From assembly GCA_008632985.1 (NCBI GenBank), contig QPGO01000097.1, positions 124,001 through 188,000 of the forward strand: DNA of 64,000 nt, given 5' to 3'. Numbering within the stretch: position 1 is the stretch's first letter; the number at the start of each line of letters is the position of its first letter. Under the pieces are notes generated by a model. It had not been told where the DNA came from and did no database searches. It worked only from the letters and a program-made list of their open reading frames with translations. The position numbers were made by a program, and so were the translations under genes. Origin of the DNA: Psammoneis japonica. Lineage: Eukaryota. This document shows positions 1 through 64,000 of the stretch, piece after piece.

Positions 1-669
1 GTTTCAGTAAGCCTGTACCGTTTGAGCAGCTCTAGCTTTTCGTTTTGAGTGAGCACCTGATGCTCCGGCACCAGCTGATGCTCCGTGATGTCCACGAGAA
101 GCTCGGCCTCCTTGAAATGCTCAATTCGAAATGAATCGCTTACCTCTCCAATTGCTTGCTTTGCAAAGGGAGTGATGTCGACCCGAAGGATCATAATGGC
201 ATTAGCAACGTTTTCAGCTCTCATACGGTCCGTGAAAACTTTGATTGGCTTGACTCCCACCTTCTCATCTTCCGGGAAAAAGACAAAAAGCTGATTAGCA
301 TCGTCGTCCGCCTTTTCCTATAAAAGTGATGAAACCATAGTGAGCACCGTGTCGTTTTATGCCCGTTTTTTGATCTGCGCTTCGAATGATACGCAGTAAA
401 CCGCTCTGAGCATTTTGGCTTACCACGAGAACAGTGAGTCCTTCTCTACTGGGATATTCACCAAATTTCTCAACAAAAGTCGAGGGGGTCATCTCTAACA
501 TTTCTTTCGGAACGAGGTACCCACGTTTATGAAGCATAGCTGAGATCGTCTTGTACACACGAAATAATCGAGACGCCGTTGGATTCAAACCGCCCCGAAC
601 GGACGGAGCAGAAGAAGCAGCGGGATCTTCTTCTACATCCTCCATGGGCATTTCGTCCACGTCCGCCAT
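1..669 (-). CDS. RPB5: RNA polymerase I/II/III shared subunit RPB5 (3' end runs off the window)
   Basis: Exon 669-424 (MADVDEM...RLFRVYKTISAMLHKRGY), GT-AG intron 423-318, exon from 317 (LFVFFPEDEKVGVKPIK...TPFAKQA...EHFKEAELLVDITEHQLVPEHQVL), all typical RPB5 motifs. Confidence 0.95.
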
Positions 670-1143
670 CTTGGTACGTACTTCTCTAAAGCTTTCAGGG
701 GGATCAGAAGTTTGACAACTTCGAAAGCAATACCCACTTATAAGAAAGCTACGGTAGAGAGCAGCGCACAGCAAAGTAAACGCAGGTGTCCACCACCATT
801 GAGATTGCGACGCAAGAGATAGACTCTAGTAGAGACGACTCGAGACGGTCGGATGACAGACAGTCAGTACAATTTGGCACGCACGAGCTCCGACTGAGTG
901 GAGAGGCATACATAGAGTTCGCGAATAAATGACTTTTTTGAATTTTGAACGACTAAAAATATGGATGGCCGACGACTTTCCTGTAGAACTCAGTAGAAAT
1001 TCTACGACAAAATGTGACGAAGTCGGCACGACTTCTGCTCCGCGAAACTTGCAACCCACAACGAACATTTTTTTTCAATTTCATCGGTTGTACAGGTGTG
1101 CAAACAGTGGCTTGAATCTAAAGCACCGGTAGTCCGAATCAAG

Positions 1144-3467
1144 ATGAGGAAGCTGTTGACAAGAGCGATTTTCGCATGCTTTATTAGCTGGAGGATTTCA
1201 AGCGCTGCAAGTACGGATGATGGTGAAGAACAATGCCGTCGACACACGACATGTAAGTCATGGATAATCGTGTGTCTTACAACCGCCATTAGCTATGCTA
1301 AAAATCAGTGCTCAATACAATCTTTTTTGCATTTTGGATATTCAAGGCTCGTCCTGTACTACTGCAAGGTATGCCAGCAACGTGTATCAGGGACCCTTGG
1401 ACAGATATCAGAAAAACGCGGGTGGTTCAGGAACGGTCTTCGAAACGATACAGGATTTGCCGACGGACGATGGCCATCTGAGAGGTCGGGGAGGCCAAAC
1501 ATCACAAAATGAAGAGTTTCTTGTTCGATTTAATCGCGCGTTCCAAAGAGAGATTCCTTGCTATTGGTGCTCCTATGACAATTCCTGTCGGTCGGCTTTG
1601 GGCCAATACTCTTGTGGCGGGGTTTATGATTCCCCAGAGAATTCAACCTCGTCTTTTATATCTCAAATCAATCAAAAGAGCCTTTCAATACCACGACACT
1701 ATGAGTGCGACTGTCCATTAGCTCCAAATCCATATCCCAATGACCCTCCGTCCCTTCTCCCCAACTGGATGGGAGTCTTTCTAAACGAGACAGATGGGGT
1801 GTTCGGTTCATCCACTCTAATGGACATTTCGCTACCAGGAACCCATGATTCAATGACATATGATTTATCCTTGAGAATTTCGGACGATGCCATTGACAAC
1901 ATGACGATGCTGAATGATGTTCTCCACGCTGCAACGGGAGGCTTAGTAGACATTTTCCCCAATGATTTAGAAAATTTTCTCAGGTTACAGAGCAAGACGC
2001 AACAGCTCAGTATCACCCAGCAGCTAGACAATGGGATCCGTTTCATTGACTTTCGCATCATGATGGATATACATACAAAGGTGAGTCGTAACAGTCTTCC
2101 TGGGCACAAATGAATATTGGAACTTGCTAACGTGCCTGACAACAATTCTGCTTTGCTTTCAGGAATGGTATTCAGTACACTTTATGCAATCGAAGCGGGC
2201 TGCTGGATACTATTTCAAAGAAATCCGCCGGTGGCTTGACGCTCATCCGGAAGAGATAATAGTTATATGGTTGTCAAAGCACGGACTAACAGATGCGGTC
2301 GGGGAAAATCAGTATCCCGATGTAACACCAGAAGAGAAGCAGATGCTGTGGCGTGAGTACCAATCGATATTTGCAGATTTGCTGATCGATACTCGGCAAA
2401 GTCTCGTGCACGACACAACGATTTCAGATCTCTTGATTCGAAGCCACCGGCTTATCACCTATGTATCTGACTACAAGGAATTCACGGACTCAACTCCGTT
2501 TGCATTGGATGCAAAGATGATTGAGAACGCTTTCAGTATTACCGGTGGCGTCTTTGATGAGCCCAGTTCGATGAGAGAACACTTGGAATATCTTACTACG
2601 AAAGCCACAGATGTCGCACCAACAAAAACCAAGTTTAAACTAATGGCAATGAATACTGCAGGACCAGGATGGCAAATCATTGATGCTGCGCGACGGCAAT
2701 TCCTACCAGGATTGTCAACTATGTCACCAGTTCTGGATTCCTTGGACCCTTTCGAAGTTTTCTTCGAGTCTTGCGCATTGCGTACAAATCTGCCCGGGAT
2801 TCAGCGTTGGTGTCCAGAAAGTCTTCTTGACATTGCACAACTCACTAGCTACTACAACCAAATTACCCTTGATAAGGCGCTGGAATGGTTTTTGCGCTGG
2901 ACACCAAATGGAACGACACCATCCGTCTCTTTTCCGAATGCTTTCTATCTTGATGCTTTGGATTTTTCTGGTACGATCAGGACAGGAAGTCAGCTGCTGT
3001 TCGGTCCCGAGAGAAATGGACAGAGTTCATTGCATGCGAATGCAAAGTTCGCCTACGTGGACACAATTTTGACTTACAACTTGCATAAGATTTATCGCAA
3101 CGGGAGGCGCAACTCCACGGAATCTGACCGACAGTTGCCCTCCCAACATTTATTGCATATATTACAAGAAAGAAGAATGAAGCACCCGCTGACATTATGG
3201 GACGATCCTGAGTTGGGAAGACACAAAGACTGGCCACTAATTGATTTTGAACAGTTCTCGGAAGGTGCCAATGCCAATATCGTGGCGGTTGGCGGAAAGC
3301 ACAGCGTCGGGTCGAATGAGATACGTTTTGAAGATTCCTGGTGGGGAGTTGTTTCACCACAAATCACGTTCCAGTCAGTATATGCAGTGTTTGCCTCAAG
3401 GATACGATACGCTTGTGTCCGACTTGGTTCGGCGCTGCTCTCGAATCTCTCAAGACGTTTATATTGA
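1144..3467 (+). CDS. Secreted PI-PLC X-domain (PLC-like phosphodiesterase) protein, 3 exons
   Basis: Signal-peptide-like N-terminus; motifs ISLPGTHDSMTY and QQLSITQQLDNGIRFIDFR, then WLDAHPEEIIVIWLS; introns ~1253-1345 and 2081-2162. Confidence 0.8.
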
Positions 3468-3550
3468 AAACATTCCGATTGCTACGGAAATCTATAAGTC
3501 ATAGCGGCTCCTCTAAATTTATAACGAGTGGAGCGATGTACGTCACGTTT

Positions 3551-5029
3551 CTATTCGACAAACTTTTTGAACAAGATTGCTGCGTTGTGACCCCCAAAGC
3601 CCAAGTTGGTACTCATAGCTCCTGTCACTTCCATTTCACGCTTTTCGTTTGGAACGTAGTCGAGATCACATTCGGGGTCCGGTGTCTCGTAGTTTATGGT
3701 AGGTGGCACAATATTGTGATAGATGCTCTTTGCAGCAACCAACGCTTCCAGCCCACCTGCAGCTCCGAGGGTGTGTCCGGTGACACACTTTGTAGACGAA
3801 ACAACGAACTTCCCATCTTTCGCTGTGGCGTGATCACCGAACACGGTCTTGATGGCCATCGTCTCAAACTTGTCGTTATAGGCGGTTGACGTTCCATGAG
3901 CGTTGATGTAGCTCACATCTTCTTTCTTCATGCCACTCATGTCCATTGCCATTTCCATTGCAGCTGCCAAACCTCTGCCCTCGGGTGCTGGTGTGGTGAT
4001 ATGGTGGGCATCGCAAGTCGCGCCGTACCCGGTAAGCTCGCAGTATATCCTGGCTCCACGTTTCTTGGCCGATTCCAAACTTTCAATAACAACGACGCCA
4101 GCTCCTTCTCCCATGACAAAGCCTGAACGATCGGCATCGAAAGGTCTGGAACCTGCTGTGGGATCATCGTTGCAGGCAGTGTTCATGGCTTTCATGGCAC
4201 AGAATCCCGCAAAGGTGAGAGGAGTAATGGTTGCTTCTGTTCCGCCTGCAATCATTTGATCTGCATGACCATCGACAATCATTCCCATTGCTTCGCCAAT
4301 GCAATGCGTCCCACTTGCGCAAGCGGATACAATTCCGTAATTGGGTCCTTTAGCTCCTGTCTCGATCCCAATCACACCCGAGGCTGTGTTTCCAAGGAGA
4401 GCTGGAATAGTGAAGGGAGAAACCTTTGGTCGATCCGGCTTTTTAGCAAGCTTGAGAGTTTCTTGTTCGAATGTTTCCACTGCAAAAGCAACATTGGGTG
4501 TGAGATTCAATATACAAAAAAAGTCGTCGACATGAAATGTGGGAGGACCAACAAACGTACCGCCACCAAATGCAGATCCAACCATAACTCCGATTCTGTC
4601 TGGATTCTCCAAAGTTTCAGGTACATCACCAATACCAGCATCCTTTAGCGCTAGACGCGCGGCTGCAACAGCGAAATGCGTATACCGATCATTAGAGCGC
4701 GCATTCTTTGGGTTTGCAAAGTGTTCCTTTGCATCGAACATTTCGTCGGGAACTTCGCTCGCGATACTGCAAGGATAGTTGGAGGCATCGAATCTTTTCA
4801 CGGTATCCAAACTAGACTTGCCGTCAACGCAAGCTTGAAAAAAATCCTCGTGACCAATACCGCACCCACTGATCACGCCAAGACCAGTGACAACAACTCG
4901 AGTCTTGTCACTCATGTGCAACTGAGTCTTGCTTGCGCGGGTAGCACTTTTTGACACTGACGAAAACGATACCACATTCTCGGCGCCAAGAACGACCAAG
5001 AGAGCGGCTGCTGCGGCGGTGAACTTCAT
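3551..5029 (-). CDS. fabF: Plastid 3-oxoacyl-ACP synthase II (KAS II)
   Basis: RVVVTGLG, active-site SACASG, DAHHITTP, YINAHGTST, TGHTLGAAG, NLGFGGHNA; bipartite presequence MKFTAAAAALLVVLGAENVVS-F; in-frame intron ~4482-4556. Confidence 0.95.
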   Translation of the reverse strand: MKFTAAAAALLVVLGAENVVSFSSVSKSATRASKTQLHMSDKTRVVVTGLGVISGCGIGHEDFFQACVDGKSSLDTVKRFDASNYPCSIASEVPDEMFDAKEHFANPKNARSNDRYTHFAVAAARLALKDAGIGDVPETLENPDRIGVMVGSAFGGGTFVGPPTFHVDDFFCILNLTPNVAFAVETFEQETLKLAKKPDRPKVSPFTIPALLGNTASGVIGIETGAKGPNYGIVSACASGTHCIGEAMGMIVDGHADQMIAGGTEATITPLTFAGFCAMKAMNTACNDDPTAGSRPFDADRSGFVMGEGAGVVVIESLESAKKRGARIYCELTGYGATCDAHHITTPAPEGRGLAAAMEMAMDMSGMKKEDVSYINAHGTSTAYNDKFETMAIKTVFGDHATAKDGKFVVSSTKCVTGHTLGAAGGLEALVAAKSIYHNIVPPTINYETPDPECDLDYVPNEKREMEVTGAMSTNLGFGGHNAAILFKKFVE

Positions 5030-5375
5030 GTTGTATTTTTGTCTAAAGGTTGGTTGCGCTGTCAATGTGTTTTTTGTCGATATCTCGTCATAGATTTTGT
5101 TCTCGGTCGCATGGATGATGGTGGCTTTGCTTTCCGCTTTCGTCGTCAATCAAAACGCCGTCATGTCGAACACGTACTAAAGTCGCCCGGATGTATCTGT
5201 TATGCGCGAGACACGCGCGCAAAATTGAAAGATCTGTGACGTGGTTATCGTTGGTGGGCTAGGGCCCTACTGGATGAATGCATGCACATGGCATTGATTG
5301 ATGTGATGGGAAGGCAAAACGACGAAGTTGTTGCATATATCAACAGAACTATAGTGCAAACGTGAAACCAAAGCA

Positions 5376-7846
5376 ATGAGGATCGCCGGTTCTTCGATTG
5401 CGAATTTCGCTCTGGCGATTTCCCTGCTAAATCTGCTAGATGGCTGCTCGGCATTTACGCCCGGTCGCGGCCGAGTGACTTTGATACCTTCCGATAATCG
5501 ATTTCTTCAGTCATCACTAGCGGCCGAGTCTCGTCGCGAGAGAATCCGTCGCAATCTTTTTGGCAAGAAAGAAAAGGAAGAAGTGGTTGGCGGTGAAATC
5601 GTTTTCACTGGGGAATCCTCGTTGACACCGGAAGGATACGGCTTCTCATCTCCACTCAAGCGAATCCTTACACTTTCCGGGAGAGATGATGGATATCACA
5701 GAGCCAAAGGCACGGATCGAGTAATTGACGTCATGGATGCTATCACGAGTGGCAGTCAAGACGCAGCTTTAGTTTTTGACGCCAGTTCTGACGCACTCCT
5801 TGGAATCTTTACCGAATCCGACTACATCAAGGTACGCATGCTTCTCGCTTAGATGGCAAAGATTTTGTTTGTTTTCTCTTACCGAAAAGACTGCTACGTT
5901 ACTTGTCAAATAGTTTTCGACAGCACGAGCATCGGCCACCAGTGAAGAAGAGTCCGCAAACTTTCTTGCAAGCCCGGTCTCGGAGTTTGTAACTCCTGTG
6001 TCGTCACTTGTCTCGCTCACCAGTGAAGACGTCGCAAGTCAGGCGATTGCTCTAATGAAGAAAGATCATGTTCGCCACTTGGTGGTTGCCAACAACCTGT
6101 CACCAGACAACCTACTTGTAGAAGGAAGCGTCGTTGAAGGTGTCGTCAACTTGCAGGATGTGATGACCGTTGTGCAAAAGGATGAACGTCTTTCGGTGAA
6201 CAAGCTTGCCAAAAAATACCCGAATCTTGGCCCAGTAGAACAAATGCAAGAAGAATTGAAGAGCGTAGCGAACGAAATGGCCAGTGATCCGGAGACAGGG
6301 AAAAGAGATCTCATCAGAGCTGGAACTGCGGCGTTGTCACTACTGTCTGTGGGTGCCTTTTTCTCGCAGGCCCCATGGCTGCATGAGCATGCTGACCTTG
6401 CCATGATTGCTATTTTCGTTGTTGGATACCTTGGGATTATCTTTGAGGAAGTATTCGAATTCAACAAAGCGGCGGTAGCCTTGCTCATGAGTACCGGTCT
6501 GTGGGTTACTTACGCCGACTACTTCAGCAGCACCGACGGAATCGCGTCCGAAGCTGTTGTGGGACAACTATCTGAGCAGCTTGCTGAGGTTTCCGACATT
6601 TGCTTCTTCCTCCTGGCTGCTTCTGCAATTGTAGAGGTTATCGATGCTCATCAGGGATTCAAGCTCGTAACCAATCAGATCAAGACTACCTCGAAGCAAA
6701 GCTTATTCTGGACCATTGGTTTCCTCACCTTTTTCCTCTCGGCCATTCTGAATAACCTCACGGTAACCATTGTCATGGTATCTCTCCTTCGAAAACTTAT
6801 CCCAAACGACGAAGATCGTCGTCTGTTCGGTGCGTTTGATGTCAAATAATGTGTGCAAGATGGCGCAAGTTGAAGTTCATTGTCTCACTTTGCCTTTTGA
6901 CGACTCCTCTCCGCCAATAGGTGCAATGGTTGTTGTAGCGGCGAACGCGGGCGGAGTCTGGACCCCGATTGGAGATGTCACGACGACAATGCTTTGGATT
7001 AATAACCAGTTGTCCACGATCCCCACGGTCACGGAGTTGTTCCTACCTTCCATCGTTTGTCTAGTGGCTTCGCTGGCATTCCTCGTGAGACAAGTCGATG
7101 AAGACTCCTCTCTGGAAGCTTCCATGACAGAATCCTCGCCATTGGCTCAGCGTGGAAAGGTTGTATTTGGGGTAGGCATCGCATCACTTCTGTCGGTTCC
7201 GGTGTTTGCCGAATTGACAGGTTTACCTCCATACCTTGCTATGCTCACTGGACTCGGAGCAATATGGACGCTGACAGACGTGATCCACATGGGTGAAGAT
7301 GCGGACGAGGGAATGAAGGTGCCAGCCGCTCTCTCGAAGCTTGACACGTCTGGAATTCTGTTCTTTTTGGGTATCTTAATGAGTATCGGCGCACTGGACA
7401 AAAGTGGTCTGCTTAAGGAGTTGGCCGTATTCCTGAATGAGAATCTGCCGAGCTTGGACATAATTGCTACCGTCATTGGCCTTGCTTCGGCTCTCATTGA
7501 TAATGTTCCTTTAGTTGCTGCTACAATGGGAATGTACGATATTTCTGAATTCGCGACAGATGACAAGCTCTGGCAACTCATCGCGCTCTGTGCTGGTACA
7601 GGTGGCTCTATTCTTGTTATTGGGTCGGCGAGCGGAGTAGCTCTCATGGGATTAGAGAAGGTTGACTTTTTGTGGTATACCAAAAAGGTGTCAATTGGTG
7701 CTGCTGTAGGTTATTTCGCCGGCATTGCAGCATATCTTGCGCAGAATGCCATTCTCAGTGGTGGCATGTTTAACGGCTTGATGCCACAGGCTGTTGCAAT
7801 GGCGGATGTCGCGCAAAATGCAGCCACAACTGGAATTGTGATGTAA
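5376..7846 (+). CDS. Plastid-targeted NhaD-type Na+/H+ antiporter with N-terminal CBS domains
   Basis: Presequence CSA-FTP; CBS-like LLGIFTESDYIK and HVRHLVV; NhaD motifs IIFEE..FNKA, SAILNNLTVTIV, AANAGGVWTPIGDVTT, SALIDNVPLVAA, AGTGGSILVIGSASGV; introns ~5832-5913 and ~6830-6920. Confidence 0.9.
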
Positions 7847-7932
7847 AGATTCCTTTGAATGAGGCAACTTTTTCTAACTCTATAAAACGATGTGCTACAG
7901 TACTTTCACTCACGTTCAACACCATGCTTGTT

Positions 7933-9120
7933 TTACTTGCCCTTTAAAACAGCCCCACGCTTTTTCTTGTCTGTTAAAACAGAGTACTGCTTCAGTCTTT
8001 CGTCGACTTTCTCGTCCGAGCTAATCACTACTTGGCCTTGCAGACCAAGTCTCTGAACAACATCAGTTGGAAGTGCGTAGATAGGATCGATCTGGCGAAA
8101 AATGGTCTCAGAAGTCGAAGGCTTATGCAAGTGCCCTAACAGAGACAGTCCTGCAACTCCAAAGAAAGTGTGAAAGACATCCGCCATGTCATCCGGGCGA
8201 TCGGCAACGCCGCCATCTTCGTCATCCTGAGACCTCAGTATGAATCCCGCCAATTTGTCTCTATTAATCCATGGCATTCGTCCCAGAATACTGAGTGCAG
8301 ACAGGATCCACCACGAGTAGCAAACATCTGCTTGTTTCTCGGGTCTACCATTGAGCCCTCCAGAGTCACACTGGCGTTCTGCGAGCCACCAACTGAGTAG
8401 ATCGGCATCGTGGTTTGCACCTTGTTGAAGCAAATGTAGTGAGTTGGCAATTGCCAAGGCACCGACGCAGCAAAACACTTGCCCGGCGTGTGACTCAGCC
8501 CCAACAACACACCCAAATCCTCCATCAAGATTCCGACAGCTAGCAATGAACTCGGCCGCCTTTTGAACATCAATTCGATCTAGTTTTCCCAGTATCGAGA
8601 GAGACGAGAGGGCACAATATGAAAATCGCGAATCAATTTCACCCCACTTATCACCAGCGAATGATCCATCAGGTTGCTGCAACGAGGATATAAATGTCGT
8701 TATAGCGTCCACATTAAGACGATCGTCATCAAGTTTCTCCGCTAGCACCAAAATCTGAATCGCCGATAAAGTGTAGAGTAAATGAGCATCGTGGCCTACG
8801 TTGCCCCCAAAACCCCCGACACTTTCATCCCAGCAATCAAACAACCAATCAACAATGGGAGGACGTCCATCGACAGAAACTGTGAGACCCATAAGCTCAT
8901 CCACTTCTAGTGGAGTCTTTAATATTGAGAGAGCAGTAACCGACCAGTACACGCCACTCATTCTTAGGTGTTCTGTAACGGCTCCCTCGTATGAAGTAGG
9001 GGCGTCTAGTTCGGACGCCAACCCGACAATGTACGACCCATGAAGCGCTTCATAAAAAGGAGGCTCTCCCTCCAACAGAATGACCTTCTGCTGGTGTTTC
9101 TGCTGCTCTCCTGTCAACAT
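7933..9120 (-). CDS. RABGGTB: Rab geranylgeranyltransferase (type II) beta subunit
   Basis: EHLRMSGVYW, HLLYTLSAIQIL, GDKWGEIDSRFSYCA, ESHAGQVFCC, GLNGRPEKQADVCYSWW, DVFHTFFG. Confidence 0.93.
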   Translation of the reverse strand: MLTGEQQKHQQKVILLEGEPPFYEALHGSYIVGLASELDAPTSYEGAVTEHLRMSGVYWSVTALSILKTPLEVDELMGLTVSVDGRPPIVDWLFDCWDESVGGFGGNVGHDAHLLYTLSAIQILVLAEKLDDDRLNVDAITTFISSLQQPDGSFAGDKWGEIDSRFSYCALSSLSILGKLDRIDVQKAAEFIASCRNLDGGFGCVVGAESHAGQVFCCVGALAIANSLHLLQQGANHDADLLSWWLAERQCDSGGLNGRPEKQADVCYSWWILSALSILGRMPWINRDKLAGFILRSQDDEDGGVADRPDDMADVFHTFFGVAGLSLLGHLHKPSTSETIFRQIDPIYALPTDVVQRLGLQGQVVISSDEKVDERLKQYSVLTDKKKRGAVLKGK

Positions 9121-10738
9121 TTGTGAACTTCGATAAGGAGTGTTAGATCAACAACAACTTTGATCTTGGCGGCAGTACCATAGCAGATAGCAGGTGCCAT
9201 TTAGTGAACCTTATGCTTATCAACTTTTTAGCAGGTGTTGGTTACTGATGGTTTCTGTACCTGGTTGCGGGTGCGATGAACACGCGCGAGGAGAGCACTC
9301 GCCCACCGCAGATCGGTGGGGGTGAGTCTTTATTATTTGGAGCGAAGGTAGCTGGCAGCGAGCTCTCGGCCTCGACGGGACATTGTTGTTGCAGCCTCTC
9401 CTTGTCGCAACGCCAATGGCTTGGCCAGAGCTGCAGTGTATGTGACTGTTTCAACCCCTGTTCGACCCCCCACCGTCGTCTGGAAAATGTGTTTGCTCTT
9501 GTTCAGAATTCATGCTCTCTTGTTCAGAATCATGAAGGGTGTCTGGCAATTGTTAGAACCTTCCAAGTGAGATTTAACAGTCAATGGAAATCAGTTGCAT
9601 CACACACACATTCTTGACAATTTCACACATCTGCTCATTTCAACATTGTTTTTGCATCCATCCACAACCAAGCTGACCTTCCAAACAGGAAATGACAGTC
9701 AAGGAAACTTGTCACTTGCTTCTGTCTCCATCTTGACAACCGCCATTGTTCATTTCTGACAACAATCATGTTCAATTGTCTTGTCAACCTGTTTGTGCAT
9801 TGGCTCCATGATGCTGTTCATTTTCTGCTGTTTGATTGTTCCATTTTGTTGTTTCCACACTGTGTGCCAAACAATGCCCCCTTTGTCCTGTTCTTGTTTT
9901 TCTCCTGCATTCCATCAGCTCCTGTTGTCCACCGCTGTCCCCACATGACGGGTGTGGTGTTTTGGTCCCCATGTCCTCCCCCTTGCAACCACTCTTGCTC
10001 TCTCCATTGTTGTCTGCACTGGGCAATGACGTCATCCTCCAATGATCAATCTTGCGTTTTCCTTCTGTTTGATTGGCCAAAGCATTGCCTGCAACTGGAG
10101 AAAACTTTGTGCCAATGATCATTTTTTGTGCATGTCTTGTGTTTCTTACAATCTTGTTTCATGCACTGCTTTTGCTCACCTTTGTGCCCTCTCTTGTTGC
10201 CCGTCTTCCTTTGTGTCTCAGGTCGCATGTCCATGTGTCTGTGTGAAGAAAAGATGTGTGTGCAAGTGTCAGTCGTTTGCATTGTGCACCCAATCTCCAT
10301 GCACTCACCACTTTTTTCCTCTTTCTCACCTTGTGTCCTGCATTTTGTTCCATCCCATTTGCAGTGCCACTGCCTGTTGCTGCAGCTCTCATTTTCATGT
10401 GTCACTTGCGACTTGAGTTTGCATTTTTTGTGTCTTGTGAGGGAGGGACAATTTGTGCTTTTGGCCAAACTGTGAGCCCCACCATCAGTTGATTTCTGCC
10501 AGCGTCGCTTTTTCAGCAACAATTTTGTTTTTAAATTCAATGTTTTTGTTGCAATGCAATGGTTTGAATGATTTGAAATGACCTCAATGAATCATTTGGC
10601 CATTGATGATGCCCCACACGCATGCAACAAGTTTGATTTTGTCACATGTTGAGATTGAAAATTTCACACTTCTGCCAGCACACCCCCATTTCCAGGACTT
10701 CAATCAGCCCCTTTTTTCATTTTGTGTTGTCATTGACC

Positions 10739-11900
10739 ATGCCACCCAAAAAAAGGAAGAAGCCGAGCCAACCAGTTGCTGACGACAACAATTCCAGCCA
10801 CATCAGTGGCACTGGCAGCCGTGGTGAGGGGAGCTGCTTGTGTTGCTTGAGCACCAGGCCAAGTTCCTCCTGCCAGGCAGCCCAGGTGAGACTCCAGGAC
10901 TGGCCCTTGGCAACATCAAGGCCCATCATCTGCAGCTGCTGCACCGTCTGATCACCCATCAGCTGCTGCTGCTGCTGCAGCCTCCATCAATGAAGAAGCC
11001 GACTCCTCTGACAATGTTTCTGAGAACTGTTCCCCTCTGATTTGGAAAAAAGACATTGAATTCCTCAAGCAGCACAACAAAGTCTCTTCCCACAACACTT
11101 CTGAGCTGCTTGGAGCCTCCAAGCATTGTGCCATTTACGGCATGAACCCAAACCAAATGTCTGGCAATGATTGCAGAATGTGGCTTTTGTTTTGCTGGAG
11201 GATGCACGGCCACACAAAAACCAAAATGAAAAGATGTGCAAGCAACTGCAGCAAAAGTGCAAAGCCCACAGTGCAAAAATTGCCGCTGCAAACAAGACCA
11301 TTGCCTCTCTCCAGAAAGCTCAGAAACAGGCCCTTCATGCCAGTGAAATGACAAATTTGGAGACCAACCTTGTGAAGAAAAGTGGGCAACTTGAAGGTGG
11401 GTCATGCTCTTCTGTTCTCTCTGGGTTCTCCATCCAAACAGGAGATTCGTGACACCATGAATTGCTGCTCACTCCTGGATGCTGGTGAGAAGTCTGAGTG
11501 CACCTTCACCTTGATGGTTTGGACCCAGTCTTCCCAAAAAACACAAAAAATGACAAGGACAGGTCTGACAATGAAGTCAACAAACCTGAAGTCAGTCAAA
11601 AAAGTTTCAGGAGAAGGTTGGCCCCTTGGCCCTCAACTTCATGAATCAAGAACAAAATGCCTTTGCATCCCACCTCAGAACACAAATCAATCACATTCTG
11701 GCTGCTGCCCAAGGCCAGCAGTGCCTTGTTTCCTGCTGTCTGGCAAAGCATCTTTGAGAAATGTTGTGGAGTCTGCAGCTCCAATCACCATGATGCAGGT
11801 GATGAAAATCCTTTTCCCCTCTTCATTGAATCTTCTCCATGTCACTCACAATGGCTTTGCGGTTCATTTGTCTTTTGCAGGTCAGCGCACTCCTGTTGAC
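10739..11900 (+). pseudogene. Degenerate ORF with N-terminal NLS-like motif and coiled-coil/acidic segments, probably TE-borne
   Basis: MPPKKRKKPSQP start; fragments such as MCKQLQQKCKAHSAKIAAANKTIASLQKAQKQ; broken by frameshifts and stops. Confidence 0.35.
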
Positions 11901-14200
11901 TTGCTTGCTTCCCCTCCCTCACCGGCATTGAATTGATGGTCGAGGAAAACAGTGCCATTGCATGTTGTTGCAATGCAGCCCATCTCTGCACCCCCTGCCA
12001 CTTTGGACAATTGGCCCCATCTCTGTGGGTGTATTTTTTGTTGCCTCTTGCTGTTGTTGTCCTCCTTTGTTGCACTTGAACACCAATGAAAGATTGCAAT
12101 CAGAGCCAACACAAAGTCACCAACTTTTGTGCCAAGAACAATGGGCCAACTGCAACCCACTGCATCAAGAGTGCCATTTGGGAGGCACTTGCCAGTTGAT
12201 CACTGCAAAGTTTCTCCTCACCAATGTGTTTTGGCATCATGAGGATGATCTGATTGACAGCCTGCACAACATGGATGATGCACCAGCCACACCCAAAAGC
12301 AGTGATCCAGCCACTGAGGATGTCACTCAAGAGTGTGCATGTTTGTGCAATCATTTCATTGCCAATGTCCCTTTGGCAAATTCCAAGCAGAAGTGCACTG
12401 CCCCGGACATTGCATGTTTCACAAAGCTGTGTGGCATTGTCACAACCTCTGACCGTGCATTGGATGGCACTCTCAATGGACCTGGGAACCTCAATTCAGG
12501 GTGCAGGCTTGGCTTTGTTTCCTCAAACAACAATTTGGAGGGGCAGAGGAACTGAACAAGCCAGCTGTCACTGCAAACACAGGTTCGGCTGCTTTTGCAA
12601 TGGACATCCCAGTTGGAACAACTCTTGATTTTCTGTCACACACCAAGGGAACAGGCCACAGCAACCTTGTTCCAGTGTGGAACAAGTTGTTTTCTCACCT
12701 TCCAAGCAGGATGATGAGGTGCAACCAAATGGAAAGGAGCCAGATGCAACCAAGAAGCTGGAGCATTCCATGGTGGACAACAACAACATGTTTGATGATG
12801 CTCATGGATCTGCCAGAGTTTGATGTGTCTCAGTCATGTCCTTTTTGGAATGTCCCAACTGCAGCAACCCCATCTGTCATCCCAAGAAGCAGTTCCTTGC
12901 ATGCATTGTCAATGCAGTTGTCACCTTTCTTAAAGTCACCAAATTTTGGATGCCTCACCACAGTCATGAGCTGGCTCCATTCTGTCTGGCTTTTCATGCA
13001 GACACATCCAATCCTCATTGGAGCTGACACTGCTCAGGTCATGGTGTTCATTCCTGTTCTTTCAAATTTGATTGGGTCTGTTCTTGCCAATCTTCATTGT
13101 GCATGAAGCAGACACCTGCAAAGACCCAAGACAAGGCATGCAACAGTTCCAAGGGGAGCATGCCAAAAATGCCGTGCTTTCCTCTGCCATGAGGGATGTC
13201 CCAAAACATGAGATGAGTCAAGAGCTGAGAAATGTCCTTGCACCATTTGCAAGAGGCAGCTGCCTTGCCATGATGATGCCTTTCCTCCATGGCCACCATG
13301 GCAGCCTCCACTGTCTCCTGGATGTTCTCTTGTTCCACCAAATTGCAAGCAAACAACGGATTGTCACCAAAACGCTGTGGCATGTCACAGCCCCTGTTCA
13401 TCTGGGAGATGTTGCTGGAATGGGAGTTGCAGTGACCTTTTGTGTTGCCAGTCATCATGCAAAGTCAAAAGTGGAGATGAACAAAGCCAAGAGATGGCAC
13501 CACAATTGGGAAACCAGTCTTTCACTTTGACAGTTTAAGCAACTCAGTGATGTCTCATGCAAAGTGCTGTGGCAGAACTTGATGCACGTCTCCTGTCCAA
13601 GCTTTGGCTGGAGGTTGGCGGTGGAATCATTGCTTGTCTTGGGGTGTGGCAACACCATTCCAAGTGTTGACCAAAGGGAGTGTGGCTGCAATGACACTCA
13701 TCATGATCAAAATTGCCCAATGCCACAAGAACGGGTTGTGCTTGCAAACAATCCATGTTGTCACAAGAAAAGGTGGAATCGCCAGACAGCACAACTGGGC
13801 AAACAAAGCATGACCTGGATGGGCAGCTGTTGCTGCTGAGTTGATCAAGGGAAGATTTGAGATCATGCTCCCGCTTGCTTCTGCCAGTCACCAGTGTCAA
13901 GAGAATGTGCTCATTTGTTTTGGGGCAGCACTTCTCATTGTGCATCCACTGACAAGACTGGACAACCTGGGGATCACAAAAGACCCTTCTCACACAATGG
14001 CTGCAGAAAGGAAAATTGGCACACATGCATTGGAGGGAAACTGGGACCCATGGGAGCAAAAATGGGCTCTGGGCCAACAAAGTCAAAATGCTTGGCTTTC
14101 ATGCATTGCAAGGTGGCAGAGTGGGAGAGAGACTCGTGCTCACAGTCACTCTCCTTGGCACATTTAGCCCAAGAAAGAAAAGCCTTGTGCAAACCATGGT
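11900..14200 (-). pseudogene. Degenerate Plavaka-like DNA transposase
   Basis: Minus-strand fragments DSTFSCDNMDCLQAQPVLVALGNF, WSTLGMVLPHP, GNTKGH...RGCD and GIFGMLPLELLHAL resemble the D..EP..TLG.F / W..LG / GD..G / G....P.E.LH motifs recalled for Plavaka transposases; no search run. Confidence 0.5.
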
Positions 14201-14249
14201 GGAGATGATGCTTCTTCATCATGACAGCCAGCTCTTCCTCCACTGGATG

Positions 14250-17200
14250 AGGCTTTTTGGTGGCATTGGTGTCACGAATGCAGGGAGGTTGCAACACCAA
14301 GCCTCTTTCATCTCCTCCAAATCAGTTGCCTCCATTCAGTGCAATCCTTCATCATCCTTGTCATTGTTGGGGAGGGAAGAGGATGACACAGAGCATTGTG
14401 CTGAGAGTGCATCGTCAAACTCCTCCTCAAGAAAAAGCATGTCATCACAGAAGATGCCATCATTGGGAAGGTCTGGGGCAAGCGGCATTGCTATCAGTGT
14501 TGAAGCCCCCAAAATGAAAAAGGAGAAGGATCTCAAGAAGAAGGCCACCAATGCTGTCATGTGGTGCTCCATCTCTTTCTGCCACAAGGTTGCTGGATCC
14601 AATGGCATCACTCCAGCAACTTTTGAGCCTGCATTTGTTGACATTCTTCAAGAATGCAGTGAGGCTGAGCACACTCATCTTTTTCAAGAACTCATTGCTC
14701 CTGCCATCAACAGCAAGAAGTCCACACACATCTCCAACCAAGTTGCACCACGTTTTGCTCAGGCTTGTGCCAACAAGGCATTTGCTGACAACATGCAAGG
14801 GTTCAAGTTTGCCAACCAGCCTCTGAACAACTCGACTGCTCTTTGTCTTGCATTTGTCAATGTCCTCAACTTTCTTTTTGTGGACCATCCCCACTGTGCT
14901 GCCGTCATGGAAGATGGGTGTGAGATCTCCAAGCACTCTGTCAACCCCAACTCTGGCAAGACAACAGCCAAATGCATCAAGAAATTGGATGTGCACGTCA
15001 GTGGCCAAGCTCATGACACCAACATCATGGAGTGTTGTCCAGTGTCACATGGTTGCTTTTGGCAAAAGCAGAAAGCAGTGGATCATGAGCAATGGCAACA
15101 CTCGTGAGATCACAACAAACATGCTCAAGACATTCAATCCATCATTTGCCCATTCATCCAGCATGGTGTGATGCCAGAGTGTTGCCCCCCAAGCTGTCCA
15201 TGATGCCCAGGACATCAGTGTCAGGGCTCTTGACATTGCTGCATGTTTCACAAATCTGACGATCCAAGATTTGGAAACAAATGTTGGTCGTGGCCCTGCC
15301 AGACCCTTTGGAAGCCAGTGTGTCTCACATCAGCTTGCCGAAAGAAAAGCCAACTTGAATGCTTCTTCAAACAAGCAATCTGCTTGTTTGCCATCAACAA
15401 CTGGAGCTGCTTCACCCAGTGAGAAATCCAAGTCATTGTTGTCTGCAGACAAGATTGAGCTCTGCAAGAAGATGGGCATGCTTGTCATCTCACATGACTC
15501 CCGTCAGCCTCCCAACATCCCGGTTGCGGCTAAGAAGAACTCTGACTCAACATCTGAACAGCACCTTTGCGCTCATTTTTTGACTTGTGGCTTTCTTGTA
15601 ACTGTCCCAGATGCAAGAAGCTGCGCATTGCCATCTTTGTGCTCTCCCTGAAGCAAAGTGTGCCAAGTTGGTCAACTTTGAGGAGAAGATGAAAAATCTT
15701 TCTTTTGCACCTGAGAAATGTCCTGTTGGTGCACTGGTTTTGTCTCAGATGAAACCAGCCCATTTGTTTTGTTTGAAAACATCCACTGACCACTCACCTT
15801 GATTTTTGTTTTTGTTCATGTTGCACCACCAGCTTGCATCAGCATTTTGTCCCAGGCTGCATTGGTGTCCCTGCAGATGAAGTTGTGCCCCCCTTGCCCT
15901 GGGGTGCAGAATCTTCCAAGTCTGCGTCACTTGGTTTGGTGCCGAAAATGTGCCTGATGTCCTGCCGGTTGCCTCTGAAGAGATTGAGGAGTTCTGTCCA
16001 GTCCTTTCCCCTGTGGTGACTGGAGGCTCTCCCTCTCAATGCATCCCAGCAATTGACAACTCATTCAAGAAAGCTGAGTGTGAAGAGTTCATCTGGACTC
16101 AGTTGCCACTTTGTGCCAGCCCCAATTGGACCAACCTTTTGACAAGGACAGTGTTTGTTAGAAATTTCATGTCTGAAGCTGTTTTTTTGCCATGTCTTGT
16201 TGCACCTTTGGAAGTTGGGTTTCCTGCACTCTGTTTCCCAAGAGATGCCATCCTTTGACTCTGGCAGTGTGGTCAACAATTGGGAGGATCCATGTTGTGT
16301 GACACCCAATGCTTTCCATTTGTGCACCCTTCTTTGTGAGCACAACAATGTTGACTTTAATTCTCTCTGAGGGCACCGTGCAGGATGGGAGCAAGAGTCA
16401 GACCTCAATGAGACACATGTGTTTGTCAGACCTTGGCAGGATTGCTCCATTTTGATGGAGACATGGCTTTGTTGGTGCAGCGGGTCAGTGGCATGCACGT
16501 TGGAGCACATCAGAATGTTGAGCGCATTGTGTTGCATCTTGATGGCAAAGTTGATCTCATTGCTGTCAAGATCACAGCTTGCATCTGCTGAGATGGTGTT
16601 CCAGCCTGTTGCAATGGGCACAACATGGAAGAAAATTTTCAAGACTGTTTTAATGGCAGGGACAAACTGTCCATTTGTGTCAATTCAGAGAAAACTCACA
16701 ATGCTCTTGTCAAGAACTCAAGCAGGGTTTTGATCTCATTTTTGACCAACAATTGAGACCATGTGTTTTGAATTGTCATCTGTCACCTCAGAGCTTGGTT
16801 GACAGTGACAAATTGTTCAAGCAGCCTTGGCCAGTTTTGGACAGCTCATTCCAACCCAAGCCTTTGTCCATGGCCTTGAATGATTTTTTTTCACTGGAAC
16901 ACAAGCTGGAGTGCTCCAAAGCTGTGGCAGAACATGATGTTGTGCATTGGATCTAGAATGCTTGGATTGCTTTTCCATCTCAAGAGATCCACCCAATTGA
17001 CGATGATGCTGCTGAAGCTCACCACACAATGAGGTGCAACCCAAACCTGGTTTGGATGCATGCATTGATCCAGCATGGCTGTGAAGTTGCTCAACAATTT
17101 GGTTGCAATTTTGGGGACCCCCTGACCCACACAATTGGGATGGTGGATGGTCACAATGCCATCAGCAGCTTGTGCAGCATGCATTTTGTGCCCCACATGT

Positions 17201-18775
17201 TGTCGAGATCATGCACCCATTCCTTCCAAGGATTGAGTTTCTATTGCAAATCACAACTGACTCCATTTGAGGTGGCAGCAGGCGGTTTCTCATGTGCTCC
17301 CAGATTCCTTGAACCCTGGAATTCTCCAGGATGGACTGTGGATTTTACCACTTCACAAGCACCACATGGATGACAACTTGCAAGCTGATGTTGCACAATT
17401 GTTGGAGCACACCATGTTCAATGTCTGTGAGTGCCTTTGCCATTCATGTGATGCAAGGCTTTCCACAGAAGGAAGTCCCAAATGCACTCAGCTTGAAAAA
17501 GCTCAACCTCATTCTGTCTTTCCTTTGCAAGCTTCTTGGGCACTCACACAACACCTGCACTTTGACTGTTGGGATTGTGCATCACAAGCTTGACAAGATC
17601 ATCTTTGTTCTTCCTGATTAAAAGTCCAAGATTGAGTGCCTCCTCTTGGAGGCAGCAACCTTGAATGGCATTTTGGAGCATCATGCTTGGCATGATCACA
17701 CACTTCGGTGTTGATTTTTTGTTTTCCAGAGTGTTCTTTGCTTGTCCATTTGCTGTCTTTTGGACTGTGCCAAGAGAGCACTCCACACCCTTCTGCAACA
17801 AAGATTGAGAACATTGCACCACGTGATCCGTGCTGCCAAGGAATTGGTGATGCAAGAAATTTTGGTGGTGGTGGTTGCTGCCGGGAATTTCAATTTTGGT
17901 TCTTTGTGCTGTGGAGCCCCATGGCAAGCTGAGGTTTGACCTTGTTCTTGTGGTCCTGAGGACAGGTTGCTGACAATGCTCTCAATTTTGTTGTTTCCCT
18001 CCTCCTGCTTGCTGGCATGGTCACTTTCATGAAATCTGTTGGCAAATCCATTGATCTGGAACTGGTTGCCTCCCTTTTTTCCCATGGCATCCTCAAAAAT
18101 TTGGTCCGCCTCAACCGGGTTGACAATGTGGTTAGCTCTGGTTGGCACAATCTGGGCACTGCCAAGAACTCTCTTCAAGGACAACAGCTTTTGTGTGTTT
18201 GGTCTGCACTTTGCATTTGTGGGGTGTTGGCATCAATTCCCAAGTGGCAATTTGGCTGGTGAAAAGAGCGGGCCAGCAGATGACATGTCTTGTCTAGTTG
18301 ATTGCAACCTGCCTCATTCTGTCCGTGTCTCTCAGCTGCTTCAGAAGCGTCCTTTTCTGACAAGAGCTGCCACATGGCTGGTGTGCTGTCAACTGTTTGC
18401 CGAGTCATCACCAGCCCCTGTGCATTTGTGGGGGTGTCGGCATCAACTCCTGAGAGGCAATTTGGCTGGTGAAAAGAGTGGGCCAGAGCAAATGACATGT
18501 TTGTCTGATCAATCCCAACCTGCCTCATTCTGTCTGTGTCTGATGGCTGCTTCAGAAGTGTCCTTTTTTGACAAGAGCTGCCACATGGCTGGTGTGCTGT
18601 CAACAGATCTCTGAGTTGTCACCGGTCCCTGCACAGACTCCACCTCACTTGGGACAGCTCGTGCATGGCAAATCCACAATTTCAGATTTGTCACGGACAT
18701 GATCTGGGATGTTGATGCTTGTGGAAGATCTTCCAGTTCTTTGGCATCAACTGCATCTGGCTGTGCATGCCCTGC
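14250..18775 (+). mobile_element. Degenerate retroelement (gag-like ORF, RT, RNase H), DIRS/Ngaro-like by inference; 3' part truncated at the satellite
   Basis: Gag-like fragments 14250-15700 with a Cys/His cluster; RT-like fragments LSPQSLVD, PVLDSSFQP, IHPIDDD, NPNLVWMHA, and HMDDNL at 17363 (YxDD equivalent); RNase H-like VDNVVS..W and LAGEKSGPADDMS. Confidence 0.6.
18212..18604. repeat. Imperfect tandem duplication, period 209 bp
   Basis: tgcatttgtgggg... at 18212 and 18421; both copies share ggcaatttggctggtgaaaagag and gacaagagctgccacatggctggtgtgctgtcaac. Confidence 0.9.
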
Positions 18776-19519
18776 TCAACTTGCCAAACTTGCAAAAGTC
18801 GCCAAAGTTGCCAAGCTCATCAAAGTCACCAAAGGTGCCAAAGTCACCAAAGCAGACAAACTCACCAAAGTTGACAAACTTGCCAAACTCACCAAAGTTG
18901 CCAAAGTTGACACACTCAACACAGTTGACAAAGTTGCCAAAGTTGACAAACTGGCCAAAGTTGCTAAAGTTGACAAACTCGCAAAACTCACCAAAGTCGC
19001 CAAAGTTGACACAAACTTGCCAAAGTCACCAAAGTTGACAAACTCACCAAACTCACCAAAGTTGACAAAGTCGCCAAAGTTGACAAAGTCACCAAAGTTG
19101 ACAAAGTCACCAAAGTCACCAAACTTGCCAAACTTGCCAAAGTTGCCAAACTCACCAAGCTCACCAAACTTGCCAAACTCACCAAACTTGCCACAGTTGA
19201 CTTGCCAAAGTTGCCAAACTTGCCAAAGTTGACAAACTCACCAAACTTGCAAAACTTGTCAAAGTTGACAAACTTGCCAAAGTCACCAAACCTGCCAAAG
19301 TTGACAAACTTGCCAAACTTTTCAAAGTCAACAAATTGACAAACTTGCCAAGTCAACAAACTCACCAAAGTTGACAAACTTGCCAAAGTCGCCAAAGTTG
19401 ACAAATTTGCCAAAGTTGACAAAGTTGGCAAACTTGCCAAAGTTGACAAAGTTGGCAAACTCACCAAAGTCACCAAAGTCACCAAAGTCACCTGAGTCAC
19501 CAAACTTGCCAAAGTTGAT
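18776..19519. repeat. 9-bp satellite (ccaaagttg / ccaaacttg / acaaactca variants), left block
   Basis: Directly visible 9-bp periodicity. Confidence 0.97.
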
Positions 19520-19764
19520 TGACAGGATTTGAACAAGATTTTAGTTTGTCACACACAATTGTGTGTGCTCTTCGTTCCGCGCGTGTCGCGCGATGTAGTT
19601 TGCTTTCGAGCCACTCGGCTCACAAGAACAACAACAGCAGTGCCGACATCATGACACCAGTCTTTCGGCTCCTGCAATGGTCTTTGCACGGAGATTCATC
19701 TGCCATTTAGACAGCAGCAAGGAGTCATTGTTTTCTTCCACCCAGTCATCTTCATTTTCTGTCA
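19520..19764 (+). repeat. 5' LTR
   Basis: tgacagga...ttctgtca; aligns without gaps to 26562-26806. Confidence 0.96.
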
Positions 19765-20579
19765 GATTGACAGTCTTGCTCTTTGTCATCCATTGAGCAT
19801 TCATCATCGGTCATCGAGAAATTTTTCAATGATGCGCACGGTTGGCGGTGGAAGTGCACATCTGCCTTCTTCACTGCTGCATGCTGGATTAAATCTACAT
19901 CTTTGGATTTACATCCAACACCTCCCATCGTTGGATGTGTTTGTTCAACGGATGTTTGTTTGACCAGGAATTCCCGAATTCTCAGACATCCAAGATTCCG
20001 GATTCCTCACAGAGGATCCCACCAAACCATCTGCTCGCGTCCATGTGCACACGATGTGAACCCTTGACTCTGGCCCTGCTCCATGCACGCCAAGTCTACT
20101 GCCTTGTATCTGCACCGGATTGCTGGTCTTCTACAGTCCTGCAAGGTCAACGAGGACAACTGTGAGAGGAAGCAGTTTGTGGTTGCAGCTGCATTGGGGC
20201 GAGGGTGCATTTCCCACGTTTGTTCATCCCTCCACAGTGCCAAATTTGGCCGGCCTGATCGGGTTGTCCAACCAACATAAAATGAGAACGGTTTGGAGGT
20301 CTTGTCCACCTCTGGTTGGCTTGTCAGCAGGGGTTTTTAACCCGTTGCTCCGCTCTCAGGCAACCCAAAGCGTCGCCAGCTGTGGGTTCGGACGTGCCGG
20401 CACAACTCTACGGACCAGATGGGAAGCTCAGCACTTAACTGCAAACAGGATGTCACAGCCTGGCGGCTTCTGACTCCCAAGATAGTTCCAGACATCAAGT
20501 CAAGATTCAAGTCAAGTTTCAAGTTGTTTCAAGCTCACCCTCCGAATCCAGCTGGTTCCGACATCCACCCAGTTGCAAC

Positions 20580-23500
20580 ATGGTTCTCACCAGGCAACAA
20601 CAAATTGATGGCCTCGAGCACATTCCAGGCACTGTTCTGAATCAAGCTGCAGACAGTCCGTTGCACTCCGCTCTCAACATTGATGGAACCAACTCGCATC
20701 AGGACCTTTTTCCTTTTACTCCGACACAACTGGATGCCCTTGTGTGCAACGATGGCACCAACCAGATGCCCTTGCCACGTGGTTGCAAAGCACACACAGC
20801 TGCGCTGATTAGCCTGCACACGGCAAAAGTGCGAGGCGGTGTGGATGTCAGCAACAACCCTCAATTGTTCACTCACGAGGAGTTCACTGACTGTCGTCTC
20901 AGTCCTGAGCATGTGGCATCCCTCTCCATGGGCACAGCGCCATCTGCTCCCACCCCTGGCTCTTTGCCACCCAAACCACGTGACCCTGTGCGTGAATTTA
21001 AACGAGGCATCAAACGTGACCCACTCACCTTCACGACTCTCAAGTCAGACAAACAGTGGCACACGTGGCACACCTCCATCATCGCACAGGCCCGCTCCCA
21101 GGACATTGAACTCATTCTTGATCCGAAGTGCAAGCCCTCTGCAGCTGAGGACAAGGCCCTGTTTGATGAACAACAGAAGTGCATGTTTGCCGCATTCGAA
21201 CAGATCTTGCAGAATGACAAAGGCAAGGTGCTTGTTCGTCAACATGTTGACTCCTCTGACACTAAAGCGGTGTGTTGCGACCTTTCCAAGTGCGCCCTCA
21301 CTTTTGCTTGTGCATCCCTGGAGTCCTCGACCCTTCTCACGTGCCTCACCACCGCTCGCCTCGGTGATGGCACCTGGAAGGGATCCACCCATGCATTCAC
21401 ACTTCACTGGCAGGACCAGCTTCACAAGCACGAAGCTCTTGTCCCGGGTGCAGACCATTTCTCTGCTGGCCAGAAATGTGTCATGCTTGAGAACACCGTT
21501 CATCCTGTCAAAGAACTCCATTCGGTGAAGAACCAAGCTGATCAGTTCCGCACGCAGAATGGAAAGGGTCTCTCTTGTGAAGAGCACTGTGGACTTCTGC
21601 TCTCTGCTGCAGCACAGTGCGACAGCACGTTCGCCCCCAAGACGGCTCCTTGCACTCCGCGCCGTGCCATCTACGAACATGACCCAGTCCCTGACGACCC
21701 TGATGATGATGCATTCTTCGACATCGACAGTGATGTTGACGTCATCCAAGCTTGTGCTGTGCAAACTCGCGGCAATTCCCTCACCAAGGAGCAATGGCGT
21801 CGCATCCCTCCAGACCATCAGTGCATTTGGGACACCTTGCCCCAGTCCACCAAGACCATCATTCTTGGCTCGTGCACCACCCACACCGGCAACTGCCATG
21901 ACTTGACAGCAGTCAACCTGCACGACCTTCGCATTGGCAGCAATGGCGATGTCAACTTGTCCGCCAACACTCATGATCTTGCGTCAGCCTTCGCACAATC
22001 CGACGCCACAGCCGATGCAGCCGATGCTGACCCCACTCTGGCTCATCTCACCAGGCGCAAGCCCCTGCCACCCGGCAACTTGCAACATCTCCTGGCACCT
22101 GAACGGCCTCCTTCCGCCCGTTCTGGCAAGAAACCGCCCGGATCTGCACCTTCCGTCCGCTCCAACACGAAGCCCAATGACACTGACATTGAGATCAACG
22201 GCCACAAATGCCGTCGCGTCAACAACCACAATGTCGTCCACTCTGCCTCGACCCACAAGTCAACTCGCAAAGGTGCTCTCGTGGATCGTGGTGCAAACGG
22301 TGGCATCACCGGTGATGATGTTTGTGTCATTGCCCACGCTGGTCGCCAGGTTGACGTCCAAGGTGTCGATGATCATCAACTGGTCGACATCCCCATTGTT
22401 GCTGCTGGTGGTGTCATCCACATGCAACGCGGCCCTGCCATTGCCATCCTTCACCAGTGCGCCTGCGCTGGAAAGGGGAAGACGATGCACTCTTGCGGCC
22501 AGCTCGAGTGGTGCAAACACGATGTCAACAATCGGTCCATCAAGGTTCCCAATGGTCTGCAGTGTGTCACCACTGTTGATGGATGCATCATTCCCATCGA
22601 CATTAAAGCCGGCCTCCCGTGCATCGCCATGCGCCCGTGCACTGACGCCGAATGGGACACTCTGCTGCATGTCATTCTCACTGGTGATGACACATGGGAT
22701 CCATCTGTCCTTGACCACCAGTTCACGGATGATGAGACGTGGCATGATGCCGTGTCTGACCTCCAAGACGACCCGACTGCCAACCTCTTTGATGAGTTTG
22801 GCAACTGTCGTCACCGCCATGTTGTCAACAATGCCATGCTTGCAGACTCCGTCCTTGATGATCACCTGCTCCCGACATCTCATTTCTTCTACGAATGCCA
22901 TGAGCGCAAACTCAATCCCAAGGATCCCGACTTTGAGTCCCTCCACCCCCACTTTGGCTTTCTCCTGAAGGACACTGTCCACCACACTTTTGATTGCACA
23001 ACGCAGTGTGCCCGCATGCCAGCCAGCACGCACCTGAAAAAGGCACACAAATCGCCCAACCCGGCTCTCAATGTCCACTGACGTGATGAACCCGTTGCCA
23101 CTGACATGGTCCACTCTGACACCCCTGCTGTTGACTCTGGTTGCACCAGCGCCCAGCTCTTTGTCGGCATGGAATCTCTCGTCACTGACGTGTGTGGCAC
23201 CAAAACTGACAAAGAATTTGTCAACACCCTCGGAGACAACATTTGCAATCGCGGTGCCCCGTCCAAGCTCATCAGCGACCGTGCTCAGGTTGAGATCAGC
23301 AACAAGGTTCTTGGCATCCTTCATGCCCTCTTCATCTCCAGTTGGCAAAGCGAGCCTCACCACCAGCATCAGAATTTTGCTGAACACCGCTGCCAAACTG
23401 TGAAGACCATGGCTGACACCATCATGGATCGCTTCAGGTCCCTGGCTTGCACCTGGCTGCTCGCCCTGATGTGCGTGTGTTTTGTGCTCAACCACACAGT

Positions 23501-26445
23501 GTCCGCCAAGCGACGCATTCCAGCTCTGGGTGGGACCTTGCACTGCTGCACTGTGACATCAACAGTTTTTTGGATCGCGTCGCATGTCGCGCACGTGCAT
23601 TTCTACGTGTTACATTCTACAAAATTGTTTCATGCTCCCTGTTTTGCAAAGCCAAAGAGGCTTTCTATTTTCAACATTTGTGAGAACAAAAATGCGCTGG
23701 GCATGTTCTGCAATGTCTGAAGAACACACCTGGGCAAACTGTCAATGATGTGCTCCAAGTGTGAAGGAGGAGACACGTTCGTAAAATTGCCTCTTTTTCT
23801 GTTGGTGATCATTTGCACTTTCATTGCAGTGTGAATTTGCTGCGGAGCTTGCACACAGAATTCCACGGGCCCAATGTCGCACGGAGTCCCACCTGGGACT
23901 GGAACCCGTCAAGCTCCACTGGCGCACCCCCACCGAGGTGCCATCCAGATCTGCTCCCAACATCAGCCCACTGGTGGGAACCAGGGCACTGCCACCTGGA
24001 TGATTCCGACTGGCCGTCCGAATCCCATGAATTACGTGGTCGCTTCGTTGGCATCGCCGAACATGTTGGTCACCAAATGACATTCAAGATTCTTTCCGAC
24101 GACACTCAGAAGATTCTCTGCTGTTCCAACGTGCGCTCCGCCCATGATCCATCTGCTCCAAACCTGCGTCTTGATCCTCTTGATGAGAGATCTGCTGACC
24201 CTGTCATTAAATCCTGCCATGACTCCAAGGATTTGCCAGATTCACCAGATGGGGAGATGATCAGGATGCCCAAAATGCCGGTCTTTGACCCCGAGGACAT
24301 CATCGGACACACCTTCCTCATGAAGCCACAAGAGGATGGTCAACGCCACAGAGCCTGCATCGTCAAAGCCATTGAGGACCACAACTGGGAAATTGGAGGC
24401 AATCCTGAACTGGTCAAGTTCATTTGCTCCATCAACAATGACAAATGCGAGGAAGTCCTGGCCCACAACGACATCATGCACCACATTGAGCAAGAAGACG
24501 AGGACACCACTCTCTGGAAGTTCCGATGCATCGCATCGCACGAAGGACCATTGCGACCCCATGATCCCCATTGGAAAGGCTCAAGCTGCAACGTCATGCT
24601 TGAATGGGAGAATGGGGAGATCACATCCGAACCCCTTGCCATCATTGCCAAGGACAACCCCATCACCTGTGCCATCTGCGCGCGTGAGCACAGCCTTCTA
24701 GAAACCGAAGGATGGAGATGTTTTTGCAAGACAGCACTTTGTCAGAAGAGGCCATTCCGCATGGCCAACCAAGCCAAGTTGCGCTCCTTTTGCACTGCAC
24801 CACAACACAAGTGCGGGCATGAAGTGCCACGGGACTGCAAGCATGCCATGGCCCTTGATGAGCGCAACGGCAACCGCAAGTGGGGAGACGCAACGGACCT
24901 CGAGATGACTCAGCTTGATGAGTGCGAGGTCTTCCATGACTGCAGACACCACAAGGATTCCAGTGCTCCATCAGGACACAAGAAGATCCGGGCACATCTC
25001 ATCCACAACGTCAAACATGACGGACGGCACAAAGCAAGGCTTGTTGCCAATGGACACCTCACAGACGTGCCCATCAACAGTGTCTGTTCTGGAGTGGTGT
25101 CTCTCTGTGGCCTGCGAATGATGATCTTCCTGGCCGAACTCAACAAACTAGAGACCTGGGCCACTGACATTGGGAATGCCTGCCTTGAAGCTGCAACCAA
25201 GTAGAAACTGCACATTGCAGCAGGCCCCAAGTTTGGCGACCTGGAAGGACACATCCCTGTCATCCACAAGGCCTTGCACGAACTCTGCAGCTCTGGCCTC
25301 AGATGGCATGAACGCTTTGCTGATTGCTTGCGGTGCCAAAGGCTTCTTTCCATGCAAAGCCGAACCCGACATCTGGCTGCACAGGAATGGTGACCACTGC
25401 GAATGCGTGGCAGTGCATGTGGATGACCTGGCCTTCACCATGAAGGACCCCCAGGCTTTTGCAGACACCCTCATGGAGAAGCACAAGTTCAAGCTCAAGG
25501 GCACTGGACCATTGGAGTTCCATCTTGGCTGCAACTTCACCCGTGACCCAGACAGTGCCCTGTGCCTTGCTCCCCGCAAGTGCATTGAGTGCATGGTTGA
25601 CAACCACGTGCGCCTCTTTGGGGAGAAGCCCCGCACTGATGTGCTTTCACCCCTTGACAAGGGTGACCACCCTGAGCTCGACACCTCCAAATTGCTCAAA
25701 CCCGATGGCATGCACCAACTCCAATCCTTGATTGGATCCCTGCAATGGGCAGCATCTCCAGGTTGCATTGACATTGCTGCGGCTGTCATGTCCCTGTCTG
25801 GCTTCCGTGCAGCGCCCCGTCAAGGCCACCTAGACCGTGCCAAATGCATCTGCGGATTCCTCTCCAAGATGCGTCATGGCACCCTCCGAGTGCGCACCGA
25901 GGAGCCCGACCATTCGGACCTCCCTGAGCCCATGTGTGACTGGGCTCAATCTGTGTGTGGGGAGGCAGAAGAGCTGCTCCCGCAAGATGCACCCAAGCCG
26001 CTTGGCAAGTTCGTCACCACCACACACTGCGTTGATGTGAACTTGTTCCATTGCATGCTCACTGGATGCTCTGTCACCGGCATCCTCCATTTCCTCAACA
26101 AGTTTCTGGCTGATTGGTTCTCTAAGAAACAAGCAACAGTTGAGACCACCATGCATGGATCCAAGTTTGTTGCCGCAAGGATGTGTGCGTTGAGCAGATC
26201 ATTGATCTGCGCATCACTTTGCGTCACCTTGGCGTTCCCATTCGTGAAACATGTTGCATGTTTGGGGACAACAAGTCAGGTGTGGACAGTGCCACCATCC
26301 CGCACTCCAAGTTGCACAAGCGACACACTGCCCTCTCATTCCATTGAGTGCGTGAGGCGATTGCCTCCGGTTTCCTTGAGTTTCATTTTGTCGAAGGCTC
26401 CTGCAACCCGGCTGACATCCTCAGCAAGCATTGGGGTCACTCCTA
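20580..26445 (+). pseudogene. Copia gag-pol polyprotein, disrupted
   Basis: Stops at 23079-81 and 25202-04, frameshifts, MITE insertion in integrase, and near-total Tyr loss (2 Tyr in the 833-aa ORF; none seen in the 463- and 441-aa ORFs). Confidence 0.92.
23512..23910. mobile_element. 399-bp non-autonomous TIR element (MITE-like) inserted in the Copia integrase
   Basis: Flanked by an aagc duplication (23508-11, 23911-14); imperfect ~25-bp TIRs gacgcattccagctctgggtgggac versus reverse complement gacgggttccagtcccaggtgggac; removal restores NHTVSAK-LHWRTP. Confidence 0.8.
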
Positions 26446-26561
26446 AATCTGCCAATCTGGAACCTCCTTTGTCCTCCAATGTTTTGGAACTTTGATCCCG
26501 AGGCTTTCAACCAATCCGACTTCGAATCTGTCGCTGTTGGCCCCTCAAGCAAACTGGGGAG

Positions 26562-26806
26562 TGACAGGATTTGAACAAGATTTCAGCTCATCACACACAA
26601 TTATGTGTGCTCTTGGCTCTGCACGCGTCGCGCGATGCAGTTTGCTTTCGAGCCACTCGGCTCACAAGAATGACAACAGCAGTGCCGACATCACGACACC
26701 AGTCTTTCGGCTCCTGTGATGGTCTCTGCATGGAGACTCATCTGCCATTTAGACAGCAGTGAGGAGCCATTGTCATCTTCCACCCAGTCATCTTCATTTT
26801 CTGTCA
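26562..26806 (+). repeat. 3' LTR
   Basis: Copy of 19520-19764, preceded by a polypurine tract. Confidence 0.96.
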
Positions 26807-28350
26807 TTGACAAACTCGTCAAAGTCACCAAACTCACCAAAGTTGACAAACTCGCCAAACTCGCCAAAGTCAACAAAGTTGACAAAGTGATGAACTCACC
26901 AAAGTTGCCAAACTTGCCAAACTTGCCAAAGTTGACAAACTCACCAAACTCACCAAAGTTGACAAACTCAGCAAAGTCGCCAAACTTGCCAAACTCGCCA
27001 AAGTTGGCAAACTCGCCAAAGTTGCCAAAGTTGCCAAAGTCACCAAACTTGCCAAAGTTGACAAACTTGCCAAAGTTGCCAAAGTTGGCAATCTTGCCAA
27101 AGTTGTCAAACTCGCCAAAGTTGCCAAAGTTGCCAAACTCGCCAAAGTCACCAAACTCACCAAACTTGCCAAAGTTGCCAAACTCGCCAAACTTGCCAAA
27201 GTTGCCAAAGTCACCAATTTTGCCAAAGTGGCCAAAGTTGCCAAACTTGCCAAACTCGCCAAAGTTGCCAAACTTGCCAAACTCGCCAAACTTGCCAAAG
27301 TTGCCAAAGCTGCCAAACTTGCCAAAGTTGCCAAAGTCACCAAACTTGCCAAAGTTGCCAAAGTTGTCAAACTCGCCAAAGTTGCCAAACTCGCCAAAGT
27401 TGCCAAAGTTGCCAAACTCACCAAACTTGCCAAAGTTGCCAAACTCGCCAAACTTGCCAAAGTTGCCAAAGTTGACAAACTCACCAAACTCACCAAAGTT
27501 GACAAACTTGCCAAAGTCACCAAACTTGCCAAAGTTGCCAAAGTTGGCAAACTCGCCAAAGTTAGTTGCCAAAGTCACCAAAGTTGACAAACTTGCCAAA
27601 GTTGCCAAAGTTGCCAAACTCGCCAAACTTGCCAAACTTGCCAAACTCGCCAAAGTTGCCAAAGTTGCCAAACTCGCCAAACTTGCCAAACTTGCCAAAC
27701 TCGCCAAACTTGCCAAAGTCACCAAAGTTGCCAAAGTTGCCAAAGTTGCCAAACTCGCCAAACTTGCCAAACTTGCCAAAGTCACCAAAGTCACCAAAGT
27801 TGACAAACTTGCCAAAGTTGCCAAACTCACCAAACTTGCCAAAGTCGCCAAACTTGCCAAAGTTGCCAAAGTTGTCAAACTCACCAAAGTTGCCAAACTC
27901 GCCAAAGTTGCCAAAGTCACCAAAGTTGCCAAACTTGCCAAACTTGCCAAAGTTGCCAAAGTTGACAAAGTTGACAAACTCGCCAAACTCACCAAAGTTG
28001 ACAAACTTGCCAAAGTTGCCAAAGTTGACAAACTTGCCAATGTCGCCAAAGTTGCCAAAGTTGGCAAACTCACCAAACATGCCAAAGTTGACCAACTTGC
28101 CAAAGTTGCCAAAGTTGGCAATCTCACCAAAGTCATCAAACTCGCCAAAGTTGCCAAAGTTGCCAATCTCGCCAAACTTGCCAAAGTTGCCAAACTTGCA
28201 AACTTGCCAAAGTTGGCAAACTCGCCAAAGTCACCAAACTTGCCAAACTTGCCAAAGTTGGCAAACTCGCCAAAGTTTTGTCAAACTTGCCAAAGTTGCC
28301 AAAGTCATCAAACTCGCCAAAGTTGCCAAAGTTGACGAACTCTTGCCAAA
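26807..28350. repeat. 9-bp satellite, right block
   Basis: Same unit family as 18776-19519; continuous with it once the Copia is removed. Confidence 0.97.
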
Positions 28351-29590
28351 CTGGCCAAAGCGTCTGCAGGAAATTGCCATTTTCACCATCTGCATCTCAA
28401 AGTTGATTTGAGTGGTGCCTGCAAGCACAAAATCTGCTGGACAAGACAAATTTGTTGCCAACACCACCTTGCAGAAAAGACATTCTTAGACACAACTTTT
28501 GACACAAAAAACTGTGAGACAAAAAAATGGGCTGTGCAAAGACCCGGATGTGTGCAATTGAAAATGTCCCAACTTTTGTGTTGTGCAGGAATGCACCAGG
28601 CTTCTGCATGCAAAAGAACCCGTGTGCGCATTTTTCAAAATGTGTGACATGGCAAGGCATGCTTTGAAAAATGTTTGCAGTCAAAACAAAAGACAAAAAA
28701 AATGTTTTTGCACGACACACCATTCCTTGTTTGTTGTTGAGAAATCGTCGTTGGTGTCACCATGGTGCAATGGCTGCGATTGTGTTGTTTGTCTCCAGCG
28801 GCTGCAAGCTCCTCATTTCCGTTGATTTTATTTTGTGCTGATGACACCTGCGTGCACAGCAAGCACTGTGCAGCAGGCTGGTGCTGCGCAGCGGTTTTGC
28901 ACAGACAGCATGCACGTTTGAGCAATTCCTCAAACATTGAGCCCTGTTTGCTCAAACATGACATGTTTGAGCAAAAGGCGGTGTTTCGACAAAACGTCAT
29001 TCAAATCGCACACTGCAGTGCCCACAATGTCAACACATGTTTGTTCGAAATGTTGTCATGTGAAACTTGTGTGTTTTGAGCAAAATGCAAGCACGGCGCA
29101 ACAGCAGCAGGCATCATGAGTGCGCAGTGGATGGACAGATGACGGATGATGATGAGAGGCCGCCCCACCCCCCTCATTGTTCTCAGATGACTGGGGTGAT
29201 GATGGGGTCAGTTGCGTCGACCCGTTTGGGTCAACAATGCTGAAAATTCCCTCCCGACCGAACCCTTTGTTCACTCATGTGTTGGCATGTGCTGCACACC
29301 ATCAGATGCATGCGTGTGTGGTTGTTGCTCCCATTCGGTGGCGTCACTGTGTCATGTCATCGAGGTGTGCGGTGGTCTACTCTCTACTCTCTACAGCAGC
29401 TGCTAGAGTAGAGAGTGCCGGTAGAGTCCAGCTGAGGCGGTGGCAGTGGCAGGCGAATGCCGAGCGCGAGATCCTCGCCACGTCACCCGCAGCACACGCC
29501 CTCCAGCAACTGTAAATGAAAAGTGCGCGCGAGCGCGCAGAGCACATTCACCGTGCGAGAAATTTGGAATGCCACAAAATGCGAACGACA

Positions 29591-31034
29591 ATGACGAACG
29601 ACCGTTCCAAGGAAGCGGCCAGCATGGAGACGACTGCACTTCATCGAAGACACGTGTCCAGATTCCCAAGGATTCAACATCACTTTATGCATGCCGTTCC
29701 TGTCTTCACAGTGTTTTCCTACGCAGTTCTTCTTCTTTCGTATCACGTGACAGCCGACGGAAACAGCTCCTACTTGCCCCACAACGACTCTTCATCCTTT
29801 GAAGCCGGAGTGCAATCTTTGTTGCATCGCTTCAGTCAAGGCCCAGATCACCTTACGATTCTCGACAAGATTCTCTTTGGAGTATTCATTATGCTGGCGC
29901 TCGAGCTACTCTGTTACTTGACACAAAATAGCGGCCGTGAGTCAGTAGAACGCGTGTTCGCTGTCCTTGTTACTGCGGATGCTTTGGCGAGAACATCCAG
30001 TTCAATATCCTTTTTATTTGTATTCTTTGTAGGTTGGTTGAATCAAAAACTAATCCCGGTGCGTGGAAAGCACTTGGACGAACTCAGTCAGAAAGACATC
30101 ATGTTCATCGGGATGAACAAAGCGGCGACGTCGCCTTTCGTTTACATTCTCTTTCGGTATGCTTACTTTGAACCAGACATAGTGTGGGACTTTGAGTCGT
30201 TATCCTGGGTATGTGAAACGTGATCTGTCTTGGTGAGATCTGCGTTACTGACTCAAAATTGTACTTACTGACGACTCCTCGTTGTGACGCTGTCTTTTTT
30301 CAGTCGACCGTGCTTCTTCCTCTACCCGTTGTGTTTGTGGTTTATGATTTCTTCTACACGATTCTTCATTGGGCCCTACATATCAAGGCTATATATGGAT
30401 ACATTCACAAACACCACCACCATCAGAAAGCTCCAAGGTATGAATCTTGTTCGTTGCAATGTGTTCATTTACGTTTTGGTTCCTCATGTTCTGACTACTG
30501 GATCCAACTTCCGCTGTCTTTCTTAAAGCCGTGGCAATGTTGATGCGGTTAATGTTCATCCAATAGAATTCTTTTTGGGTGAATACAATCATCTCTTTTC
30601 TCTTTGGCTGTGTTGCAAGGTCATGAAGATTCATGTTGTGTGCGTTGTTTTGTTCTTGGCGGTCGGTGGCGCGCTTGCGGGTATCAATCACACTCGATAC
30701 GATACCGTTTTTTCGGTCTTCTCTTTCAAATTTTACGATTCCAAGGCACATGATGTACATCATCGTCAGCCACAAAGCAATTACGGACAGTATATTATGC
30801 TGTGGGATTATGTTTTTGGGTCATATCGGTACGTTTTCAAGTTATCCTTTCAACCCTATTGGGTCGTCCCTAGAGATCCATTCTCATTATTTTTCGTTTT
30901 CTTGATCTTGTTGCTTCTGATGAAGACCTTATGATGTCAAGGATAGAGTGAACCCTAAGGCACAGTTAGATCCTAGAACCGGGAAGTCCATAGAGTATAT
31001 GGAGATGAAAGGGCTCAAGGCAAAGGCATCGTAG
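29591..31034 (+). CDS. Fatty acid hydroxylase / sterol desaturase family membrane enzyme, multi-exon
   Basis: His boxes YDFFYTILHWALH, IHKHHH, NVHPIE, INHT, HDVHH, plus NYGQYIMLWDYVFGSY; start codon uncertain (29591 or 29624). Confidence 0.88.
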
Positions 31035-31100
31035 CCTCAGGAAGGCAATCGCAGATAAAGTCTCTTGCGCATTATTATTTTTTGTTCCTAGTTGCAACAT

Positions 31101-32075
31101 TTATAGCTTTGCTTTTCTTGGCAACTTTCCGTAAACCGAAAGGTGAGCATTGTTCTCAATGTCTATCAAAGGTAAAAACGTGAACGCACTCGCCCCATCA
31201 ACGCACACGACCGTTCCAGTGACATAGCTCGCACCTTCGCTGAGTAGCCAAGTGACTGCGGAACTTATCTCTTCAGGGCTTCCAAAGCGTTTGGCGGGTA
31301 TAGATGGTAAAATGCGGTCTACAAACATGTCACCTGCCGGTCCATAGTTTTCAAAACCGCTCTCTGTCCAAATGATTCCCGGACGAACACAATTAACACG
31401 AACATTTGATTCGATCCACTCAGTGCTCAACGTCGCAGTCATGTTCTCAACACCAGCTCGAGCAGCTCCTGAATGAACCATGTTTGGCATACCGTTGCGA
31501 TTCCCAAGTGTAATGTTAACAATACTACCGCCGTGCTCATTCATCCATTGAGAATACACTTCTCGACACATGAGAAACGTCCCGACTAAATTGGTATCCG
31601 TCACTGCCCCAAATCCTCGACGAGATATATCTGCTGCTGGACAAACGAATTGCCCTCCTGCATTGTTTACAAGAAGATCCAAAGATCCGTACGTTTTCAC
31701 CACGTGAGCTACCTACAGCCAATGGACAACAGATTGGCACACAAAGAGTCAGTAGCTACCAAAAGTTGAACGTGACGAAACCAACCATCAGCAGCTTACC
31801 AGGTCACTGACATCCTCTTCTTTACGAATGTTTAAGGAAGGTCCAACGACGACTCGACCCTTGCACAAGTGCTTTCTCTCGAGAAACTTATTGATTTCTT
31901 CTGCGGCAGTTTCGCACTTTTCGGTGTGTCGGCTAGCGATAACTACGCAGCATCCTAACGAGGCAAGCTCAGTCGCGATTGCCTTTCCAATGCCAGTTCC
32001 GCCTCCACTGACAAGCGCAACCTTTCCCGCGAACAAATCGTCACGGAAGCAACTTTTCCACTCGCCGTCGCCCAT
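31101..32075 (-). CDS. Peroxisomal SDR, trans-2-enoyl-CoA reductase (PECR)-like
   Basis: SGGGTGIG, LVNNAGGQF, HSGAARAGV, VNCVRPG; C-terminal PTS1 AKL; one intron ~31713-31799. Confidence 0.88.
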
Positions 32076-32839
32076 CGTTGAGCGAACTTCGGAAAAAAAA
32101 AACGAACAAGCAAAGCAAAAGCAAGCAACACGGGTACGTACCGCATGAAGTTCAAGTTCAATCAAAGTCATGGACCATGAATGAATCAAAGTTTGGTCCT
32201 CGTACGTCAGTCCGTCGAATAGTAGGACGACTGCTACTACTCTACCGGTACTCTACTCTCTAGCTATTAGAGTAGAGTAGTAGCTACAGTAGTAGAGCTA
32301 TCATTTTAGTCGAAACTGGTCTATCTAAGACCAAAACTCTGGAATCCTTTGATGATCGAAATACGGATCTCCCAAATTTTTGGGGTGGAACACTGGGAGT
32401 CCTGGCGGTGAAACTGGAGTCGCGTTGAAACCGGCTGTAGACCACAGCAGACACTGCACAAAGTTGGAAAATAAGAAAAGACCACCTGAGTAGACCTGAA
32501 CAAGAGAATGAAGAGGACAACGACACTGCTATGTTCTGTAAGCGCATCACGATTCCAATTCGTAGCAGTGAGCAGTCGTTCAGCCGAGAAAAGTTGTGAC
32601 TACCATCGCCTAAAAAAGATGCGCCTACCATACAATGCTGATTATCCACAGCACGATGTTTTTAAGGTCCGTGATTCTCTGCTGAGTATCTAAACGTTAG
32701 ATATCATCAAGAACCCACTGTAGCAATTTCCTTTATTGTTCTCTGTCACATATATTTATCCCTGGTCGCACCCTTTAGCTAATTGCCTGCTGTCCAACTC
32801 TTTCCACTACGCCAAACCCTTGCCGAAATGGTAGATGCG

Positions 32840-35525
32840 CTAAGCACTTGCACTAGTCAGCCAGACACTTGCAGTTTGGCGAAGCGCGGACATTTCCGTT
32901 TCAGATAGCGTCAATTCGTTGTCGGATAGTTGAGTCTGGTCAAGCACCCAGTTGATGCAATTCACCGCAAACGTTTTGAAATCACGAATGGCGTCGCACC
33001 TAAACGCTTCGCTCTCCCAGATATGCTGCATTGAAACATTTTGGAGTCGCGGCGAACCAAACGCGAACGTACACGACGGGCGAAAGTCCACAGCACATTC
33101 AAGAGGATGAAGAGCCGTTCTGTACTGTTGGAACTCGGCTGCAAGCGGTTCGCATGACAAAATTAGCCGGTAGATCTGGCTGCCTAAGGTCGCGCAAACA
33201 GTTGCCGGTGTAGACATGCAGAAAGATGCAATGACTGACGTAACAACCATTGACCTCCTCGTTTCGGTTGTCGCACCAGCAAGGAGCCTCTGGGAAACGG
33301 CTCTCGCGAGTTCGGTGTCTGCAACTGGACTTGCGTTGCAAATTGGCCTCGGCGCCTTCTGCACGGGGGAGCTTGTCTCAGAAACGCAGTTTACGGGTCT
33401 CTTCACCTCGTGAAACGATGCGCGGTCGTCCTCGCTTGTCAGGCTATCGTCTCCATCTGTCACCACGGTGCTGCTCGATTCTCTTCGACGTCGAAGACCC
33501 GGTGGTAAACCCTTCCCAAAAGCCACCGATGACTTTGGCGGAGTAGAGTCACTCTCCGACTCACACTCGTCATCGTACGTAAGGATACCGTAGGCTGCTG
33601 AGTACTCCGTCGATAGCTGACCTCTGGTGTGGGGAGGTGTTACGACTCCGTGCGCCCCACCACGACGTGTCCTGGGCAGCCCCTTTTTGGCCCTTCTGGC
33701 GTATTCCTCGAGTTTCATTGCCACCTGAGACACAACAAGGGATTGCTCGATCATTTCTGAACGTACGTCTTTCTCTGTCATGCTGGTTCCATCTTGGTCT
33801 TCATCCTTGGCATCCTGGTGATTCGCGCCAGCCTGGGCACTGAGGCTGCCAGAAGAACCAGAATTGACAAGTGACAAGTCTACAACAACCGAATCACCAT
33901 TGTCTTTGTCTATATGCGGGCTACTCCTCAGGCCACGCCAGTCACGTTGCGGTCGTTTTGCATCCGCGCCAAGTTTTTCAAGCGGAGTACTCCGTTTTTT
34001 TCTCAGGTTTCGGACGTTGCTTCTTGAATCATCTTCATTAGTACCGTCGACAGACGAGTCTTCGTTGCCGCTCTGATCCTGTGAAGAGGCATGGTAATTG
34101 ATACTAGGCATGGATTCTTTTCGTTCCGCGGTTGCCACAAACGAGCTGTTGTTGGCGTTTCTCCGAGAGCCTCTCGAGGAGAATCTGTTCTTTCGACCAT
34201 CTACACCCGGACATGTTCGGCGCCTCAATAAGTGAAGGTCATGTGGTCTGTCTCTATGGAATAGGCTGTGCTTGTATATCCAGAAAGTACGCTCTCGGTT
34301 GACCTTTCGGAAGTTGTAGAAGTTCAGCTGTCTTACAAGAGATTGAAAGCGAGAGTGTCGAAAGTAGTGCGGCAAAGTTTCTGATTCTAACCGATTCAAG
34401 TCCGCCCCAATCCTAAAGGCATCACCTGAAGGTGTCCACTATGATATGTGATGGAAGAAAATTGAAAGGTGGAAGGCGGGGTGAGATTTTTGAAAACGGG
34501 ATGAATCACAACGTCATGCTCGCTCGCGCTCGCTCTGTTTGTGCTGATGACATCACACACAACACAACGGATGGACGATAATGTATGTATGCATGGCTGA
34601 ATGCATATATTACGTGCATCATCAAATGTGATGAAGCCCATAACCTAAAATGTGAGAGGTGGACCAATTTCCGCCTCACGTTGGTTTTTGAGCCTTGCGA
34701 TTGGTTGAGCAACGCCACACACATTCTTTGTCATGCGCCGTACGGTACAATCCTACATGCGTAAAAATCGAAGAATCTTGCGATCTTGCGGTTCATGTTT
34801 GGCGGCAACTGCGCGCGGAAATGCAGCGAAACGAGAAGTGCCATGGCCTGGCCATGGCGGGGAAAACAAAAGGAAAAATGACGCAGCGAAAAAATGAAAA
34901 AGGAACACAGAAATCGGCAATCATCCATATAGGAACGCATGGTGGAACGTAGTGTAACTGATGAATGCGTCTGTCGTACTCCAAGATTGAACAAGAGACA
35001 AGGCGGAGTTCCTGCAACGAAGGCGACGATCAAAGTGATCAAAGTAGCTTGTGGGCATTGTTTCTCGTCTTATGGTATTCCTTGGATGCTCGAACTGCAC
35101 CGTTACTCGAAGTTTCTGGTGCAATCAATAAGATCATCTCGCAGAAGAATCCTCCGTGCATCCTCGAATCGACGAACTTACGAAGAACAAATACAAGTCG
35201 CACTAACTTGGTGCAAGAGAATGCTTTTTGAACCTCGTTCACAGTAAAACGATGAGGCGACCCAAAAAACGCTTCAACAGCAGCAGTATCACAAGCATAG
35301 AGAAACGATCGACGATGAAGCAACGTTCTGTAGCACACGCCGGTCTGTGGGGGGTAGATTGCCCAAAGAAAGAAGACTTACCGAAATAAGTTCGTCCGGC
35401 GCGCCATTGACCATTTGGTACAACTTCAGAATGAACCCGGACGGAATCGCTCCACTTCCATCTTTGTTGGCAGGTGGAGTGGAATCCTTGGGACCGAGGT
35501 CGCTAAGGGCCGTTGTGGTTGCCAT
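32840..35525 (-). CDS. Heat-shock transcription factor (HSF DNA-binding domain)
   Basis: Exon 1 35525-35382 (FILKLYQMV...LIS) joins exon 2 from 34438 (WTPSGDAFRI...LPHYFRHSRFQSLVRQLNFYNFRK). Confidence 0.9.
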
Positions 35526-35962
35526 CGCATTGTTCTTTCTTTGAGAAAAGTAATGTGTAGTTTGTGCGCTTTTTTATCGTCTGATGACTTTTTTCGTGAG
35601 GTTCCACCGCGCCAATTCCTGCCTCTCGCGCCGATATCAAATGTCCAATCAACATGTATCTATGGTACTTATCAACGTAGGTGCTCACCAATGCTATGAA
35701 CGAGTCTAGCTAGCTGGTACATTTCTACGGTAACCTCACGGGTGGACGTGTGTCAACCGCCAGCATCGAATGAATGAATGAATGAATGAAATGAAACCCG
35801 GATCAAGAAGGCAGAACGTACGCCTACTTCTGGTTGCCGACCACAACTCCCGCCCAGCAACGTGGCCCAACTACCATACTTCTAACAACAACTGGTACAG
35901 TACAGGAGCACGCACTTAGCACTGAAACCCAAAACCTTTATCATTAACATTGCTACCGTACA

Positions 35963-37663
35963 ATGGCGCCAGCTGCCGCTTCCTTGTCTCAGACGTTTTC
36001 CTCTTGCACATTTGCCCCTTGTTCCGCTGATGGAATTTCCTCCACCCCCATTGTTACTAACGGTGATGGTAGCTGGAGCACTACGTCGTACTATCTTGAT
36101 TCATCAGGGCGTTCCAAATTTATTCTCACGTTGCAGCTCGGATGTCAGTCAAAAGAAGACCTCGACCAGCTCGTGTCATCAGGCTGTATACACCCTTTAC
36201 CACAGGGTTGTGAATGTGAAGTTCCCGTTCAAGATTCTCCGCTGCTCAAGTTTGAAGTGAAAAGTCACACAACAAACGAAGACAAGGCGGTCGCCGTCGA
36301 GGGTATCGCCGTGCTCTCGTGTCAGGTCACAGGAAATTCGCTACTCTTTGAAACGGAGGTGGTGGTGCGTGCAGCTTCTCCTTCGAGACGCCGTTCCTCT
36401 GCAGGAGTTTCTCGGGTTTCGAGTAGACTTTCCTCTTCGTCATCGAAATATGGCAAATCGCCATCTTTGATTTCAGCTGCCTCTATTTCTTCAGTAAGCG
36501 GCGGTGCTTTCGATGAGAAATCCCTCTGCTCGACCCTGTTGGAAATAACTGCTATTTTGTCCCACCGAAAGAAAACAAGTAACAAACAAACTGTCTCTCC
36601 TGGTATTTTGGCGCTGGAACTGGGCGGTGGCACACTACCCGGCGACGTAAACCACCCTTCCCACGGGGGGACGCTTCAGACGAAACTGGAACCTGCCTTA
36701 CTCAACCTGGAATTGACTCCCGCTCTGGCTCTTTCTGTGAAGAATGTAGCCGGCTCATCAGGTGGGAAAACGCTTGTTTCTCTTACTATAAAGCATTCGA
36801 ATACGCATTCGTTTCCGGTCACTGTTACAAATGTAGCGTTGCATCCAGGACACTCTCGACAAGAGCCAGGCCGAAGGAAGGACAGAAGCATGCCCGGTGG
36901 TCAACAATACGTGACAGATATGAGTAAATTTGTCCAATGGGGATATGCCCCCCAGACTGAGCTTACCCTGCCACTGACACTGTATCCACATGACGCGTAC
37001 TCGACTGTTCTAATGATTGATGCCGGCGAAGATTTGCGCAGTCGATCTTTTCTTTCGCCAGTTTCGATCACGGCCGTAGTGGGAGACGCGGATGAGGATC
37101 GAGAGGCAAGCTTCGGTCATCAGCCTTGTGTTGTTGCTACTGCTGATTGTGAGTGGATCACTGGTCGAGTTGCCGTGGAGCCGGCAGATGCGTTTCGCGT
37201 TGACATGACCCTTAAAGAAAGTTGCTGCCATGTAGGAGGACAAGTCCTTGTCTCTTTGGCGGTAACTAACTTGAGCACCGAGGCAAGAGATCTTATGCTG
37301 CTCATGGCCAAGGATGACGACAGGAAATCGTCTAAGCCAGGCTCTGTAAATACTGCTGTCGTGTCGGAGGTGAATGGTTACACGTTCGGAGTGTGGGGTC
37401 TCTCTACCGGAGACGATGATGGGACGACGCGACACAATCGCGACCACGAATTGTTGGCAGTAGATGCAGCATTACTTCTCGGTGAAGTAAAGGGGCAGCA
37501 TTCTGTAGAGGCAGAACTAAGATTCGTCCCTCTCCGTGAAGGCACCCTCGACGTTCCAAACTTCAAATTATATGACAAGATCCACGGAAAGTGGTACAAC
37601 TGCGTCCACATGCTCAAGATAGTTGCCGCGTCGAAGAAAGAGCAGCATTCTGTCCCCGCTTGA
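35963..37663 (+). CDS. Uncharacterised 566-aa protein; C-terminus resembles beta-sandwich TRAPP-subunit-like domains
   Basis: Long single ORF with normal composition; [13 protein letters not shown]...[21 protein letters not shown]. Family assignment is tentative. Confidence 0.6.
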
Positions 37664-37913
37664 ACGAAACAGATGTGACTTCACAAATACTGTAACGTAG
37701 GGCCCTATGCCGATTGACGAGAACACACTAAAAAGACTGCTTGATCCTTGAACTACGAGCATTTCCCAACTATTTAACTGTCTATTTCCCAACTATTTAA
37801 CTGTCTAAAAGTATACATGAGAAGACACAGTACCTTTCACCTATTTGTTATGTTCCGCGCAAAACTTGCATCTGGGTTGTCTGCCTGAGGACTATACCGT
37901 GTCTTATGACTCC

Positions 37914-40048
37914 CTACTCAATATCCTCGATCATCAATACGTCTTGGACCCTGTCGAGACGAGCACGATTGATTATAAACAAGAGCGGGTGAACAACATT
38001 AAGCATAGCGAACGCGACAACATGTTCCATCCCTTGACAAATACACTTACATCCTGATTTCAGAATTGGCCTGCGGGGAAATGGCATGAATGTATGCCTG
38101 CTCATATTCGTCGTTGTCCTTCAGGACACTACAGACGCACATGAAATCAATCAGTTCGTGGACATCAACCTCCAGAGCTTTCGCGTACACGACGAGGACT
38201 CGAGCAAACTCAGGACGATCTAACTTCTGGTTTCCGTCTTCGTCGAATGCAAGCATGACGAGCGCTGCCCGCTGCACAGATTCGTCGACATCCATGGCTT
38301 CCTGATACTTGCGCATACCAAGTAGAAGCTCCTCGTAATCGATTTGTCCATCTTTGTTTAGGTCCCAAAGATCAAAGAGGCGGTGAATCTTGCTATACTG
38401 TAAAGCATCGAGGACTGCTAATGCCTCCTTCTCCTCGGCAATGGCATCGCTTGCCATTTCGTACATCTCGTCGGCGATGATGAGCTCGGCTAGCTCCTCT
38501 TCAGTGACTTCCGCAGGTTTGCACATGGCGAGAGTGAGGTAATCAGCCACCTCGTCGAACGTCACTTCCCCTGCCGCAACAATGTTCACTAGGGTAGATC
38601 AGTCGGGCGCGGGACGTGGCAGCGGGTGAGATTCAAAAAAAAAAAAAAATCCAGTACGCTCTCGCACACAGTTATTACTTACAAATCAAACGAGCAAACT
38701 GCTCGTAGTCAAGCTTCCGCTCGTCATCCTTATCGAGCATGAGGAGAAGCTGAACCGAGGCCTTGGCAGACTGCTGCATGTCGTTCGACAGCCTGAAGAG
38801 ACCCACTGCCACTTCCTTAAAGTCCACCCATCCATCACCGTTCATGTCAAACAGAAGGAAAAGTGCAACCATTCGCTCGTCGGCGAGGGCGTCGTAGAAC
38901 GCAGACGTCTGTCTGACAGCATCGTCGATATCCTTTGCTGCCATCTCGCCGACAAGCTCCTCCATAGGATCGTTCCCCCCTTCCGAGAAAAGTAGCTGAA
39001 GAATAATAAACTCCGAAAACTCGTGAAAGGTGACTCCCAGCTCGTTCAACATTGTGTTTACGAAATCTTTGAACTCCTCAAGGTCCAGCTTTGCATCATC
39101 ATCCGTATCAAAGAGCGCAACCATCTTAATGGCCCGCTCCAAGCCTTCAGCAAAGGACATTCCCTCGTTTCTCTTCCTGATTCCATCGGATAGTTCACGG
39201 GCGTCAATGCGCCCATCGCCGTCTTTGTCTAGGAGACTGAAGAGCAATGAAATCTTGTCGTCGTCGCTCATTGAAGATAGGCCGTTCAAGAGCTTGAGCT
39301 GAGCCTGGAGCGCAAATATCTGGAGCTCAATGTTTGCCTTCGCGAAAACAACAAAGTCGCTCATCGATTCGGACTCCGTAGCCTTCTTCTTCTGCACCAC
39401 TGAAGTCCTGCGAACACTCATCCTCAACTTCTCAGTGTTGAGCTCCTTTGTCTTCTTGACGTTCTCAAGCTGTTTAGCTAGCATCGTGCTATCGGGAGAC
39501 TTCTGCAATCCTTCTTCGAGCACCTCGATGGCTTCGCTGTACCTCTGTTGGAAAAAAAATAGAGATTAGACAACAGAATCTACTACACCATGAGAGCAGC
39601 GTAGTATGGTGGACTAACCTTGAGAGCCTGAAGAGCTCCAGCCTTACGCGAGTAGCCCTTTGCGAAATCCGAATTCAGCTCGATGCATTTGTTGGCGTCG
39701 CGGAGGGCCTTACTGGGCTCACCATTTTTCTAGGCCGAAGAAATGAAGCAGAATTCAGGATACCGCGTGTTGGAAACAAACGCTTCCGTTTGAAGAAACA
39801 ACTTACAAGGTAGGCCGCCGACCGGTTTGAGTAGAGAACATGGTTTGACTTGTTTAACTCGATCGCTTTCGAGTACGCGTCAATTGCGTCGGGAAACTTC
39901 TCCGCCGCGAACGCGTCGTTCCCGACAGATTTCAACTACAGTACCGAACGAGGTGCGAGGTCGCGCCAGGGTTAGCAAGTCGACGCTTCATCATGCTTCG
40001 TCATACTCATTGCCACAGGAAAGCACCTACCTCTTCAGCTGTTGCCAT
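37914..40048 (-). CDS. TPR (STI1/Hop TPR1-like) plus multi-EF-hand protein, multi-exon
   Basis: LKSVGNDAF...YSKAIEL...LYSNRSAAYL, FAKGYSRKAGAL; EF loops DKDGDGRIDARE, DTDDDAKLDLEE, DMNGDGWVDFKE, DKDDERKLDYEQ, DLNKDGQIDYEE, DEDGNQKLDRPE. Confidence 0.85.
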
Positions 40049-40607
40049 GTTGTCTATGTCTATGGGTTCCCACTACTTTCAACTTCTATTCTTCGTCTTG
40101 GTTCGCGTCGCCGGTGCAATAAAACTTACAAAACAGTCACAGCAACAAACAGCAAAAAAGATTCCTAACCACTCAAGATCACTCGCGAAGATCCTGAGAA
40201 TTGGCATACGATTTTATGTCTTTCTTCGGGATGTTATATTTTCATGAATGAACGGAAAGTTGTTAGTCATTCACTCCCATTAACATGGCACAGTGAATCT
40301 AATCAAAAGCTTAATTGATACATATCAATTGCCCGTTTCAAAACATAAGAAGAAAGATACTTATCATAGAGTGACATGACAACAGTCACATTTTTCTTGT
40401 CCGTTTTTTCTCCTCCTTTTTTTTTTCTTCTGCATTTTGTCGGCATGCATCCATCACTGTATTAATACCGGTACTTTAACAACATACCTCCATTAGAGCG
40501 TAGGCATTGTTCGTTCCTCATTTTTGCTGTTGAAGGCCTTGCCAACAAGGTTGTGACCAAAGGAATTGTCGTTGCGTCCGTGTGTCGTGTGGGAGAGAGC
40601 CGCCACA

Positions 40608-43600
40608 ATGCCGACCAATAGTGCCGTGATGAACCGGATTCGCATGTTCGAGAAGAATGAATTTTCTAGTAGACCTGAACCTATCGACTCTGGAAGGGTC
40701 AAGAAGCTTCGTTCGGGTTCTCCACATCTCTGGAACCGTGACAATGTCACAATAGCTGAGGATGGGAGAAGCGTTAATAACGGAATCGAATCTCCCAAGC
40801 AGAGACCTACACAGAAGTCGCCTGCATTCCTTGCTCATCTTGAAAAGAGGAGAGAGAAGTCTGCATTCGAAGAGCATAAAGATACGAATATCGAACTACC
40901 ACAGAGATTTGGCGTCGCTGTGCCTCCTTCGATGATCAAGCCGGAAGACTGTTCTATTGGGGTGGTGTCAGTGGGAACGTACGAGTCCACTTTGACGGAT
41001 CTAACTCCAAATATTTATGTAGATCAAAGTCCCAACACACTTGATGAGAATATTGCTCCTGAAGACGTGGGTGAAATTGCTTGGCCTTCGCCAGAGAAAA
41101 ATCCGATCAACTCTCAGGTAAATGCGGTCAAGGGAGGCCATGGGCCATTAATGTCGCACACGAATGATCAGGAAGAAATTTCGGAACCAGAATTGCGACA
41201 GATCACAAAAGGGGTGGAAAAGGATACCGCCACTGCTCAAGGCAAGCAATTGGAACAGTCAAACCAACCCAGCTCTATGTCCGGGTCGCTTTTGAAACAG
41301 AATCTTGAATCCGCCTCTGTCGTAATGCAAGAAGAGAAAGCGAGCAGTATAGGCTCTGGGTCATCCTCACAGCGGTCTTCTCTGAACGCTGATGAATTGG
41401 GAAGCATCGCAATGCGTGCTTATCTTGCTTCCAAGAGAAAAAACATGTCGAGAACAAGCCGTGTTGCCCGCCAAGAGAATCTCTCTCCGCGTAGCAAGCC
41501 AAACCAGATTAATTACGAAGTTGACGACAACACAGTGTTGTCGGATTTGACGTTCAGTACAAAATCAAGTGCAGGGCAGACATCTGGTTTGACCTCGCCG
41601 AGCCAATCACGACGTGTGGCTCGTACGCCTAGCTTGGACTCTGGCGGAAAGTGTGTTTCGGCTACTCTGTCAGGAAGGTCAAGTGCTAGAAGTATCAGAT
41701 CTGTACACCTGAGTAAGCTGGCAGCACGGAGAAAGGCAGCTACTCTGCGTCAGAATTATCTTGTGAGAACGGGTGGAGCATCAGCTCAATCTGAAGAGAC
41801 GAGTTCCTCTGCGCCGTCGGAAACGTCTTACGGCCACACCGAGTCCTCTGATTCCACAAGCTGGTCTCGATCTAGTGTATCTACGAAGCAGATTGGGTCC
41901 CCTAGGCCTGTCACAAACGCTACAAGAAGTGAGATTCCTGCTTTAGGTGATGATCAAGGTCCCGCCACCAGACCTCCCTCACGCTCGAATACAAGACGTA
42001 CTTATCGCCTGGCAGTATTGTCAGGAGCGCTCTCACGGACACAACCGGCAAGTCCAGTGTGTTTCAACGAGACATCATCTCAAAGATCAATTAAGCAGAT
42101 TAGCGAAACTCAAAATCCTCCCAAAATGTCAAGGAAAGATGAAATCGCCTCTGTTTCGTCACGTGAGACTACAACTGTTGCATCCGACGTGACGTCCCAG
42201 TCGTGCAACAGTCATCGCTCTGCTCCTCGAAGAGAAGCACTAGATCGAATCTCAAGGCATAAAGCTGCATCTCTGAAGGAGGAATCTAAACCAAATAGCA
42301 ATGAATCATCCTCTGCAAAGACCATCAAGCAGATAAGCGAAGCTCAAAATCCTCCCCAGATACCGAGCAAAGATGAAAACGACGGGGTTTCGACGGGTAA
42401 GATTGCAACTTTTGCATCCGATGTGATGTCCCAGTCGTACAACAACGGTCATCGCTCTTTCTATCAAAGGGGAGCTCTAGATCGAATCTCAAAGCATAAA
42501 GCTGCATCTCTGAAGGTGGAATCGAAGCCCTGTAATCAAGAATCTTCCTCTGCGAAGTCCATTAACCAGCTTGGCGAAACTCAAAATCCTCCCCAGATAT
42601 CCGGCAAAGATGAAAATACCGGGGTTGCGTCAGGTGGGGTTACAGTTGCTGCATCCGACGTGACGTCCCAGTCGTACAACAGTCATTGCTCCGCTTCTCT
42701 AAGAGAAGCGCTAGAGCAAACCTCAAAGCATCAAGCTGCATCTCGGAGCAAGGATCTCAAACCCAGTAACCGAGAACCTTCCCCTGCGAAGTCCATTAAG
42801 CAGATAAGCGAAGCTGAGAAGTCTCCTCAGATTCCTAGCAAAGATGAAAACGCCGGGGCTTCATCTCGTGAGATTACGACTGTTGCATCGGGCGTGACGT
42901 ACCAGTCGTACAGCAGTCATTGCCCTGCACCTCGAAGAGAAGCGCTAGAGCGAACCTCAGAGCATGAAGCTGCATCTCTGAGTGAGGACCCCAAACCCAG
43001 TAACAGAGAATCTTGCCCTACGAAGCCTGGGAAGCAGATATGCGAAACTCAAAATCCTCCTCAGAAAAGCAGCAAGGACAAAAATGCCGAGGTTTCGTCA
43101 CGTGAGATTACGACAGTTGCATCTGACGTGACGTCCCAGTCGTACAACAGTCTTCGCTCTGCTCCTCGAAGAGAAGCGCTAGAGCGAATCTCAAAGCACA
43201 AAGCAGCATCTCTGAGTGAGGAATCTAAGCCCAGTAACCAAGATTCTCCCTCTGTGAAGCAGAAAGGTCTTCACAAGGATGATATTGAGCCTACTGCCCC
43301 CAACAAGTTCAAAAGTATTGGTTCTGCCTTCAAAAATGCTCGTAGAACTCAGTCCCCTGCATCCATGGTACACGAGCAAACAAACGAATCAACACGTTCC
43401 ACTCCGTCTGTGATAGGACAGAAGAAATCTCCTCGACCACCATCATTTGTCGAAACGGATCCTCAGAAATGCACTGAACAAGCAACTCCAGATCAAGTTA
43501 CCCGCGCGCCTGCTAACCTGGGGACGTGTCCTTCTCACGAAAAATTCTCCCATCCGGATCCAACACCGAACAGTGTCCCTCGCTCCCCATTGAAAAACCA

Positions 43601-45969
43601 ACCTCGGTCAGGGGCCCCTGGCGCACTTCCTTCGTCTGAAAGTCACGAGCGAAAAGAGAGAAATAGCGCCTTCTCAGCTTTCGCGGATGCCAAGAGTCGC
43701 ATTTCGAGTACTTCAAACGAGCGCTACGTACATACTGTAGCCACTACTTGTAAATTGCTAACGCCGACTCAAGAAATGACGACACCCCAAACTGCGAGCT
43801 CACCAAAAACATCAAGCGCTGCTGACAATGTACCTTCTGTTCGTATCCGAATTGGAGCTAGGAGCTTCAATAGAGTCGAAGTAAGTGAGAGTACCGGTGA
43901 CAGTCGTGACAAAAGCGAAGAGGAAGTTTCCCATGACGGGGCTTCTGAAGCACTGAAAGGTAGGGGCGGTGACTCTCGTGAATCTGTAGGCATACCGGAG
44001 GATGTAACCTTATCGAAACCAGCATCGGCAACTGATTCGCTCGAGTGGTGGAAGAAAAACTATGCTGGCTCACAAAATGAAGGTATCAATAATGTGGTTG
44101 AAAAGGCACTCGATTCTGTATCTAAGTACGGGCAGTTAGGCCGAGACAAACAAGGTGATATCGCAGACGATGTGTTCGGTGGACTCGAAAAGGGCCCATT
44201 AGGAAAGGCCCAGAATAGAGAAAGTTCCACCCTGCAGTACGACATTTCTTCTTCGGAGACGGAGATTACTCCCATATCATCATTTGGTGATGTATTTTCT
44301 GGTGTTGAGCCTTCAATAGAAACAGAAGAGACAGAGATGCTTTCGTCAACAAAAGAAATACCATCGGAAAGCACTACCAAATCTTCCACGGCGACGCCCC
44401 CACCACCACCGCCAAGGTCGTCAAACCCTGCTGGCTCCATTGTTGACGGGCCAGAAGTGATTAAAGCAGTGAATTCCGATATCACATCTTCGCTGATTGG
44501 AAGCGAGCGGTCCTCCTGGGAAGGTACAGAATTGTCCCGGACCACAACTACTAACTTAAATCAAGGAATGCGTCTTACCAATGTGCAAGAAGGAAACGAA
44601 GAAAGTCAAAGCGTTTCTGATCACAATGACGCGAATCTCGAGAAGAGCGAGCTCCTCGCAAGGAGAGAAATGGCTGTAAGGAGAGAAAAGGTGTTTCCCC
44701 CTGTAATTAAGAGCAATTCAGTCTCTCGTAAGCATCAAGTGGCAAGCGAGGATGAAAGTGATTTTGACAACGAGTACATAGAACTTGCAACTCACGATTC
44801 ACCTACAGAAGGCTCTCTTTTCATGAGTATGGGCTGGGGCTTCATTAACACGTTATCCAACGGCATGTGCCGAGACCCAGGTCAGTTTTCTGTCCGCAGG
44901 GTGTGCGCTTTCCCCGCTTTTCAAAGAAACTAACGATACGGTTTTCATTTTCCAGTGGGTCCAGACATAGTATCCCAGTCACTGTCATTGGATGAAATCG
45001 AAGGTCTTGGTAGTGGCTCCTTTACAGCCACAAGCGAAGCCTCCACCGTGCTAACAGAGAAGGTAGCGAGAGTTCCGTTGATGGCTTTGCCAACCAACGA
45101 ATTTCATCGTTATAAATACTTTTTGGAGCTCACTTTTACTTTATTCCTTTCTCACCATTTAGAAGAGACAAGTTTGGGAGGACTCCCGTCAGAATGAACT
45201 GGTGTTGCAGGGCGTTGGAAACAATACTATGTTGCACACGGAACGACGAGAAAAGGCGCTAAGTAAACTACGCGTGTATGCTGAGCACGCCAGAAATGGA
45301 CTTGTGGTCTCACATTCGATGTGCGACGAACCCCAAAGACAAAGTACTGGCGAGCTGCTTTCAAGTGATACTTCTAAAGCTTCTCTGACATCCGCAAATA
45401 TTGTTGCGGCAACCGGGAAAGCAGAGAAAAACAGAAAGAAGGATGCAGCTGTGGACCAAAGCTTTGAACTCTCTGCTAATCAAAGAGTAATTCTTGAGCA
45501 TTTCTGTACAAAGCTGAAAACGCACGGGTTGGAGGTATTGAAACTAAGCCGGGACAAGAAGTGGCAGCTCCGCTACCTGACCGTGTCAAAAGAGGTTTCG
45601 TGGCTTAGTCAATCAGGGGATCATGGGCAGATTCCCCGAGGAATTTTGTGGACTAAGAAGCTGAACACGAAGAGCAAAGATCACAGCATAACTGCTATCG
45701 GAAGACATGGACGCGGCGGCGTTCTCTCTGGTCAAATCCAGAGCGTGTCAGCAAGTGGACAGGGAAGTTCCCAGTATCCTGTTTCCAAGAAATACCAAAC
45801 CAAGTTCGATGGATCAGAGGCAGTTGAAGTCAAATATTTCGTTGAAGGAGTTTCGCGCTCAATCACATTTCTTTGTCGTAACAGAGAGGAAGCTCGTTTC
45901 CTCTGTACAGGTATGCGAGTGGTTATGGACGTAACTCAGAGGGAGCCGTCTTCACAACGCGTTGCTTAG
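40608..45969 (+). CDS. Large Ser-rich disordered protein with internal 78-aa repeats and a C-terminal PH-like domain
   Basis: 1455-aa ORF plus downstream exons (introns ~44881-44955 and ~45063-45162); terminal LKTHGLEVLKLSRDKKWQLRYLTVS...SITFLC...EARFLC resembles a PH fold (inference). Confidence 0.7.
42090..43255 (+). repeat. Five coding tandem repeats of ~234-237 bp
   Basis: IKQISETQNPP...ASDVTSQSYNSH...REALERISKHKAASL..ESKP units start near 42090, 42324, 42561, 42795 and 43030. Confidence 0.92.
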
Positions 45970-46008
45970 GGGAAAACCTAAGTTACATAATCTACGTTTC
46001 ATATTACG

Positions 46009-49000
46009 CTACTTATCATTTTTCGCCATCTTACGCAGTGCTTCTGCACTCTGTTTCCCCGTTGAATCGATCAGCTCTGAGAAAACGGAATCTCGTCTGT
46101 CGAGCAAGGCAGACGGGGAATCGAATTCTGTCGAAAACGCAAGCAAAACCAAACACAGGCGATTTGCAGAAAAAAACTACATAATGAGACGTACGTAATC
46201 AACAAGAGGGCAGACTTCAATGCGCAAAGTATCGAGACCCACCTACAGCCTTCCCTTCATCCATAACGAGGACCATGTCATAGTCCATGATGGTATGTAG
46301 CCTGGATGATGCCGAAGATACAATGAGTCAGCAAGACACGAGTGTGCACAAGAAGTATTTTCGTAGCCAGAACGAGGCGTACCGTACCTGTGAGCTATGC
46401 AAATCAGAGTGACATCAGAAAACCGGGAACGCAACATTTGCTGGATGAAAGCATCAGTTTCACCATCAACGCTAGCTGTTGCCTCATCCATCACTAACAC
46501 TCTCGGCTTTGATAACAACGCCCTAGCAAGACATAAAAGTTGTCGCTCACCAACACTGAAGTTGCTGCCTCCTTCGAATATTCTTCCATCGAGAACTTTC
46601 TCTCCATTCTCTGCGTTGGCCATCCTGACAGCAACCAACGCCTCATATATATCTTTGTCAGTGGATAGACCAAAAGGATCCAAACACTCGCGCAGAGTTC
46701 CAGGGAAAAGCACTGGATCTTGCGGAATGATAGATAGCCTCGCCCTGTATTCGAGGCCCAATGTTGCCAAGTCAATACCTAGAGCATAGAAAAAAAAATA
46801 GAAAGGTCAATCAAAGAACCGGGCAGAAGTAGCTAGACAGGCCTAACGAACTGACAATGTGGCACCATACTGGCTCGGAATGTATCGTACCGTCAACTAA
46901 TGTCCTTCCGGATTCTATTTCTACAAGCCGAAAAAGAGCCACGGTCAAACTACTCTTGCCAGCACCCGTTCTCCCGACCACGCCACAGCGCTGACCAGGC
47001 AAGACCTTGAAGGAGAGCCCGCGAAGTGCAAGCGGTAGCCCGTCTCGATACCTCAAGCACACATTTTCAAATTCGATCATTCCGCTCTCAGGCCAGGATG
47101 GCTTTAGCTTGCGTTCTGGATCTGTTATCATCGACTTCTCTGTTGGAAGATCCGCCATTGATGAAACCCGCTCGACTGATGTGATAGCAGCCTCACCTTC
47201 TGATATGTGGTCAACCAAGAAGCCCAATGTGATGGTGAAATTCGAAGACCAAATGATGAGCAATGCCACAAGACCTGGTTCCAACTTCAGCGTATCATTT
47301 AGGCACGAGACGAGGACACAACACACTAAGACAACAATGGATCCCAACAGTTCAATTCGCAACCCAAGCCATCGCTGAGCTGATATAAAATTTAGCAGAG
47401 CAGAGCTATTCTTGTCAGCGGCCTCATCAAACTTCTTCACGAAATTCTGAAAGGATGTTATAAAAGAACAAATAAGCTCGACGCCATAAGCACAGTAGAT
47501 ACAATAATATTCATTTTCGCGGACACACCTCTTCCTGTCCAAATACCCTGATTGTTGAGGCTCCGTCTAGCCCTTCCGCTAGCATCGCCTGTATTGGTGA
47601 CCGTGATACCGCATCGAGCCTCTGAAGATCAGCGCCAGATCTTCGGTAGTGCATCATCAAAAGCATGTAGAGCACAGTCACCGGAACTAGGGCAAGGGTA
47701 ACCCACGGAAGGATGGATATCATGACTGCGACACTAGCAACAAACCATCCACTTGCAATCATGAGCACTGCCATCGACTCCGTCAAAGTTAGGTCTAATA
47801 CTTCAATGTCAAAAGTGAACCGGTTGAGGATGCGACCAAGAGGCGTCGTTTCAAAGAACCAAATAGGCGCCAGTAAAACCCTTGATAGAGCCAAGGAGAA
47901 AAGTTTCTTCGAGCATCTAGCTCCGCCGGTAACTGTCGGTTCAGTAGCAAGGAGGAAAGGGGGATAACTCATAAGAAGCGTGGACATCGCGATAGAAGGA
48001 AACACCCGTCGCCTCTAAGCCGTAATGCTTACCTGCCCATTCGGACCTTATGCAACAAGAAGAATGAGAAAGGACAGATGAGCTCACGAGTCTGGCGGGG
48101 GATTATCTTCGTAATACCTTCACAAAGCTTGAATAATATTACCTCAAGAATGTGGCAACGCAAGACACCAAGAGAAGGGTTGAATAAACTCTGAGATAGT
48201 CATATTGCGCAGATCTGCCTTCGGTTTGAGAGTCAAATGTGACTCCGAATACATCGATAGAGTTGTAAGCTCCTGAATATCGTTCGCGTTCAGCAAGTAC
48301 GCACGATTAGGAACTCCGAGCTGAAATTCCGGCAACAAGCAGCGAGAAAGGAAAACGAACCACCCACCTTCCGTCCACCGTGCAAGCCACCACTCTGTCG
48401 CTACGTAGGCCACCCTGTCGAGAGCCAAAAGCAACACTTGAACAAGAAAGAAGGGGAGTCCGCCAGCATGGCGAAGCCAAACAAGCCACGTTTTCAGGCT
48501 AGAAATACCATGCTCGCGCGTTTCACTAGTCATGATTTCCCCAGGGACTTTCTTGTTATCTTCTGGAGACTTCGTAGAGGAAGAATTGTCAAAACTTAGC
48601 ATTTGAGAACTATCCTGTTTAGAATTGTCTCCACCATCGCCTTCTTGCACTGACGACCGAATTGCAGAGATGATTTTCATTGTTGGCTCTGTATTACAAT
48701 GGAATTCGTTTAATTCACTCCATGTTCCAAGGAAGATGGTTTTCCCATCGTTCATAACCAAAATGTTATCGACACGGTTCAAGAAGTTTGATGCGTGAGT
48801 GACCAGGACAATCGCCGATCTTAAGAGCAAAGTGTTACCATTTGACTTGAGGAGGCGTTCAAATATGACTCGACTCGTGCTTGCATCCAAAGCAGAAAGC
48901 GGATCATCGCACAATATAACGTCTGGTTGGGCATATGCTGCTCTTGCCAGAGACACACGTTGTTTTTGACCTTGAGAGAAAAGAAAAAAGGAAATGATAA

Positions 49001-50853
49001 AGAATTCCACAGGTGAATGCATTCAAGTTTCGGGTTTATGCTGTACCTCCTGATAAAGTGACCCCACGCTCGCCTTGGACAATTCAGCGAAACGAGAAAG
49101 TTCAAAAATGCCCAGGTCAGCTACTCAACAGCACGATGAAACAGCAACTTCGTCCCGCCGACGTAGTGAACTTACCGATTTGAGTGTCATCGCCTGCCTC
49201 ACCAAGCTGCAGAATGTCTGGTCGCAAACAGCACGCGTCTAGAACCTGCTCGTATCGTTCGTTGTCGTAAGGAAGACCAAAGAGGATGTTTTCTTTTAAC
49301 GTTGCATTGAGAATGAATGGGATTTGGCTGACGTATGCGATTCTTCCATGACGAGTTACCATAGAGGGTGATGCGGGGAGAACTTCGCCGATTATGCCGT
49401 TAACCAAGGTCGACTTCCCACACCCAACGGGCCCTACCACAGCGAGAATTTGTCCTCGATCGACCGATAGGTTCACGCCGGATACCGTAAATCCCAAATG
49501 CTCGATTACGCTCAAATCGTCATCACCACTTCGATCAAGCTCTTGTCCACCCAGTTTGAACTCGCCATTAGCGACCCGCAACACTGGAACTGTTGCCTCC
49601 TTCTTCAATGCTTCTGTTGATAACCTGTCCACACTCAAATCAGTTTCCGTGGTAGAACCCCGCACCTCTCGTGTCAAGAAAGAATCCAAACGACGGGATG
49701 CCTCAAGAGCTTGAGCCGCTCTTCCAATCAGCCGTCCTGTGTAGTTGATAGGAAATCGAAGGGCACTGAAAAGTAGCAATACCGTGAAAGTTTCCGATAC
49801 AGTCAAAATGTTATTCTCGCTGACCAGTACGAAAGTAGCAAAGGTAGCTGCACTGGCAAGTACAGGTGACACGACGGTGAGAACCAACGTGGTTGCCCAT
49901 GTGAAGAGCTCTCTGCGGAGCAATTTGAGTTCACGACTTCGTATTTCCTCGATTCGATCCTGATACTTCGTTTCATAGTTGTTAAGCTTTGTCACTTTTA
50001 TTCCTTGTAGCATTGAGTTGATAGCTTCGACTCGCTCGTCCGTGACCTTTACCCTGAGATGACGCAGAGCTAGCATGCGTGAGGCAACTTTTTGCACCAA
50101 CGGAACAAATAGGAAAAGAACTATCATCCCAACAATAGTGGTCCAGCCCATAATAAGCAGAAGGAAGAGTGTGACGAGAATCATGGAAAGGGGACAGCTC
50201 CATATCAAATGTCCTTCTTGCGTTACTTCAAAAAGCTTTTGAGTGTCGATTGCGACTAGATTCGTCACTTCGCCAGAGGTCAACCCTGCTCGCCCGGCAG
50301 GAGTCAAATTGAGCGCACGACTGTACACCACACCAACCATGCAAGCCCGAAGCACAACACCACTTTTTGTTGCCAGATGGCGATGTCGGTGAGTAGCGAA
50401 CGCGTTTAGCACAGATGCCACAAAGATGAGAATGGCGTACGGCAACGCTTCGTCTACAATGGACTGACCCGGATTTTCTTCAATCACAATCAGCAACTGT
50501 CGCACCAGAAGCGGCAGTGCCACTTGACATATCACTGTGAGAAACTGGCACACCCCTGCAGGAACGAATGTTGGTGCTGCCATTCGCAAAAGCGTCTTGT
50601 TGAGATTCTTTTCTTTTCCGTAAATGGATTCAAACTTCGACACGAGATTGCCAGATTCCATCGTACGAGGTATCCTGTAGAGATCCTTCTGGCATAAGTG
50701 AGTCCCATCGCTAAAGCGCTGCTTGCTACCCTTTCGCAATATCCTACTCATGAAGGCGAATGTCCACCTTTGATACGCTAGAGCAAACCATGTCGAATCC
50801 TCGGTACGTTCCTCCGGCCATGAGAGAGTTGAACCAATGTCGTGGTTTTCCAT
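46009..50853 (-). CDS. ABCC/MRP-type full ABC transporter, multi-exon
   Basis: TMD1; NBD1 [33 protein letters not shown]2 [17 protein letters not shown]2 [34 protein letters not shown]. Confidence 0.93.
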
Positions 50854-51383
50854 GGACTCCTCACGGCTACTCGTAGACTGCAGAATACACATGTTATGAA
50901 CCTCTGAACACACAAAAGAAAGGAGGAATCGGTCAATCGCAAATTTCTAAACGCGCAGGCGGAAAGGAGTCCTAAACTCACAACAGGAACGAGTCAGCGT
51001 CATCTTTTCTTCAATTTGTGGGTAAGCTTACCGGTGTGGAACGTGGAACAACAAGGAATTGGCGAATGCCGCAAGTGGCGCGTGGCGCGAGAAATGCGGC
51101 CTCCACTGACGACCGACTAGCTCTAGAGAGTACTGTAGAGAGGTGGAAGGAAGTATTGTATGTATTTACAAGTATGTATGTACTTCTATGTAGCCTGTCA
51201 GCGTAACTCGTACGTATCACATTTTGCAGAACCTGTTCAGGGGTGGAAATGTGGCGGTGGCGGGAAACCTACTACTCTAGCTAGCTACTTTAGCTGTGTC
51301 AGCGCCTAAAGAAAATCCAAGCCGGCGATGTTGACCCGATGCCTGATAGATTAATATTGTCAGTCGGGGCCTGCATCTTCAGC

Positions 51384-52310
51384 ATGGCGTACTTTACTCT
51401 GAACTGTCGCATTCTTTATGTTTTGCTATTGCTATTCACAGAAGCTGTTGGTTTTCTACCGCAACGAGTTACGTCGTCGCGGAAAAGTGCCGATCGTTTT
51501 ACTTTTGGAGCTAATTGGGACTTGTCGGCGTCTCGGTCGATTTGTATTTTTGAACCGTCTGACTATACAGGTGAATGGCCGTACACCAAATCCGACTTGG
51601 CGAGGGTCGATAGCTCAGAAGACAAATACTTTTACGACAGCCCAAAGTTTGTCACGCATATAGATGACCGTGCAATCGAGTCGTTGACCGCTTACTACAA
51701 ACAAGAGCTGGACGGTGTAGCACTACAAAAGAATGGGAACATCGACTTGCTAGATTTGTGTTCCAGTTGGGTGTCTCATTTACCAAAGGACGTTTCTTTT
51801 GGAAAAGTAGTGGGAGTAGGAATGAATGAAGAAGAGCTGGCTGCGAATCCACAGCTGACGGAATACTACGTTCAAGACTTGAACATCCAGCCCGATTTAT
51901 CTCGTTTCGAGGATAATAGCTTTGACGCTGTTTGCTGTGTTGTTAGCGTGGATTATCTAACTAGCCCACTCGAAATTTTCAAAGAAATTCACCGTGTCCT
52001 AAGACCCGAGGGCGTTGCTTTGATGTCTTTTTCTAATCGATGTTTTCCTACCAAGGCTGTGGCTATGTGGCTTCAAGCAGATGATATTGGAAGGATGGCA
52101 ATCGTTGGATCTTACTTTCATTACTCCGCGTCGTGGAAGAGCGTCGAAGCGTTGGATATCAAGTTGCCTCCAATCAAAACACCGGAGCGACCTTCCTTCA
52201 AGGAAATGTTTAACAATCCAAGTGCAGGTTTCTCGTGGATGAACACTGCAGCCTCCGTTGCTAAGACTAACAACGGGGATCCCATGTATGTTGTTAAAGG
52301 GGTCAAGTAA
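51384..52310 (+). CDS. SAM-dependent methyltransferase (class I), probably plastid-targeted
   Basis: FYDSPKFVTHIDD, LDLCSSWVSHLP, GMNEEELAANP, FDAVCCVVSVDYL, SFSNRCFPTKA; presequence AVG-F. Confidence 0.88.
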   Translation: MAYFTLNCRILYVLLLLFTEAVGFLPQRVTSSRKSADRFTFGANWDLSASRSICIFEPSDYTGEWPYTKSDLARVDSSEDKYFYDSPKFVTHIDDRAIESLTAYYKQELDGVALQKNGNIDLLDLCSSWVSHLPKDVSFGKVVGVGMNEEELAANPQLTEYYVQDLNIQPDLSRFEDNSFDAVCCVVSVDYLTSPLEIFKEIHRVLRPEGVALMSFSNRCFPTKAVAMWLQADDIGRMAIVGSYFHYSASWKSVEALDIKLPPIKTPERPSFKEMFNNPSAGFSWMNTAASVAKTNNGDPMYVVKGVK

Positions 52311-52436
52311 GAACTCTGACATCAGCAGTAAGCAGAACGACTAGTAATGCTAACTATCGCTTCTAATATTTTTTGAACTGAACTTTCTTGTCACCATTCG
52401 CTGACGATGAGTATTGGCGGTACTTTTGGGCGTCAC

Positions 52437-53877
52437 TCACAGTCCCTCCAACTCACGTGCCGTGCTGAGAAACGATCCGTCGCTAATCGCCGCTTTCAGT
52501 GCCCCACGAATCGGAATGCGGACGGATTGGGAATCACTCTCTCGCGAAACAAAGACGGGTACAGCTCCATAAATTAGGTATCTACTCGAACCTGCAGAAG
52601 AAAAGAAAGAGTCTGTCGCGGAAAAAGAGAAAAGAGTTGTGAGGTCGCGAAAACCGCCATCCCACTGGTCACAAAACCAATGTACGAACCATCTTTTTTC
52701 ACTGCAGTCACCAACGGCGGAAATGCAGGGTCGTAACTGATGACCTGCCCAACACTCGACGAAAGAGTCTTCTTCACAATGATCTCCATCGCCCTTGTGT
52801 ATTTCGTCAGCGACGATTGTAGGTCTGTCGCGTTAGAGACTAGACCAAAGGTGAATTCTACGTCAACGCGACCAGTTTCCAGTCCGTTGAGTTGAGATTG
52901 TTGCTGCGTGTCCGTAATACCTTCGTTTGGATTAGCTGCAGGAATAACGCTTTCTTCTGGGGCGCTGACTTCTACCCAGTCATCATTAGTCGGATCGTTG
53001 GTGGCGGGTACTATATGCTCGGTCACCATCTCTTGCACTGGTTCGTCAAGGCGAAATGCTTCCTTCTGGTGCTGTTCAGGTTCATGCGTTGTTACGATGG
53101 GGGCTAGGACCTCATTCACTATTGGCGTTGGCTTCTCCACAGAAATGGGCTCTTCCATGACAAGCTCTGGCTTTTCTTGCTCTGCATTGAGCAGATCGGT
53201 ACGAACGGCTTCCTCCGCCAACTGTACAGGTTCGTGTGAAGCTACAGGGGCAACATCACTCGGTAATGGGGCTAGCTTTTCCATAGAAAACGGCTCTTCT
53301 GCGACAGGCTGAGAATTATTTGGCTTTGCACTGAACGCATCCGCCATTGCAGCAACATTTCCCGATTCGATAGTCACACCGGTTCCAGCGACTGATGCAA
53401 CTGCGTCTGCTGGACCGGTCTCTGACGTTGTTGCGTCCGCCGACTTTTGGTTTGGATCAACCGGTGCTCGATAGTTATGTAATAGACGTTCGGCATTCAG
53501 TTTGTTTTGACGGTCTTGTTCCCGCATTGCTGCCAGTTTCGTATCACTCTCCTTGAGATCACTGCCCTTGTATCCATGCAAAATTTGCGCCGACGCATTC
53601 TTGTTCCTCCTTTCCATCTCCTTCAGCTCTCGTTGACGCATTTGCCAATCCTGCAAATTCTTAGGAGGCGCCGCAGCTTGGTCTGTGAATTACGAGAGAA
53701 AAGACAACAGCCGATCAATCAATCAATCAATACTTGGTAGAGGTTGGAGCACCGCAATTGCATCATTGGACGAAACGATCTTAGGATCTTACCGAGTTTC
53801 TGCCACGAGCTTCGAATGTCTTCTATTCCTGGCTCACTGACCGAAGCACTTTTCTGAGCTGATGAATCGTCTGCCAT
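52437..53877 (-). CDS. Hypothetical protein, 3 exons, acidic/Pro-rich middle
   Basis: 360-aa ORF plus spliceable flanking exons with GT-AG sites. Confidence 0.65.
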
Positions 53878-54340
53878 TGTTGATTTCAGAGATCTTCTCG
53901 ACTGTCCTGTCTATCCAGACCTATTGAGCGAGAAAATGCAAACTCGATGAGTCGTCAGCACGCACACAGCGGTCATTCGTTGGGCTTTTTGTGCTCGCGT
54001 CGGTTGAATTTTGCGTTTTCAGTTTTGCTCCTGTTTCCCGCGCATTCCATCGGATGATGCGTTCCAAGGATGCGCGAATCTTTCGCGAGGTCAGCCAAAC
54101 TCACAAAGCAAACACCACATTCAACATTCGACATGCATCCAGAATCAACCTGAAACCACAGATAGAGTCTCTAAAGTAAGGCCTAATAGAGGCGAGCAAC
54201 ACGCAACAAGCTGGAAGCTGAGAAAGCGACAACACGAAGAAATCACCATCAATCTTGACGAAACATACAAAGCATAGATCGACCTCTACACAATTCATAA
54301 CCCAGCATCACCATCAGCTTCGATACACCTTACTATAACC

Positions 54341-56203
54341 ATGAACAGCAAGACGCTGACAATTGAATCTGCACAGGTGATTCGACTGATTGAAGCGCAT
54401 CTGACAGAATGTGGATTACATGAAGCATGTAGAGTCTTGAGACAGGAAAGCGGCGTCGCGGGGGCAGGGGCGAGTCACTCCAATTTCCTTTCGTGGAGCA
54501 AGTCGGGCCAGTGGGGAGACATCTTGGACAGCTTGGCTGGGATTGACGCCAAGTACATCAAAGGAAACAAAAAGGCGCTGTTGGCAGAAGTACACGAAGT
54601 GATGATTCTAGAGTTGGGGCAAGTGGGTGAAGTGGAATTAGCATATGCTTCGCTTCGGTTGGTGCAAGACTTGCTTGACGATGATTGGCAGACACGGAAG
54701 AAGCGCGCTAGTGGTCATGAAGGGGCAGCAATGATTCCTCCATCGCGTGACATTGAACAGAAGCTAGCGGCCCTTGCTGCGAGCAATAAACCAGGGATTC
54801 CTCCCGATTATTACGGGGAAGGCGTCTCCCTACAAGATCGCCGCATTCAAGTTGGAGAACTGTTGGCAGATTGTATACCGCTCGTTCCTCATTCGCGCTT
54901 GACGAGTTTGCTACAACAAGCCGTGAAGTGGCAAGCACATACCGGAGAGATACCTTACGTTAAGCAACTATGGGAGGAGGAAGAAGAGCAAGATAGCGGC
55001 AAGGATAAACGCACGCGGAAACGCAAACATTTTGACTTGGTTCTAGGTGAAGCGTCAGCTGAAACGACTCTTGTCGGAGAAAGTAATGTTAAAGAGGATG
55101 ACATGCACGCCAAAGCAGAATCGGTTCCCTCTGGCGTCTATTCTACTATCAAGTTTGGGAAAAAGGCAACTGCGGAGAGTGCCCTGTTCTTGCCAGATGG
55201 ATCTCTTGTTACTGGATCGTCGGATGGATTGGTGGAGATTTGGGATCCCGCACAGCGGTATTCAAAGTTACGCACAGATTTAGAATACCAAGAACGAGAA
55301 GAATTAATCTACCATGACAGCTCTTCCATTCTTGCGTTGGCAGTGTCCAACGACGCGTCACTCCTTGCCACTGGCGATAGCAAGGGATGCATCAAGGTAT
55401 GGCGAGTGGACACGACAGGTCAATGTTTGCGAGAGTTTCCTCAGGCTCATGAAAAAGCGATATCATGTTTAGCCTTTTCCTCTAATGGATCTCGCGTTCT
55501 TTCCTCGAGTCACGACTTTACTTGTCGAGAGTATGGTCTAAGGACTGCGCGCCTCATGAAAGAGTTCCGAGGACACACATCTTATGTCAACTCGTGCCAG
55601 TACATGGTAGTATCGCATCCAAATGAAGAGGGGGGCGAAGATGCAACAAATTTGCTGGTCTTAAGCGGTTCCTCGGATGGCACGGTTCGCATTTGGGACG
55701 GAAAATCGAGTGAGGTCTTGCACGTGCTGCAACCCTCCAAGTCAACAATTGTTGGATCATCTATCTTAGTCAGCCATGACCAGACAGGAGGTGTTGTATC
55801 ACCAGACAGTGTGGAAAGTATCCACACAGTGCTGGCACTTCACACACCCGCAGATGCACTGTTGATTGTACCCCGCGGTTCAAAGGCATACTTGGCAACC
55901 CCAACAGGTAGAATTCTGATTACCTTCGATGGTGAAGAGACAAATGACTTTGTGATGGCCACGGTGAGCCCATCCAACGCTTGGTTCTACGCGGTGACGA
56001 TGCAGGGCGATTGTCACGTCTATGCCGTCGCAACCGGAAAATTAAAACACACGCTGCGGGATTTTGCGGGGAAAAGCATGGGCAAGAGCACTTCAACGAA
56101 ACGGGAAATCTCGGGCTTGATCCACCATCCTCACAGGGGTATACTGGGTGGATTCAGTAATGACAAGAGTCAGAAACGCGGCCTTTTAACGCTATGGAAA
56201 TAG
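54341..56203 (+). CDS. SMU1: WD40 splicing factor SMU1-like (LisH/CTLH + WD40)
   Basis: IESAQVIRLI, VPHSRLTSLLQQAVKWQ, IKFGKK, LVTGSSDGLVEIWD, LRTDLEYQ, KEFRGHTSYVN, IHHPHR. Confidence 0.88.
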   Translation: MNSKTLTIESAQVIRLIEAHLTECGLHEACRVLRQESGVAGAGASHSNFLSWSKSGQWGDILDSLAGIDAKYIKGNKKALLAEVHEVMILELGQVGEVELAYASLRLVQDLLDDDWQTRKKRASGHEGAAMIPPSRDIEQKLAALAASNKPGIPPDYYGEGVSLQDRRIQVGELLADCIPLVPHSRLTSLLQQAVKWQAHTGEIPYVKQLWEEEEEQDSGKDKRTRKRKHFDLVLGEASAETTLVGESNVKEDDMHAKAESVPSGVYSTIKFGKKATAESALFLPDGSLVTGSSDGLVEIWDPAQRYSKLRTDLEYQEREELIYHDSSSILALAVSNDASLLATGDSKGCIKVWRVDTTGQCLREFPQAHEKAISCLAFSSNGSRVLSSSHDFTCREYGLRTARLMKEFRGHTSYVNSCQYMVVSHPNEEGGEDATNLLVLSGSSDGTVRIWDGKSSEVLHVLQPSKSTIVGSSILVSHDQTGGVVSPDSVESIHTVLALHTPADALLIVPRGSKAYLATPTGRILITFDGEETNDFVMATVSPSNAWFYAVTMQGDCHVYAVATGKLKHTLRDFAGKSMGKSTSTKREISGLIHHPHRGILGGFSNDKSQKRGLLTLWK

Positions 56204-56471
56204 TTTCAGTGTTGGAGCGAGCAGTTATGTGACAGCGACTCCTCATGCACCACTACCTTTACTCAAGGACTTGACGAACGAATCATTTGCAAGATCGTGT
56301 AGGAAAAATCATTGGAAAAATTGAGATATGAGAAATGTGTTTCTACTGTAGGGCCAATAATGGTTGCGGCGGGGTCGTCACTCAAGGAAAGGTGCAACAA
56401 ACAAGCAAGAAAGGAGGTGTCAATCCGTTAAGTAAGTAGAGATTATCAGTCATGTATCTTGATGACAGAGT

Positions 56472-58508
56472 TTATTCTATTCTATGCAGCTGTCGTTCAA
56501 AATCATCCCATTCGTTTGCAATCAGGTACCGTAATTCCTTCAAGCACCTATTGATCATCCGACGGACCTTGTCTGGTTTCAGGCCTACCAGCTTACTGAC
56601 TTCTGCAATTGTGAGTGGACCGGATACACCAGGAGGTACGGCGTCCTCATCCATCAAACCAAATCGAAGCAGCAGCATTTCTACCTCGTCCGGACTTAAG
56701 TGACGATTTAGGGTCTCAATAAGATCCTCTCGCAAAAAAAACTGCTGTACCTTGTCGTAGTCGCCATTATCAGTTCGACTGTCTACGAGTTCATACATGG
56801 TGTTCTTTTTGTCCTCACCACTGTTGGGTTGCAGCCTGTTTCTGACTCCTGCGTCTAACGAGTAGCAACGCTGCGCCATTGCCGCTTTGCACCGATCAAG
56901 CTGCTGTTCTGACATTCCAACTGCATCTCCAAGCTCTTTTTTTGTCGGACGCCGTCCCAGAGAAGTTCTCAGCTCGTTCTCGACACGTAACACGCGCTTG
57001 TGGTTCTCATGAAGTCTCTGGGGTACGGCGATGACCCGTGACTGCATTATATGAGACCTTTTCACCGCGGCACGGATCCAATACATTGCATACGTTGAAA
57101 ATCGAAAGCCTCTTTCCGGTTCGAACTTCTCAGCAGCTCGAATTAAAGCCTGTCGCAAGTAGAAAGAGAGAGTTGAAATGGGTCAGAGTTGGTCACTTGC
57201 AAGATACGGCAAACAGCTCCGCCGCGTTGTCGATGCTTACTATTATGCCCTCTTGCATCATGTCTCCTGCATTGTATTGACCACCCAATCCATTCCGAAT
57301 GTAAATATTGACTACTCCTTGTACCATCCGGAGATTTGAGGTGACAAGGCGGTCTTTTGCTTCCATCCCGTCTTCGATTGCCTGCCTGATTGACTCCATG
57401 TTTATTTTACCGGCCGCGGCACACCACTCTTCATCAGTGGGCTCTCGCTCAAGCTTTTCTTCCAAATTCTCATAGAGGCTTTGAAGGCGCATCGCCTCCT
57501 GAGTTTTGGTTCCTAAAACCTTTTCGTCGGAAGGTGTTATCCTATCGACCTGTGCTCGCAAAAACAAACGATACCCGATCATAAGCATGCGCACCGCTAA
57601 CCTCAGCCGGGAGATCATCCACAACGCCGACTTACCATGTGAATTTCATTAGCAAACTGCACCAAGCTATCGGGGACCGATGCACTGGTCTTGTACATGG
57701 TTTCTCCGTTCAATTTCTTCCTCTTCTTCTTTGCCTCTGTATCGTTCAGTACCTTAGCCATATTCTTCCCCGTTCGTTTCTCTACCAGTTTTAATCCATC
57801 TCTGAATGCACGCTGTTTCCCAGTCATGTGCCGATGGGAAAACCCTGGCATCGTAGAGGAGCGGCTTTTTCTCGCTACTGGTGTATGTTTAATCTTGTCG
57901 CTTTCGACGGAGGCGGCAGCGGATGGCTTACCCATTCCCTTAGTTGAGGAGCTTGTCAAACCTTGGGATTGGATTTTCGTCACTGCATCACTGGGCTCTC
58001 CTGATGGCAAGCGCCGTGAACTCGATTCCGAACTTGCGTCTGCGGAGCCTACTAAGCTCCGCCCTTTCACGTCGTGTTTCTTTTTGCGAGGCGGCAACGA
58101 TGATGTTGGTTGTGTCGCCACGTCAACGTGATCCCCAACGAAAAAATCTTCCACGCTAGACGACACAACGTACAAATTCTCCAACGATTCCAACGATTCT
58201 GATAAACTAGCAGCTTTCTTGCGTCTACGCGGTTTGCCGCTAAGTTCTATCAACAGCATATCCGGATCTGTCACTGTCCACCGTCTCGTTGGAGTATTCG
58301 TTGTTCGAACCTGTTGCGATGGGCGACAACGCGGCGAAACGGGTCGAGGGGGTGGATGAACATATGAAACTTGGAAGGCTGCCCCAGGGGATAGACATAC
58401 CGCCAATATCGCTACCGCCAGTTTCCATCTCTGTGAATAATTCTTTCCTGCCACTAAACCATGTTTTCCATACCGCGACTCGGTGCAACATACTCTTGTT
58501 TGACTCAT
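56472..58508 (-). CDS. Nuclear-encoded plastid sigma-70 factor, 3 exons
   Basis: LVTSNLRMVQGVV, DMMQEG, LIRAAEKFEPERGFRFSTYAMYWIR, region 3 LGRRPT, region 4 HTH; presequence GAA-F. Confidence 0.92.
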
Positions 58509-58847
58509 GGGCTTCTCGTTTCGCAGTCAACGTGGGCAACAGTTAAAATAATCCAGCAGTGCACGGGGACGAAGTGGTTCGTCGTACAAAATATCTTCTC
58601 TCTTCCTCGTTTGATAGGGCAGGTGATCTCTACGGTGTATTTAAGAGATGAAGAAGGATGAAAAGCAGGACGGAAGTGCTGATTCAGAGACGTGGATGAC
58701 GATCGAAACGCACCCACACGCATGTGCGTGCAAAATGTGGTGGACATCATGCGACGCACAAAAATTGTGGTGACGTGGAGATGCATTGACGAATAATAAT
58801 ATTCATATCATATTTTTTGATGAAATTAATAATGCAGTATGGTGCTA

Positions 58848-58981
58848 TTGCTGTTTGAGGGAAAAATGTCACAGGGTTCGAGAGAGAGAGGTGTTTCTCT
58901 TTTTTTTTTTTTTTCTTCGACAACAACCTTCCGGGTTCCTCTCAATAGTCACGTAGAATCGTACACAAAATAAGTGCTAGA
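58848..58981 (+). repeat. Left TIR
   Basis: Reverse complement of 62715-62849, including (ga)n and poly-T tracts. Confidence 0.95.
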
Positions 58982-59014
58982 TTTTGAGAAACAGCCACCA
59001 CAAGATCAGAAACA

Positions 59015-60166
59015 ATGGCAATGAAGCCGGTCCGTTTGTTCGCGTTTTTCATCACATTGCTCTCTCTAGTAGGGCTTGCTTTTGGAAAGGCATCCCGAAC
59101 GACTCAAAGAGATGCTATTGCATACATTGTTGATCAGGTCCAACTGATGGCAGGCACGGCAAGCCTCGCCGCCGTGCTGAGGCAGGGCGCAAGGATGTTT
59201 CGCACTAGTGAACGTCAACTCCGGCGTTGGTACAAGCACTATCTCTTTTATGGAGAACTACCATTCGACACGTCACGAGAGTGGAAAAGACTTTTGAGAC
59301 GGTCCACTGGGGCTTGGCAAGGAGGACGGCACTTTCGTCCAAGGCACGTCGAAGCCCTTCGAAAGATTCTTGAGCGCAATCCTGAGCATTATCTTGATGA
59401 GTTTGTCCACGATCTGTGCATTGAAACTGGAACTCTGTTTCATCCGTCCACTGTCTGGAGAGCCCTTCATGACAAATTGGGATGCTCTCTAAAGACACAC
59501 GCTGCCGTTGCAAGGGAGAGAAACGAGCGACTCCGACATGAGTGCAAGGTGGCTTTGGCACTTTTTGTTTTCGACCCATGTCAAGTGATCTTTTGCGACA
59601 AGACACACAAAGACAAGAATGCTGCCAGACGCCGTCGGGCTTGGGGGGTGCGCAACGAAGACCTTGTTTTGAAGAAATGGTTCCAGGATGCAGTGCGCTG
59701 CACATGCCTTGCAGCTTGCAACATTAATGGGTTTGTTGTTGAAGCTTGTGACACCGTCAGGAGAGACAATGTCAGTGATGAGGGAGCAGCAGGAACTGTG
59801 GACTCAGACCGATTTTATGAATGGGTAGAAACACATTTGGCACCACAGCTGGGTGACTGTGAAAAAGGAGAGAAAAATTCGGTGGCAGTGATGGATAACG
59901 CATCGACGCACTTTGACCGTCGCATCAAACGATTGATAGAGAAAAAGAAGAACGCGAGGTTGCTGTACACTGCACCCTGCTGTCCCGACCTCAATCCAAT
60001 TGAAAAAATGTTTTCAGTGTACAAAGCATGCCTCCGTCGCCATGGACAACTTGAGGGTCATCAGGCGGATTGGCAAGACTTGCACTATGGGGCGTTGCTT
60101 TCAGTAACTCCCGACATAGCAGCGAAGCACTTTCGAAAATGCGGGGTGCCGGGGATGGAGAATTAG
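59015..60166 (+). CDS. IS630-like DD35E transposase (ORF open but carries substitutions at conserved sites)
   Basis: HTH region (YLDEF...STVWRALH), IFCD, VMDNASTH, APCCPDLNPIE; 35 residues between the second D and E. Confidence 0.92.
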   Translation: MAMKPVRLFAFFITLLSLVGLAFGKASRTTQRDAIAYIVDQVQLMAGTASLAAVLRQGARMFRTSERQLRRWYKHYLFYGELPFDTSREWKRLLRRSTGAWQGGRHFRPRHVEALRKILERNPEHYLDEFVHDLCIETGTLFHPSTVWRALHDKLGCSLKTHAAVARERNERLRHECKVALALFVFDPCQVIFCDKTHKDKNAARRRRAWGVRNEDLVLKKWFQDAVRCTCLAACNINGFVVEACDTVRRDNVSDEGAAGTVDSDRFYEWVETHLAPQLGDCEKGEKNSVAVMDNASTHFDRRIKRLIEKKKNARLLYTAPCCPDLNPIEKMFSVYKACLRRHGQLEGHQADWQDLHYGALLSVTPDIAAKHFRKCGVPGMEN

Positions 60167-60442
60167 AGCATTCAAGGTTGATTGCCCAAGAAGTAAATAT
60201 CTAATCTCGAGTGCCATCGTCTCCTGCAGTGTGGTCCAGTCTCTAGTGGTGTCGTATCGAGCAGTGTGGTCTAGCCAGTCTCTAGCTAGTTGTGTCGTGT
60301 GGTCTATTGGGTAGTCAAGTCTAGCACAGTCTCTGCTTGTGTTATCGTATCGTATCGAGTGGTGCATTCTAGCTAGTTTTGAGTGGCAACAACTTGATTG
60401 GCAAACATCTAGTCTCGAGTAGCATCTAGAGTAGTAATTTCG

Positions 60443-62692
60443 CTACTGTGCCGGTAAAAGATGAATCCCCAATGTCTGTTCTTCTAAAAGTGTCTTGCGA
60501 TTGAAGCGGAAGCGTGGCTTGTCTTTCGCTGGTGCCGAATCAAACTCTACCAACAAATCAAATGATTCCTTCAATTTGAAAACTCGCCGGAGTTTCGAGA
60601 TGGACCAAGAATTTGTTTTGTCTTTCCCAATCAAAACAGGTTCATCGTCACCTTCAACTTGAAGAAAGAATTTTGAACACGCTTCGCCTTCAATGTGCTG
60701 GTCTAACTCAAATGGTTCGCTCTCTTCTTCAAGCATGGAAAGCAAATCGTTGATCATCGTAGTGTTCGCCTGTTCCTCATTGAGAACAACAAAGTCTTGC
60801 CGATTGCGGTGCTTCATTTGCTTGAGCTTGACAACCAACTCAGTTGGGCGTCCCGGTGCAGCTGGAGCAGAAGCTTGAGGAGCAGGTGCAACTGGAACAT
60901 TCGCTCTGCCCAGCTGCAACAATTGTTGATTAGACAAGAATTGACCAAGAGTGGATGGTGCAGCCGCATCTCCTGTCAATCCTCCTGTCTCTCCTCCTGC
61001 CACTCCTCTTGCATCCATCTCGTCCGGGTTCTCATGTTTGTGTTCCGCCAGCGTGACAAACTTTCCACGTCGCTTCTTGAATTTGCCCTTCTCGATTGGA
61101 ACACCCCCACAATTCTTGACACTGTGCCTGTCTCCAAGAACAATTCTGTTGAGTTTGTCAGCTGGACAATCTTCCAACTTTGCAGATTCAACTTCTTTAA
61201 ACCGTGAAGGATGTGTAAAACAGGCAAACAACATGTCCCCATGCTCCTTCAGCATTCCGTGTTGAACCGGACTCTCGGCGTCTCCTTGCAGACTTTCAAC
61301 AAAGGTGGAAATGACAACCGGCCTGTCTTTCGACTGCTGCGATTCCCTTTGTGGTGCAATTTTCGTTCCGGGCGAAAAAGTTGGATGGGGTTCGCCATCT
61401 TGCGATTCAGGTTGTGAGCATGATGGAGGATCCACGCGGAACTTGTCGTGCTCGAGAGGGATGTCTTGTTCGTTCATGAGACCAATCGCGAGACGGATCT
61501 TGAGGTGTTTCTCTTTCTTGACTACCTTGATTCGTTTTTTGATGCCTGCTTCTGAACGAAAGTGCTCCATGACCTCCCCCCCATCATTGAACAGTTGCAG
61601 GTCGGACGAGCTGTGGTTCTTTGCGAACCACAACTTAGAGTCTTCCCCAGTCGCACTCTTGTCCCACCCACAGTGCTTCTGCAGTTTAGGATTTGATGTG
61701 GCAAGCTTGACCACATCACGAAAAAACCTTGTCAACGTGAAAGTCTCCGTTTCGTCGTCGTCGTTGTCATCGCGGTCCGAGTGCGAGAGCTGAGACATGT
61801 CCTCCTCACTTCTCTGTGTGACAAAAGAGAATGGGTGGCAGGTGTGATTGTTCAGACAAAGCAGTTCGAATGTAGAGAGATCTTGGTTTGTGCTCACCGA
61901 TCCGTTTGGCTTGAAACGCCAAAGATCGTACTCTGCGTCGCAAATCGGAGTTGTCTTTGAGGTGACACGAGCAGAGTCGTTCGGGTCTTTCTGAGCAGGC
62001 TCCAAGAAAGACATCAAAAGCTTCAGCGGTGTCTCTGGTGCATTTGGAACTTCCAACAGATTAGAATCCACGGATGAGCCAGATGCATTGGAACCCTCAG
62101 CTACAATGGCCTCCACTGCCACAGCAACAATGTCGATTTCGCAATGCAGCGGTCCGTCCAGCTCCTCTTGACACTCTTGAGCCACCAAATGGATTTTCTC
62201 AAACCACTTTGCATCTGAATCAACAACCTCTACCTTCATCGTTGCTCGGTTGGAACCAGTCTTCCTCCCGGTGCGTCTCGTGAATGTGAACGCACCGCCG
62301 GGAAGCTCGTCGCAAGCGGAGCAACCATCGGCTTCAATGTGCGCAGTGATGAAAGGCACTGTTTCCTCGGTGAATGATGCAGTTGTGTCAAACTGACGAT
62401 TCGGCTTCAAAGTTTCAAACTTGAATTCGGAGAGTTTTGGCTTTGGTTCTTTGGATGATCCCTTTTTGCTTGGAACAAACACGGTTTTGTCGAAGTGAAT
62501 GACAAGTTTCTGAGGCTGCGGCTCCTCGGCTTCTCGTGGGCTTTGTGAGTCCTCTTCAGGATCAGAAAAGTCCAATTTGGAGGCAGAACGCTTTGTACCT
62601 CGACTAGAAGCACGACTATTGTGTTCTGGTTGGTTGGTTGCGGGCTGCTTGGCAGCGGAGCGGCGGTTCTTCGCCATGGTTGACAGCGGCAT
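60443..62692 (-). CDS. Transposon-borne 749-aa protein of unknown function
   Basis: Uninterrupted ORF starting just inside the right TIR; basic N-terminus, acidic tracts; one Tyr in 749 aa. Confidence 0.75.
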   Translation of the reverse strand: MPLSTMAKNRRSAAKQPATNQPEHNSRASSRGTKRSASKLDFSDPEEDSQSPREAEEPQPQKLVIHFDKTVFVPSKKGSSKEPKPKLSEFKFETLKPNRQFDTTASFTEETVPFITAHIEADGCSACDELPGGAFTFTRRTGRKTGSNRATMKVEVVDSDAKWFEKIHLVAQECQEELDGPLHCEIDIVAVAVEAIVAEGSNASGSSVDSNLLEVPNAPETPLKLLMSFLEPAQKDPNDSARVTSKTTPICDAEYDLWRFKPNGSVSTNQDLSTFELLCLNNHTCHPFSFVTQRSEEDMSQLSHSDRDDNDDDETETFTLTRFFRDVVKLATSNPKLQKHCGWDKSATGEDSKLWFAKNHSSSDLQLFNDGGEVMEHFRSEAGIKKRIKVVKKEKHLKIRLAIGLMNEQDIPLEHDKFRVDPPSCSQPESQDGEPHPTFSPGTKIAPQRESQQSKDRPVVISTFVESLQGDAESPVQHGMLKEHGDMLFACFTHPSRFKEVESAKLEDCPADKLNRIVLGDRHSVKNCGGVPIEKGKFKKRRGKFVTLAEHKHENPDEMDARGVAGGETGGLTGDAAAPSTLGQFLSNQQLLQLGRANVPVAPAPQASAPAAPGRPTELVVKLKQMKHRNRQDFVVLNEEQANTTMINDLLSMLEEESEPFELDQHIEGEACSKFFLQVEGDDEPVLIGKDKTNSWSISKLRRVFKLKESFDLLVEFDSAPAKDKPRFRFNRKTLLEEQTLGIHLLPAQ

Positions 62693-62714
62693 GTTTTGAT
62701 CCTCGATTGTAAAT

Positions 62715-62849
62715 TCTAGTGCTTATTTTGTGTACGATTCTACGTGACTATTGAGAGGAACCCGGAAGGTTGTTGTCGAAGAAAAAAAAAAAAAAAAGAG
62801 AAACACCTCTCTCTCTCGAACCCTGTGACATTTTTACCTCAAACAGCAA
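62715..62849 (-). repeat. Right TIR
   Basis: Reverse complement of 58848-58981. Confidence 0.95.
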
Positions 62850-63310
62850 TACGCGCTGCCTACAGAAGCGGGATCCAAATTCTTCTTAGGTAGCGTATGT
62901 GACAAAATTTCACTTCAACTTACGACTAGATTTACCACATTCCACGTGGCGCGCGACCACGCGCATAGATACTGTACCGTGCGGCGGTGCAGATCTTGCG
63001 GCGCGGCGGCTCGCTCGTGCTACAGTTACCGTTATTAATTATATTTTATTCTCAGAGCTGAATAAAATTTGAAATGAATATGTCTTAATTCGAAATTTGA
63101 TTGGTGGGTTGTGTGATGTTCACATCGCATGTTTCTCGTTTTGTTGATGGTTGATGTCATTGTGTGTGCGTGTTGCGTTCCTTCACCCACCCTTTACTGA
63201 AGTAAGCAACCATTAAGCATTATAAAAAGAGCATAGGAATAAGTCAAACAATCAGGCACGCGACGTGACCTTGCGAAACAAGTAACATTGCTCGCTTCCA
63301 TTTTCATAAT

Positions 63311-63836
63311 GATGTACACCCGCAACATACCGCTAACGGTGTTCTCTTTCCTCATCATGCTAAGATCACTCCATTCAACGTGCTCCTTCACAGTTGATGT
63401 TGTCAGCCTTGTAAGCATCAGGGGATGGAAACCGCAGCAACGAGATCGGAATTCCTTGGGCATAAATGCACCTTTGGAGCATGATCATGCGTACCGGTAC
63501 ACCATCGCTGAGAAATCGCTTCATGCTGAAACGCCGTTTTCGGGAGGACCACCCGGAGTTCACCGTGGCGGGGTATCGAAAACAGCTCGAGAATCTGCCG
63601 TGTTAGCTGAATGGGAACCGATTTCAGAGCTCCAGCGACGAATTGATGAAGGGGTTTACTACGAGCACTGGCCGGATCACGGTCATGACGACTCCAGTAG
63701 AAACAGAAGCAAGCGTACAAAACGCTCACAGGATAGTGACACTCAATCTGTACGTGGAGTTTTTTGCGGATATCGATCGACTCAGGAAGAACGAAATAGG
63801 CTAAAGAGTGCAGACCCAGACAGCCCTAGCGAGTAA
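63311..63836 (+). CDS. Small hypothetical protein with signal-peptide-like N-terminus
   Basis: ORF with hydrophobic start, TCS-F motif, and C-terminal GVFCGYRSTQEERNRLKSADP; start uncertain. Confidence 0.55.
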
Positions 63837-64000
63837 TCTTTCGATTCATCAAGAGCAAAACATTACTTGTTTTAAGAAAAGAGATTGCCGAATCCACGAT
63901 ATGAGCCATACATACTCTAGAGGGCCCTAGGCAGTCAAGAAGCGAGTATCTCTGCAATGCGCAAAGCGAGAAAGGCGCAAATGTCGATCACTTATAGTTT

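Follow-up and report, generated by a model that had tools for sequence, protein, structure and literature searches.

Why is TA nearly absent from 20 kb of a genome whose neighboring genes use it normally, and what could have removed it? The question is posed by a 64,000-nucleotide stretch of Psammoneis japonica DNA (the window; contig QPGO01000097.1, positions 124,001 to 188,000), for which an A:T to G:C mutator acting on repeats had been proposed. We divided the observed TA count by the count expected from base composition (o/e) for each block and flank. The flanks have a TA o/e of 0.56 (1-9575) and 0.60 (29378-59000), and in the genes of the window TA is mildly short, as is usual (o/e 0.56-0.60). 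Between the flanks, the 17,515 non-satellite bases of 9576-29377 contain 57 TA versus 697 predicted from flank TA density, the satellite being omitted (Poisson P about 1e-217). The edges of this island, at ~9576 and ~29377, are sharp to ~100 bp in 100-bp bins. Within it TA makes up 0.002-0.005 of dinucleotides and G+C is 0.48-0.54, while TG and CA are about doubled (o/e 1.56-1.97 in the island blocks). All YpR steps together make up a fraction of 0.236-0.274 in the island versus 0.237-0.241 in the flanks. As the YpR total is unchanged, TA and CG have been turned into TG and CA. The near absence of TA over ~20 kb beside normal genes is confirmed as genuine in the assembled sequence. The island is also depleted of CG (o/e 0.148 in block A, 0.62 in Copia, and 0.59 in block B), which the original prediction did not mention.

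Table 1. Features of the TA-poor island and of TA-poor zones elsewhere in the window
Feature	Position	Strand	Description
Block A	9576-18777	.	9.2 kb of DNA, repeated at low copy, depleted of TA and CG
9-bp tandem array, left part	18778-19516	.	Unit TTGCCAAAG; Tandem Repeats Finder period 9, 82 copies
Copia 5' LTR	19517-19772	+	89.5-90.2% identity to 26559-26812
Copia internal region	19773-26558	+	Dead Ty1/Copia type; protease/integrase, RT, and RNase H over two frames
Copia 3' LTR	26559-26812	+	Paired with 5' LTR by alignment
9-bp tandem array, right part	26813-28360	.	Tandem Repeats Finder period 9, 167 copies
Block B	28361-29377	.	1 kb of nearly TA-free DNA reaching the right edge
Tc1-like DDE transposase ORF	58988-60166	+	Pfam DDE_3, E 2e-15; outside the island
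759-aa ORF	60443-62722	-	Outside the island; TA-depleted, CG nearly normal

The island is composed of two blocks, an array, and a Copia element (Table 1). Block A has 19 TA versus 628 expected (o/e 0.030) and 77 CG versus 519 expected, with TG and CA at o/e 1.82 and 1.81. Its 9.2 kb have no Pfam match in six frames, and a homolog search with its longest ORF (13953-15107, 384 aa) found none. Its summed contig depth is 98-824 versus 61 for unique DNA; in places it is near single copy (at likeness of at least 90%), at ~1.6x the unique depth. Block B has 2 TA versus 70 expected (o/e 0.029), with TG at 1.97 and CA at 1.84, and the Copia element as a whole (19517-26812) has 36 versus 394 (o/e 0.091). 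Transposon origin is established for Copia, the one transposon type that could be identified in this range; the four unrelated types originally named are thus not confirmed. The left array part matches 26807-28360 at 76-84%, and the two parts are one 9-bp array split by the Copia insertion. The consensus unit contains no TA, so the array is uninformative on TA loss and the satellite drops out as evidence for it; CG/TG/CA variants among its units show CpG decay. The right part forms a (G-x-F)n open frame on the minus strand (ORF 26691-28280, 529 aa), for which Pfam gives only a low-complexity Collagen match. Outside the island, the middle of the Tc1-like transposase (59260-59965) is partly TA-depleted (TA o/e 0.16, CG o/e 0.84), and 60550-62595, within the 759-aa ORF, has 13 TA versus 132 expected (o/e 0.10) at a CG o/e of 0.82. 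Searches with this ORF gave no Pfam family and no homolog.

The Copia element allows the changes to be polarized. Its RVT_2 match (E 6e-6) scores 26.4 bits, under the 31.6 cut-off, and the ORF at 23765-25204 has 5558 phmmer hits at E<=0.001, the best at 1e-129. We used the 133 of 150 homologs with at least 2.5% Tyr, dropping 17, and scored the 470 columns in which 8 or more homologs aligned and at least 70% of them agreed. None of the 19 conserved Tyr columns is kept (His 9, Cys 8, Leu 1, Phe 1), versus 397 of the 451 other conserved residues (Fisher P 5e-17). The codon at 25416 reads CAT, at a position that is Tyr in 24 of 28 aligned homologs, and the quoted motifs HVDD, IGNACLEA, HCVD, MHGSKF, and KCGH..RDC are all present in the translations. 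Among the 73 altered columns, 21 fit TA>TG/CA and 28 fit CG>TG/CA; the rest are 3 other transitions, 13 transversions, and 8 multi-step changes. Along the element the Tyr outcomes are mixed, without runs (HHHCHCCCHCCHCH..CHH). As His and Cys are mixed in this way, both strands were mutated, as had been claimed. The element is permanently inactivated, since every conserved Tyr is gone, including that of the RT motif YVDD.

The two LTRs of an element are identical at insertion, owing to the mechanism of reverse transcription, and their differences date the mutations. Over 254 aligned bases in total, the Copia LTRs differ by four CA/TG doublets, two TA/CA pairs, and one TA/TG pair, and have one TA in common. 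At CpG there are eight CG/CG, four CG/TG, and one CG/CA pairs. The TA pattern fits ~12 ancestral TA sites, each independently mutated at p ~0.8, whereas CpG decay alone predicts ~0.25 doublets rather than the four observed. As the LTRs diverged at TA sites, mutation came after integration. Five more LTR differences, outside TpA, are all T in the 5' LTR versus C in the 3' LTR.

The surviving TAs reveal a trinucleotide context. YTAR accounts for 29 of the 57 in the island versus 293 of 1555 in the flanks (P 1e-7), and RTAY for 2 of 57 versus 454 of 1555 (P 2e-6). Survival mostly as YTAR and hardly as RTAY gives the motif 5'-TAY. Surviving YTAY (20) exceeds its reverse complement RTAR (6; P 0.015), an excess that a simple strand-symmetric model does not predict. 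We then turned to public data, in which 5 of 269 retrieved Copia homologs are Tyr-poor and Cys-rich. In these data, positions with a purine 5' of the T have His 19, Cys 11, and Tyr 2, versus His 5, Cys 15, and Tyr 12 with a pyrimidine (P 6e-4); the TAY bias hence recurs in independent data. Two of the Tyr-poor sequences (P0239 and P0191) were set against unmutated metagenomic relatives (L001 and L002; TA o/e 0.57 and 0.70). With a 5' T, 17 of 42 sites show A>G, versus 6 of 353 otherwise and 0 of 94 with a 5' A; with a 3' A, 12 of 39 sites show T>C, versus 5 of 205 otherwise. A>G and T>C are thus concentrated at TpA, and C>T is found at just 1 of 23 CpG sites. A DNA-level A:T to G:C mutator at TpA, the core of the original prediction, is supported by every polarized test we ran.

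We assign a probability of roughly 0.6 to the reading that TpA in chromatin or foreign DNA is edited after integration, most likely by adenine deamination. Such chromatin- or foreign-DNA-directed editing would turn TpA into TpG or CpA in chromosomal DNA once an element has integrated, acting on either strand of TpA about equally. Its best substrate would be an edited A followed by a pyrimidine (5'-TAY, equal to RTA on the opposite strand). It has come close to saturation over one contiguous 20-kb island and halts within ~100 bp of the flanking genes. Our best guess for the responsible enzyme is an adenine deaminase; acting on DNA, it would convert adenine to inosine, to be read as G at the next replication. 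Decay of methylated CpG would be a separate, slower process within the same island, and the outcome would be permanently inactivated elements. The sequence shows the signature itself, with its polarity, dinucleotide and trinucleotide context, timing after integration, and confinement to the island. This is likely a genome-defense editing system, in which we infer the defense function as well as the enzyme and the targeting cue. Regarding the cue, the proposed targeting of repeats or heterochromatin agrees with the confinement of the signature to the island; its dependence on repetition finds no support, as block A is partly near single copy.

The same products could arise from thymine chemistry, which we consider unlikely: thymine within RTA would be oxidized by a TET/JBP-type oxygenase to 5-hydroxymethyl- or 5-formyl-uracil, and mispairing of the product with G would yield T>C. 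Such mispairing is a property of 5-formyluracil, and hydroxymethyluracil in dinoflagellates prefers TpA. TpA reads the same on both strands, and RTA is the complement of TAY; our data are therefore explained equally well by T>C after a purine and by A>G before a pyrimidine, and the two chemistries are indistinguishable here. A literature search found no precedent for such a transposon-directed mutator, and the main text of the sole paper on a TpA signature prefers adenine deamination.

Error-prone repair is improbable. Deamination of 5mC would leave a T:G mismatch, and a patch made by a polymerase eta-like enzyme would place G opposite T at WA, which polymerase eta prefers, in the manner of the A:T phase of somatic hypermutation. 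CpG decay does occur in the same island (CG o/e 0.15-0.62; 28 of the 73 altered columns), and conserved Arg in Copia is kept at 21 of 33 columns, with Arg>His/Cys/stop at the other 12. However, the island shows no depletion of ApA (AA o/e 0.9-1.74 per kb), none of the 94 sites with a 5' A shows A>G in the P0239/P0191 comparison, and a 97% conversion of a single dinucleotide far exceeds a polymerase error spectrum. Moreover, TA is lost despite slight CpG decay (TA 0.10 and CG 0.82 in 60550-62595; C>T 1 of 23). Some TA-poor zones and proteins keep CG or Arg near normal, and some Arg-poor homologs (P0155, P0161, P0202, and P0249) have normal Tyr; hence CpG decay co-occurs with TpA mutation but is separable from it. 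Transposons are methylated in diatoms (PMC9998398). Decay of methylated CpG is a likeness, being present in the island (CG o/e 0.15-0.62), but cannot remove TA.

It is very improbable that the signature is an artefact of modified bases in repeats being miscalled as TG or CA during sequencing or assembly. No DNA is more heavily modified than transposon islands, and modified bases are miscalled by long-read basecallers. Yet exact-31-mer contigs from run X1, at a depth of ~61, equal the assembly over 2.1 kb of the edge and in three further pieces. Specifically, an 18.7-kb contig (k-mer depth 61) spans the left edge (8000-10102) with 0 differences, the pieces 12235-13053, 13493-13863, and 16426-16803 agree without any other letter or gap, and the piece 15635-16030 agrees in every letter apart from 1 gap. 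The few differences between reads and assembly (12032, 14493, and 17620) remove residual TAs and restore none. Run X1 rules out assembly or polishing error, though not every conceivable library effect, and may share the sample of the assembly, which favors the artefact reading. Against that reading, the Tyr>His/Cys signature recurs in proteins of other public data sets, and the case reported in Bigelowiella natans was built on Illumina mutation-accumulation data.

We give next to no credence to a fossil of RNA editing, in which ADAR-like A-to-I changes in retrotransposon RNA were reverse-transcribed into DNA. ADARs do prefer a 5' U (according to bioRxiv 10.64898/2026.01.13.699255). This account is contradicted by the post-insertion LTR divergence at TA with its discordant doublets. 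Also against it are the equal effect on the two strands (9 His, 8 Cys), the changes outside retroelements, in blocks A and B as well as the Tc1-like transposase, the saturation of one sharp-edged contiguous block, and the sparing of ApA. Native composition, by which the elements never had TA or TA was selected against, is likewise hardly credible: genes in the window are mildly TA-short (o/e 0.56-0.60), but Tyr is at least 2.5% in 133 of the first 150 homologs, unmutated relatives in the second family have normal TA (o/e 0.47-0.70), YVDD>HVDD and the loss of all 19 conserved Tyr are incompatible with a working element, and the LTR doublets mean that the change occurred in place.

The pattern is rare and has so far been reported once before, in 2026, in the unrelated alga Bigelowiella natans, where integrated viral DNA undergoes TpA-specific hypermutation (Mettrop et al., bioRxiv 10.64898/2026.01.13.699255). 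The phenomenon itself has thus been described, and the word 'diatom' has 0 occurrences in the main text of that preprint. In mutation-accumulation lines, two integrated viral regions acquired 231 new mutations, of which 230 were A>G or T>C; the GC-biased mutations were all on TpA, and an ADAT2-like deaminase was proposed as a candidate (10.64898/2026.01.13.699255). As reported there and as here, A>G and T>C at TpA give TpG or CpA according to strand, the effect is limited to particular non-host regions with the remaining genome normal, and the long-term trace is TpA depletion with CpA and TpG enrichment. Another likeness is the reported enrichment of reverse transcriptase and DDE endonuclease domains among the low-TpA coding sequences of B. 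natans. The hypermutable NCLDV region is described as single copy, so that repetition is not needed, and parts of block A seem to be alike. The differences begin with the host, a chlorarachniophyte there and P. japonica here. The trace is saturated here (TA 0.002-0.005), whereas 3.3% TpA is reported left in the NCLDV region. An LTR retrotransposon, rather than integrated viruses, is the target identified here, and its LTRs give direct evidence of action after integration. CpG decay accompanies TpA loss here, which sets it apart from the reported case, and we see a TAY preference, whereas the main text of the preprint contains neither 'context' nor 'trinucleotide'. Our evidence is the sequence trace, while B. 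natans offers real-time mutation evidence and a candidate enzyme.

Like the process seen here, fungal RIP leaves closely spaced transitions at a single dinucleotide on the two strands, is restricted to transposon or repeat DNA, acts on chromosomal DNA after integration, and destroys coding capacity. It changes C:G to T:A and creates TpA (PMC2621366, PMC7882544). The direction is thus opposite, as TpA is destroyed here and G+C holds at 0.48-0.54; RIP also depends on duplication, whereas block A is partly near single copy. Many diatoms have RID-related DNMT4 genes of unknown function (PMC9998398). DNMT4 is a cytosine enzyme and therefore cannot account for A:T to G:C. The original prediction was hence right that neither RIP, with its opposite direction, nor 5mC decay, which cannot remove TA, is sufficient. 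The footprints of animal APOBEC and ADAR share with the island a deaminase-type hypermutation that inactivates retroelements. Those enzymes act on cDNA or RNA in the replication cycle and leave one-strand footprints, whereas the mutations here are post-integration, affect both strands, are strictly at TpA, and extend into adjoining non-retroelement DNA.

The per-kb observed/expected ratio (o/e) of TA is 0.01–0.09 from about 10 to 29 kb, with one exception of 0.21 in the bin 20001–21000, and 0.45–0.87 in the rest of the window except for a second low zone near 59–62 kb. Within this island (9576–29377), the per-kb TG and CA o/e rise up to 1.4–2.5 and that of CG goes down. The island segments have TA o/e of 0.03–0.09, compared with 0.56–0.60 outside; their 17,515 non-satellite bases contain 57 TAs, whereas 697 are predicted by the TA density of the flanks. 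The TA content switches at ~9576 and ~29377 in 100-bp bins, giving edges sharp to ~100 bp. The left edge lies ~430 bp from a prenyltransferase ORF, and the right one lies ~140 bp from the next ORF. Hence, the near-absence of TA across ~20 kb between normal neighbors, the starting point of the original prediction, is real. The summed fraction of pyrimidine-purine (YpR) steps is unchanged (0.236–0.274 in the island vs 0.237–0.241 in the flanks). The TA and CG loss in block A, the first island segment (~0.085 of dinucleotides), equals by subtraction the TG and CA gain (0.078–0.086), which is the pattern expected from transitions within the YpR class.

Features of the island and of other parts of the window, with TA and CG given as observed/expected counts or as o/e
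Feature	Position	TA	CG	Remark
Flanks		o/e 0.56 and 0.60	o/e 0.97 and 1.00	
Block A	9576–18777	19/628	77/519 (o/e 0.148)	
Tandem duplicate	18209–18631			211 bp
9-bp tandem array	18778–19516 and 26813–28360			split in two by Ty1/Copia-type insertion
Copia element	19517–26812	36/394	318/514 (o/e 0.62)	
Copia LTRs	19517–19772 and 26559–26812			254–256 bp, 90% identical
Copia ORF	23765–25204			
ORF over array (-)	26691–28280			529 aa
Block B	28361–29377	2/70	o/e 0.59	
Repeat-containing ORF (+)	40557–44930			1458 aa; internal direct repeats 42065–43260
Tc1-like transposase ORF (+)	58988–60166			TA-poor middle 59260–59965, TA o/e 0.16
Low-TA ORF (-)	60443–62722			759 aa
Low-TA stretch	60550–62595	o/e 0.10	o/e 0.82	

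The insertion that splits the array is, by its sequence, a Ty1/Copia LTR retrotransposon with an LTR pair around an RVT_2-type pol. This pol is degraded yet recognizable, its RVT_2 score of 26.4 bits being under the Pfam cut-off of 31.6. A full-library phmmer search with the Copia ORF found 5558 relatives at E ≤ 0.001 (best 1e-129); the matches at E 1e-129 include polyproteins of 1171–1913 aa, and most near relatives bear PF07727. A near-length search gave 659 matches at E ≤ 1e-20, the best of them 60% identical and one named from the diatom Fistulifera solaris. TA is better preserved in the 5′ LTR and leader than elsewhere in Copia, with 14 TAs from 19542 to 20483, and many CGs remain there too (19500–20500); this part is possibly a less silenced stretch.

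The island had been described as four unrelated transposable element (TE) types and a satellite. The four types are unconfirmed, as blocks A and B gave no identification: a six-frame scan of block A found no Pfam match at E ≤ 1, and its longest ORF falls in no Pfam family, with none of 1900 candidates proving homologous. The array is uninformative about TA loss because its unit has no TA. Its units vary mostly at one ancestral CpG each (now CG, TG, or CA), and the variants CTCGCC, CTTGCC, and CTCACC are CpG-decay products. The minus-strand ORF over the array is an open (Gly-x-Phe)n frame with Asn, Lys, Glu, or Asp as x, and the "9-bp satellite" may be a disrupted repeat-protein gene with Copia inserted rather than a satellite. 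The tandem duplicate at the end of block A contains four CA/TG doublets, in a region where CG is too decayed to assign them to TA. As TAA and TAG are erased, TGA is the sole remaining stop in hypermutated DNA; 36 stop-to-stop ORFs of at least 150 aa, many overlapping, lie on both strands of 9000–30000.

The flank genes are ordinary, long, intron-poor ORFs. The 19 flank ORFs scanned have no deaminase domain, and flank products include a ketoacyl synthase, an enoyl-ACP reductase, an HSF-type factor, ABC transporters, a WD40 protein, and a sigma-70 factor. This content fits a photosynthetic eukaryote with diatom-like gene structure. The 1458-aa ORF, a host gene of normal TA content without a Pfam family, contains internal direct repeats of ~234 bp that share 78–83% identity.

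The direction of change was read from the Copia element. We aligned 133 homologs (Tyr at least 2.5%; 17 of the first 150 dropped) to it by tblastn, and used the 470 codon columns with at least 8 homologs aligned and at least 70% agreeing. None of the 19 conserved Tyr residues is kept; nine read His, eight Cys, one Leu, and one Phe. By contrast, the non-Tyr columns are kept in 397/451 cases (P 5e-17). Specifically, conserved Arg is kept in 21/33 columns (the others being five His, five Cys, and two stops), and other residue types are kept at 77–100%, leaving out Met (1/2) and Cys (1/1). The 73 changed columns comprise 21 single-step TA changes (11 TA>TG and 10 TA>CA), 28 that fit CG changes (13 CG>TG and 15 CG>CA), 3 other transitions, 13 transversions, and 8 with more than one step; a column open to more than one ancestral codon was labelled by its TA or CG reading. 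Two changed conserved columns are A>G or T>C outside TpA, vs 21 at TpA. The His and Cys outcomes are interspersed along the element, indicating that both strands are hit as originally noted, and show no strand runs of the kind that processive one-strand editing would leave.

By its mechanism, reverse transcription makes the two LTRs of an insertion identical at the outset. The concordant YpR column pairs of the two LTRs are CA/CA (27), TG/TG (15), CG/CG (8), and TA/TA (1). The TA-related pairs are four CA/TG doublets, two CA/TA, and one TA/TG, and the CG-related ones are four CG/TG and one CA/CG. CpG decay alone, at a per-LTR mutation probability of ~0.19, predicts ~0.25 discordant doublets. 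A model with ~12 ancestral TA sites and independent mutation at ~0.8 predicts 3.7 doublets, 4 half-mutated sites, and 0.5 intact sites, and the observed numbers are 4, 3, and 1, respectively. These doublet counts indicate that the Copia element arrived with ordinary TA content and was then mutated in place, on DNA. Five LTR differences lie outside TpA and CpG, all with T in the 5′ LTR vs C in the 3′ LTR (GTT/GCT twice, TTT/TCT, ATT/ACT, and GTC/GCC).

We then inspected the 57 surviving TAs. YTAR makes up 29 of them, vs 293 of the 1555 flank TAs (odds ratio 4.5, P 1e-7), and RTAY makes up 2, vs 454 in the flanks (odds ratio 0.09, P 2e-6). TAs whose A precedes a pyrimidine on both strands have nearly all disappeared, whereas those with a purine there on both survive longest. 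The excess of YTAR and near-absence of RTAY among survivors define the motif as 5′-TAY, which is RTA on the other strand. Among the products, the excess of YTGY and RCAR over RTGR and YCAY (ratio 1.28 in the island vs 1.17 in the flanks) is not significant (P 0.11). Surviving YTAY outnumbers its reverse complement RTAR 20 to 6, compared with 421 to 387 in the flanks (P 0.015); block A and Copia agree in direction. A bias of the putative editor linked to replication or transcription may underlie this asymmetry.

The assembled bases were compared with X1, a run of public read-derived contigs built from exact 31-letter words, with a depth of ~61 on a unique gene left of the island. An 18.7-kb X1 contig spans 8000–10102 without difference and crosses the left edge into TA-free DNA. 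At unique-like depth, X1 pieces have no other letters and no gaps at 12235–13053, 13493–13863, and 16426–16803, and a piece at 15635–16030 has no other letters and one gap. The match with X1, which is possibly the assembly's own sample, excludes an assembly or polishing error rather than amounting to independent confirmation, and the assembled bases are thus backed by read-derived contigs, as the original prediction requires. Independent support comes from the other data sets described below. Among 40 listed of the 309 run-vs-assembly differences, three change a residual TA to CA or TG. These TAs, at 12032, 14493, and 17620, are CA or TG in the sole covering X1 contig at unique-like depth, leaving X1 with even fewer TAs; a haplotype difference may account for this, or mutation still under way that separates the assembly from the material sequenced. 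The summed contig depth at ≥90% likeness, a copy count from which heavily mutated copies would drop out, is 98–107 over 16.0–17.9 kb vs 61 in unique DNA, and reaches up to 55,000 over Copia.

The same signature occurs in other public sequences. Five of the 269 retrieved Copia protein homologs (P0032, P0191, P0224, P0239, and P0266) are poor in Tyr (0–1.3%) and rich in Cys (3.4–4.8%). Four more (P0155, P0161, P0202, and P0249) have 1.6–2.6% Arg, raised Cys and His, and normal Tyr, which is CpG decay alone without TpA loss. Hence, TpA loss and CpG decay occur separately, in different genomes. A scan of metagenomes with P0239 gave eight loci encoding relatives 76–82% identical, all unmutated (TA o/e 0.47–0.70); neither the mutated contig itself nor a second mutated DNA is among these eight. 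Compared with the metagenomic loci, P0239 keeps 7/34 conserved Tyr residues (14 His, 11 Cys, and 2 Phe in their place), and P0191 keeps 7/32 (15 Cys, 9 His, and 1 Phe). Their additional changes, Ile>Val, Thr>Ala, Ile>Thr, Met>Val, and Leu>Pro/Ser, are expected from TpA changes at other codon positions.

A strict test of P0239 and P0191 was restricted to non-silent changes at codons with identical five-base context in the unmutated loci L001 and L002. A>G occurs at 17/42 sites with a 5′ T vs 6/353 otherwise (P 6e-14), and T>C at 12/39 sites with a 3′ A vs 5/205 otherwise (P 2e-7). At CpG, C>T occurs at 1/23 sites and G>A at 1/49. The enrichment of A>G at TpA, a point on which the original prediction could have failed, is therefore seen both here and in the window's Copia. 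Tyr codons after a purine became His 19 times and Cys 11 times and stayed Tyr twice, while those after a pyrimidine gave 5 His, 15 Cys, and 12 Tyr (P 6e-4 for His; P 0.005 for retention). Judging from these codons, the TAY rule reappears in both proteins. The entries P0191 and P0239, of ~800 aa, suggest dead DNA annotated as proteins. Tyr-poor Copia proteins in several public data sets suggest that the putative editor would be widespread in marine protists.

The second low-TA zone of the window lies outside the island. It includes a Tc1-like DDE_3 transposase ORF, which reads ...APCCPDLNPIE... around its DDE_3 match and is TA-poor only in its middle; hypermutation of this ORF seems partial or patchy. 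The 759-aa ORF next to it shows TA loss without CpG decay; it matches no Pfam family, and 7822 candidates yielded no homolog.

These data show a strictly TpA-directed A:T→G:C transition process that hits both strands with a TAY preference, acts on chromosomal DNA after integration, and has almost reached saturation in a single TE-derived island with sharp edges. The process is separable from CpG decay, given the TA loss with little CG loss in 60550–62595, P0239, and P0191. The A:T→G:C mutator originally proposed is thus supported by polarity, LTR timing, context, and relatives. The simplest chemistry would be an enzyme that deaminates adenine to inosine, as also hypothesized in the sole paper on the signature. 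Its targeting cue would probably be chromatin state or foreignness rather than copy number, as part of block A is at ~1.6x unique depth, and the process would serve defence. We assign a probability of roughly 0.4 to the full reading that SAR has a conserved genome defence in the form of a DNA adenine editor directed at TpA, with TAY as its motif. This editor would be present in diatoms and chlorarachniophytes, would be guided by chromatin or foreignness instead of repetition, and would edit integrated retrotransposons, DNA transposons, and viruses in place until they are TpA-free.

A thymine-directed chemistry would serve in place of adenine deamination, as the target TpA site is palindromic, and we regard it as less probable. 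Errors of a polymerase-eta type at WA motifs are unlikely, since ApA is spared: A>G with a 5′ A is found at 0/48 and 0/46 sites in the relatives, and the AA o/e of the island is not lowered. A fossil of ADAR-type RNA editing is excluded by the LTR discordance at TA-derived sites and by the hits on both strands. An assembly artefact and a native composition are rejected.

TpA-restricted A:T→G:C hypermutation was first reported in 2026, on integrated viruses of one chlorarachniophyte (bioRxiv 10.64898/2026.01.13.699255). A saturated footprint on an LTR retrotransposon in a diatom-like genome, together with the context rule found elsewhere, implies that the process would extend widely among the marine algae that are ecologically dominant, and that TEs as well as viruses would be targets. 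The trinucleotide motif TAY could guide the search for the enzyme, which would be a natural DNA adenine editor. With TAA and TAG erased, long spurious ORFs are left behind, and gene callers annotate these as proteins. The process also distorts the dating of TEs from LTR divergence and their detection with profile models, the latter as seen from the Copia reverse transcriptase domain falling under the Pfam cut-off. If the full reading is true, the SAR editor would be to A:T what fungal RIP is to C:G, and would constitute a natural adenine base editor for double-strand context.

To our knowledge, RIP was long the only known deliberate mutator of chromosomal repeats, and is confined to fungi. It converts C:G to T:A and raises TpA and A+T, and is rejected here because TpA is destroyed and the island has a G+C of 0.476–0.535 (0.478–0.480 in the flanks); the island process is its mirror image. 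CpG decay by 5mC deamination, evident in the CG o/e of block A and Copia and in 28 of the 73 changed columns, accounts for the CG loss only and not for the TA loss. RID-related DNMT4 enzymes exist in diatoms (PMC9998398), and could bear at most on the CpG part.

The closest known system is that of Bigelowiella natans. According to the main text of the preprint, 231/302 new nuclear mutations in mutation-accumulation lines fell in two integrated viral regions and 230 of these 231 were A>G or T>C; the GC-biased mutations were all on TpA, at ~1000x background and in only some lines (bioRxiv 10.64898/2026.01.13.699255). Coding sequences with low TpA are enriched for reverse transcriptase and DDE endonuclease domains, and an ADAT2-like protein is proposed as the editor (bioRxiv 10.64898/2026.01.13.699255). 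That main text has no mention of diatoms, "context", or "trinucleotide" (bioRxiv 10.64898/2026.01.13.699255), and a term search of Maumus 2009 (PMC2806351) gave nothing relevant. We found no published report of the signature in diatoms, in keeping with the original prediction, although the signature itself had been published in 2026 for B. natans (bioRxiv 10.64898/2026.01.13.699255).

The likeness covers the A>G and T>C transitions on TpA, seen in the window's Copia and in P0239 and P0191; the TpG and CpA products on both strands, seen in the His/Cys columns and the LTR doublets; confinement to an island with normal adjoining host genes; and long-term TpA depletion coupled to CpA and TpG enrichment. 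As far as sequence can tell, the window therefore shares every testable feature of the B. natans signature. New relative to that system are a distant second lineage of hosts, an end state of saturation, the proof from LTRs that the process acts after integration, the preference for TAY, and the co-occurring CpG decay. TpA hypermutation, described only in one other organism and only months ago, is hence not categorically new here, and is far from ordinary.

Follow-up and report, generated by a model that had tools for sequence, protein, structure and literature searches.

A dead retroelement in a 64-kb window of a diatom nuclear genome (the whole stretch of 64,000 nucleotides analyzed) lies in an island that is nearly devoid of TpA, and we put at roughly three in four the probability that transposon-directed point mutation, acting on double-stranded DNA in the chromosome, has turned its TpA into CpA or TpG. 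The changes run in this direction, are restricted to TpA and CpG, fall on both strands, reach a DNA transposon and other DNA that belongs to no retroelement, and recur in a few copies from other assemblies.

A TpA-poor Island and the Retroelement within It

The island and the features in and around the element are as follows.

about 9580–29375, no strand: hypermutated island, nearly without TpA, with CpA/TpG excess and sharp borders, delimited by observed/expected (O/E) dinucleotide ratios
18781–19517, no strand: left part of a minisatellite (Tandem Repeats Finder, period 9, 82 copies)
19515–19519, plus strand: left target-site duplication (TSD), ttgaT, its fifth base unlike that of the right copy
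19520–19764 and 26562–26806, plus strand: LTRs of the dead Ty1/copia-type element within the island
19520–19764, plus strand: 5' LTR, 245 bp, with TG..CA ends
19765–26561, plus strand: internal region of the Ty1/copia-type element, a dead polyprotein
24170–26560, plus strand: RT/RNase H coding part, located by tblastn with 120 homologues, with matches in three frame segments
25416–25418, plus strand: codon CAT (His) of the RT catalytic motif, HVDD here and YVDD in the majority of homologues
26562–26806, plus strand: 3' LTR, 245 bp, with a purine-rich tract (..ctggggag) just before it
26807–26811, plus strand: right TSD, ttgaC
26812–28334, no strand: right part of the minisatellite (Tandem Repeats Finder, 26837–28334, 167 copies)
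28335–29375, no strand: right island edge, with no recognized repeat, TpA lost and CpG normal from about 28.55 kb

The last dense TA before the island is at 9575 and the next at 29378. The island contains 59 TpA in 19,771 bp, compared with 1,548 in 38,901 bp of background, and about 790 would be expected at background density. Per kilobase, the TA O/E was 0.01–0.09 (0.21 in one bin) versus 0.45–0.87 in the background, and the CA/TG O/E of the island was 1.4–2.5. Surviving TpA had the form YTAR, and RTAY was the best-targeted context. CpG was very low in the older part of the island (about 9.7–18.8 kb), with a CG O/E of 0.05–0.24 at 10–19 kb against about 1 in the background, and TCG-type CpG contexts survived least there. 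No strand-coherent patches of CA only or TG only were seen in 500-bp bins, and Pfam searches of 16 ORFs of the older part and two ORFs outside the island returned nothing above noise.

Three stretches, at 28.5–29.4, 59.3–59.8 and 60.5–62.6 kb, are free of TpA and normal in CpG; positions 28300–29375, for example, hold 2 TA (28487 and 28829) versus 38 CG. Because such stretches exist, TpA loss is separate from CpG decay, and faster.

The element reads, from its sequence, as a Ty1/copia-type retrotransposon resembling the diatom CoDi elements. Its direct LTRs with TG..CA ends are 90% identical and flanked by a 5-bp TSD with one mismatch. Pfam RVT_2 matched the RT part at E values of 6e-4 and 1e-3, which are under the curated cut-off because of the mutations, and the element protein had 1,373 homologues, with PF07727 in all 120 of those listed and with Cylindrotheca as the source of the named ones. 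No Pfam integrase or gag domain matched the element, even at E values up to 5. Judged by eye only, an integrase-like D..D..E spacing is present in 23082–23720.

The internal region carries one in-frame stop (23079–23081) and changes frame near 23.7, 25.2 and 26.15 kb, leaving ORFs at 20439–23081, 23082–23720, 23765–25204 and 25152–26495. Such long frames survive in a dead element because TAA and TAG stops were erased. The ORFs encode 3 Tyr among about 2,020 residues, versus 121 His and 95 Cys, and the element as a whole has a TA O/E of 0.09 and a CG O/E of 0.61. Within the 64-kb window, self-BLAST of the element returned its two LTRs only, and tblastn with RT and DDE homologues found no additional copies.

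The Coding Part Records the Direction of Change

The direction of change was scored at 374 conserved codons of the element against the 120 homologues. None of the 21 conserved Tyr codons was kept (11 are now Cys, 8 His, 1 Leu and 1 Phe), compared with 306 of the 353 other conserved residues (Fisher p = 1.6e-17). Conserved codons that bear CA or TG were kept in 34 of 34 cases (His 17/17, Gln 6/6, Cys 3/3 and Trp 8/8), and therefore no change had occurred towards TpA. On the sense strand, all 13 A>G changes and 9 of 10 T>C changes were at TA, whereas 9 of 9 C>T and 10 of 11 G>A changes were at CG, so that 19 of these 20 lay at CpG; 11 of the single-base changes of conserved codons were transversions. 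Arg codons inferred to have been CGN were kept in 16 of 23 cases and became Cys, His or TGA in the other 7. Whether a Tyr codon ended as His or as Cys was independent of the 5' neighbor: a preceding purine gave 4 His and 5 Cys, a preceding pyrimidine 4 His and 6 Cys. Comparison with the homologues thus makes TpA the ancestral state in the element, lost to CpA or TpG on both strands while CpG decayed more slowly; a preliminary description of this DNA had likewise proposed mutation of TpA.

The Same Mark in Other DNA of the Window

Three further features of the window bear on the substrate of the process.

18212–18633, no strand: 211-bp tandem duplication, outside the retroelement and inside the island
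58988–60166, plus strand: ORF of a Tc1/IS630-like DDE_3 transposase, a DNA transposon (Pfam DDE_3, E 2e-15)
60455–62596, minus strand: second TpA-poor, CpG-normal patch, with an orphan 759-aa ORF containing 1 Tyr

At eight conserved Tyr columns, the DDE_3 transposase has kept three and carries Cys (TGC or TGT) at five, with normal CpG; each of 78 homologues has at most one of the eight columns replaced in this way. The two units of the 211-bp duplication differ at 31 of 208 aligned positions, 24 of them transitions, and show five reciprocal CA/TG doublets, one TA versus TG site, and six sites with CG versus TG or CA (5 TG, 1 CA). A control 234-bp tandem repeat outside the island had 0–2 doublets per pair among 41–54 mismatches, or 7 in 10 pairs. 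The second patch contains 15 TA in about 2.1 kb, and its orphan ORF (60446–62722) had no homologue among 1.84 billion representatives and no Pfam family.

Presence of the mark in a DNA transposon, in a tandem duplication and in other copies indicates that the change occurs in chromosomal double-stranded DNA and not in RNA or cDNA, and the non-element flanks carry it as well; the mutation had earlier been assigned to DNA, and these features bear that out. We consider it extremely unlikely that an RNA or cDNA intermediate was edited during retrotransposition, by ADAR-like A-to-I conversion or a minus-strand cDNA deaminase, so that copies arrived already mutated. ADARs prefer certain 5' neighbors, and conversion of TpA to TpG, an A>G change with a 5' T, resembles that preference; the most heavily affected object here is also a retroelement. 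However, editing of a template strand gives one type of change, whereas sense-strand A>G and T>C were about equal (13 and 10), and the earlier conclusion against an edited intermediate holds, with firmer evidence than was first given. Moreover, LTRs made from one template would match exactly, the mark is also present in the DNA transposon, the tandem duplication and unique flanks, and YTAR survivors with RTAY as the best target are unlike the 3' preference of ADARs, which to our knowledge are known from animals only.

Related Copies and Sequencing Runs

In 3 of the 120 homologous proteins, His or Cys has taken the place of Tyr at 9/12, 11/18 and 7/21 of the conserved columns, and Arg is unaffected. 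Among 80 related metagenome loci, the TA O/E ranged from 0.31 to 1.06 with a median of about 0.69, versus 0.09 in the element, and two carried the signature: L041 (TA O/E 0.31, Tyr lost at 7/18, 16 TA-type changes) and L042 (TA O/E 0.33, Tyr lost at 6/21). No TA-type transitions occurred in the control loci L001, L003 and L065, and many related loci elsewhere, L065 for instance, show CpG decay alone.

The best DNA sequencing run, the single one listed, carried 0.51 of the 31-letter words sampled from 19000–27300, and no RNA sequencing run was listed as carrying any of them. In run X1, 14,176 contigs matched 19400–26561, with the highest summed depth in the LTR bins; the family of the element is multi-copy and very large. 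Among 40 of 1,288 variant rows, none of them in an LTR, every contig differed from the window at five places (20996, 21395, 25556–25557 and 25712). Because of these contradicted places and the word share of 0.51, the window letters in the element are not confirmed base by base. At the doublet sites 25880–25881 and 26038–26039 inside the element, other run X1 copies read CG, CA or TG, and CpG-derived doublets therefore exist in the family.

These observations bear on a possible artefact, in which modified bases in silent chromatin (at CpG or TpA, for example) were miscalled in a long-read assembly. Strand-specific miscalls at a palindromic modified site would yield reciprocal TG/CA differences, and both the incomplete word share and the five contradicted places are in keeping with this. 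Nevertheless, we judge it very improbable: independent public assemblies show the same replacement of Tyr by His or Cys with low TA O/E, and the run X1 contigs, with word depths of 26–63, themselves vary between CA, TG and CG from copy to copy. The conversion is, furthermore, near complete at Tyr codons, while flanking genes retain long intact ORFs. Logan contigs omit rare variants, and missing words are expected for a single copy of a large family.

Differences between the LTRs and the Target Site

The LTRs aligned without gaps over their 245 bp, and 24 positions (9.8%) differed, 22 by a transition and 2 by a transversion. Sites that the preliminary description had listed read as it stated: TA versus CA at 19542 (T) and 26584 (C) and at 19596 (T) and 26638 (C), TG at 19547–19548 versus CA at 26589–26590, and TG at 19560–19561 versus TA at 26602–26603, where the base that differs is 19561. 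Reciprocal TG/CA doublets numbered four (19547–8, 19629–30, 19675–6 and 19718–9), and a fifth adjacent pair of mismatches, at 19732–3, was TT versus CA and not reciprocal. When 22 random transitions were placed on the left LTR, at least four reciprocal doublets arose in 2 of 20,000 trials. Five further sites were CG versus TG or CA, eight CG and one TA were shared, and six further transitions and the two transversions made up the rest. The TpA reading of the LTR differences had been overstated: three sites bear TpA, but CpG decay is also active, at five sites, and the six further transitions lie outside both contexts.

Because no outgroup copy of the LTR was readable (among the 80 metagenome loci none was close enough, the best having 67% protein identity), the LTR sites are not polarized directly, one by one, and their numbers were compared with expectation. 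TA was kept in both LTRs at one site and in one LTR at three, with four doublets. A model with 9–11 ancestral TA and a loss of 0.8–0.9 per LTR predicts 0.1–0.4, 1.7–3.5 and 3.0–4.4 for these classes, and the counts of 1, 3 and 4 are within its range. CpG decay alone predicts 0.4–0.8 doublets, with a probability of 0.0007–0.008 for four or more. The doublets had been taken to derive from TA or CG; a single TG/CA doublet is not assignable to either ancestor, and it is only their number that favors TA.

It is unlikely, in our view, that CpG decay was the only process after insertion, the element being a copy of an already TpA-free master that was mobilized in trans, and every YR-type difference between its LTRs, the doublets among them, arising by deamination of methylated CpG on either strand. 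Five LTR sites with CG versus TG or CA and the polarized changes at CpG are what such decay would leave, the four doublets lie in ACGA/TCGT and GCGA/TCGC, which are among the least-surviving CpG contexts of the old island, and some doublet sites of the family do read CG in copies other than this one. The 14,176 contigs also mean that mutated copies are numerous. However, with eight CpG intact in both LTRs and five mutated once, far fewer than four doublets are expected; TA remains in one LTR alone at three sites; none of the 34 CA/TG-bearing codons in the coding part changed towards TpA; and the TpA-free state reaches non-element DNA and the DNA transposon.

The target site adds a C>T change of another kind. 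Removing the element and one TSD copy puts the 9-bp minisatellite back in phase. Both minisatellite arrays contain TTGAC 33 times and TTGAT not once, and the units start with CAAA 234 times, with TAAA once and with TGAA once. Because of the TTGAC count, the duplicated fifth base was almost certainly C, to judge from the arrays, and the left copy would have gone from C to T outside any TpA. The earlier argument that only the TSD copy in a TpA context had changed is therefore lost, and of the case for mutation after insertion, the LTR counts stand. A 4-bp TSD (TTGA/TTGA with an extra T) offers no improvement, since the LTR would then begin with a T/G mismatch; a diatom copia element with a 4-letter duplication (TTCC) appears in passages of PMC2806351.

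The six LTR transitions outside either context, the two TA/CA sites and the differing base of the TSD all have T on the left and C on the right (nine of nine). The two TA/CA sites could therefore belong to a stretch of C>T changes confined to the left LTR, and the right LTR need not have lost TpA there. Exchange with other family copies by ectopic gene conversion or recombination, which is compatible with TpA-directed mutation, might also have produced the LTR differences: the family is very large, its LTR bins are the deepest, the six out-of-context transitions are all one-way, and out-of-context changes are far rarer in the coding part (no C>T outside CpG and one T>C outside TpA). We regard it as quite unlikely, since the mismatches are scattered along the LTR (19542–19733) and form no single tract, and the flanks join into a single minisatellite without a shift of phase and so point to a single insertion. 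Conversion would merely shift the question, as the copies still had to mutate independently in DNA.

The K2P divergence of the LTRs was 0.108 at all sites and 0.034 after removal of YR-type sites. As had been anticipated, LTR-divergence dating overestimates age, about threefold for this element.

A Model for TpA Loss

In the TpA-directed mutation that we favor, the element would have entered the 9-bp minisatellite with a 5-bp duplication, and about nine tenths of its TpA would then have been lost in place, on both strands. Because the LTR counts fit, we infer that most of this loss followed insertion. It would have changed nearly every Tyr codon to His or Cys and, by erasing TAA and TAG, left long meaningless ORFs. 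A second, slower process in the same DNA, presumably deamination of methylated cytosine, converts CpG to TpG or CpA; young insertions are without TpA but retain CpG, and the old part of the island lacks both. Our guess at the chemistry is that adenine may be deaminated at TpA on either strand, to hypoxanthine that is read as G; modification of thymine to a base that pairs wrongly with G seems less likely. Because TpA loss saturates before CpG decay, the process is probably enzymatic, with an enzyme that is hypothetical, and its target is probably repeats or silent chromatin, as with fungal RIP.

More tentatively, and at somewhat less than even odds, some diatoms may possess a dedicated defense mutator that converts TpA (best in RTAY) to CpA or TpG on both strands, by a chemistry unlike that of any known RIP-like system. 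It would be lineage-restricted, because most related elements elsewhere keep TpA. Such a mutator would be a putative enzyme, perhaps one that deaminates adenine in DNA or modifies thymine, brought to transposons or to silent chromatin. It would clear Tyr codons and the stops TAA and TAG long before methylated CpG begins to decay.

If real, this would be transposon-killing point mutation outside fungi with a base chemistry (A/T to G/C at TpA) opposite to that of RIP. It would imply a new DNA-modifying or deaminating activity with tight dinucleotide specificity, which matters for genome defense and is possibly a natural A-to-G (or T-to-C) DNA editor. Hypermutated DNA also keeps long ORFs that gene callers mistake for genes, as in the orphan 759-aa ORF and all six frames of the island, and standard Pfam searches overlook mutated elements, here with RVT_2 under its cut-off and the integrase undetected.

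Comparison with Known Systems

Outside subscription journals and supplements, the literature searched contained no account of hypermutation directed at TpA, whether in diatoms or in other organisms; passages of PMC2806351 make no mention of dinucleotides, RIP or deamination, and passages of PMC9998398 none of TpA. Mutation of transposons that erases TpA is apparently an undescribed process.

Decay of methylated CpG takes CG to TG or CA on both strands in silenced repeats, and the same change is found here at sequence level, with CpG as the site of 19 of the 20 polarized C>T and G>A changes. It explains only part of the pattern, the TpA loss being separate and faster.

APOBEC and ADAR editing of animal retroelements (PMC4866542, for example) likewise leaves genomic copies of LTR elements with clusters of transitions in particular sequence contexts, but it acts on single-stranded cDNA or RNA, on one strand and in retroelements only. 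Here both strands are marked and a DNA transposon and non-element DNA are included. ADAR would give A>G on the transcribed strand of retroelements alone, whereas A>G was accompanied by nearly as many T>C changes and other DNA was affected; APOBEC would give one-strand changes in TC or CC contexts, whereas C>T and G>A lay at CpG on both strands.

The TCG-directed, RIP-like mutation of Microbotryum, as set out in the abstract of PMC5381629, shows that such a process can have another context outside ascomycetes, and TCG-type CpG contexts survive least in the old island here too. It is still cytosine deamination, and the abstract gives no TpA loss.

Fungal RIP, in Neurospora and others, offers parallels in outcome: near-saturating transitions on transposons and repeats, on both strands and with sharp limits, possible leakage into neighboring DNA, destruction of coding capacity and a dinucleotide signature. 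According to passages of PMC9998398, diatoms widely possess DNMT4 enzymes, which are related to the RIP/MIP methyltransferases of fungi. They would not explain the A/T chemistry seen here. In RIP, C>T and G>A changes fall chiefly at CpA, which creates TpA and leaves it in excess, whereas in this diatom host TpA is destroyed by T>C and A>G changes, with a TpA O/E of 0.01–0.09 and 0 of 34 changes towards TA.

Element Structure and LTR Differences

The interval 19515-26811 is occupied by one LTR retrotransposon, a Ty1/copia-type element with its internal region at 19765-26561 (+). It lies in a minisatellite, the phase of which is regained once the element and one copy of the target-site duplication (TSD) are taken out.

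18781-19517 and 26812-28334: 9-bp minisatellite, insertion target of the element (right array called by the repeat finder at 26837-28334)
19515-19519: left 5-bp TSD, ttgaT
19520-19764: left LTR, 245 bp, TG..CA, gapless alignment with the right LTR
26562-26806: right LTR, 245 bp, TG..CA, gapless alignment with the left LTR
26807-26811: right 5-bp TSD, ttgaC

Several reading frames run open through the minisatellite and yield "ORFs" of 553 and 529 aa composed of K/L/P/N/S repeats. The unit variants TCG, TTG and TCA at one place represent CpG decay within the array.

The LTRs differ by 24 mismatches (22 transitions and 2 transversions), and re-reading of their alignment confirmed every LTR position named in the preliminary description.

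Table. Mismatches between the two LTRs (reciprocal doublet, TG in one copy and CA in the other)
Reciprocal TG/CA doublets: n = 4 (19547-8, 19629-30, 19675-6, 19718-9)
TA in a single LTR: n = 3 (19542 and 19596, TA/CA; 19560-1, TG/TA)
CG versus TG or CA: 5 sites
Transitions in other contexts: n = 6
Transversions: n = 2

Only 2 of 20,000 simulations placing 22 random transitions reached four or more reciprocal doublets, and the LTR pattern is therefore not due to chance. The doublets had been ascribed to a TA or CG ancestor. All four are real, and a single doublet cannot be assigned to either origin: at the doublet sites 25880-1 and 26038-9 inside the element, contigs of the DNA sequencing run X1 carry CG besides CA and TG, so that CpG-derived doublets exist in the element's family. 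In this run, 14,176 contigs match the element region (19400-26561) at ≥80% identity, with the highest summed depth in the LTR bins, and the variant places on the element comprise 1,106 transitions and 150 transversions. The family is thus very large, and most of its variation is by transitions.

Since an element starts out with two identical LTRs, whatever distinguishes them now was acquired in the chromosome. We modeled independent loss of 0.8–0.9 per LTR, with equal rates among sites, from 9–11 ancestral LTR TpA (estimated by applying a TA O/E of 0.58–0.69 to the base composition). The model gave 0.1–0.4 sites with TA in both LTRs (observed, 1), 1.7–3.5 with TA in one (observed, 3) and 3.0–4.4 doublets (observed, 4). 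This agreement, in the small numbers of one LTR pair, suggests that TpA was at a normal level in the element when it inserted and was lost at the present site. The alternative, in which CpG decay acted alone and TpA loss was inherited from a mutated master, is improbable: with rates set by the 8 CpG that are intact and the 5 that were hit once, it predicts 0.4–0.8 doublets against the 4 observed (P(≥4) = 0.0007–0.008).

The preliminary description had also read the TSD mismatch as a TpA event. The minisatellite arrays contain TTGAC 33 times and TTGAT never, and their units start with CAAA (234), TAAA (1) or TGAA (1). Ancestral TAAA starts would predict about half TGAA now; with only one, the duplicated base was almost certainly C, and the left copy changed from C to T before T, a step that involves no TpA. 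The case for TpA mutation in DNA after insertion is consequently carried by the LTR counts and loses its TSD argument. The warning that LTR-divergence dating is inflated was borne out, the K2P distance being 0.108 at all sites and 0.034 without YR-type sites (TA/CG/CA/TG interchange).

At nine of nine positions (19519-19733 versus 26811 and 26584-26775), namely the six out-of-context LTR transitions, both TA/CA sites and the fifth TSD base, the left copy has T and the right copy C, resembling a one-sided, one-strand run. Given this run, 19542 and 19596 may represent C>T changes in the left LTR. Changes of the out-of-context type hardly occur in the coding part (C>T outside CpG, 0; T>C outside TpA, 1). 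Ectopic conversion between LTR copies, slightly less probable again than CpG decay alone, would be compatible with TpA-directed mutation.

Direction of Change in the Coding Region

The pol ORFs (∼2,020 residues) contain only 3 Tyr, with 121 His and 95 Cys, and the RT catalytic motif reads HVDD, as opposed to YVDD in the majority of homologues. We polarized codons by tblastn of 120 homologues onto the element, requiring ≥30 homologues and ≥70% agreement; 374 codons passed, 306 of them identical to the homologue consensus. None of the 21 conserved Tyr was retained (now 11 Cys, 8 His, 1 Leu and 1 Phe), as compared with 306 of 353 non-Tyr residues (Fisher p = 1.6e-17). Conserved His (17/17), Gln (6/6), Cys (3/3) and Trp (8/8) were all kept, and no change towards TpA occurred among these codons.

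Table. Unambiguous single-base changes in polarized codons (besides 10 codons with more than one change and 4 ambiguous; Tyr codons hold TA by definition, so only differences between residues, and not those inside the A>G class, are informative)
A>G: 13, 13 at TA
T>C: 10, 9 at TA
C>T: 9, 9 at CG
G>A: 11, 10 at CG
Transversions: 11

In conserved Arg columns, 16 CGN codons were retained and 7 had become Cys, His or TGA. Two processes, each bound to its own context, are therefore at work, with TpA to CpA/TpG ∼90% complete and CpG to TpG/CpA ∼30% complete. The TA O/E of the element is 0.09, compared with 0.31–1.06 (median ∼0.69) in related elements from 80 metagenome loci.

TpA-poor Patches

The element forms the middle of a 19.8-kb island (∼9580-29375) that takes in DNA without a recognized element. 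TA O/E per kb is 0.01–0.09 in the island (one bin, 0.21) and 0.45–0.87 outside; the counts are 59 TpA in 19,771 bp and 1,548 in 38,901 bp of background, and island CpA and TpG O/E rise to 1.4–2.5. Its borders are sharp, TpA being dense until 9575 and again from 29378. At 29375-29425, a short palindrome-like run with TA-containing words (ctac/gtag-type repeats around gcagctgc) is possibly a boundary or element-end feature. On either side of the island lie ORFs for ordinary proteins (ketoacyl synthase, geranylgeranyl transferase beta, an HSF-type factor, an ABC transporter and a WD40 protein). The named homologues are all from diatoms, namely Seminavis robusta (69%, transferase), Cylindrotheca (RT) and Chaetoceros debilis (a transposase), and the host is accordingly a diatom.

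CpG is nearly gone at 10–19 kb, the older part of the island (O/E 0.05–0.24), and about half retained inside the element (0.44–0.77). From ∼28.55 kb it is normal, with TpA still absent to 29375. Three stretches are TpA-poor and CpG-normal.

28.5-29.4 kb: end of the island
58988-60166 (+): DNA transposon, Tc1/IS630-like DDE_3 transposase ORF
60.45-62.6 kb: third stretch

Together with the oldest DNA, which lacks both dinucleotides, these indicate that TpA loss was earlier and faster than CpG loss. A 759-aa ORF at 60446-62722 (−), with 1 Tyr, TA O/E of ∼0.12 and normal CpG, has no Pfam family and 0 homologues among 1.84 billion representatives; most likely this is no gene, and loss of TAA and TAG has held the DNA open. 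The spacer at 60166-60455 is very TpA-rich, its 24 TA in 290 bp being double the background level, and the patches it separates are thus discrete units with sharp edges.

Surviving TpA in the island (9600-29370) were mostly in YTAR (31/59).

Table. Surviving TpA by four-base context (Fisher p = 1e-10)
YTAR (TTAA, CTAA/TTAG, CTAG): island 31, background 291
RTAY (ATAT, GTAC, ATAC/GTAT): island 2, background 454

This distribution suggests that the process has a four-base preference.

TpA Change Occurs in DNA

Editing of template RNA or minus-strand cDNA leaves its mark on one strand only. In the element, sense-strand A>G (13) and T>C (10) were both found, with His and Cys outcomes interleaved along the gene. 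In the DNA transposon, 5 of 8 conserved Tyr had become Cys, a change seen at ≤1 of 8 in each of 78 homologues. A 211-bp tandem duplication (18212-18633), in the island and outside the retroelements, has 31 mismatches, of which 24 are transitions, with 5 reciprocal doublets and 1 TA/TG site. As a control, pairs of a 234-bp tandem repeat at 42090-43254, beyond the island, differ by 41–54 mismatches, only 19–34 of them transitions, and hold 0–2 doublets each (10 pairs, 7 doublets in all). (The control lies in a 1,458-aa ORF without a Pfam family, 40557-44933 (+), which holds five such 78-codon repeats at 42090-43259, 77% alike.) With both strands marked and the DNA transposon, tandem duplication and non-element DNA affected, the argument against RT error or ADAR editing of RNA stands, and RNA or cDNA editing is extremely unlikely. 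These results demonstrated that TpA change occurs at the DNA level.

Recurrence in Other Assemblies

Among the 120 homologous proteins listed, three have His or Cys in place of conserved Tyr at 9/12, 11/18 and 7/21 columns, and their Arg columns are intact. The signature was also present in 2 of the 80 metagenome loci, those with the lowest TA O/E: L041 (0.31; Tyr lost at 7/18; 16 of 27 single-base changes of TA type) and L042 (0.33; Tyr lost at 6/21). The scan used a peptide pattern with Tyr/Phe and so under-sampled hit copies. Control loci L001 and L003 had 0 TA-type transitions, and L065 had 15 CpG-type and 0 TA-type. Many related copia loci, including L065, L057, L021 and L003, have CpG O/E of 0.04–0.25 with normal TpA. 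TpA loss thus recurs, rarely, in independent assemblies, whereas CpG decay without it is widespread; TpA loss looks lineage-restricted.

This recurrence speaks against a base-calling artefact at modified bases. The best DNA run does contain only 0.51 of sampled words, and all contigs differ from the window letter at 5 places among the 40 variant rows listed. Rare variants are, however, lost when contigs of a large repeat family are built, by the tool's own statement, and we consider an artefact very unlikely.

Possible Chemistry and Relation to Known Systems

The data show the sequence context and direction of the change, that it affects both strands of DNA and is associated with transposons, and that it precedes CpG loss. 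We infer that an enzyme is responsible and that repeats or silent chromatin are its target. If the process is real, our tentative guess, at rough odds of one in three, is that adenine in TpA, on one strand or the other, would be deaminated to hypoxanthine and read as G. tRNA adenosine deaminases target A after U, and a TpA-specific relative is therefore conceivable. A less likely guess, on the same premise, is that thymine at TpA would be oxidized or otherwise modified and mispair with G. No candidate enzyme gene is encoded within the 64-kb window, and we found no description of TpA-directed hypermutation in the full text of freely accessible papers.

Among known systems, ordinary decay of methylated CpG presumably accounts for the CpG part of the pattern. 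APOBEC- and ADAR-type editing agree neither with the strands marked nor with the kinds of element affected. Fungal RIP is similar in logic, but its defining signature, C>T at CpA with TpA gain, is reversed in the island, and we therefore do not file the process as RIP.

Follow-up and report, generated by a model that had tools for sequence, protein, structure and literature searches.

TpA loss and overlapping tyrosine-free reading frames in a Ty1/copia-like retrotransposon of the diatom Psammoneis japonica

The 64,000-nucleotide stretch of Psammoneis japonica DNA analysed here (assembly GCA_008632985.1, contig QPGO01000097.1, positions 124,001 to 188,000, hereafter the window) harbors a region crowded with long, overlapping open reading frames (ORFs) devoid of tyrosine, which raises the question of whether these are genes or the residue of a mutation process acting on mobile DNA. 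The explanation that we hold to be highly probable is that a Ty1/copia-like element lies in a 9-bp satellite of this diatom genome, that TpA was turned into CpA or TpG across about 20 kb after insertion, and that the Tyr-free ORFs are by-products.

The gag-pol at 20580-26495 belongs to a Ty1/copia-like LTR retrotransposon (19520-26812), in which direct LTRs with TG...CA ends bracket the internal region at a start-to-start spacing of 7042 bp, the 5' LTR measuring 253 bp (19520..19772, + strand) and the 3' LTR 251 bp (26562..26812, + strand). The alignment of the two LTRs contains 24 substituted columns of 251 (20 events) and one 2-bp gap, the events comprising four CA-versus-TG doubles, three differences of TA against CA/TG, five of CG against TG/CA, six other transitions and two transversions; the CA-versus-TG differences are equally derivable from an ancestral CG. 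The element is inserted in a 9-bp satellite (TTGCCAAAG), which occupies 18781..19517 on the left and 26837..28334 on the right, and a check for a target-site duplication found that the five bases flanking each LTR differ in the alignment, the target being mutated satellite. The polyprotein lies in four pieces on the + strand. The gag-protease-integrase start (20580..23078) is open for 833 aa from its ATG, with 0.2% Tyr, 4.0% Cys and 6.1% His, and ends at an in-frame TGA (23079..23081), after which the second piece, from the integrase region (23082..23720, 212 aa), continues in the same frame with a frameshift somewhere within about 23500-23945. The third piece (23765..25204, 479 aa), comprising the integrase C-terminus and the start of the reverse transcriptase (RT), has zero Tyr and a frame change near 25335, and the fourth (25152..26495), which carries the RT with HVDD replacing YVDD, changes frame near 26185, its genuine pol frame covering only about 25341-26185 and the ORF extending beyond it, out of frame, on either side. 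The window RT is colinear with intact polyproteins at 61–67% identity and reaches 19–20 bits with the RVT_2 profile, under the 31.6-bit cut-off, whereas those polyproteins score 97–104 bits at residues about 1200–1580. The copia family is high-copy in DNA sequencing run X1 (12,153 contig pieces, short contigs only), where copies differ mostly by transitions; their context was readable at only 40 of 441 variable places, so that these data do not polarise the TA sites. The ORF of a host geranylgeranyl-transferase beta ends at 9147, and an Atlas search with this gene confirmed a eukaryotic prenyltransferase. Among the 120 matches listed for it in a separate search, the named ones are all diatom records except one transcriptome labelled Tiarina, with identities of 57–74%.

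Beginning about 450 bp beyond this host ORF, a TA-poor block of ~20 kb (9600..29300) was observed, whose two sampled edges each have 0–1 TA in 200 bp. All 19 1-kb bins from 10001 to 29000 exhibit observed/expected (o/e) ratios of 0.01–0.21 for TpA and 1.55–1.93 for CpA+TpG, values that class every bin as TA-poor and CA+TG-rich under the thresholds of a preprint on Bigelowiella natans (Mettrop et al., bioRxiv 10.64898/2026.01.13.699255). Within 20580-26495 the o/e ratios are 0.06 for TpA, 1.52 for CpA, 1.83 for TpG and 0.61 for CpG, as compared with 0.55 for TpA and 0.98 for CpG in the right flank, and 36 TA dinucleotides remain in 19520-26810 against 393 predicted from base composition. The G+C content is 54% in the island and 48% in the flanks, and CpG o/e ranges from 0.05 to 0.24 in the part of the block left of the element. 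The depletion also spans the satellite and a 9-kb stretch without recognisable copia sequence.

The loss of TpA is mirrored in the protein alignments. At 20 gag-PR columns where Tyr is conserved in five homologues, the window reads Cys 12 times, His three times, Tyr once and other residues four times, and at 12 Tyr columns of the RT it reads five Cys, five His, one Leu and one Phe, so that Cys or His occupies 15 of the 20 and 10 of the 12 columns, respectively, and the RT motif YVDD has become HVDD. The same 12 RT columns in 70 relatives contain 774 Tyr, no Cys and 15 His among 840 cells. Read from these homologues, the polarity of the change is clear, with TA as the ancestral and CA or TG as the derived state. 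If every TA were converted, changes at Tyr would make up only ~42% of the expected amino-acid changes. Tyr-free ORFs of at least 100 aa make up 76 of 87 inside the block versus 15 of 93 outside, and Tyr falls below 1% in 8 of 155 database homologues; the low-Tyr fingerprint foreseen in a preliminary description of this DNA therefore does exist, in the window and among these homologues. Tyr absence alone is not specific to TA-poor DNA, as 16 of the 93 outside-block ORFs of at least 100 aa have less than 0.5% Tyr (15 of them none) and 8 of these have no TA-poor patch near them. Copia proteins in public metagenome catalogues, drawn from several lineages, already bear this Tyr-loss scar in part or in full. 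Among the best 80 metagenome relatives there was no fully TA-depleted copy, and RT TpA o/e showed no correlation with Tyr content across them (rho 0.14, p 0.20).

Exhaustive enumeration of TA to CA/TG changes yielded no new stop codon in any frame; the change destroys TAG and half of the TAA outcomes, with TAA to TGA as the sole stop-to-stop path, which confirms the preliminary statement that it removes TAG and many TAA codons without creating stops. The accompanying idea that stops are erased was upheld for TAA and TAG and not for TGA: both strands of 19520-26810 contain 26 TAA, 25 TAG and 332 TGA, compared with 105–124, 120–153 and 278–298 in four control stretches of equal length, so that TAA+TAG is about five-fold lower and TGA slightly higher. 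Stop density is consequently down just ~30% (52.5 per kb versus 70–76 in the controls), since TGA persists and even rises. CpG decay to TpG/CpA, under the same enumeration, can make TGA from CGA. Adenine base editors and ADAR A-to-I editing, the latter with a preference for a 5' U, likewise produce A:T to G:C transitions that never make a stop from a sense codon; the targets of these are guided sites or double-stranded RNA, whereas the process here is a natural one on 20 kb of chromosomal DNA. Repeat-induced point mutation (RIP) makes TAA and TAG stops from CAA, CAG and TGG. Its hallmarks, TpA excess and new stops, were not found in the element, where TpA o/e is 0.06 and TAA+TAG is five-fold down, and the contrast with RIP drawn at the outset thus holds.

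ORFs of at least 100 aa are present in all six frames of the element and are about twice as common as in ordinary DNA. Five long non-pol ORFs measure 432, 353, 312, 239 and 223 aa stop to stop, each with 0% Tyr; the three longest are an antisense ORF (22260..23558, − strand; 369 aa from ATG), an alternative-frame ORF (21907..22968, + strand; 341 aa from ATG) and a second antisense ORF (21045..21983, − strand; 309 aa from ATG). Lengths of 427, 344 and 309 aa had been quoted for them, of which the last is exact and the others are replaced by the stop-to-stop and ATG values just given. The ORFs had also been described as Cys/His-rich in all six frames; the six frames are as described and the richness is clear in the pol frames (9.2–12.7% Cys+His) but no more than modest (5.7–8.8%) among the five long ORFs outside pol, against 4.7% in six-frame control ORFs. 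A Pfam search of these five returned no family, and no match was obtained for eight left-block ORFs and three ORFs at 59-62 kb; a 759-aa orphan ORF had no homologue at near lengths. The element contains 28 ORFs of at least 100 aa, compared with 8.6 ± 2.8 in mononucleotide shuffles (0/200 reach 28) and 22.7 ± 4.1 in a first-order Markov model that retains the TA depletion (27/200 reach 28), while its nine ORFs of at least 200 aa and six of at least 300 aa exceed both models (0/200 each). In-silico conversion of TA to CA/TG in the normal DNA of the window took the count of ORFs of at least 100 aa from 18 per 10 kb to 36, where 38 and 45 are observed. The best-matching 80 metagenome loci, nearly all unmutated, served as intact references, and 33 intact relatives were used for simulation, in which alternative-frame ORFs of at least 100, 200 and 300 aa rose from 13.5, 1.0 and 0.11 to 29, 5.0 and 1.5 per 10 kb, against observed values of 35.5, 8.5 and 5.1. 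The two longer classes lie above the simulated mean (5 and 3 in 5.9 kb versus about 2.9 and 0.9 for the 33 relatives), and the closest relative alone, when simulated, gives about 4.4 ORFs of at least 200 aa and 2.4 of at least 300 aa per 5.9 kb, with a mean maximum of 350 aa. Conversion of TA to CA/TG is sufficient for the ORF excess, and the overlapping Tyr-free ORFs are arithmetic by-products, not genes.

The process acted after insertion, because the LTRs differ at TA/CA/TG sites and because the satellite and the non-copia 9-kb stretch are depleted as well. Pol is broken by the in-frame TGA at 23079 and by three frameshifts, the frame changes being seen against the closest intact relative; the TGA is aligned to Arg in homologues, which is consistent with CGA to TGA by CpG decay. 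Inactivation by missense loss of Tyr, as first proposed, is borne out insofar as conserved Tyr became Cys or His; yet Tyr makes up less than half of the predicted missense changes, and, given the TGA and three frameshifts, missense change is only a possible cause of this copy's death.

In the sequence of events that we propose, a Ty1/copia-like LTR retrotransposon would have inserted into the 9-bp satellite, after which a DNA-level process would have turned TpA into CpA or TpG in the element and about 20 kb of silent surroundings. Such A:T to G:C transitions would only remove or keep stops (TAG to CAG/TGG, TAA to CAA, TAA to TGA) and would convert Tyr codons to His or Cys codons, leaving the polyprotein frame largely open yet essentially without Tyr, including the tyrosine of the RT YVDD motif, and giving the other five frames an about two-fold excess of meaningless Tyr-free ORFs. 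Ordinary CpG to TpG/CpA decay and small indels would in parallel have supplied the real breaks. For the chemistry, which we infer, we favour deamination of the adenine in 5'-TA-3', whichever strand carries it, in DNA that is silenced and methylated, in line with the proposal made for B. natans.

Three other readings were weighed against this explanation. Raised G+C together with the codon structure of a long polyprotein gene might by itself yield long overlapping ORFs, with no mutator involved, and the higher G+C of the island fits such an origin, as does the presence in some intact relatives of alternative-frame ORFs that reach 476 aa (in L038); however, composition-keeping shuffles fall far short of the 28 ORFs observed and the 33 intact relatives need in-silico TA conversion to come into the observed range, so that we regard this origin as very improbable. 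Equally hard to credit is that ADAR-like hyper-editing of RNA, with its 5' U preference, preceded reverse transcription and the element arrived Tyr-free and stop-poor. A-to-G change beside a 5' U is indeed the known ADAR neighbour preference, as the B. natans preprint notes in its Discussion (bioRxiv 10.64898/2026.01.13.699255), and the family is high-copy in X1; but LTRs are identical at insertion and these differ at TA/CA/TG sites, and the depletion takes in flanking satellite and the 9-kb non-copia stretch and stops close to a host gene.

That at least one overlapping Tyr-free ORF is a real gene, overprinted or domesticated, seems the most improbable of all. The ORFs are long (312–432 aa) and their class of at least 300 aa lies above the composition models, but Pfam gave no family for any of them, ORFs of similar length arise when the closest intact relative is mutated in silico, and the ORFs in question overlap a frameshifted, hypermutated element. 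By-products of TpA conversion remain the preferred reading.

The mutator signature matches the type described for B. natans. The main text of that preprint describes hypermutation confined to TpA in giant-virus and virophage DNA that has integrated, with new mutations in mutation-accumulation lines at about 1000 times the background rate, an ADAT2-like deaminase as the proposed enzyme, 324 low-TpA predicted CDS in which reverse transcriptase and DDE endonuclease are over-represented, and an excess of unannotated proteins in clusters (81% versus 58%) (Mettrop et al., bioRxiv 10.64898/2026.01.13.699255). The changes there are exclusively TpA to TpG/CpA and the TA-poor, CA+TG-rich 1-kb windows are clustered, as here. 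In contrast, B. natans is a chlorarachniophyte (Rhizaria) and the present host a diatom; new mutations were measured there and the signature here is a fossil one; TpA depletion is far deeper here (o/e 0.06 versus 0.45 for the B. natans NCLDV region); and here CpG decay accompanies the TpA loss. The main text of the preprint uses none of the words 'stop', 'tyrosine', 'open reading' and 'CpG' and does not contain the stop and Tyr corollary, and this preprint was the only relevant item found in the literature searched on TpA hypermutation in diatoms or its stop-codon effect. RIP in ascomycete fungi, as presented in the RIPCAL article (PMC2621366), resembles the present case in that repeated or foreign DNA is struck by dense, regional transitions which disable transposons, but it acts from C:G to T:A mostly at CpA, creates TpA and lowers G+C, whereas here TpA is destroyed, G+C rises and stops cannot arise. 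Methylation-driven CpG decay is shared by this locus, with the low CpG o/e of the element and left block, the five CG versus TG/CA differences of the LTRs and the in-frame TGA; it accounts for neither TpA nor Tyr loss and, unlike the TpA process, creates stops.

Where a genome is subject to this mutator, its silent repeats are about twice as rich in long ORFs as normal DNA and true transposon genes drop under Pfam thresholds, as the RVT_2 scores illustrate; gene callers would therefore emit many Tyr-free "hypothetical proteins", which could mislead genome annotation. A simple screen for proteins in which Tyr is near zero and conserved Tyr sites carry Cys or His can flag such false predictions and could chart the reach of the editing system across eukaryotes from protein data alone. 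RIP and APOBEC-type G to A hypermutation can make nonsense codons, and here a transposon-disabling mutation process is incapable of them; dense missense change that strips one whole amino acid accompanies a dead element. We consider it doubtful that TpA editing serves marine protists widely as a genome defence, silencing mobile DNA purely by missense and never by truncation and leaving a minable protein scar. If it did, the scar would consist of absent Tyr, Cys/His at conserved Tyr sites and inflated ORFs and could be mined from protein catalogues without DNA, and the open, stop-poor wreckage could feed new genes or dominant-negative Gag-Pol fragments.

A Ty1/copia-like LTR retrotransposon occupies positions 19520-26812, with its coding part at 20580-26495 and LTRs of 253 bp (19520-19772) and 251 bp (26562-26812) with TG...CA ends, and it is enclosed by a 9-bp satellite, TTGCCAAAG, at 18781-19517 and 26837-28334. 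A 211-bp unit, repeated 1.9 times with 87% match, lies just left of this satellite (18212-18604). The RT ORF of the element shares 61% identity with an 1881-aa polyprotein, a reverse transcriptase by name in one source, and 67% identity was observed with the closest intact relative, the metagenome locus L001. These two gave Pfam RVT_2 scores of 97 and 104 bits, respectively, and the only Pfam matches of the element itself were two to RVT_2 at 19-20 bits, below the 31.6-bit cut-off. Since 12,153 short contigs of one DNA run (X1) matched 19520-26810 at at least 88% identity, the element represents a high-copy family. On sequence grounds, the host is a diatom: the TA-poor block harboring the element is neighbored by a geranylgeranyl-transferase beta ORF (7936-9120, minus strand), and among its 120 listed matches the named ones are diatom records (Seminavis, Ditylum, Mayamaea, Thalassiosira and others, 57-74% identity), bar a transcriptome marked Tiarina.

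Every 1-kb bin of the block, from ~9.6 to 29.3 kb, displays a TpA observed/expected ratio (o/e) of 0.01-0.21 and CpA+TpG of 1.55-1.93, compared with TpA o/e of ~0.45-0.87 in the remaining window, two small patches excepted (near 59.5 and 60.6-62.6 kb). Only 36 TA are left in 19520-26810 versus 393 predicted from base composition; 11 of the 36 gather at 19890-20483, the ~600 bp from the 5' LTR to the gag start, and this leader is less fully converted. CpG is lowered as well: its o/e is 0.61 in the element, and the loss is far deeper (0.05-0.24) over the 9 kb on the left side of the element (9600-18700), where TpA o/e is about 0.03. No Pfam family was found in the eight largest ORFs of this left block, which contains 42 ORFs of at least 100 aa versus 23±4 under a Markov-1 model, and therefore older coding or periodic structure may persist there.

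The direction of the change was observed at conserved tyrosines. The 20 Tyr columns conserved among five gag-protease homologues are Cys (12), His (3), Tyr (1) or other residues (4) in the window, and the 12 conserved over the RT core of 80 metagenome relatives are Cys (5), His (5), Leu (1) and Phe (1), where, of 840 cells in the 70 relatives ranking highest for RT TpA o/e, 774 contain Tyr, 15 His and none Cys. The catalytic YVDD has become HVDD and the YEY just before it CEC; the RT core contains 0% Tyr, the median among the 80 relatives being 5.06%, and of the 1971 codons in the four pol pieces only three still encode Tyr. The Cys:His ratio at former Tyr sites (12:3 in gag-protease, 5:5 in RT) and the excess of TpG (o/e 1.83) over CpA (1.52) on the coding strand of 20580-26495 hint that sense-strand A>G is favored.

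Paired LTRs are identical at insertion, and the two LTRs here differ by substitution at 24 of 251 columns, representing 20 events: four CA-versus-TG doubles, for which the ancestor could be either TA or CG; three TA versus CA/TG; five CG versus TG/CA; six other transitions; and two transversions. The six transitions outside TA/CG contexts are one-sided: at each of them the 5' LTR carries T and the 3' LTR carries C. The LTR sites with TA opposite CA/TG, together with depletion across the satellite and DNA without recognisable copia sequence, show that the mutator worked on chromosomal DNA after insertion. Among the 40 best-supported differences from X1, 11 are CA/TG in the window versus CG in other copies, and these are CpG decay private to the window copy.

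Enumeration of all contexts bore out the preliminary description in that TA>CA/TG never turns a sense triplet into a stop, whichever the frame; TAG becomes CAG or TGG, TAA becomes CAA, and TAA>TGA is the sole stop-to-stop route. A:T>G:C editors are not known to create stops. CpG decay, unlike the TpA process, yields TGA from CGA. The claim that stops are erased held only in part: on both strands of 19520-26810 we counted 26 TAA and 25 TAG, versus 105-124 and 120-153 in four control stretches of the same length, whereas TGA persists (332 versus 278-298). Stops are thus thinned by ~30%, to 52.5 per kb from 70-76, and not erased.

The density of ORFs of at least 100 aa is 44 per 10 kb within the 19.7-kb block (87 ORFs) and 21 per 10 kb over the remaining 44.3 kb (93 ORFs). 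The element contains 28, 9 and 6 ORFs of at least 100, 200 and 300 aa, respectively. Shuffles preserving base composition only gave 8.6±2.8, 0.14 and 0, with none of 200 simulations reaching the observed number in any class, whereas Markov-1 shuffles, which keep the TA depletion, gave 22.7±4.1 (27/200 reaching 28), 1.4 (0/200) and 0.05 (0/200). The dinucleotide change alone therefore covers most ORFs of the first class, but not the two longer classes. Conversion of 95% of TA in the normal DNA of the window (30-58 kb) left 50 stops per kb in place of 76, and 36 ORFs of at least 100 aa per 10 kb in place of 18, versus observed values of 38 for the element and 45 for the left block; the mutator suffices for the ORF crowding, as had been proposed. 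When the polyprotein CDS of 33 intact relatives were converted in the same way and the five frames other than the coding one were scored, ORFs of at least 100, 200 and 300 aa rose from 13.5, 1.0 and 0.11 to 29, 5.0 and 1.5 per 10 kb, and the mean longest from 200 to 317 aa; in L001 they rose from 13.7, 0 and 0 (longest 173 aa) to 38.6, 7.5 and 4.0 (mean longest 350 aa). The observed values in 20580-26495 are 35.5, 8.5 and 5.1 (longest 432 aa), based on 21 non-pol ORFs of at least 100 aa, five of them at least 200 aa (432, 353, 312, 239 and 223), and lie at the upper end of the mutator's prediction. These five by-product ORFs, which overlap gag-pol, contain 0% Tyr, and no Pfam family was found in them. 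Of the lengths quoted earlier, 309 aa was recovered exactly, while 344 and 427 correspond to 341 or 353 and 369 or 432.

In the simulations, the TpA process never broke the main frame. When every TA in the 33 intact CDS was converted, 9.2 residues changed per 100 codons, with Tyr the largest single class at only 42%; the others include Thr>Ala, Ile>Val/Thr/Met, Leu>Pro/Ser, Lys>Glu, Val>Ala and Asn>Asp. The real copy is broken in several ways. It has one in-frame TGA at 23079, aligned with Arg in homologues, which fits CGA>TGA, and against the closest intact relative its frame changes at three places (somewhere within ~23500-23945, at about 25335 and at about 26185); in some X1 contigs two bases are missing at 23656, one at 25332/3 and two at 26183/4. 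CpG decay and indels do break frames. Because stops are scarce, the final pol ORF (25152-26495) stays open for ~100 codons past its frameshift. Inactivation by missense, as proposed earlier, is plausible, whether Tyr loss came first or sufficed being beyond the reach of this one copy.

The low-Tyr fingerprint proposed earlier is seen within the window, where Tyr-free ORFs make up 76 of the 87 ORFs of at least 100 aa inside the block versus 15 of 93 outside. Sixteen outside ORFs have <0.5% Tyr: seven in the two small TA-poor patches, one at the block edge and eight in the remaining DNA, about 9% background. The patch at 59400-59800 (1 TA per 200 bp) carries two ORFs, 104 and 172 aa long, that lack Tyr. 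The second, at about 60.6-62.6 kb (1-2 TA per 200 bp), harbors an open 759-aa ORF (60446-62722, minus strand) with one Tyr and ordinary Cys+His (4.7%), for which neither a Pfam family nor a homologue of near length was found; being far too long for a chance ORF, it probably codes for a protein, or did so until recently, and has lost its TA.

Eight of 155 retrieved homologues (median 4.14% Tyr) have <1% Tyr, all among the 150 RT matches, and the Tyr distribution is bimodal. In these eight plus one protein at 1.1%, 56 cells at conserved Tyr columns contain 25 Cys and 19 His, with a single Tyr and 11 other residues, where ten normal homologues have Tyr almost throughout. Two metagenome loci, L055 (1899-2744; RT TpA o/e 0.23; of 12 conserved columns, five still Tyr, four Cys and three His) and L067 (627-1904; 0.28; Tyr 6, His 4 of 12), neither with a stop in its RT match, are, as read from these residues, environmental copia relatives partway through mutation. 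Against this, none of the best 80 metagenome loci was fully mutated, and TpA o/e and Tyr content were uncorrelated (rho 0.14, p 0.20).

RIP, the repeat-induced point mutation of ascomycete fungi, makes stops and has the opposite chemistry, making TpA where the mutator removes it. No published account of the TpA process in diatoms, or of its stop-codon effect, was found in the literature searched. The signature equals that directly measured in Bigelowiella natans mutation-accumulation lines, where changes are solely TpA>TpG/CpA, and an ADAT2-like adenine deaminase is the proposed agent; 124 clusters of TA-poor windows with an excess of unannotated proteins, and 324 low-TpA predicted CDS enriched in reverse transcriptase and DDE endonuclease, are described there, in a main text where the words stop, tyrosine, open reading and CpG are absent (Mettrop et al., bioRxiv 10.64898/2026.01.13.699255). 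The feature in the window is real, the logic first put forward for it is sound and quantitatively adequate, and the corollary is modest but useful: under the mutator, long ORFs become about twice as numerous and Tyr is lost.

Follow-up and report, generated by a model that had tools for sequence, protein, structure and literature searches.

In the window analysed here, i.e. the whole stretch of 64,000 nucleotides from a Psammoneis japonica contig, a recently mobile IS630/Tc1-mariner element lies in the genome of a diatom-like stramenopile, and large parts of it hold hardly any TA dinucleotides while CG is still common. The question arises whether TA is simply the first dinucleotide to decay in every ageing element, or whether it is removed by a process of its own. 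A TA-specific DNA mutation process is unusual, and some copies of another element (Copia) escape it. From our point of view, two separate processes are recorded in the chromosomal DNA, of which the one acting on TA is targeted to domains, a reading to which we assign a probability of about 0.7.

Anatomy and identity of the element

The element, about 4 kb long, spans 58846-62851 with the terminal TA at both ends counted in; outside this TA, the flanks of three full copies (A, the copy in the window, B and C) are unlike each other. The nearly identical terminal inverted repeats (TIRs) and intact target-site duplication (TSD) of the original prediction are both present: the TIRs of ~140 bp show 96.5% identity between left and right, and copies A and B carry TA on both sides (copy C, TA/TG). 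ORF1 matches the DDE_3 family with 57 bits (Pfam cut-off 28.6) and has all of its catalytic residues D, D and E (in FCD, MDNA and NPIE) at a spacing of 35 (D35E), while its N-terminus reaches 19.8 bits against HTH_28, below the Pfam cut-off of 25. Among the 68 relatives found, one is named as a Tc1-like transposase (Chaetoceros debilis).

With its TA TSD, TIRs and DDE transposase, the element resembles the IS630/Tc1/mariner elements (PF13358). The homologues listed have a spacing of 34 or 37 instead of 35, however, and unlike these relatives the element bears a convergent 749-aa orphan frame, ORF2. For ORF2, the Pfam search returned no family match, scoring of 8000 candidates with lengths of 411-1311 aa produced no homologue at E<=0.001, and the Atlas matches reached just 0.79-0.82, under 0.9 and with low recognition.

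Table 1. Features of the IS630/Tc1-mariner element and the two comparison regions in the window (O/E, observed/expected).
Feature	Position	Strand	Remarks
Left TA target-site duplication	58846..58847	+	Outermost dinucleotide common to three copies with different flanks
Left terminal inverted repeat, ~140 bp	58848..58985	+	Most TA retained in this copy
ORF1, IS630/Tc1-type DDE transposase, 383 aa	59015..60166	+	Pfam DDE_3 PF13358, E 2e-15; 60-homologue alignment
Spacer between convergent ORFs	60167..60442	.	Short degenerate repeats
ORF2, 749-aa orphan	60443..62692	-	Most TA-stripped part; no Pfam match or homologue
Right terminal inverted repeat	62711..62849	-	
Right TA target-site duplication	62850..62851	+	TG in copy C
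Copia-like LTR element	19517..26811	+	LTRs ~19517-19772 and 26559-26811; RVT_2 below Pfam cut-off
Old repeat block, comparison only	9500..18800	.	TA O/E 0.033, CG 0.15

TA and CG content in the window

In the interior of the element (60700-62580), where roughly a dozen TAs had been predicted, 13 were counted versus 117 expected (O/E 0.11), next to 94 CG (O/E 0.81). In ten long host-type flanking ORFs of the window, all located beyond the TA-poor blocks, TA O/E amounts to 0.46-0.71 and CG O/E to 0.87-1.10. The stripping applies to this interior but not to the element as a whole (TA O/E 0.29), as depletion is patchy in this copy and both the spacer (21 TA) and the mostly spared ends hold TA. CG is indeed common, but it is not untouched, since ~4% (CI 1-6%) has been lost in this copy. 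The Copia-like element, with TA O/E 0.074 and CG 0.61 in 20300-26500, combines TA loss with moderate CG loss as foreseen, and the block to its left, where seven ORFs tested gave zero Pfam matches, has lost both.

Recent and independent TA loss in three copies

The three full copies differ by transversions at only ~0.1% and have lost 43, 65 and 81% of their TA and 4-10% of their CG. Fitted under a star tree with a single rate per copy, the TA rates u are 0.56, 1.04 and 1.64 and the CG rates v 0.037, 0.078 and 0.109, which corresponds to a ratio of 13-15 in each copy (pooled 14.5, bootstrap 95% CI 10-23). In a second IS630 family with four copies, TA loss is 12-28x faster than CG loss, and TpA mutation is thus the fast process here, as had been proposed.

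Each copy acquired its TA states separately. Among 897 YR sites, 15 occur in all three states (TA, TG and CA) and 43 are discordant, with TG in one copy and CA in another, and a model in which TA is only gained fits much more poorly (-lnL 2005 vs 1797). The root is estimated to have had ~129-132 TA, of which ~52 lay in the ORF2 core (60700-62580), where 13 are retained in this copy, and ~33 in the spacer, where this copy kept 20 and the other copies 8 and 3. The sites are heterogeneous, as 20 TA were kept in all three copies compared to ~5 expected. The process hits DNA after insertion: in copy C, the right TSD changed from TA to TG and the right TIR has four TA losses, in line with the original view that it acts on an element without RNA intermediate. 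Of the private non-YR changes in copy C, 15 of 17 are A>G or T>C. The copy surrounded by genes shows the weakest TA loss of the three.

An ancestor already poor in TA, or errors of base calling or assembly, are highly improbable as the source of the TA poverty, given that the ORF2 core had a root O/E of 0.44, close to host coding values, that the loss follows element boundaries and varies between copies, and that contigs of run X1 show for copies B and C the same copy-specific TG and CA states. For such a view one could point out that run X1, whose library has no record, may be the assembly's own sample, and that Tyr 282 and Tyr 322 of ORF1 read Cys in all three copies, so that some TA loss may predate their split. 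That another run, X2, has no cover over ORF2 carries no evidential weight.

Age series and Copia copies that escape

The postulated three-step age series from IS630 via Copia to the left block is ordered in the same way by transversions per 100 sites (0.10-0.13, 0.76-1.66 and 2.35-9.93, respectively), and CG O/E declines alongside; the Copia-like element of the window has lost 89% of its TA and 46% of its CG. DNA transposons lose CG later, because in L004, an older member of the same IS630 family with 3.3% transversions, TA is at 0.06 and CG is down to 0.22. A class effect, by which DNA transposons would be unmethylated and hence keep CG, was rejected, as the older IS630 relatives (L004, L137-L139) are CG-depleted. 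In 189 sampled 1-kb windows from 19 stretches, every one from large contigs, CG>=0.6 is kept in 15 of the 52 with TA<0.2, and CG<0.6 occurs in none of the 116 with TA>=0.45.

One could imagine two strict clocks that start at insertion, with TA always lost first, so that the TA/CG pair would date any copy. The constant ratio of 13-15 in the three focal copies, the ordered transversion series and the L-shaped distribution of windows on large contigs would all agree with this. Five of 21 Copia copies, however, have lost just 25-36% of TA but 27-49% of CG (TA:CG ratio 0.5-1.1), and they are no younger, as their private transversions amount to 0.22-0.90, whereas the 12 copies with the strongest TA stripping have 0.10-0.43. 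Moreover, in L084 and L094 the two LTRs have 8 and 10 intact TA in common but differ from each other at 5 and 6 CG sites, respectively (the 7 of 21 Copia stretches without two LTRs were left out of this comparison), and windows beside the escapers read TA 0.69/CG 0.22 and 0.48/0.31. Strict clocks are hence improbable, and the statement that TpA loss precedes CpG decay, although valid for the IS630 families, is not universal. Because five equally diverged Copia copies escaped, TA loss seems to be a process of its own that is targeted to domains, and not a quicker clock.

Over the 21 Copia copies, TA and CG retention are uncorrelated (rho 0.07, p 0.77). TA retention is lower on longer contigs (rho -0.65, p 0.002, n 20), with no such trend for CG, and by association the strength of TA loss depends on the location of a copy and not on age alone. 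In nine stretches of 8 kb that represent part of the escaper surroundings, the flanks of most escapers are richer in TA than two control flanks, while one escaper (L091) adjoins a TA-poor flank (L162). The link between escapers and small contigs could stem from assembly quality, and the Copia copies partly share history (derived-state concordance 0.63-0.81).

Sequence context and possible chemistry

The TA process works site by site, on either strand and uncoordinated, as no strand-coordinated clusters were found in 12 bins tested (one at p 0.035, 0.483 vs 0.473). TA survival depends on the flanking bases and ranges from 0 (ATAT) to 0.40 (TTAA) by tetramer, with ATAT and ATAC being lost quickest, followed by GTAC and then CTAG, and TTAA slowest, and is fitted by four additive per-end rates. 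A model with the 3' base only fits tetramer survival but misses the strand split (ATAA 0.51 top, ATAG 0.48), from which it follows that both flanking bases matter. Change occurs overwhelmingly at TpA, besides ~1% off-motif A>G, a weak leak to other A with a 3' pyrimidine (1.1-1.5% before C/T vs 0.5-0.7% before A/G).

Pol eta-like polymerases preferentially make A>G errors at TA, and one of them (WA>WG) might act in repair patches if repair is drawn to methylated repeats. We nevertheless consider this very improbable, since AA steps are no more mutated than GA steps (158/15819 vs 179/19521 copy-sites) compared to a loss of 40-90% at TA, TA and CG loss are uncoupled, and patch-like strand clusters are absent.

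In the two-process reading, a fast and targeted A:T>G:C change at TpA removes 40-80% of TA per ~0.1% transversions, next to a slow CpG>TpG/CpA decay that is probably caused by deamination of DNMT5-methylated CG. Copies exposed to both lose TA ~14x faster, which yields the age series, and copies on which the TA process is weak keep TA but lose CG. As the most likely chemistry of the first process, a TadA/ADAT2-type deaminase recruited to silenced chromatin domains would turn adenine in DNA into hypoxanthine, with G being fixed at replication. For this candidate enzymatic step taken alone we consider the chances to be about even. A processive single-strand enzyme would leave strand-coordinated clusters, and none are seen.

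In a screen for PF00383, 9 of 11 scored candidates matched, and by motif and Pfam the types comprise dCMP deaminase-like (two loci), TadA-like, ADAT2-like and RibD-like proteins, a deaminase-2OG dioxygenase frame and one match without assignment; no fusion to a chromatin reader was found in six frames scanned. The ADAT2-like gene (L120, two exons) has the motifs HAE, PCIMC and CRNDRFGG and, placed by motif and not by alignment, Asn at the position of TadA D108. To our knowledge, Asn is standard there in eukaryotic ADAT2; the gene looks ordinary, and its presence is no proof of involvement. The accessible part of PMC10661471 offers no usable statement on the sequence preference of TadA.

Alternatively, and with a clearly lower probability than a deaminase, a modified base at TA in silenced DNA (N6-methyladenine or a modified thymine) may mispair or deaminate, TA loss then being the decay of an epigenetic mark. 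This would leave the two-process model in place and differ in the chemistry alone. It would suit the symmetric dinucleotide target, the lack of strand coordination and the domain-level targeting with spared ends, whereas a TA loss ~14x faster than CpG decay, together with off-motif A>G changes that share the 3' bias, is easier to reconcile with a sloppy enzyme.

Relation to known systems

Fungal RIP is a repeat-linked transition hypermutation that spares genes, changes CpA to TpA, creates stops and leaves strand-coordinated clusters. Here, too, transitions are repeat-associated, with mobile DNA hit and host genes spared, but the direction is opposite, as TpA and stops are destroyed. RIP itself (C>T at CpA, net TpA gain) was rejected: the gain-only model fits poorly, TA O/E falls to 0.03 and no strand clusters were found.

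The chemistry appears to match the TpA hypermutation of Bigelowiella natans, which was measured de novo in 11 of 15 lines, with a rate ~1000x background in some lines only, and whose TpA-poor coding sequences are enriched for DDE endonuclease and reverse transcriptase domains (Mettrop et al., bioRxiv 10.64898/2026.01.13.699255). In both organisms, TpA>TpG/CpA changes on both strands are aimed at mobile or foreign DNA and are uneven, between lines in B. natans and from copy to copy here, and the motifs of the ADAT2 candidate of B. natans (HxE, PCxxC and Asn at the TadA D108 position) recur in L120. The lineages differ (Rhizaria versus a diatom-like stramenopile), as do the kind of data (de novo rates versus fixed differences) and the extent of depletion, which is near-saturating here (O/E ~0.03) compared to a Rho of 0.45 in the B. 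natans NCLDV region. CpG decay runs alongside here, whereas neither 'CpG' nor 'diatom' occurs in the available text of the preprint. Likewise, the flanking-base hierarchy, the off-motif leak and the lack of strand coordination are absent from this available text, although Fig. 2B and Table S2, which covers the 230 B. natans mutations, may bear on them. As far as its available text goes, this 2026 preprint on an unrelated alga, the only earlier report of TpA hypermutation found, gives no enzyme, timing or context, and a literature search that was thin on subscription papers yielded no prior report of TpA loss in diatom repeats.

Diatom transposable elements are described as CG-methylated islands involving DNMT5 in the accessible text of PMC9998398, and the slow CG>TG/CA component would fit this diatom CpG decay, which leaves TA alone, if the repeats here are methylated as well. 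One could go further and suppose, at somewhat less than even odds, that diatoms and Rhizaria have a shared or separately evolved genome defence that edits adenine in chromosomal DNA, finds new insertions among genes and rewrites most TA before 0.1% divergence. It would be independent of CpG methylation decay, show a readable sequence preference and be barred from some repeat-rich domains, in which copies that are edited less and still expressed would persist; nature would then have an enzyme of its own for editing adenine in DNA. The mechanism is now testable because the copies described here supply a rate (~14-fold relative to CpG decay, with post-insertion action on DNA), a flanking-base signature which every candidate enzyme has to show in vitro, and hit copies matched with spared ones whose chromatin can be compared.

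Consequences for element proteins

As the divergence of young copies lies almost entirely at TA steps, transposons here cannot be dated, or called intact, by open frames or raw identity. The open ORFs that had been taken as a mark of youth say little in this respect, because TA loss creates no stop codons. Instead, Tyr is changed to Cys or His, further missense changes arise and the TIRs erode, which would cripple the elements.

In ORF2, the single Tyr in 749 aa (counted from Met 62692) was stated correctly, but at least 8 Tyr codons (1.1%) can be deduced from the three copies, so the protein was Tyr-poor already ahead of editing. For ORF1, the homologues are not equally Tyr-poor, as 60 homologues have a median of 4.5% whereas the three copies reach just 2.35, 0.79 and 0.52%, respectively, and Tyr 157, 177, 229, 282 and 322, which are conserved in homologues, are all Cys here. 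The predicted change of PYxPDLNPIE to PCCPDLNPIE is present in this copy, but only the first Cys replaces Tyr. At the second position, copies B and C have Ser (PCS), and the Cys there goes back to a transversion that occurs in copy A alone.

TA loss in copies of a DNA transposon

The loss of TA in the IS630/Tc1-mariner transposon of the window is real and represents a variant of a recently described process, to which this locus adds a loss-rate ratio replicated among copies of DNA transposons, a post-insertion change of the target site duplication (TSD), a hierarchy of flanking contexts and copies that violate the TA-before-CG order. The genome is diatom-like, as the best named relatives of one host gene are diatom proteins (Table). 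Window genes have observed/expected (O/E) values of ~0.6 for TA and ~1.0 for CG, and between 9.5 and 29 kb TA stands at ~0.05 and TG and CA reach 1.5-2. The counts behind the original prediction were accurate, with 13 TA and 94 CG in 60700-62580, a single Tyr in ORF2 and PCCPDLNPIE in ORF1.

Table. Features of the window discussed in the text
Feature	Position (strand)	Remarks
Host gene	7933-9147	Relatives in Seminavis, Ditylum, Mayamaea, 66-70% identity
Left block	9500-18800	Old repeat block
9-bp tandem array	18660-19516, 26812-28400	Encloses Copia; units vary TG/CA/CG at one step
Copia-like LTR element	19517-26811
~400-bp segment	23512-23909	Absent there in other Copia copies; matches elsewhere (contigs C5, C160); probably a small inserted element
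Host-type open frame	40557-44933 (+)	1458 aa; TA and CG normal; Pfam search without match
GT-AG intron	57550-57635 (-)	86 bases
IS630 element	58846-62851	Ends TA; TIRs ~140 bp
ORF1 of IS630 element		DDE_3 transposase
ORF2 of IS630 element		Convergent with ORF1; 749-aa orphan

Besides the window copy (A), two further full copies (B and C) with 96% identity and different flanks are found in the genome, the three containing 77, 46 and 27 TA and 197, 191 and 188 CG. The three-way alignment covers 897 pyrimidine-purine steps. TA is present in at least one copy at 81 of them, TA, TG and CA all occur at 15, and TG and CA are discordant at 43; the three-state and discordant sites are the pattern given by independent A>G changes on either strand. 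The 43 sites are spread evenly over the copy pairings (13, 16, 14), which matches a star tree, and the opposite direction, TA gain only, fits worse by 208 log units. In copy C the right TSD has changed to TG, and four TA that persist in the left TIR have been lost from the right one, an asymmetry that places these changes at the DNA level and after insertion.

ORF1 contains 2.35, 0.79 and 0.52% Tyr in the three copies, compared with 2.6-6.3% (median 4.5) in 60 homologues, and conserved Tyr columns differ between copies, Cys replacing Tyr in one and His in another. The PYxPDLNPIE-type motif reads PYS in 41 of the 60 homologues and has F in 2 (17 unmatched). Neither identical TG/CA states in all copies nor equally Tyr-poor homologues, named beforehand as counter-evidence, were thus encountered. 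Two conserved Tyr positions are Cys in all three copies, so that slight loss may predate their split.

Under a star model (root ~129 TA, 204 CG), the copies have lost 43, 65 and 81% of TA and 4, 8 and 10% of CG, a pooled loss-rate ratio of 14.5 (bootstrap 10-23), at 0.10-0.13 transversions per 100 sites. The root TA O/E of the ORF2 core (~0.44) is near that of host coding sequence (0.46-0.71). In a second IS630 family (four copies, 94-96% identical), TA loss amounts to 69-76% and CG loss to 4-11%.

Sequencing runs

The TG/CA states peculiar to B and to C recur in contigs of run X1, whose depth suggests three to four copies; as the assembly itself may derive from the X1 sample, this match lends no independent support. 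Run X2, listed as 'DNA?', looks RNA-derived because one contig skips the tabulated intron. Among the matches listed, its contigs over ORF1 (58930-60214) agree with none of the three copies, with TA at 59543-4 (depth 6.6) and 59305-6 (depth 4, possibly an error) and TG at 59498-9, where all three have CA; these sequences hint at a fourth, less edited and transcribed copy. Across the copies, CG, TG and CA occur at 59305, 60022 and 60363. Given the X2 TA at the first, some CG may be a double change of a single TA, in which case CG loss would be slightly overestimated.

Sequence context and coding consequence

A comparison of 456 depleted with 260 normal 500-bp windows gave the lowest survival for ATAT (0), ATAC (0.006), ATAG (0.018), GTAC (0.033) and ATAA (0.037) and higher values for CTAC (0.059), GTAA (0.081), CTAG (0.10), CTAA (0.18) and TTAA (0.40), a series that four additive rates reproduce. 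At polarised sites the strand with TAC is favoured (0.69-0.74 in three contexts), the Copia copies being not fully independent. Off-motif A>G is twice as frequent before C or T; AA is not raised over GA, which makes a Pol eta-like origin of the TA loss unlikely. No strand coordination among neighbouring mutations was seen, so TA changes build up singly and on both strands.

No stop codon can arise from TA>TG/CA, and existing ones can be removed, so open frames are a weak guide to youth or function. Stop-free read-through occurs in ORF1 of copy B and in ORF2 of B and C.

Age series and its exceptions

The three-step series from IS630 over Copia to the left block, with TA lost first and CG later, holds across most of the genome sampled, but some Copia copies break its order. 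Transversion distances to the window copy are 0.76-1.66 for Copia (19 alignments; CG O/E 0.54-0.85) and 2.35-9.93 for the left block (24 alignments; 0.06-0.30); 14 Copia LTR pairs together show 28 transversions over 3451 sites. Both TA and CG have been lost from L004, which belongs to the focal family and is older. Of 189 1-kb windows taken from large contigs (19 stretches), 52 fall below TA 0.2, 15 of these keeping CG >=0.6, and none of the 116 with TA >=0.45 has CG <0.6.

Further IS630 families (L127-L132 and L151; contigs C124, C242, C15, C61, C36, C99, C2) are all TA-stripped with CG of 0.5-0.9, some with 561-aa open frames. Short focal-family derivatives (L006, L008, L009, L013, L014, L016) have TA of 0.43-0.64 and CG of 0.9-1.2 in the aligned part; L008/L009 and L014/L016 are 97-98% identical across their flanks and may be allelic, and L007 is stripped though 90% identical to L006.

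The window Copia was compared with 20 chosen copies (23 scored of 2531 candidates). All 21 have lost 27-64% of CG, whereas TA loss is uneven: 81-90% in 12, 60-73% in four and 25-36% in five. These five are not younger by private transversions, and the little TA that they have lost is in large part shared (concordance 108/133). They have kept TA and lost CG, which would not be expected of a collapsed consensus. Contigs <171 kb hold all nine copies with <75% TA loss and one stripped copy (rho -0.65). Four of the five TA-retaining copies have flanks richer in TA than two control flanks, with Tyr-containing frames carrying endonuclease, reverse transcriptase and integrase domains and also an Ataxin-2-like frame; the fifth lies next to TA-poor sequence. 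In the focal family, loss is least in the copy flanked by genes, which keeps 25/33 TA near its ends versus 49/91 inside (p 0.04), and copy B has lost most at the end adjoining TA-poor DNA. Our inference is that CG decay and TA loss are separate processes, the latter dependent on chromatin domain.

Relation to known processes and candidate mechanisms

The chemistry is that of the TpA hypermutation of Bigelowiella natans described by Mettrop et al. (10.64898/2026.01.13.699255), who also place DDE domains among TpA-poor coding sequences; our literature search found no report of TpA loss in diatoms. CG decay would be due to 5mC, diatom transposable elements being CG-methylated by DNMT5a (PMC9998398). 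TA loss would be due to adenine deamination, and a modified base at TA is a serious rival source. The genome encodes an ADAT2-like gene with the motifs singled out by the B. natans preprint, a similarity that indicates just that a candidate exists.

Other deaminase-type genes were also seen. An open frame at L119:313-1785 (-) combines a CDA-family deaminase domain with a 2OG-Fe(II) dioxygenase and is probably metabolic, and two contigs (L115/L118 and L116/L121; C41, C317) carry a dCMP-deaminase-like gene in which the deaminase domain occurs twice.
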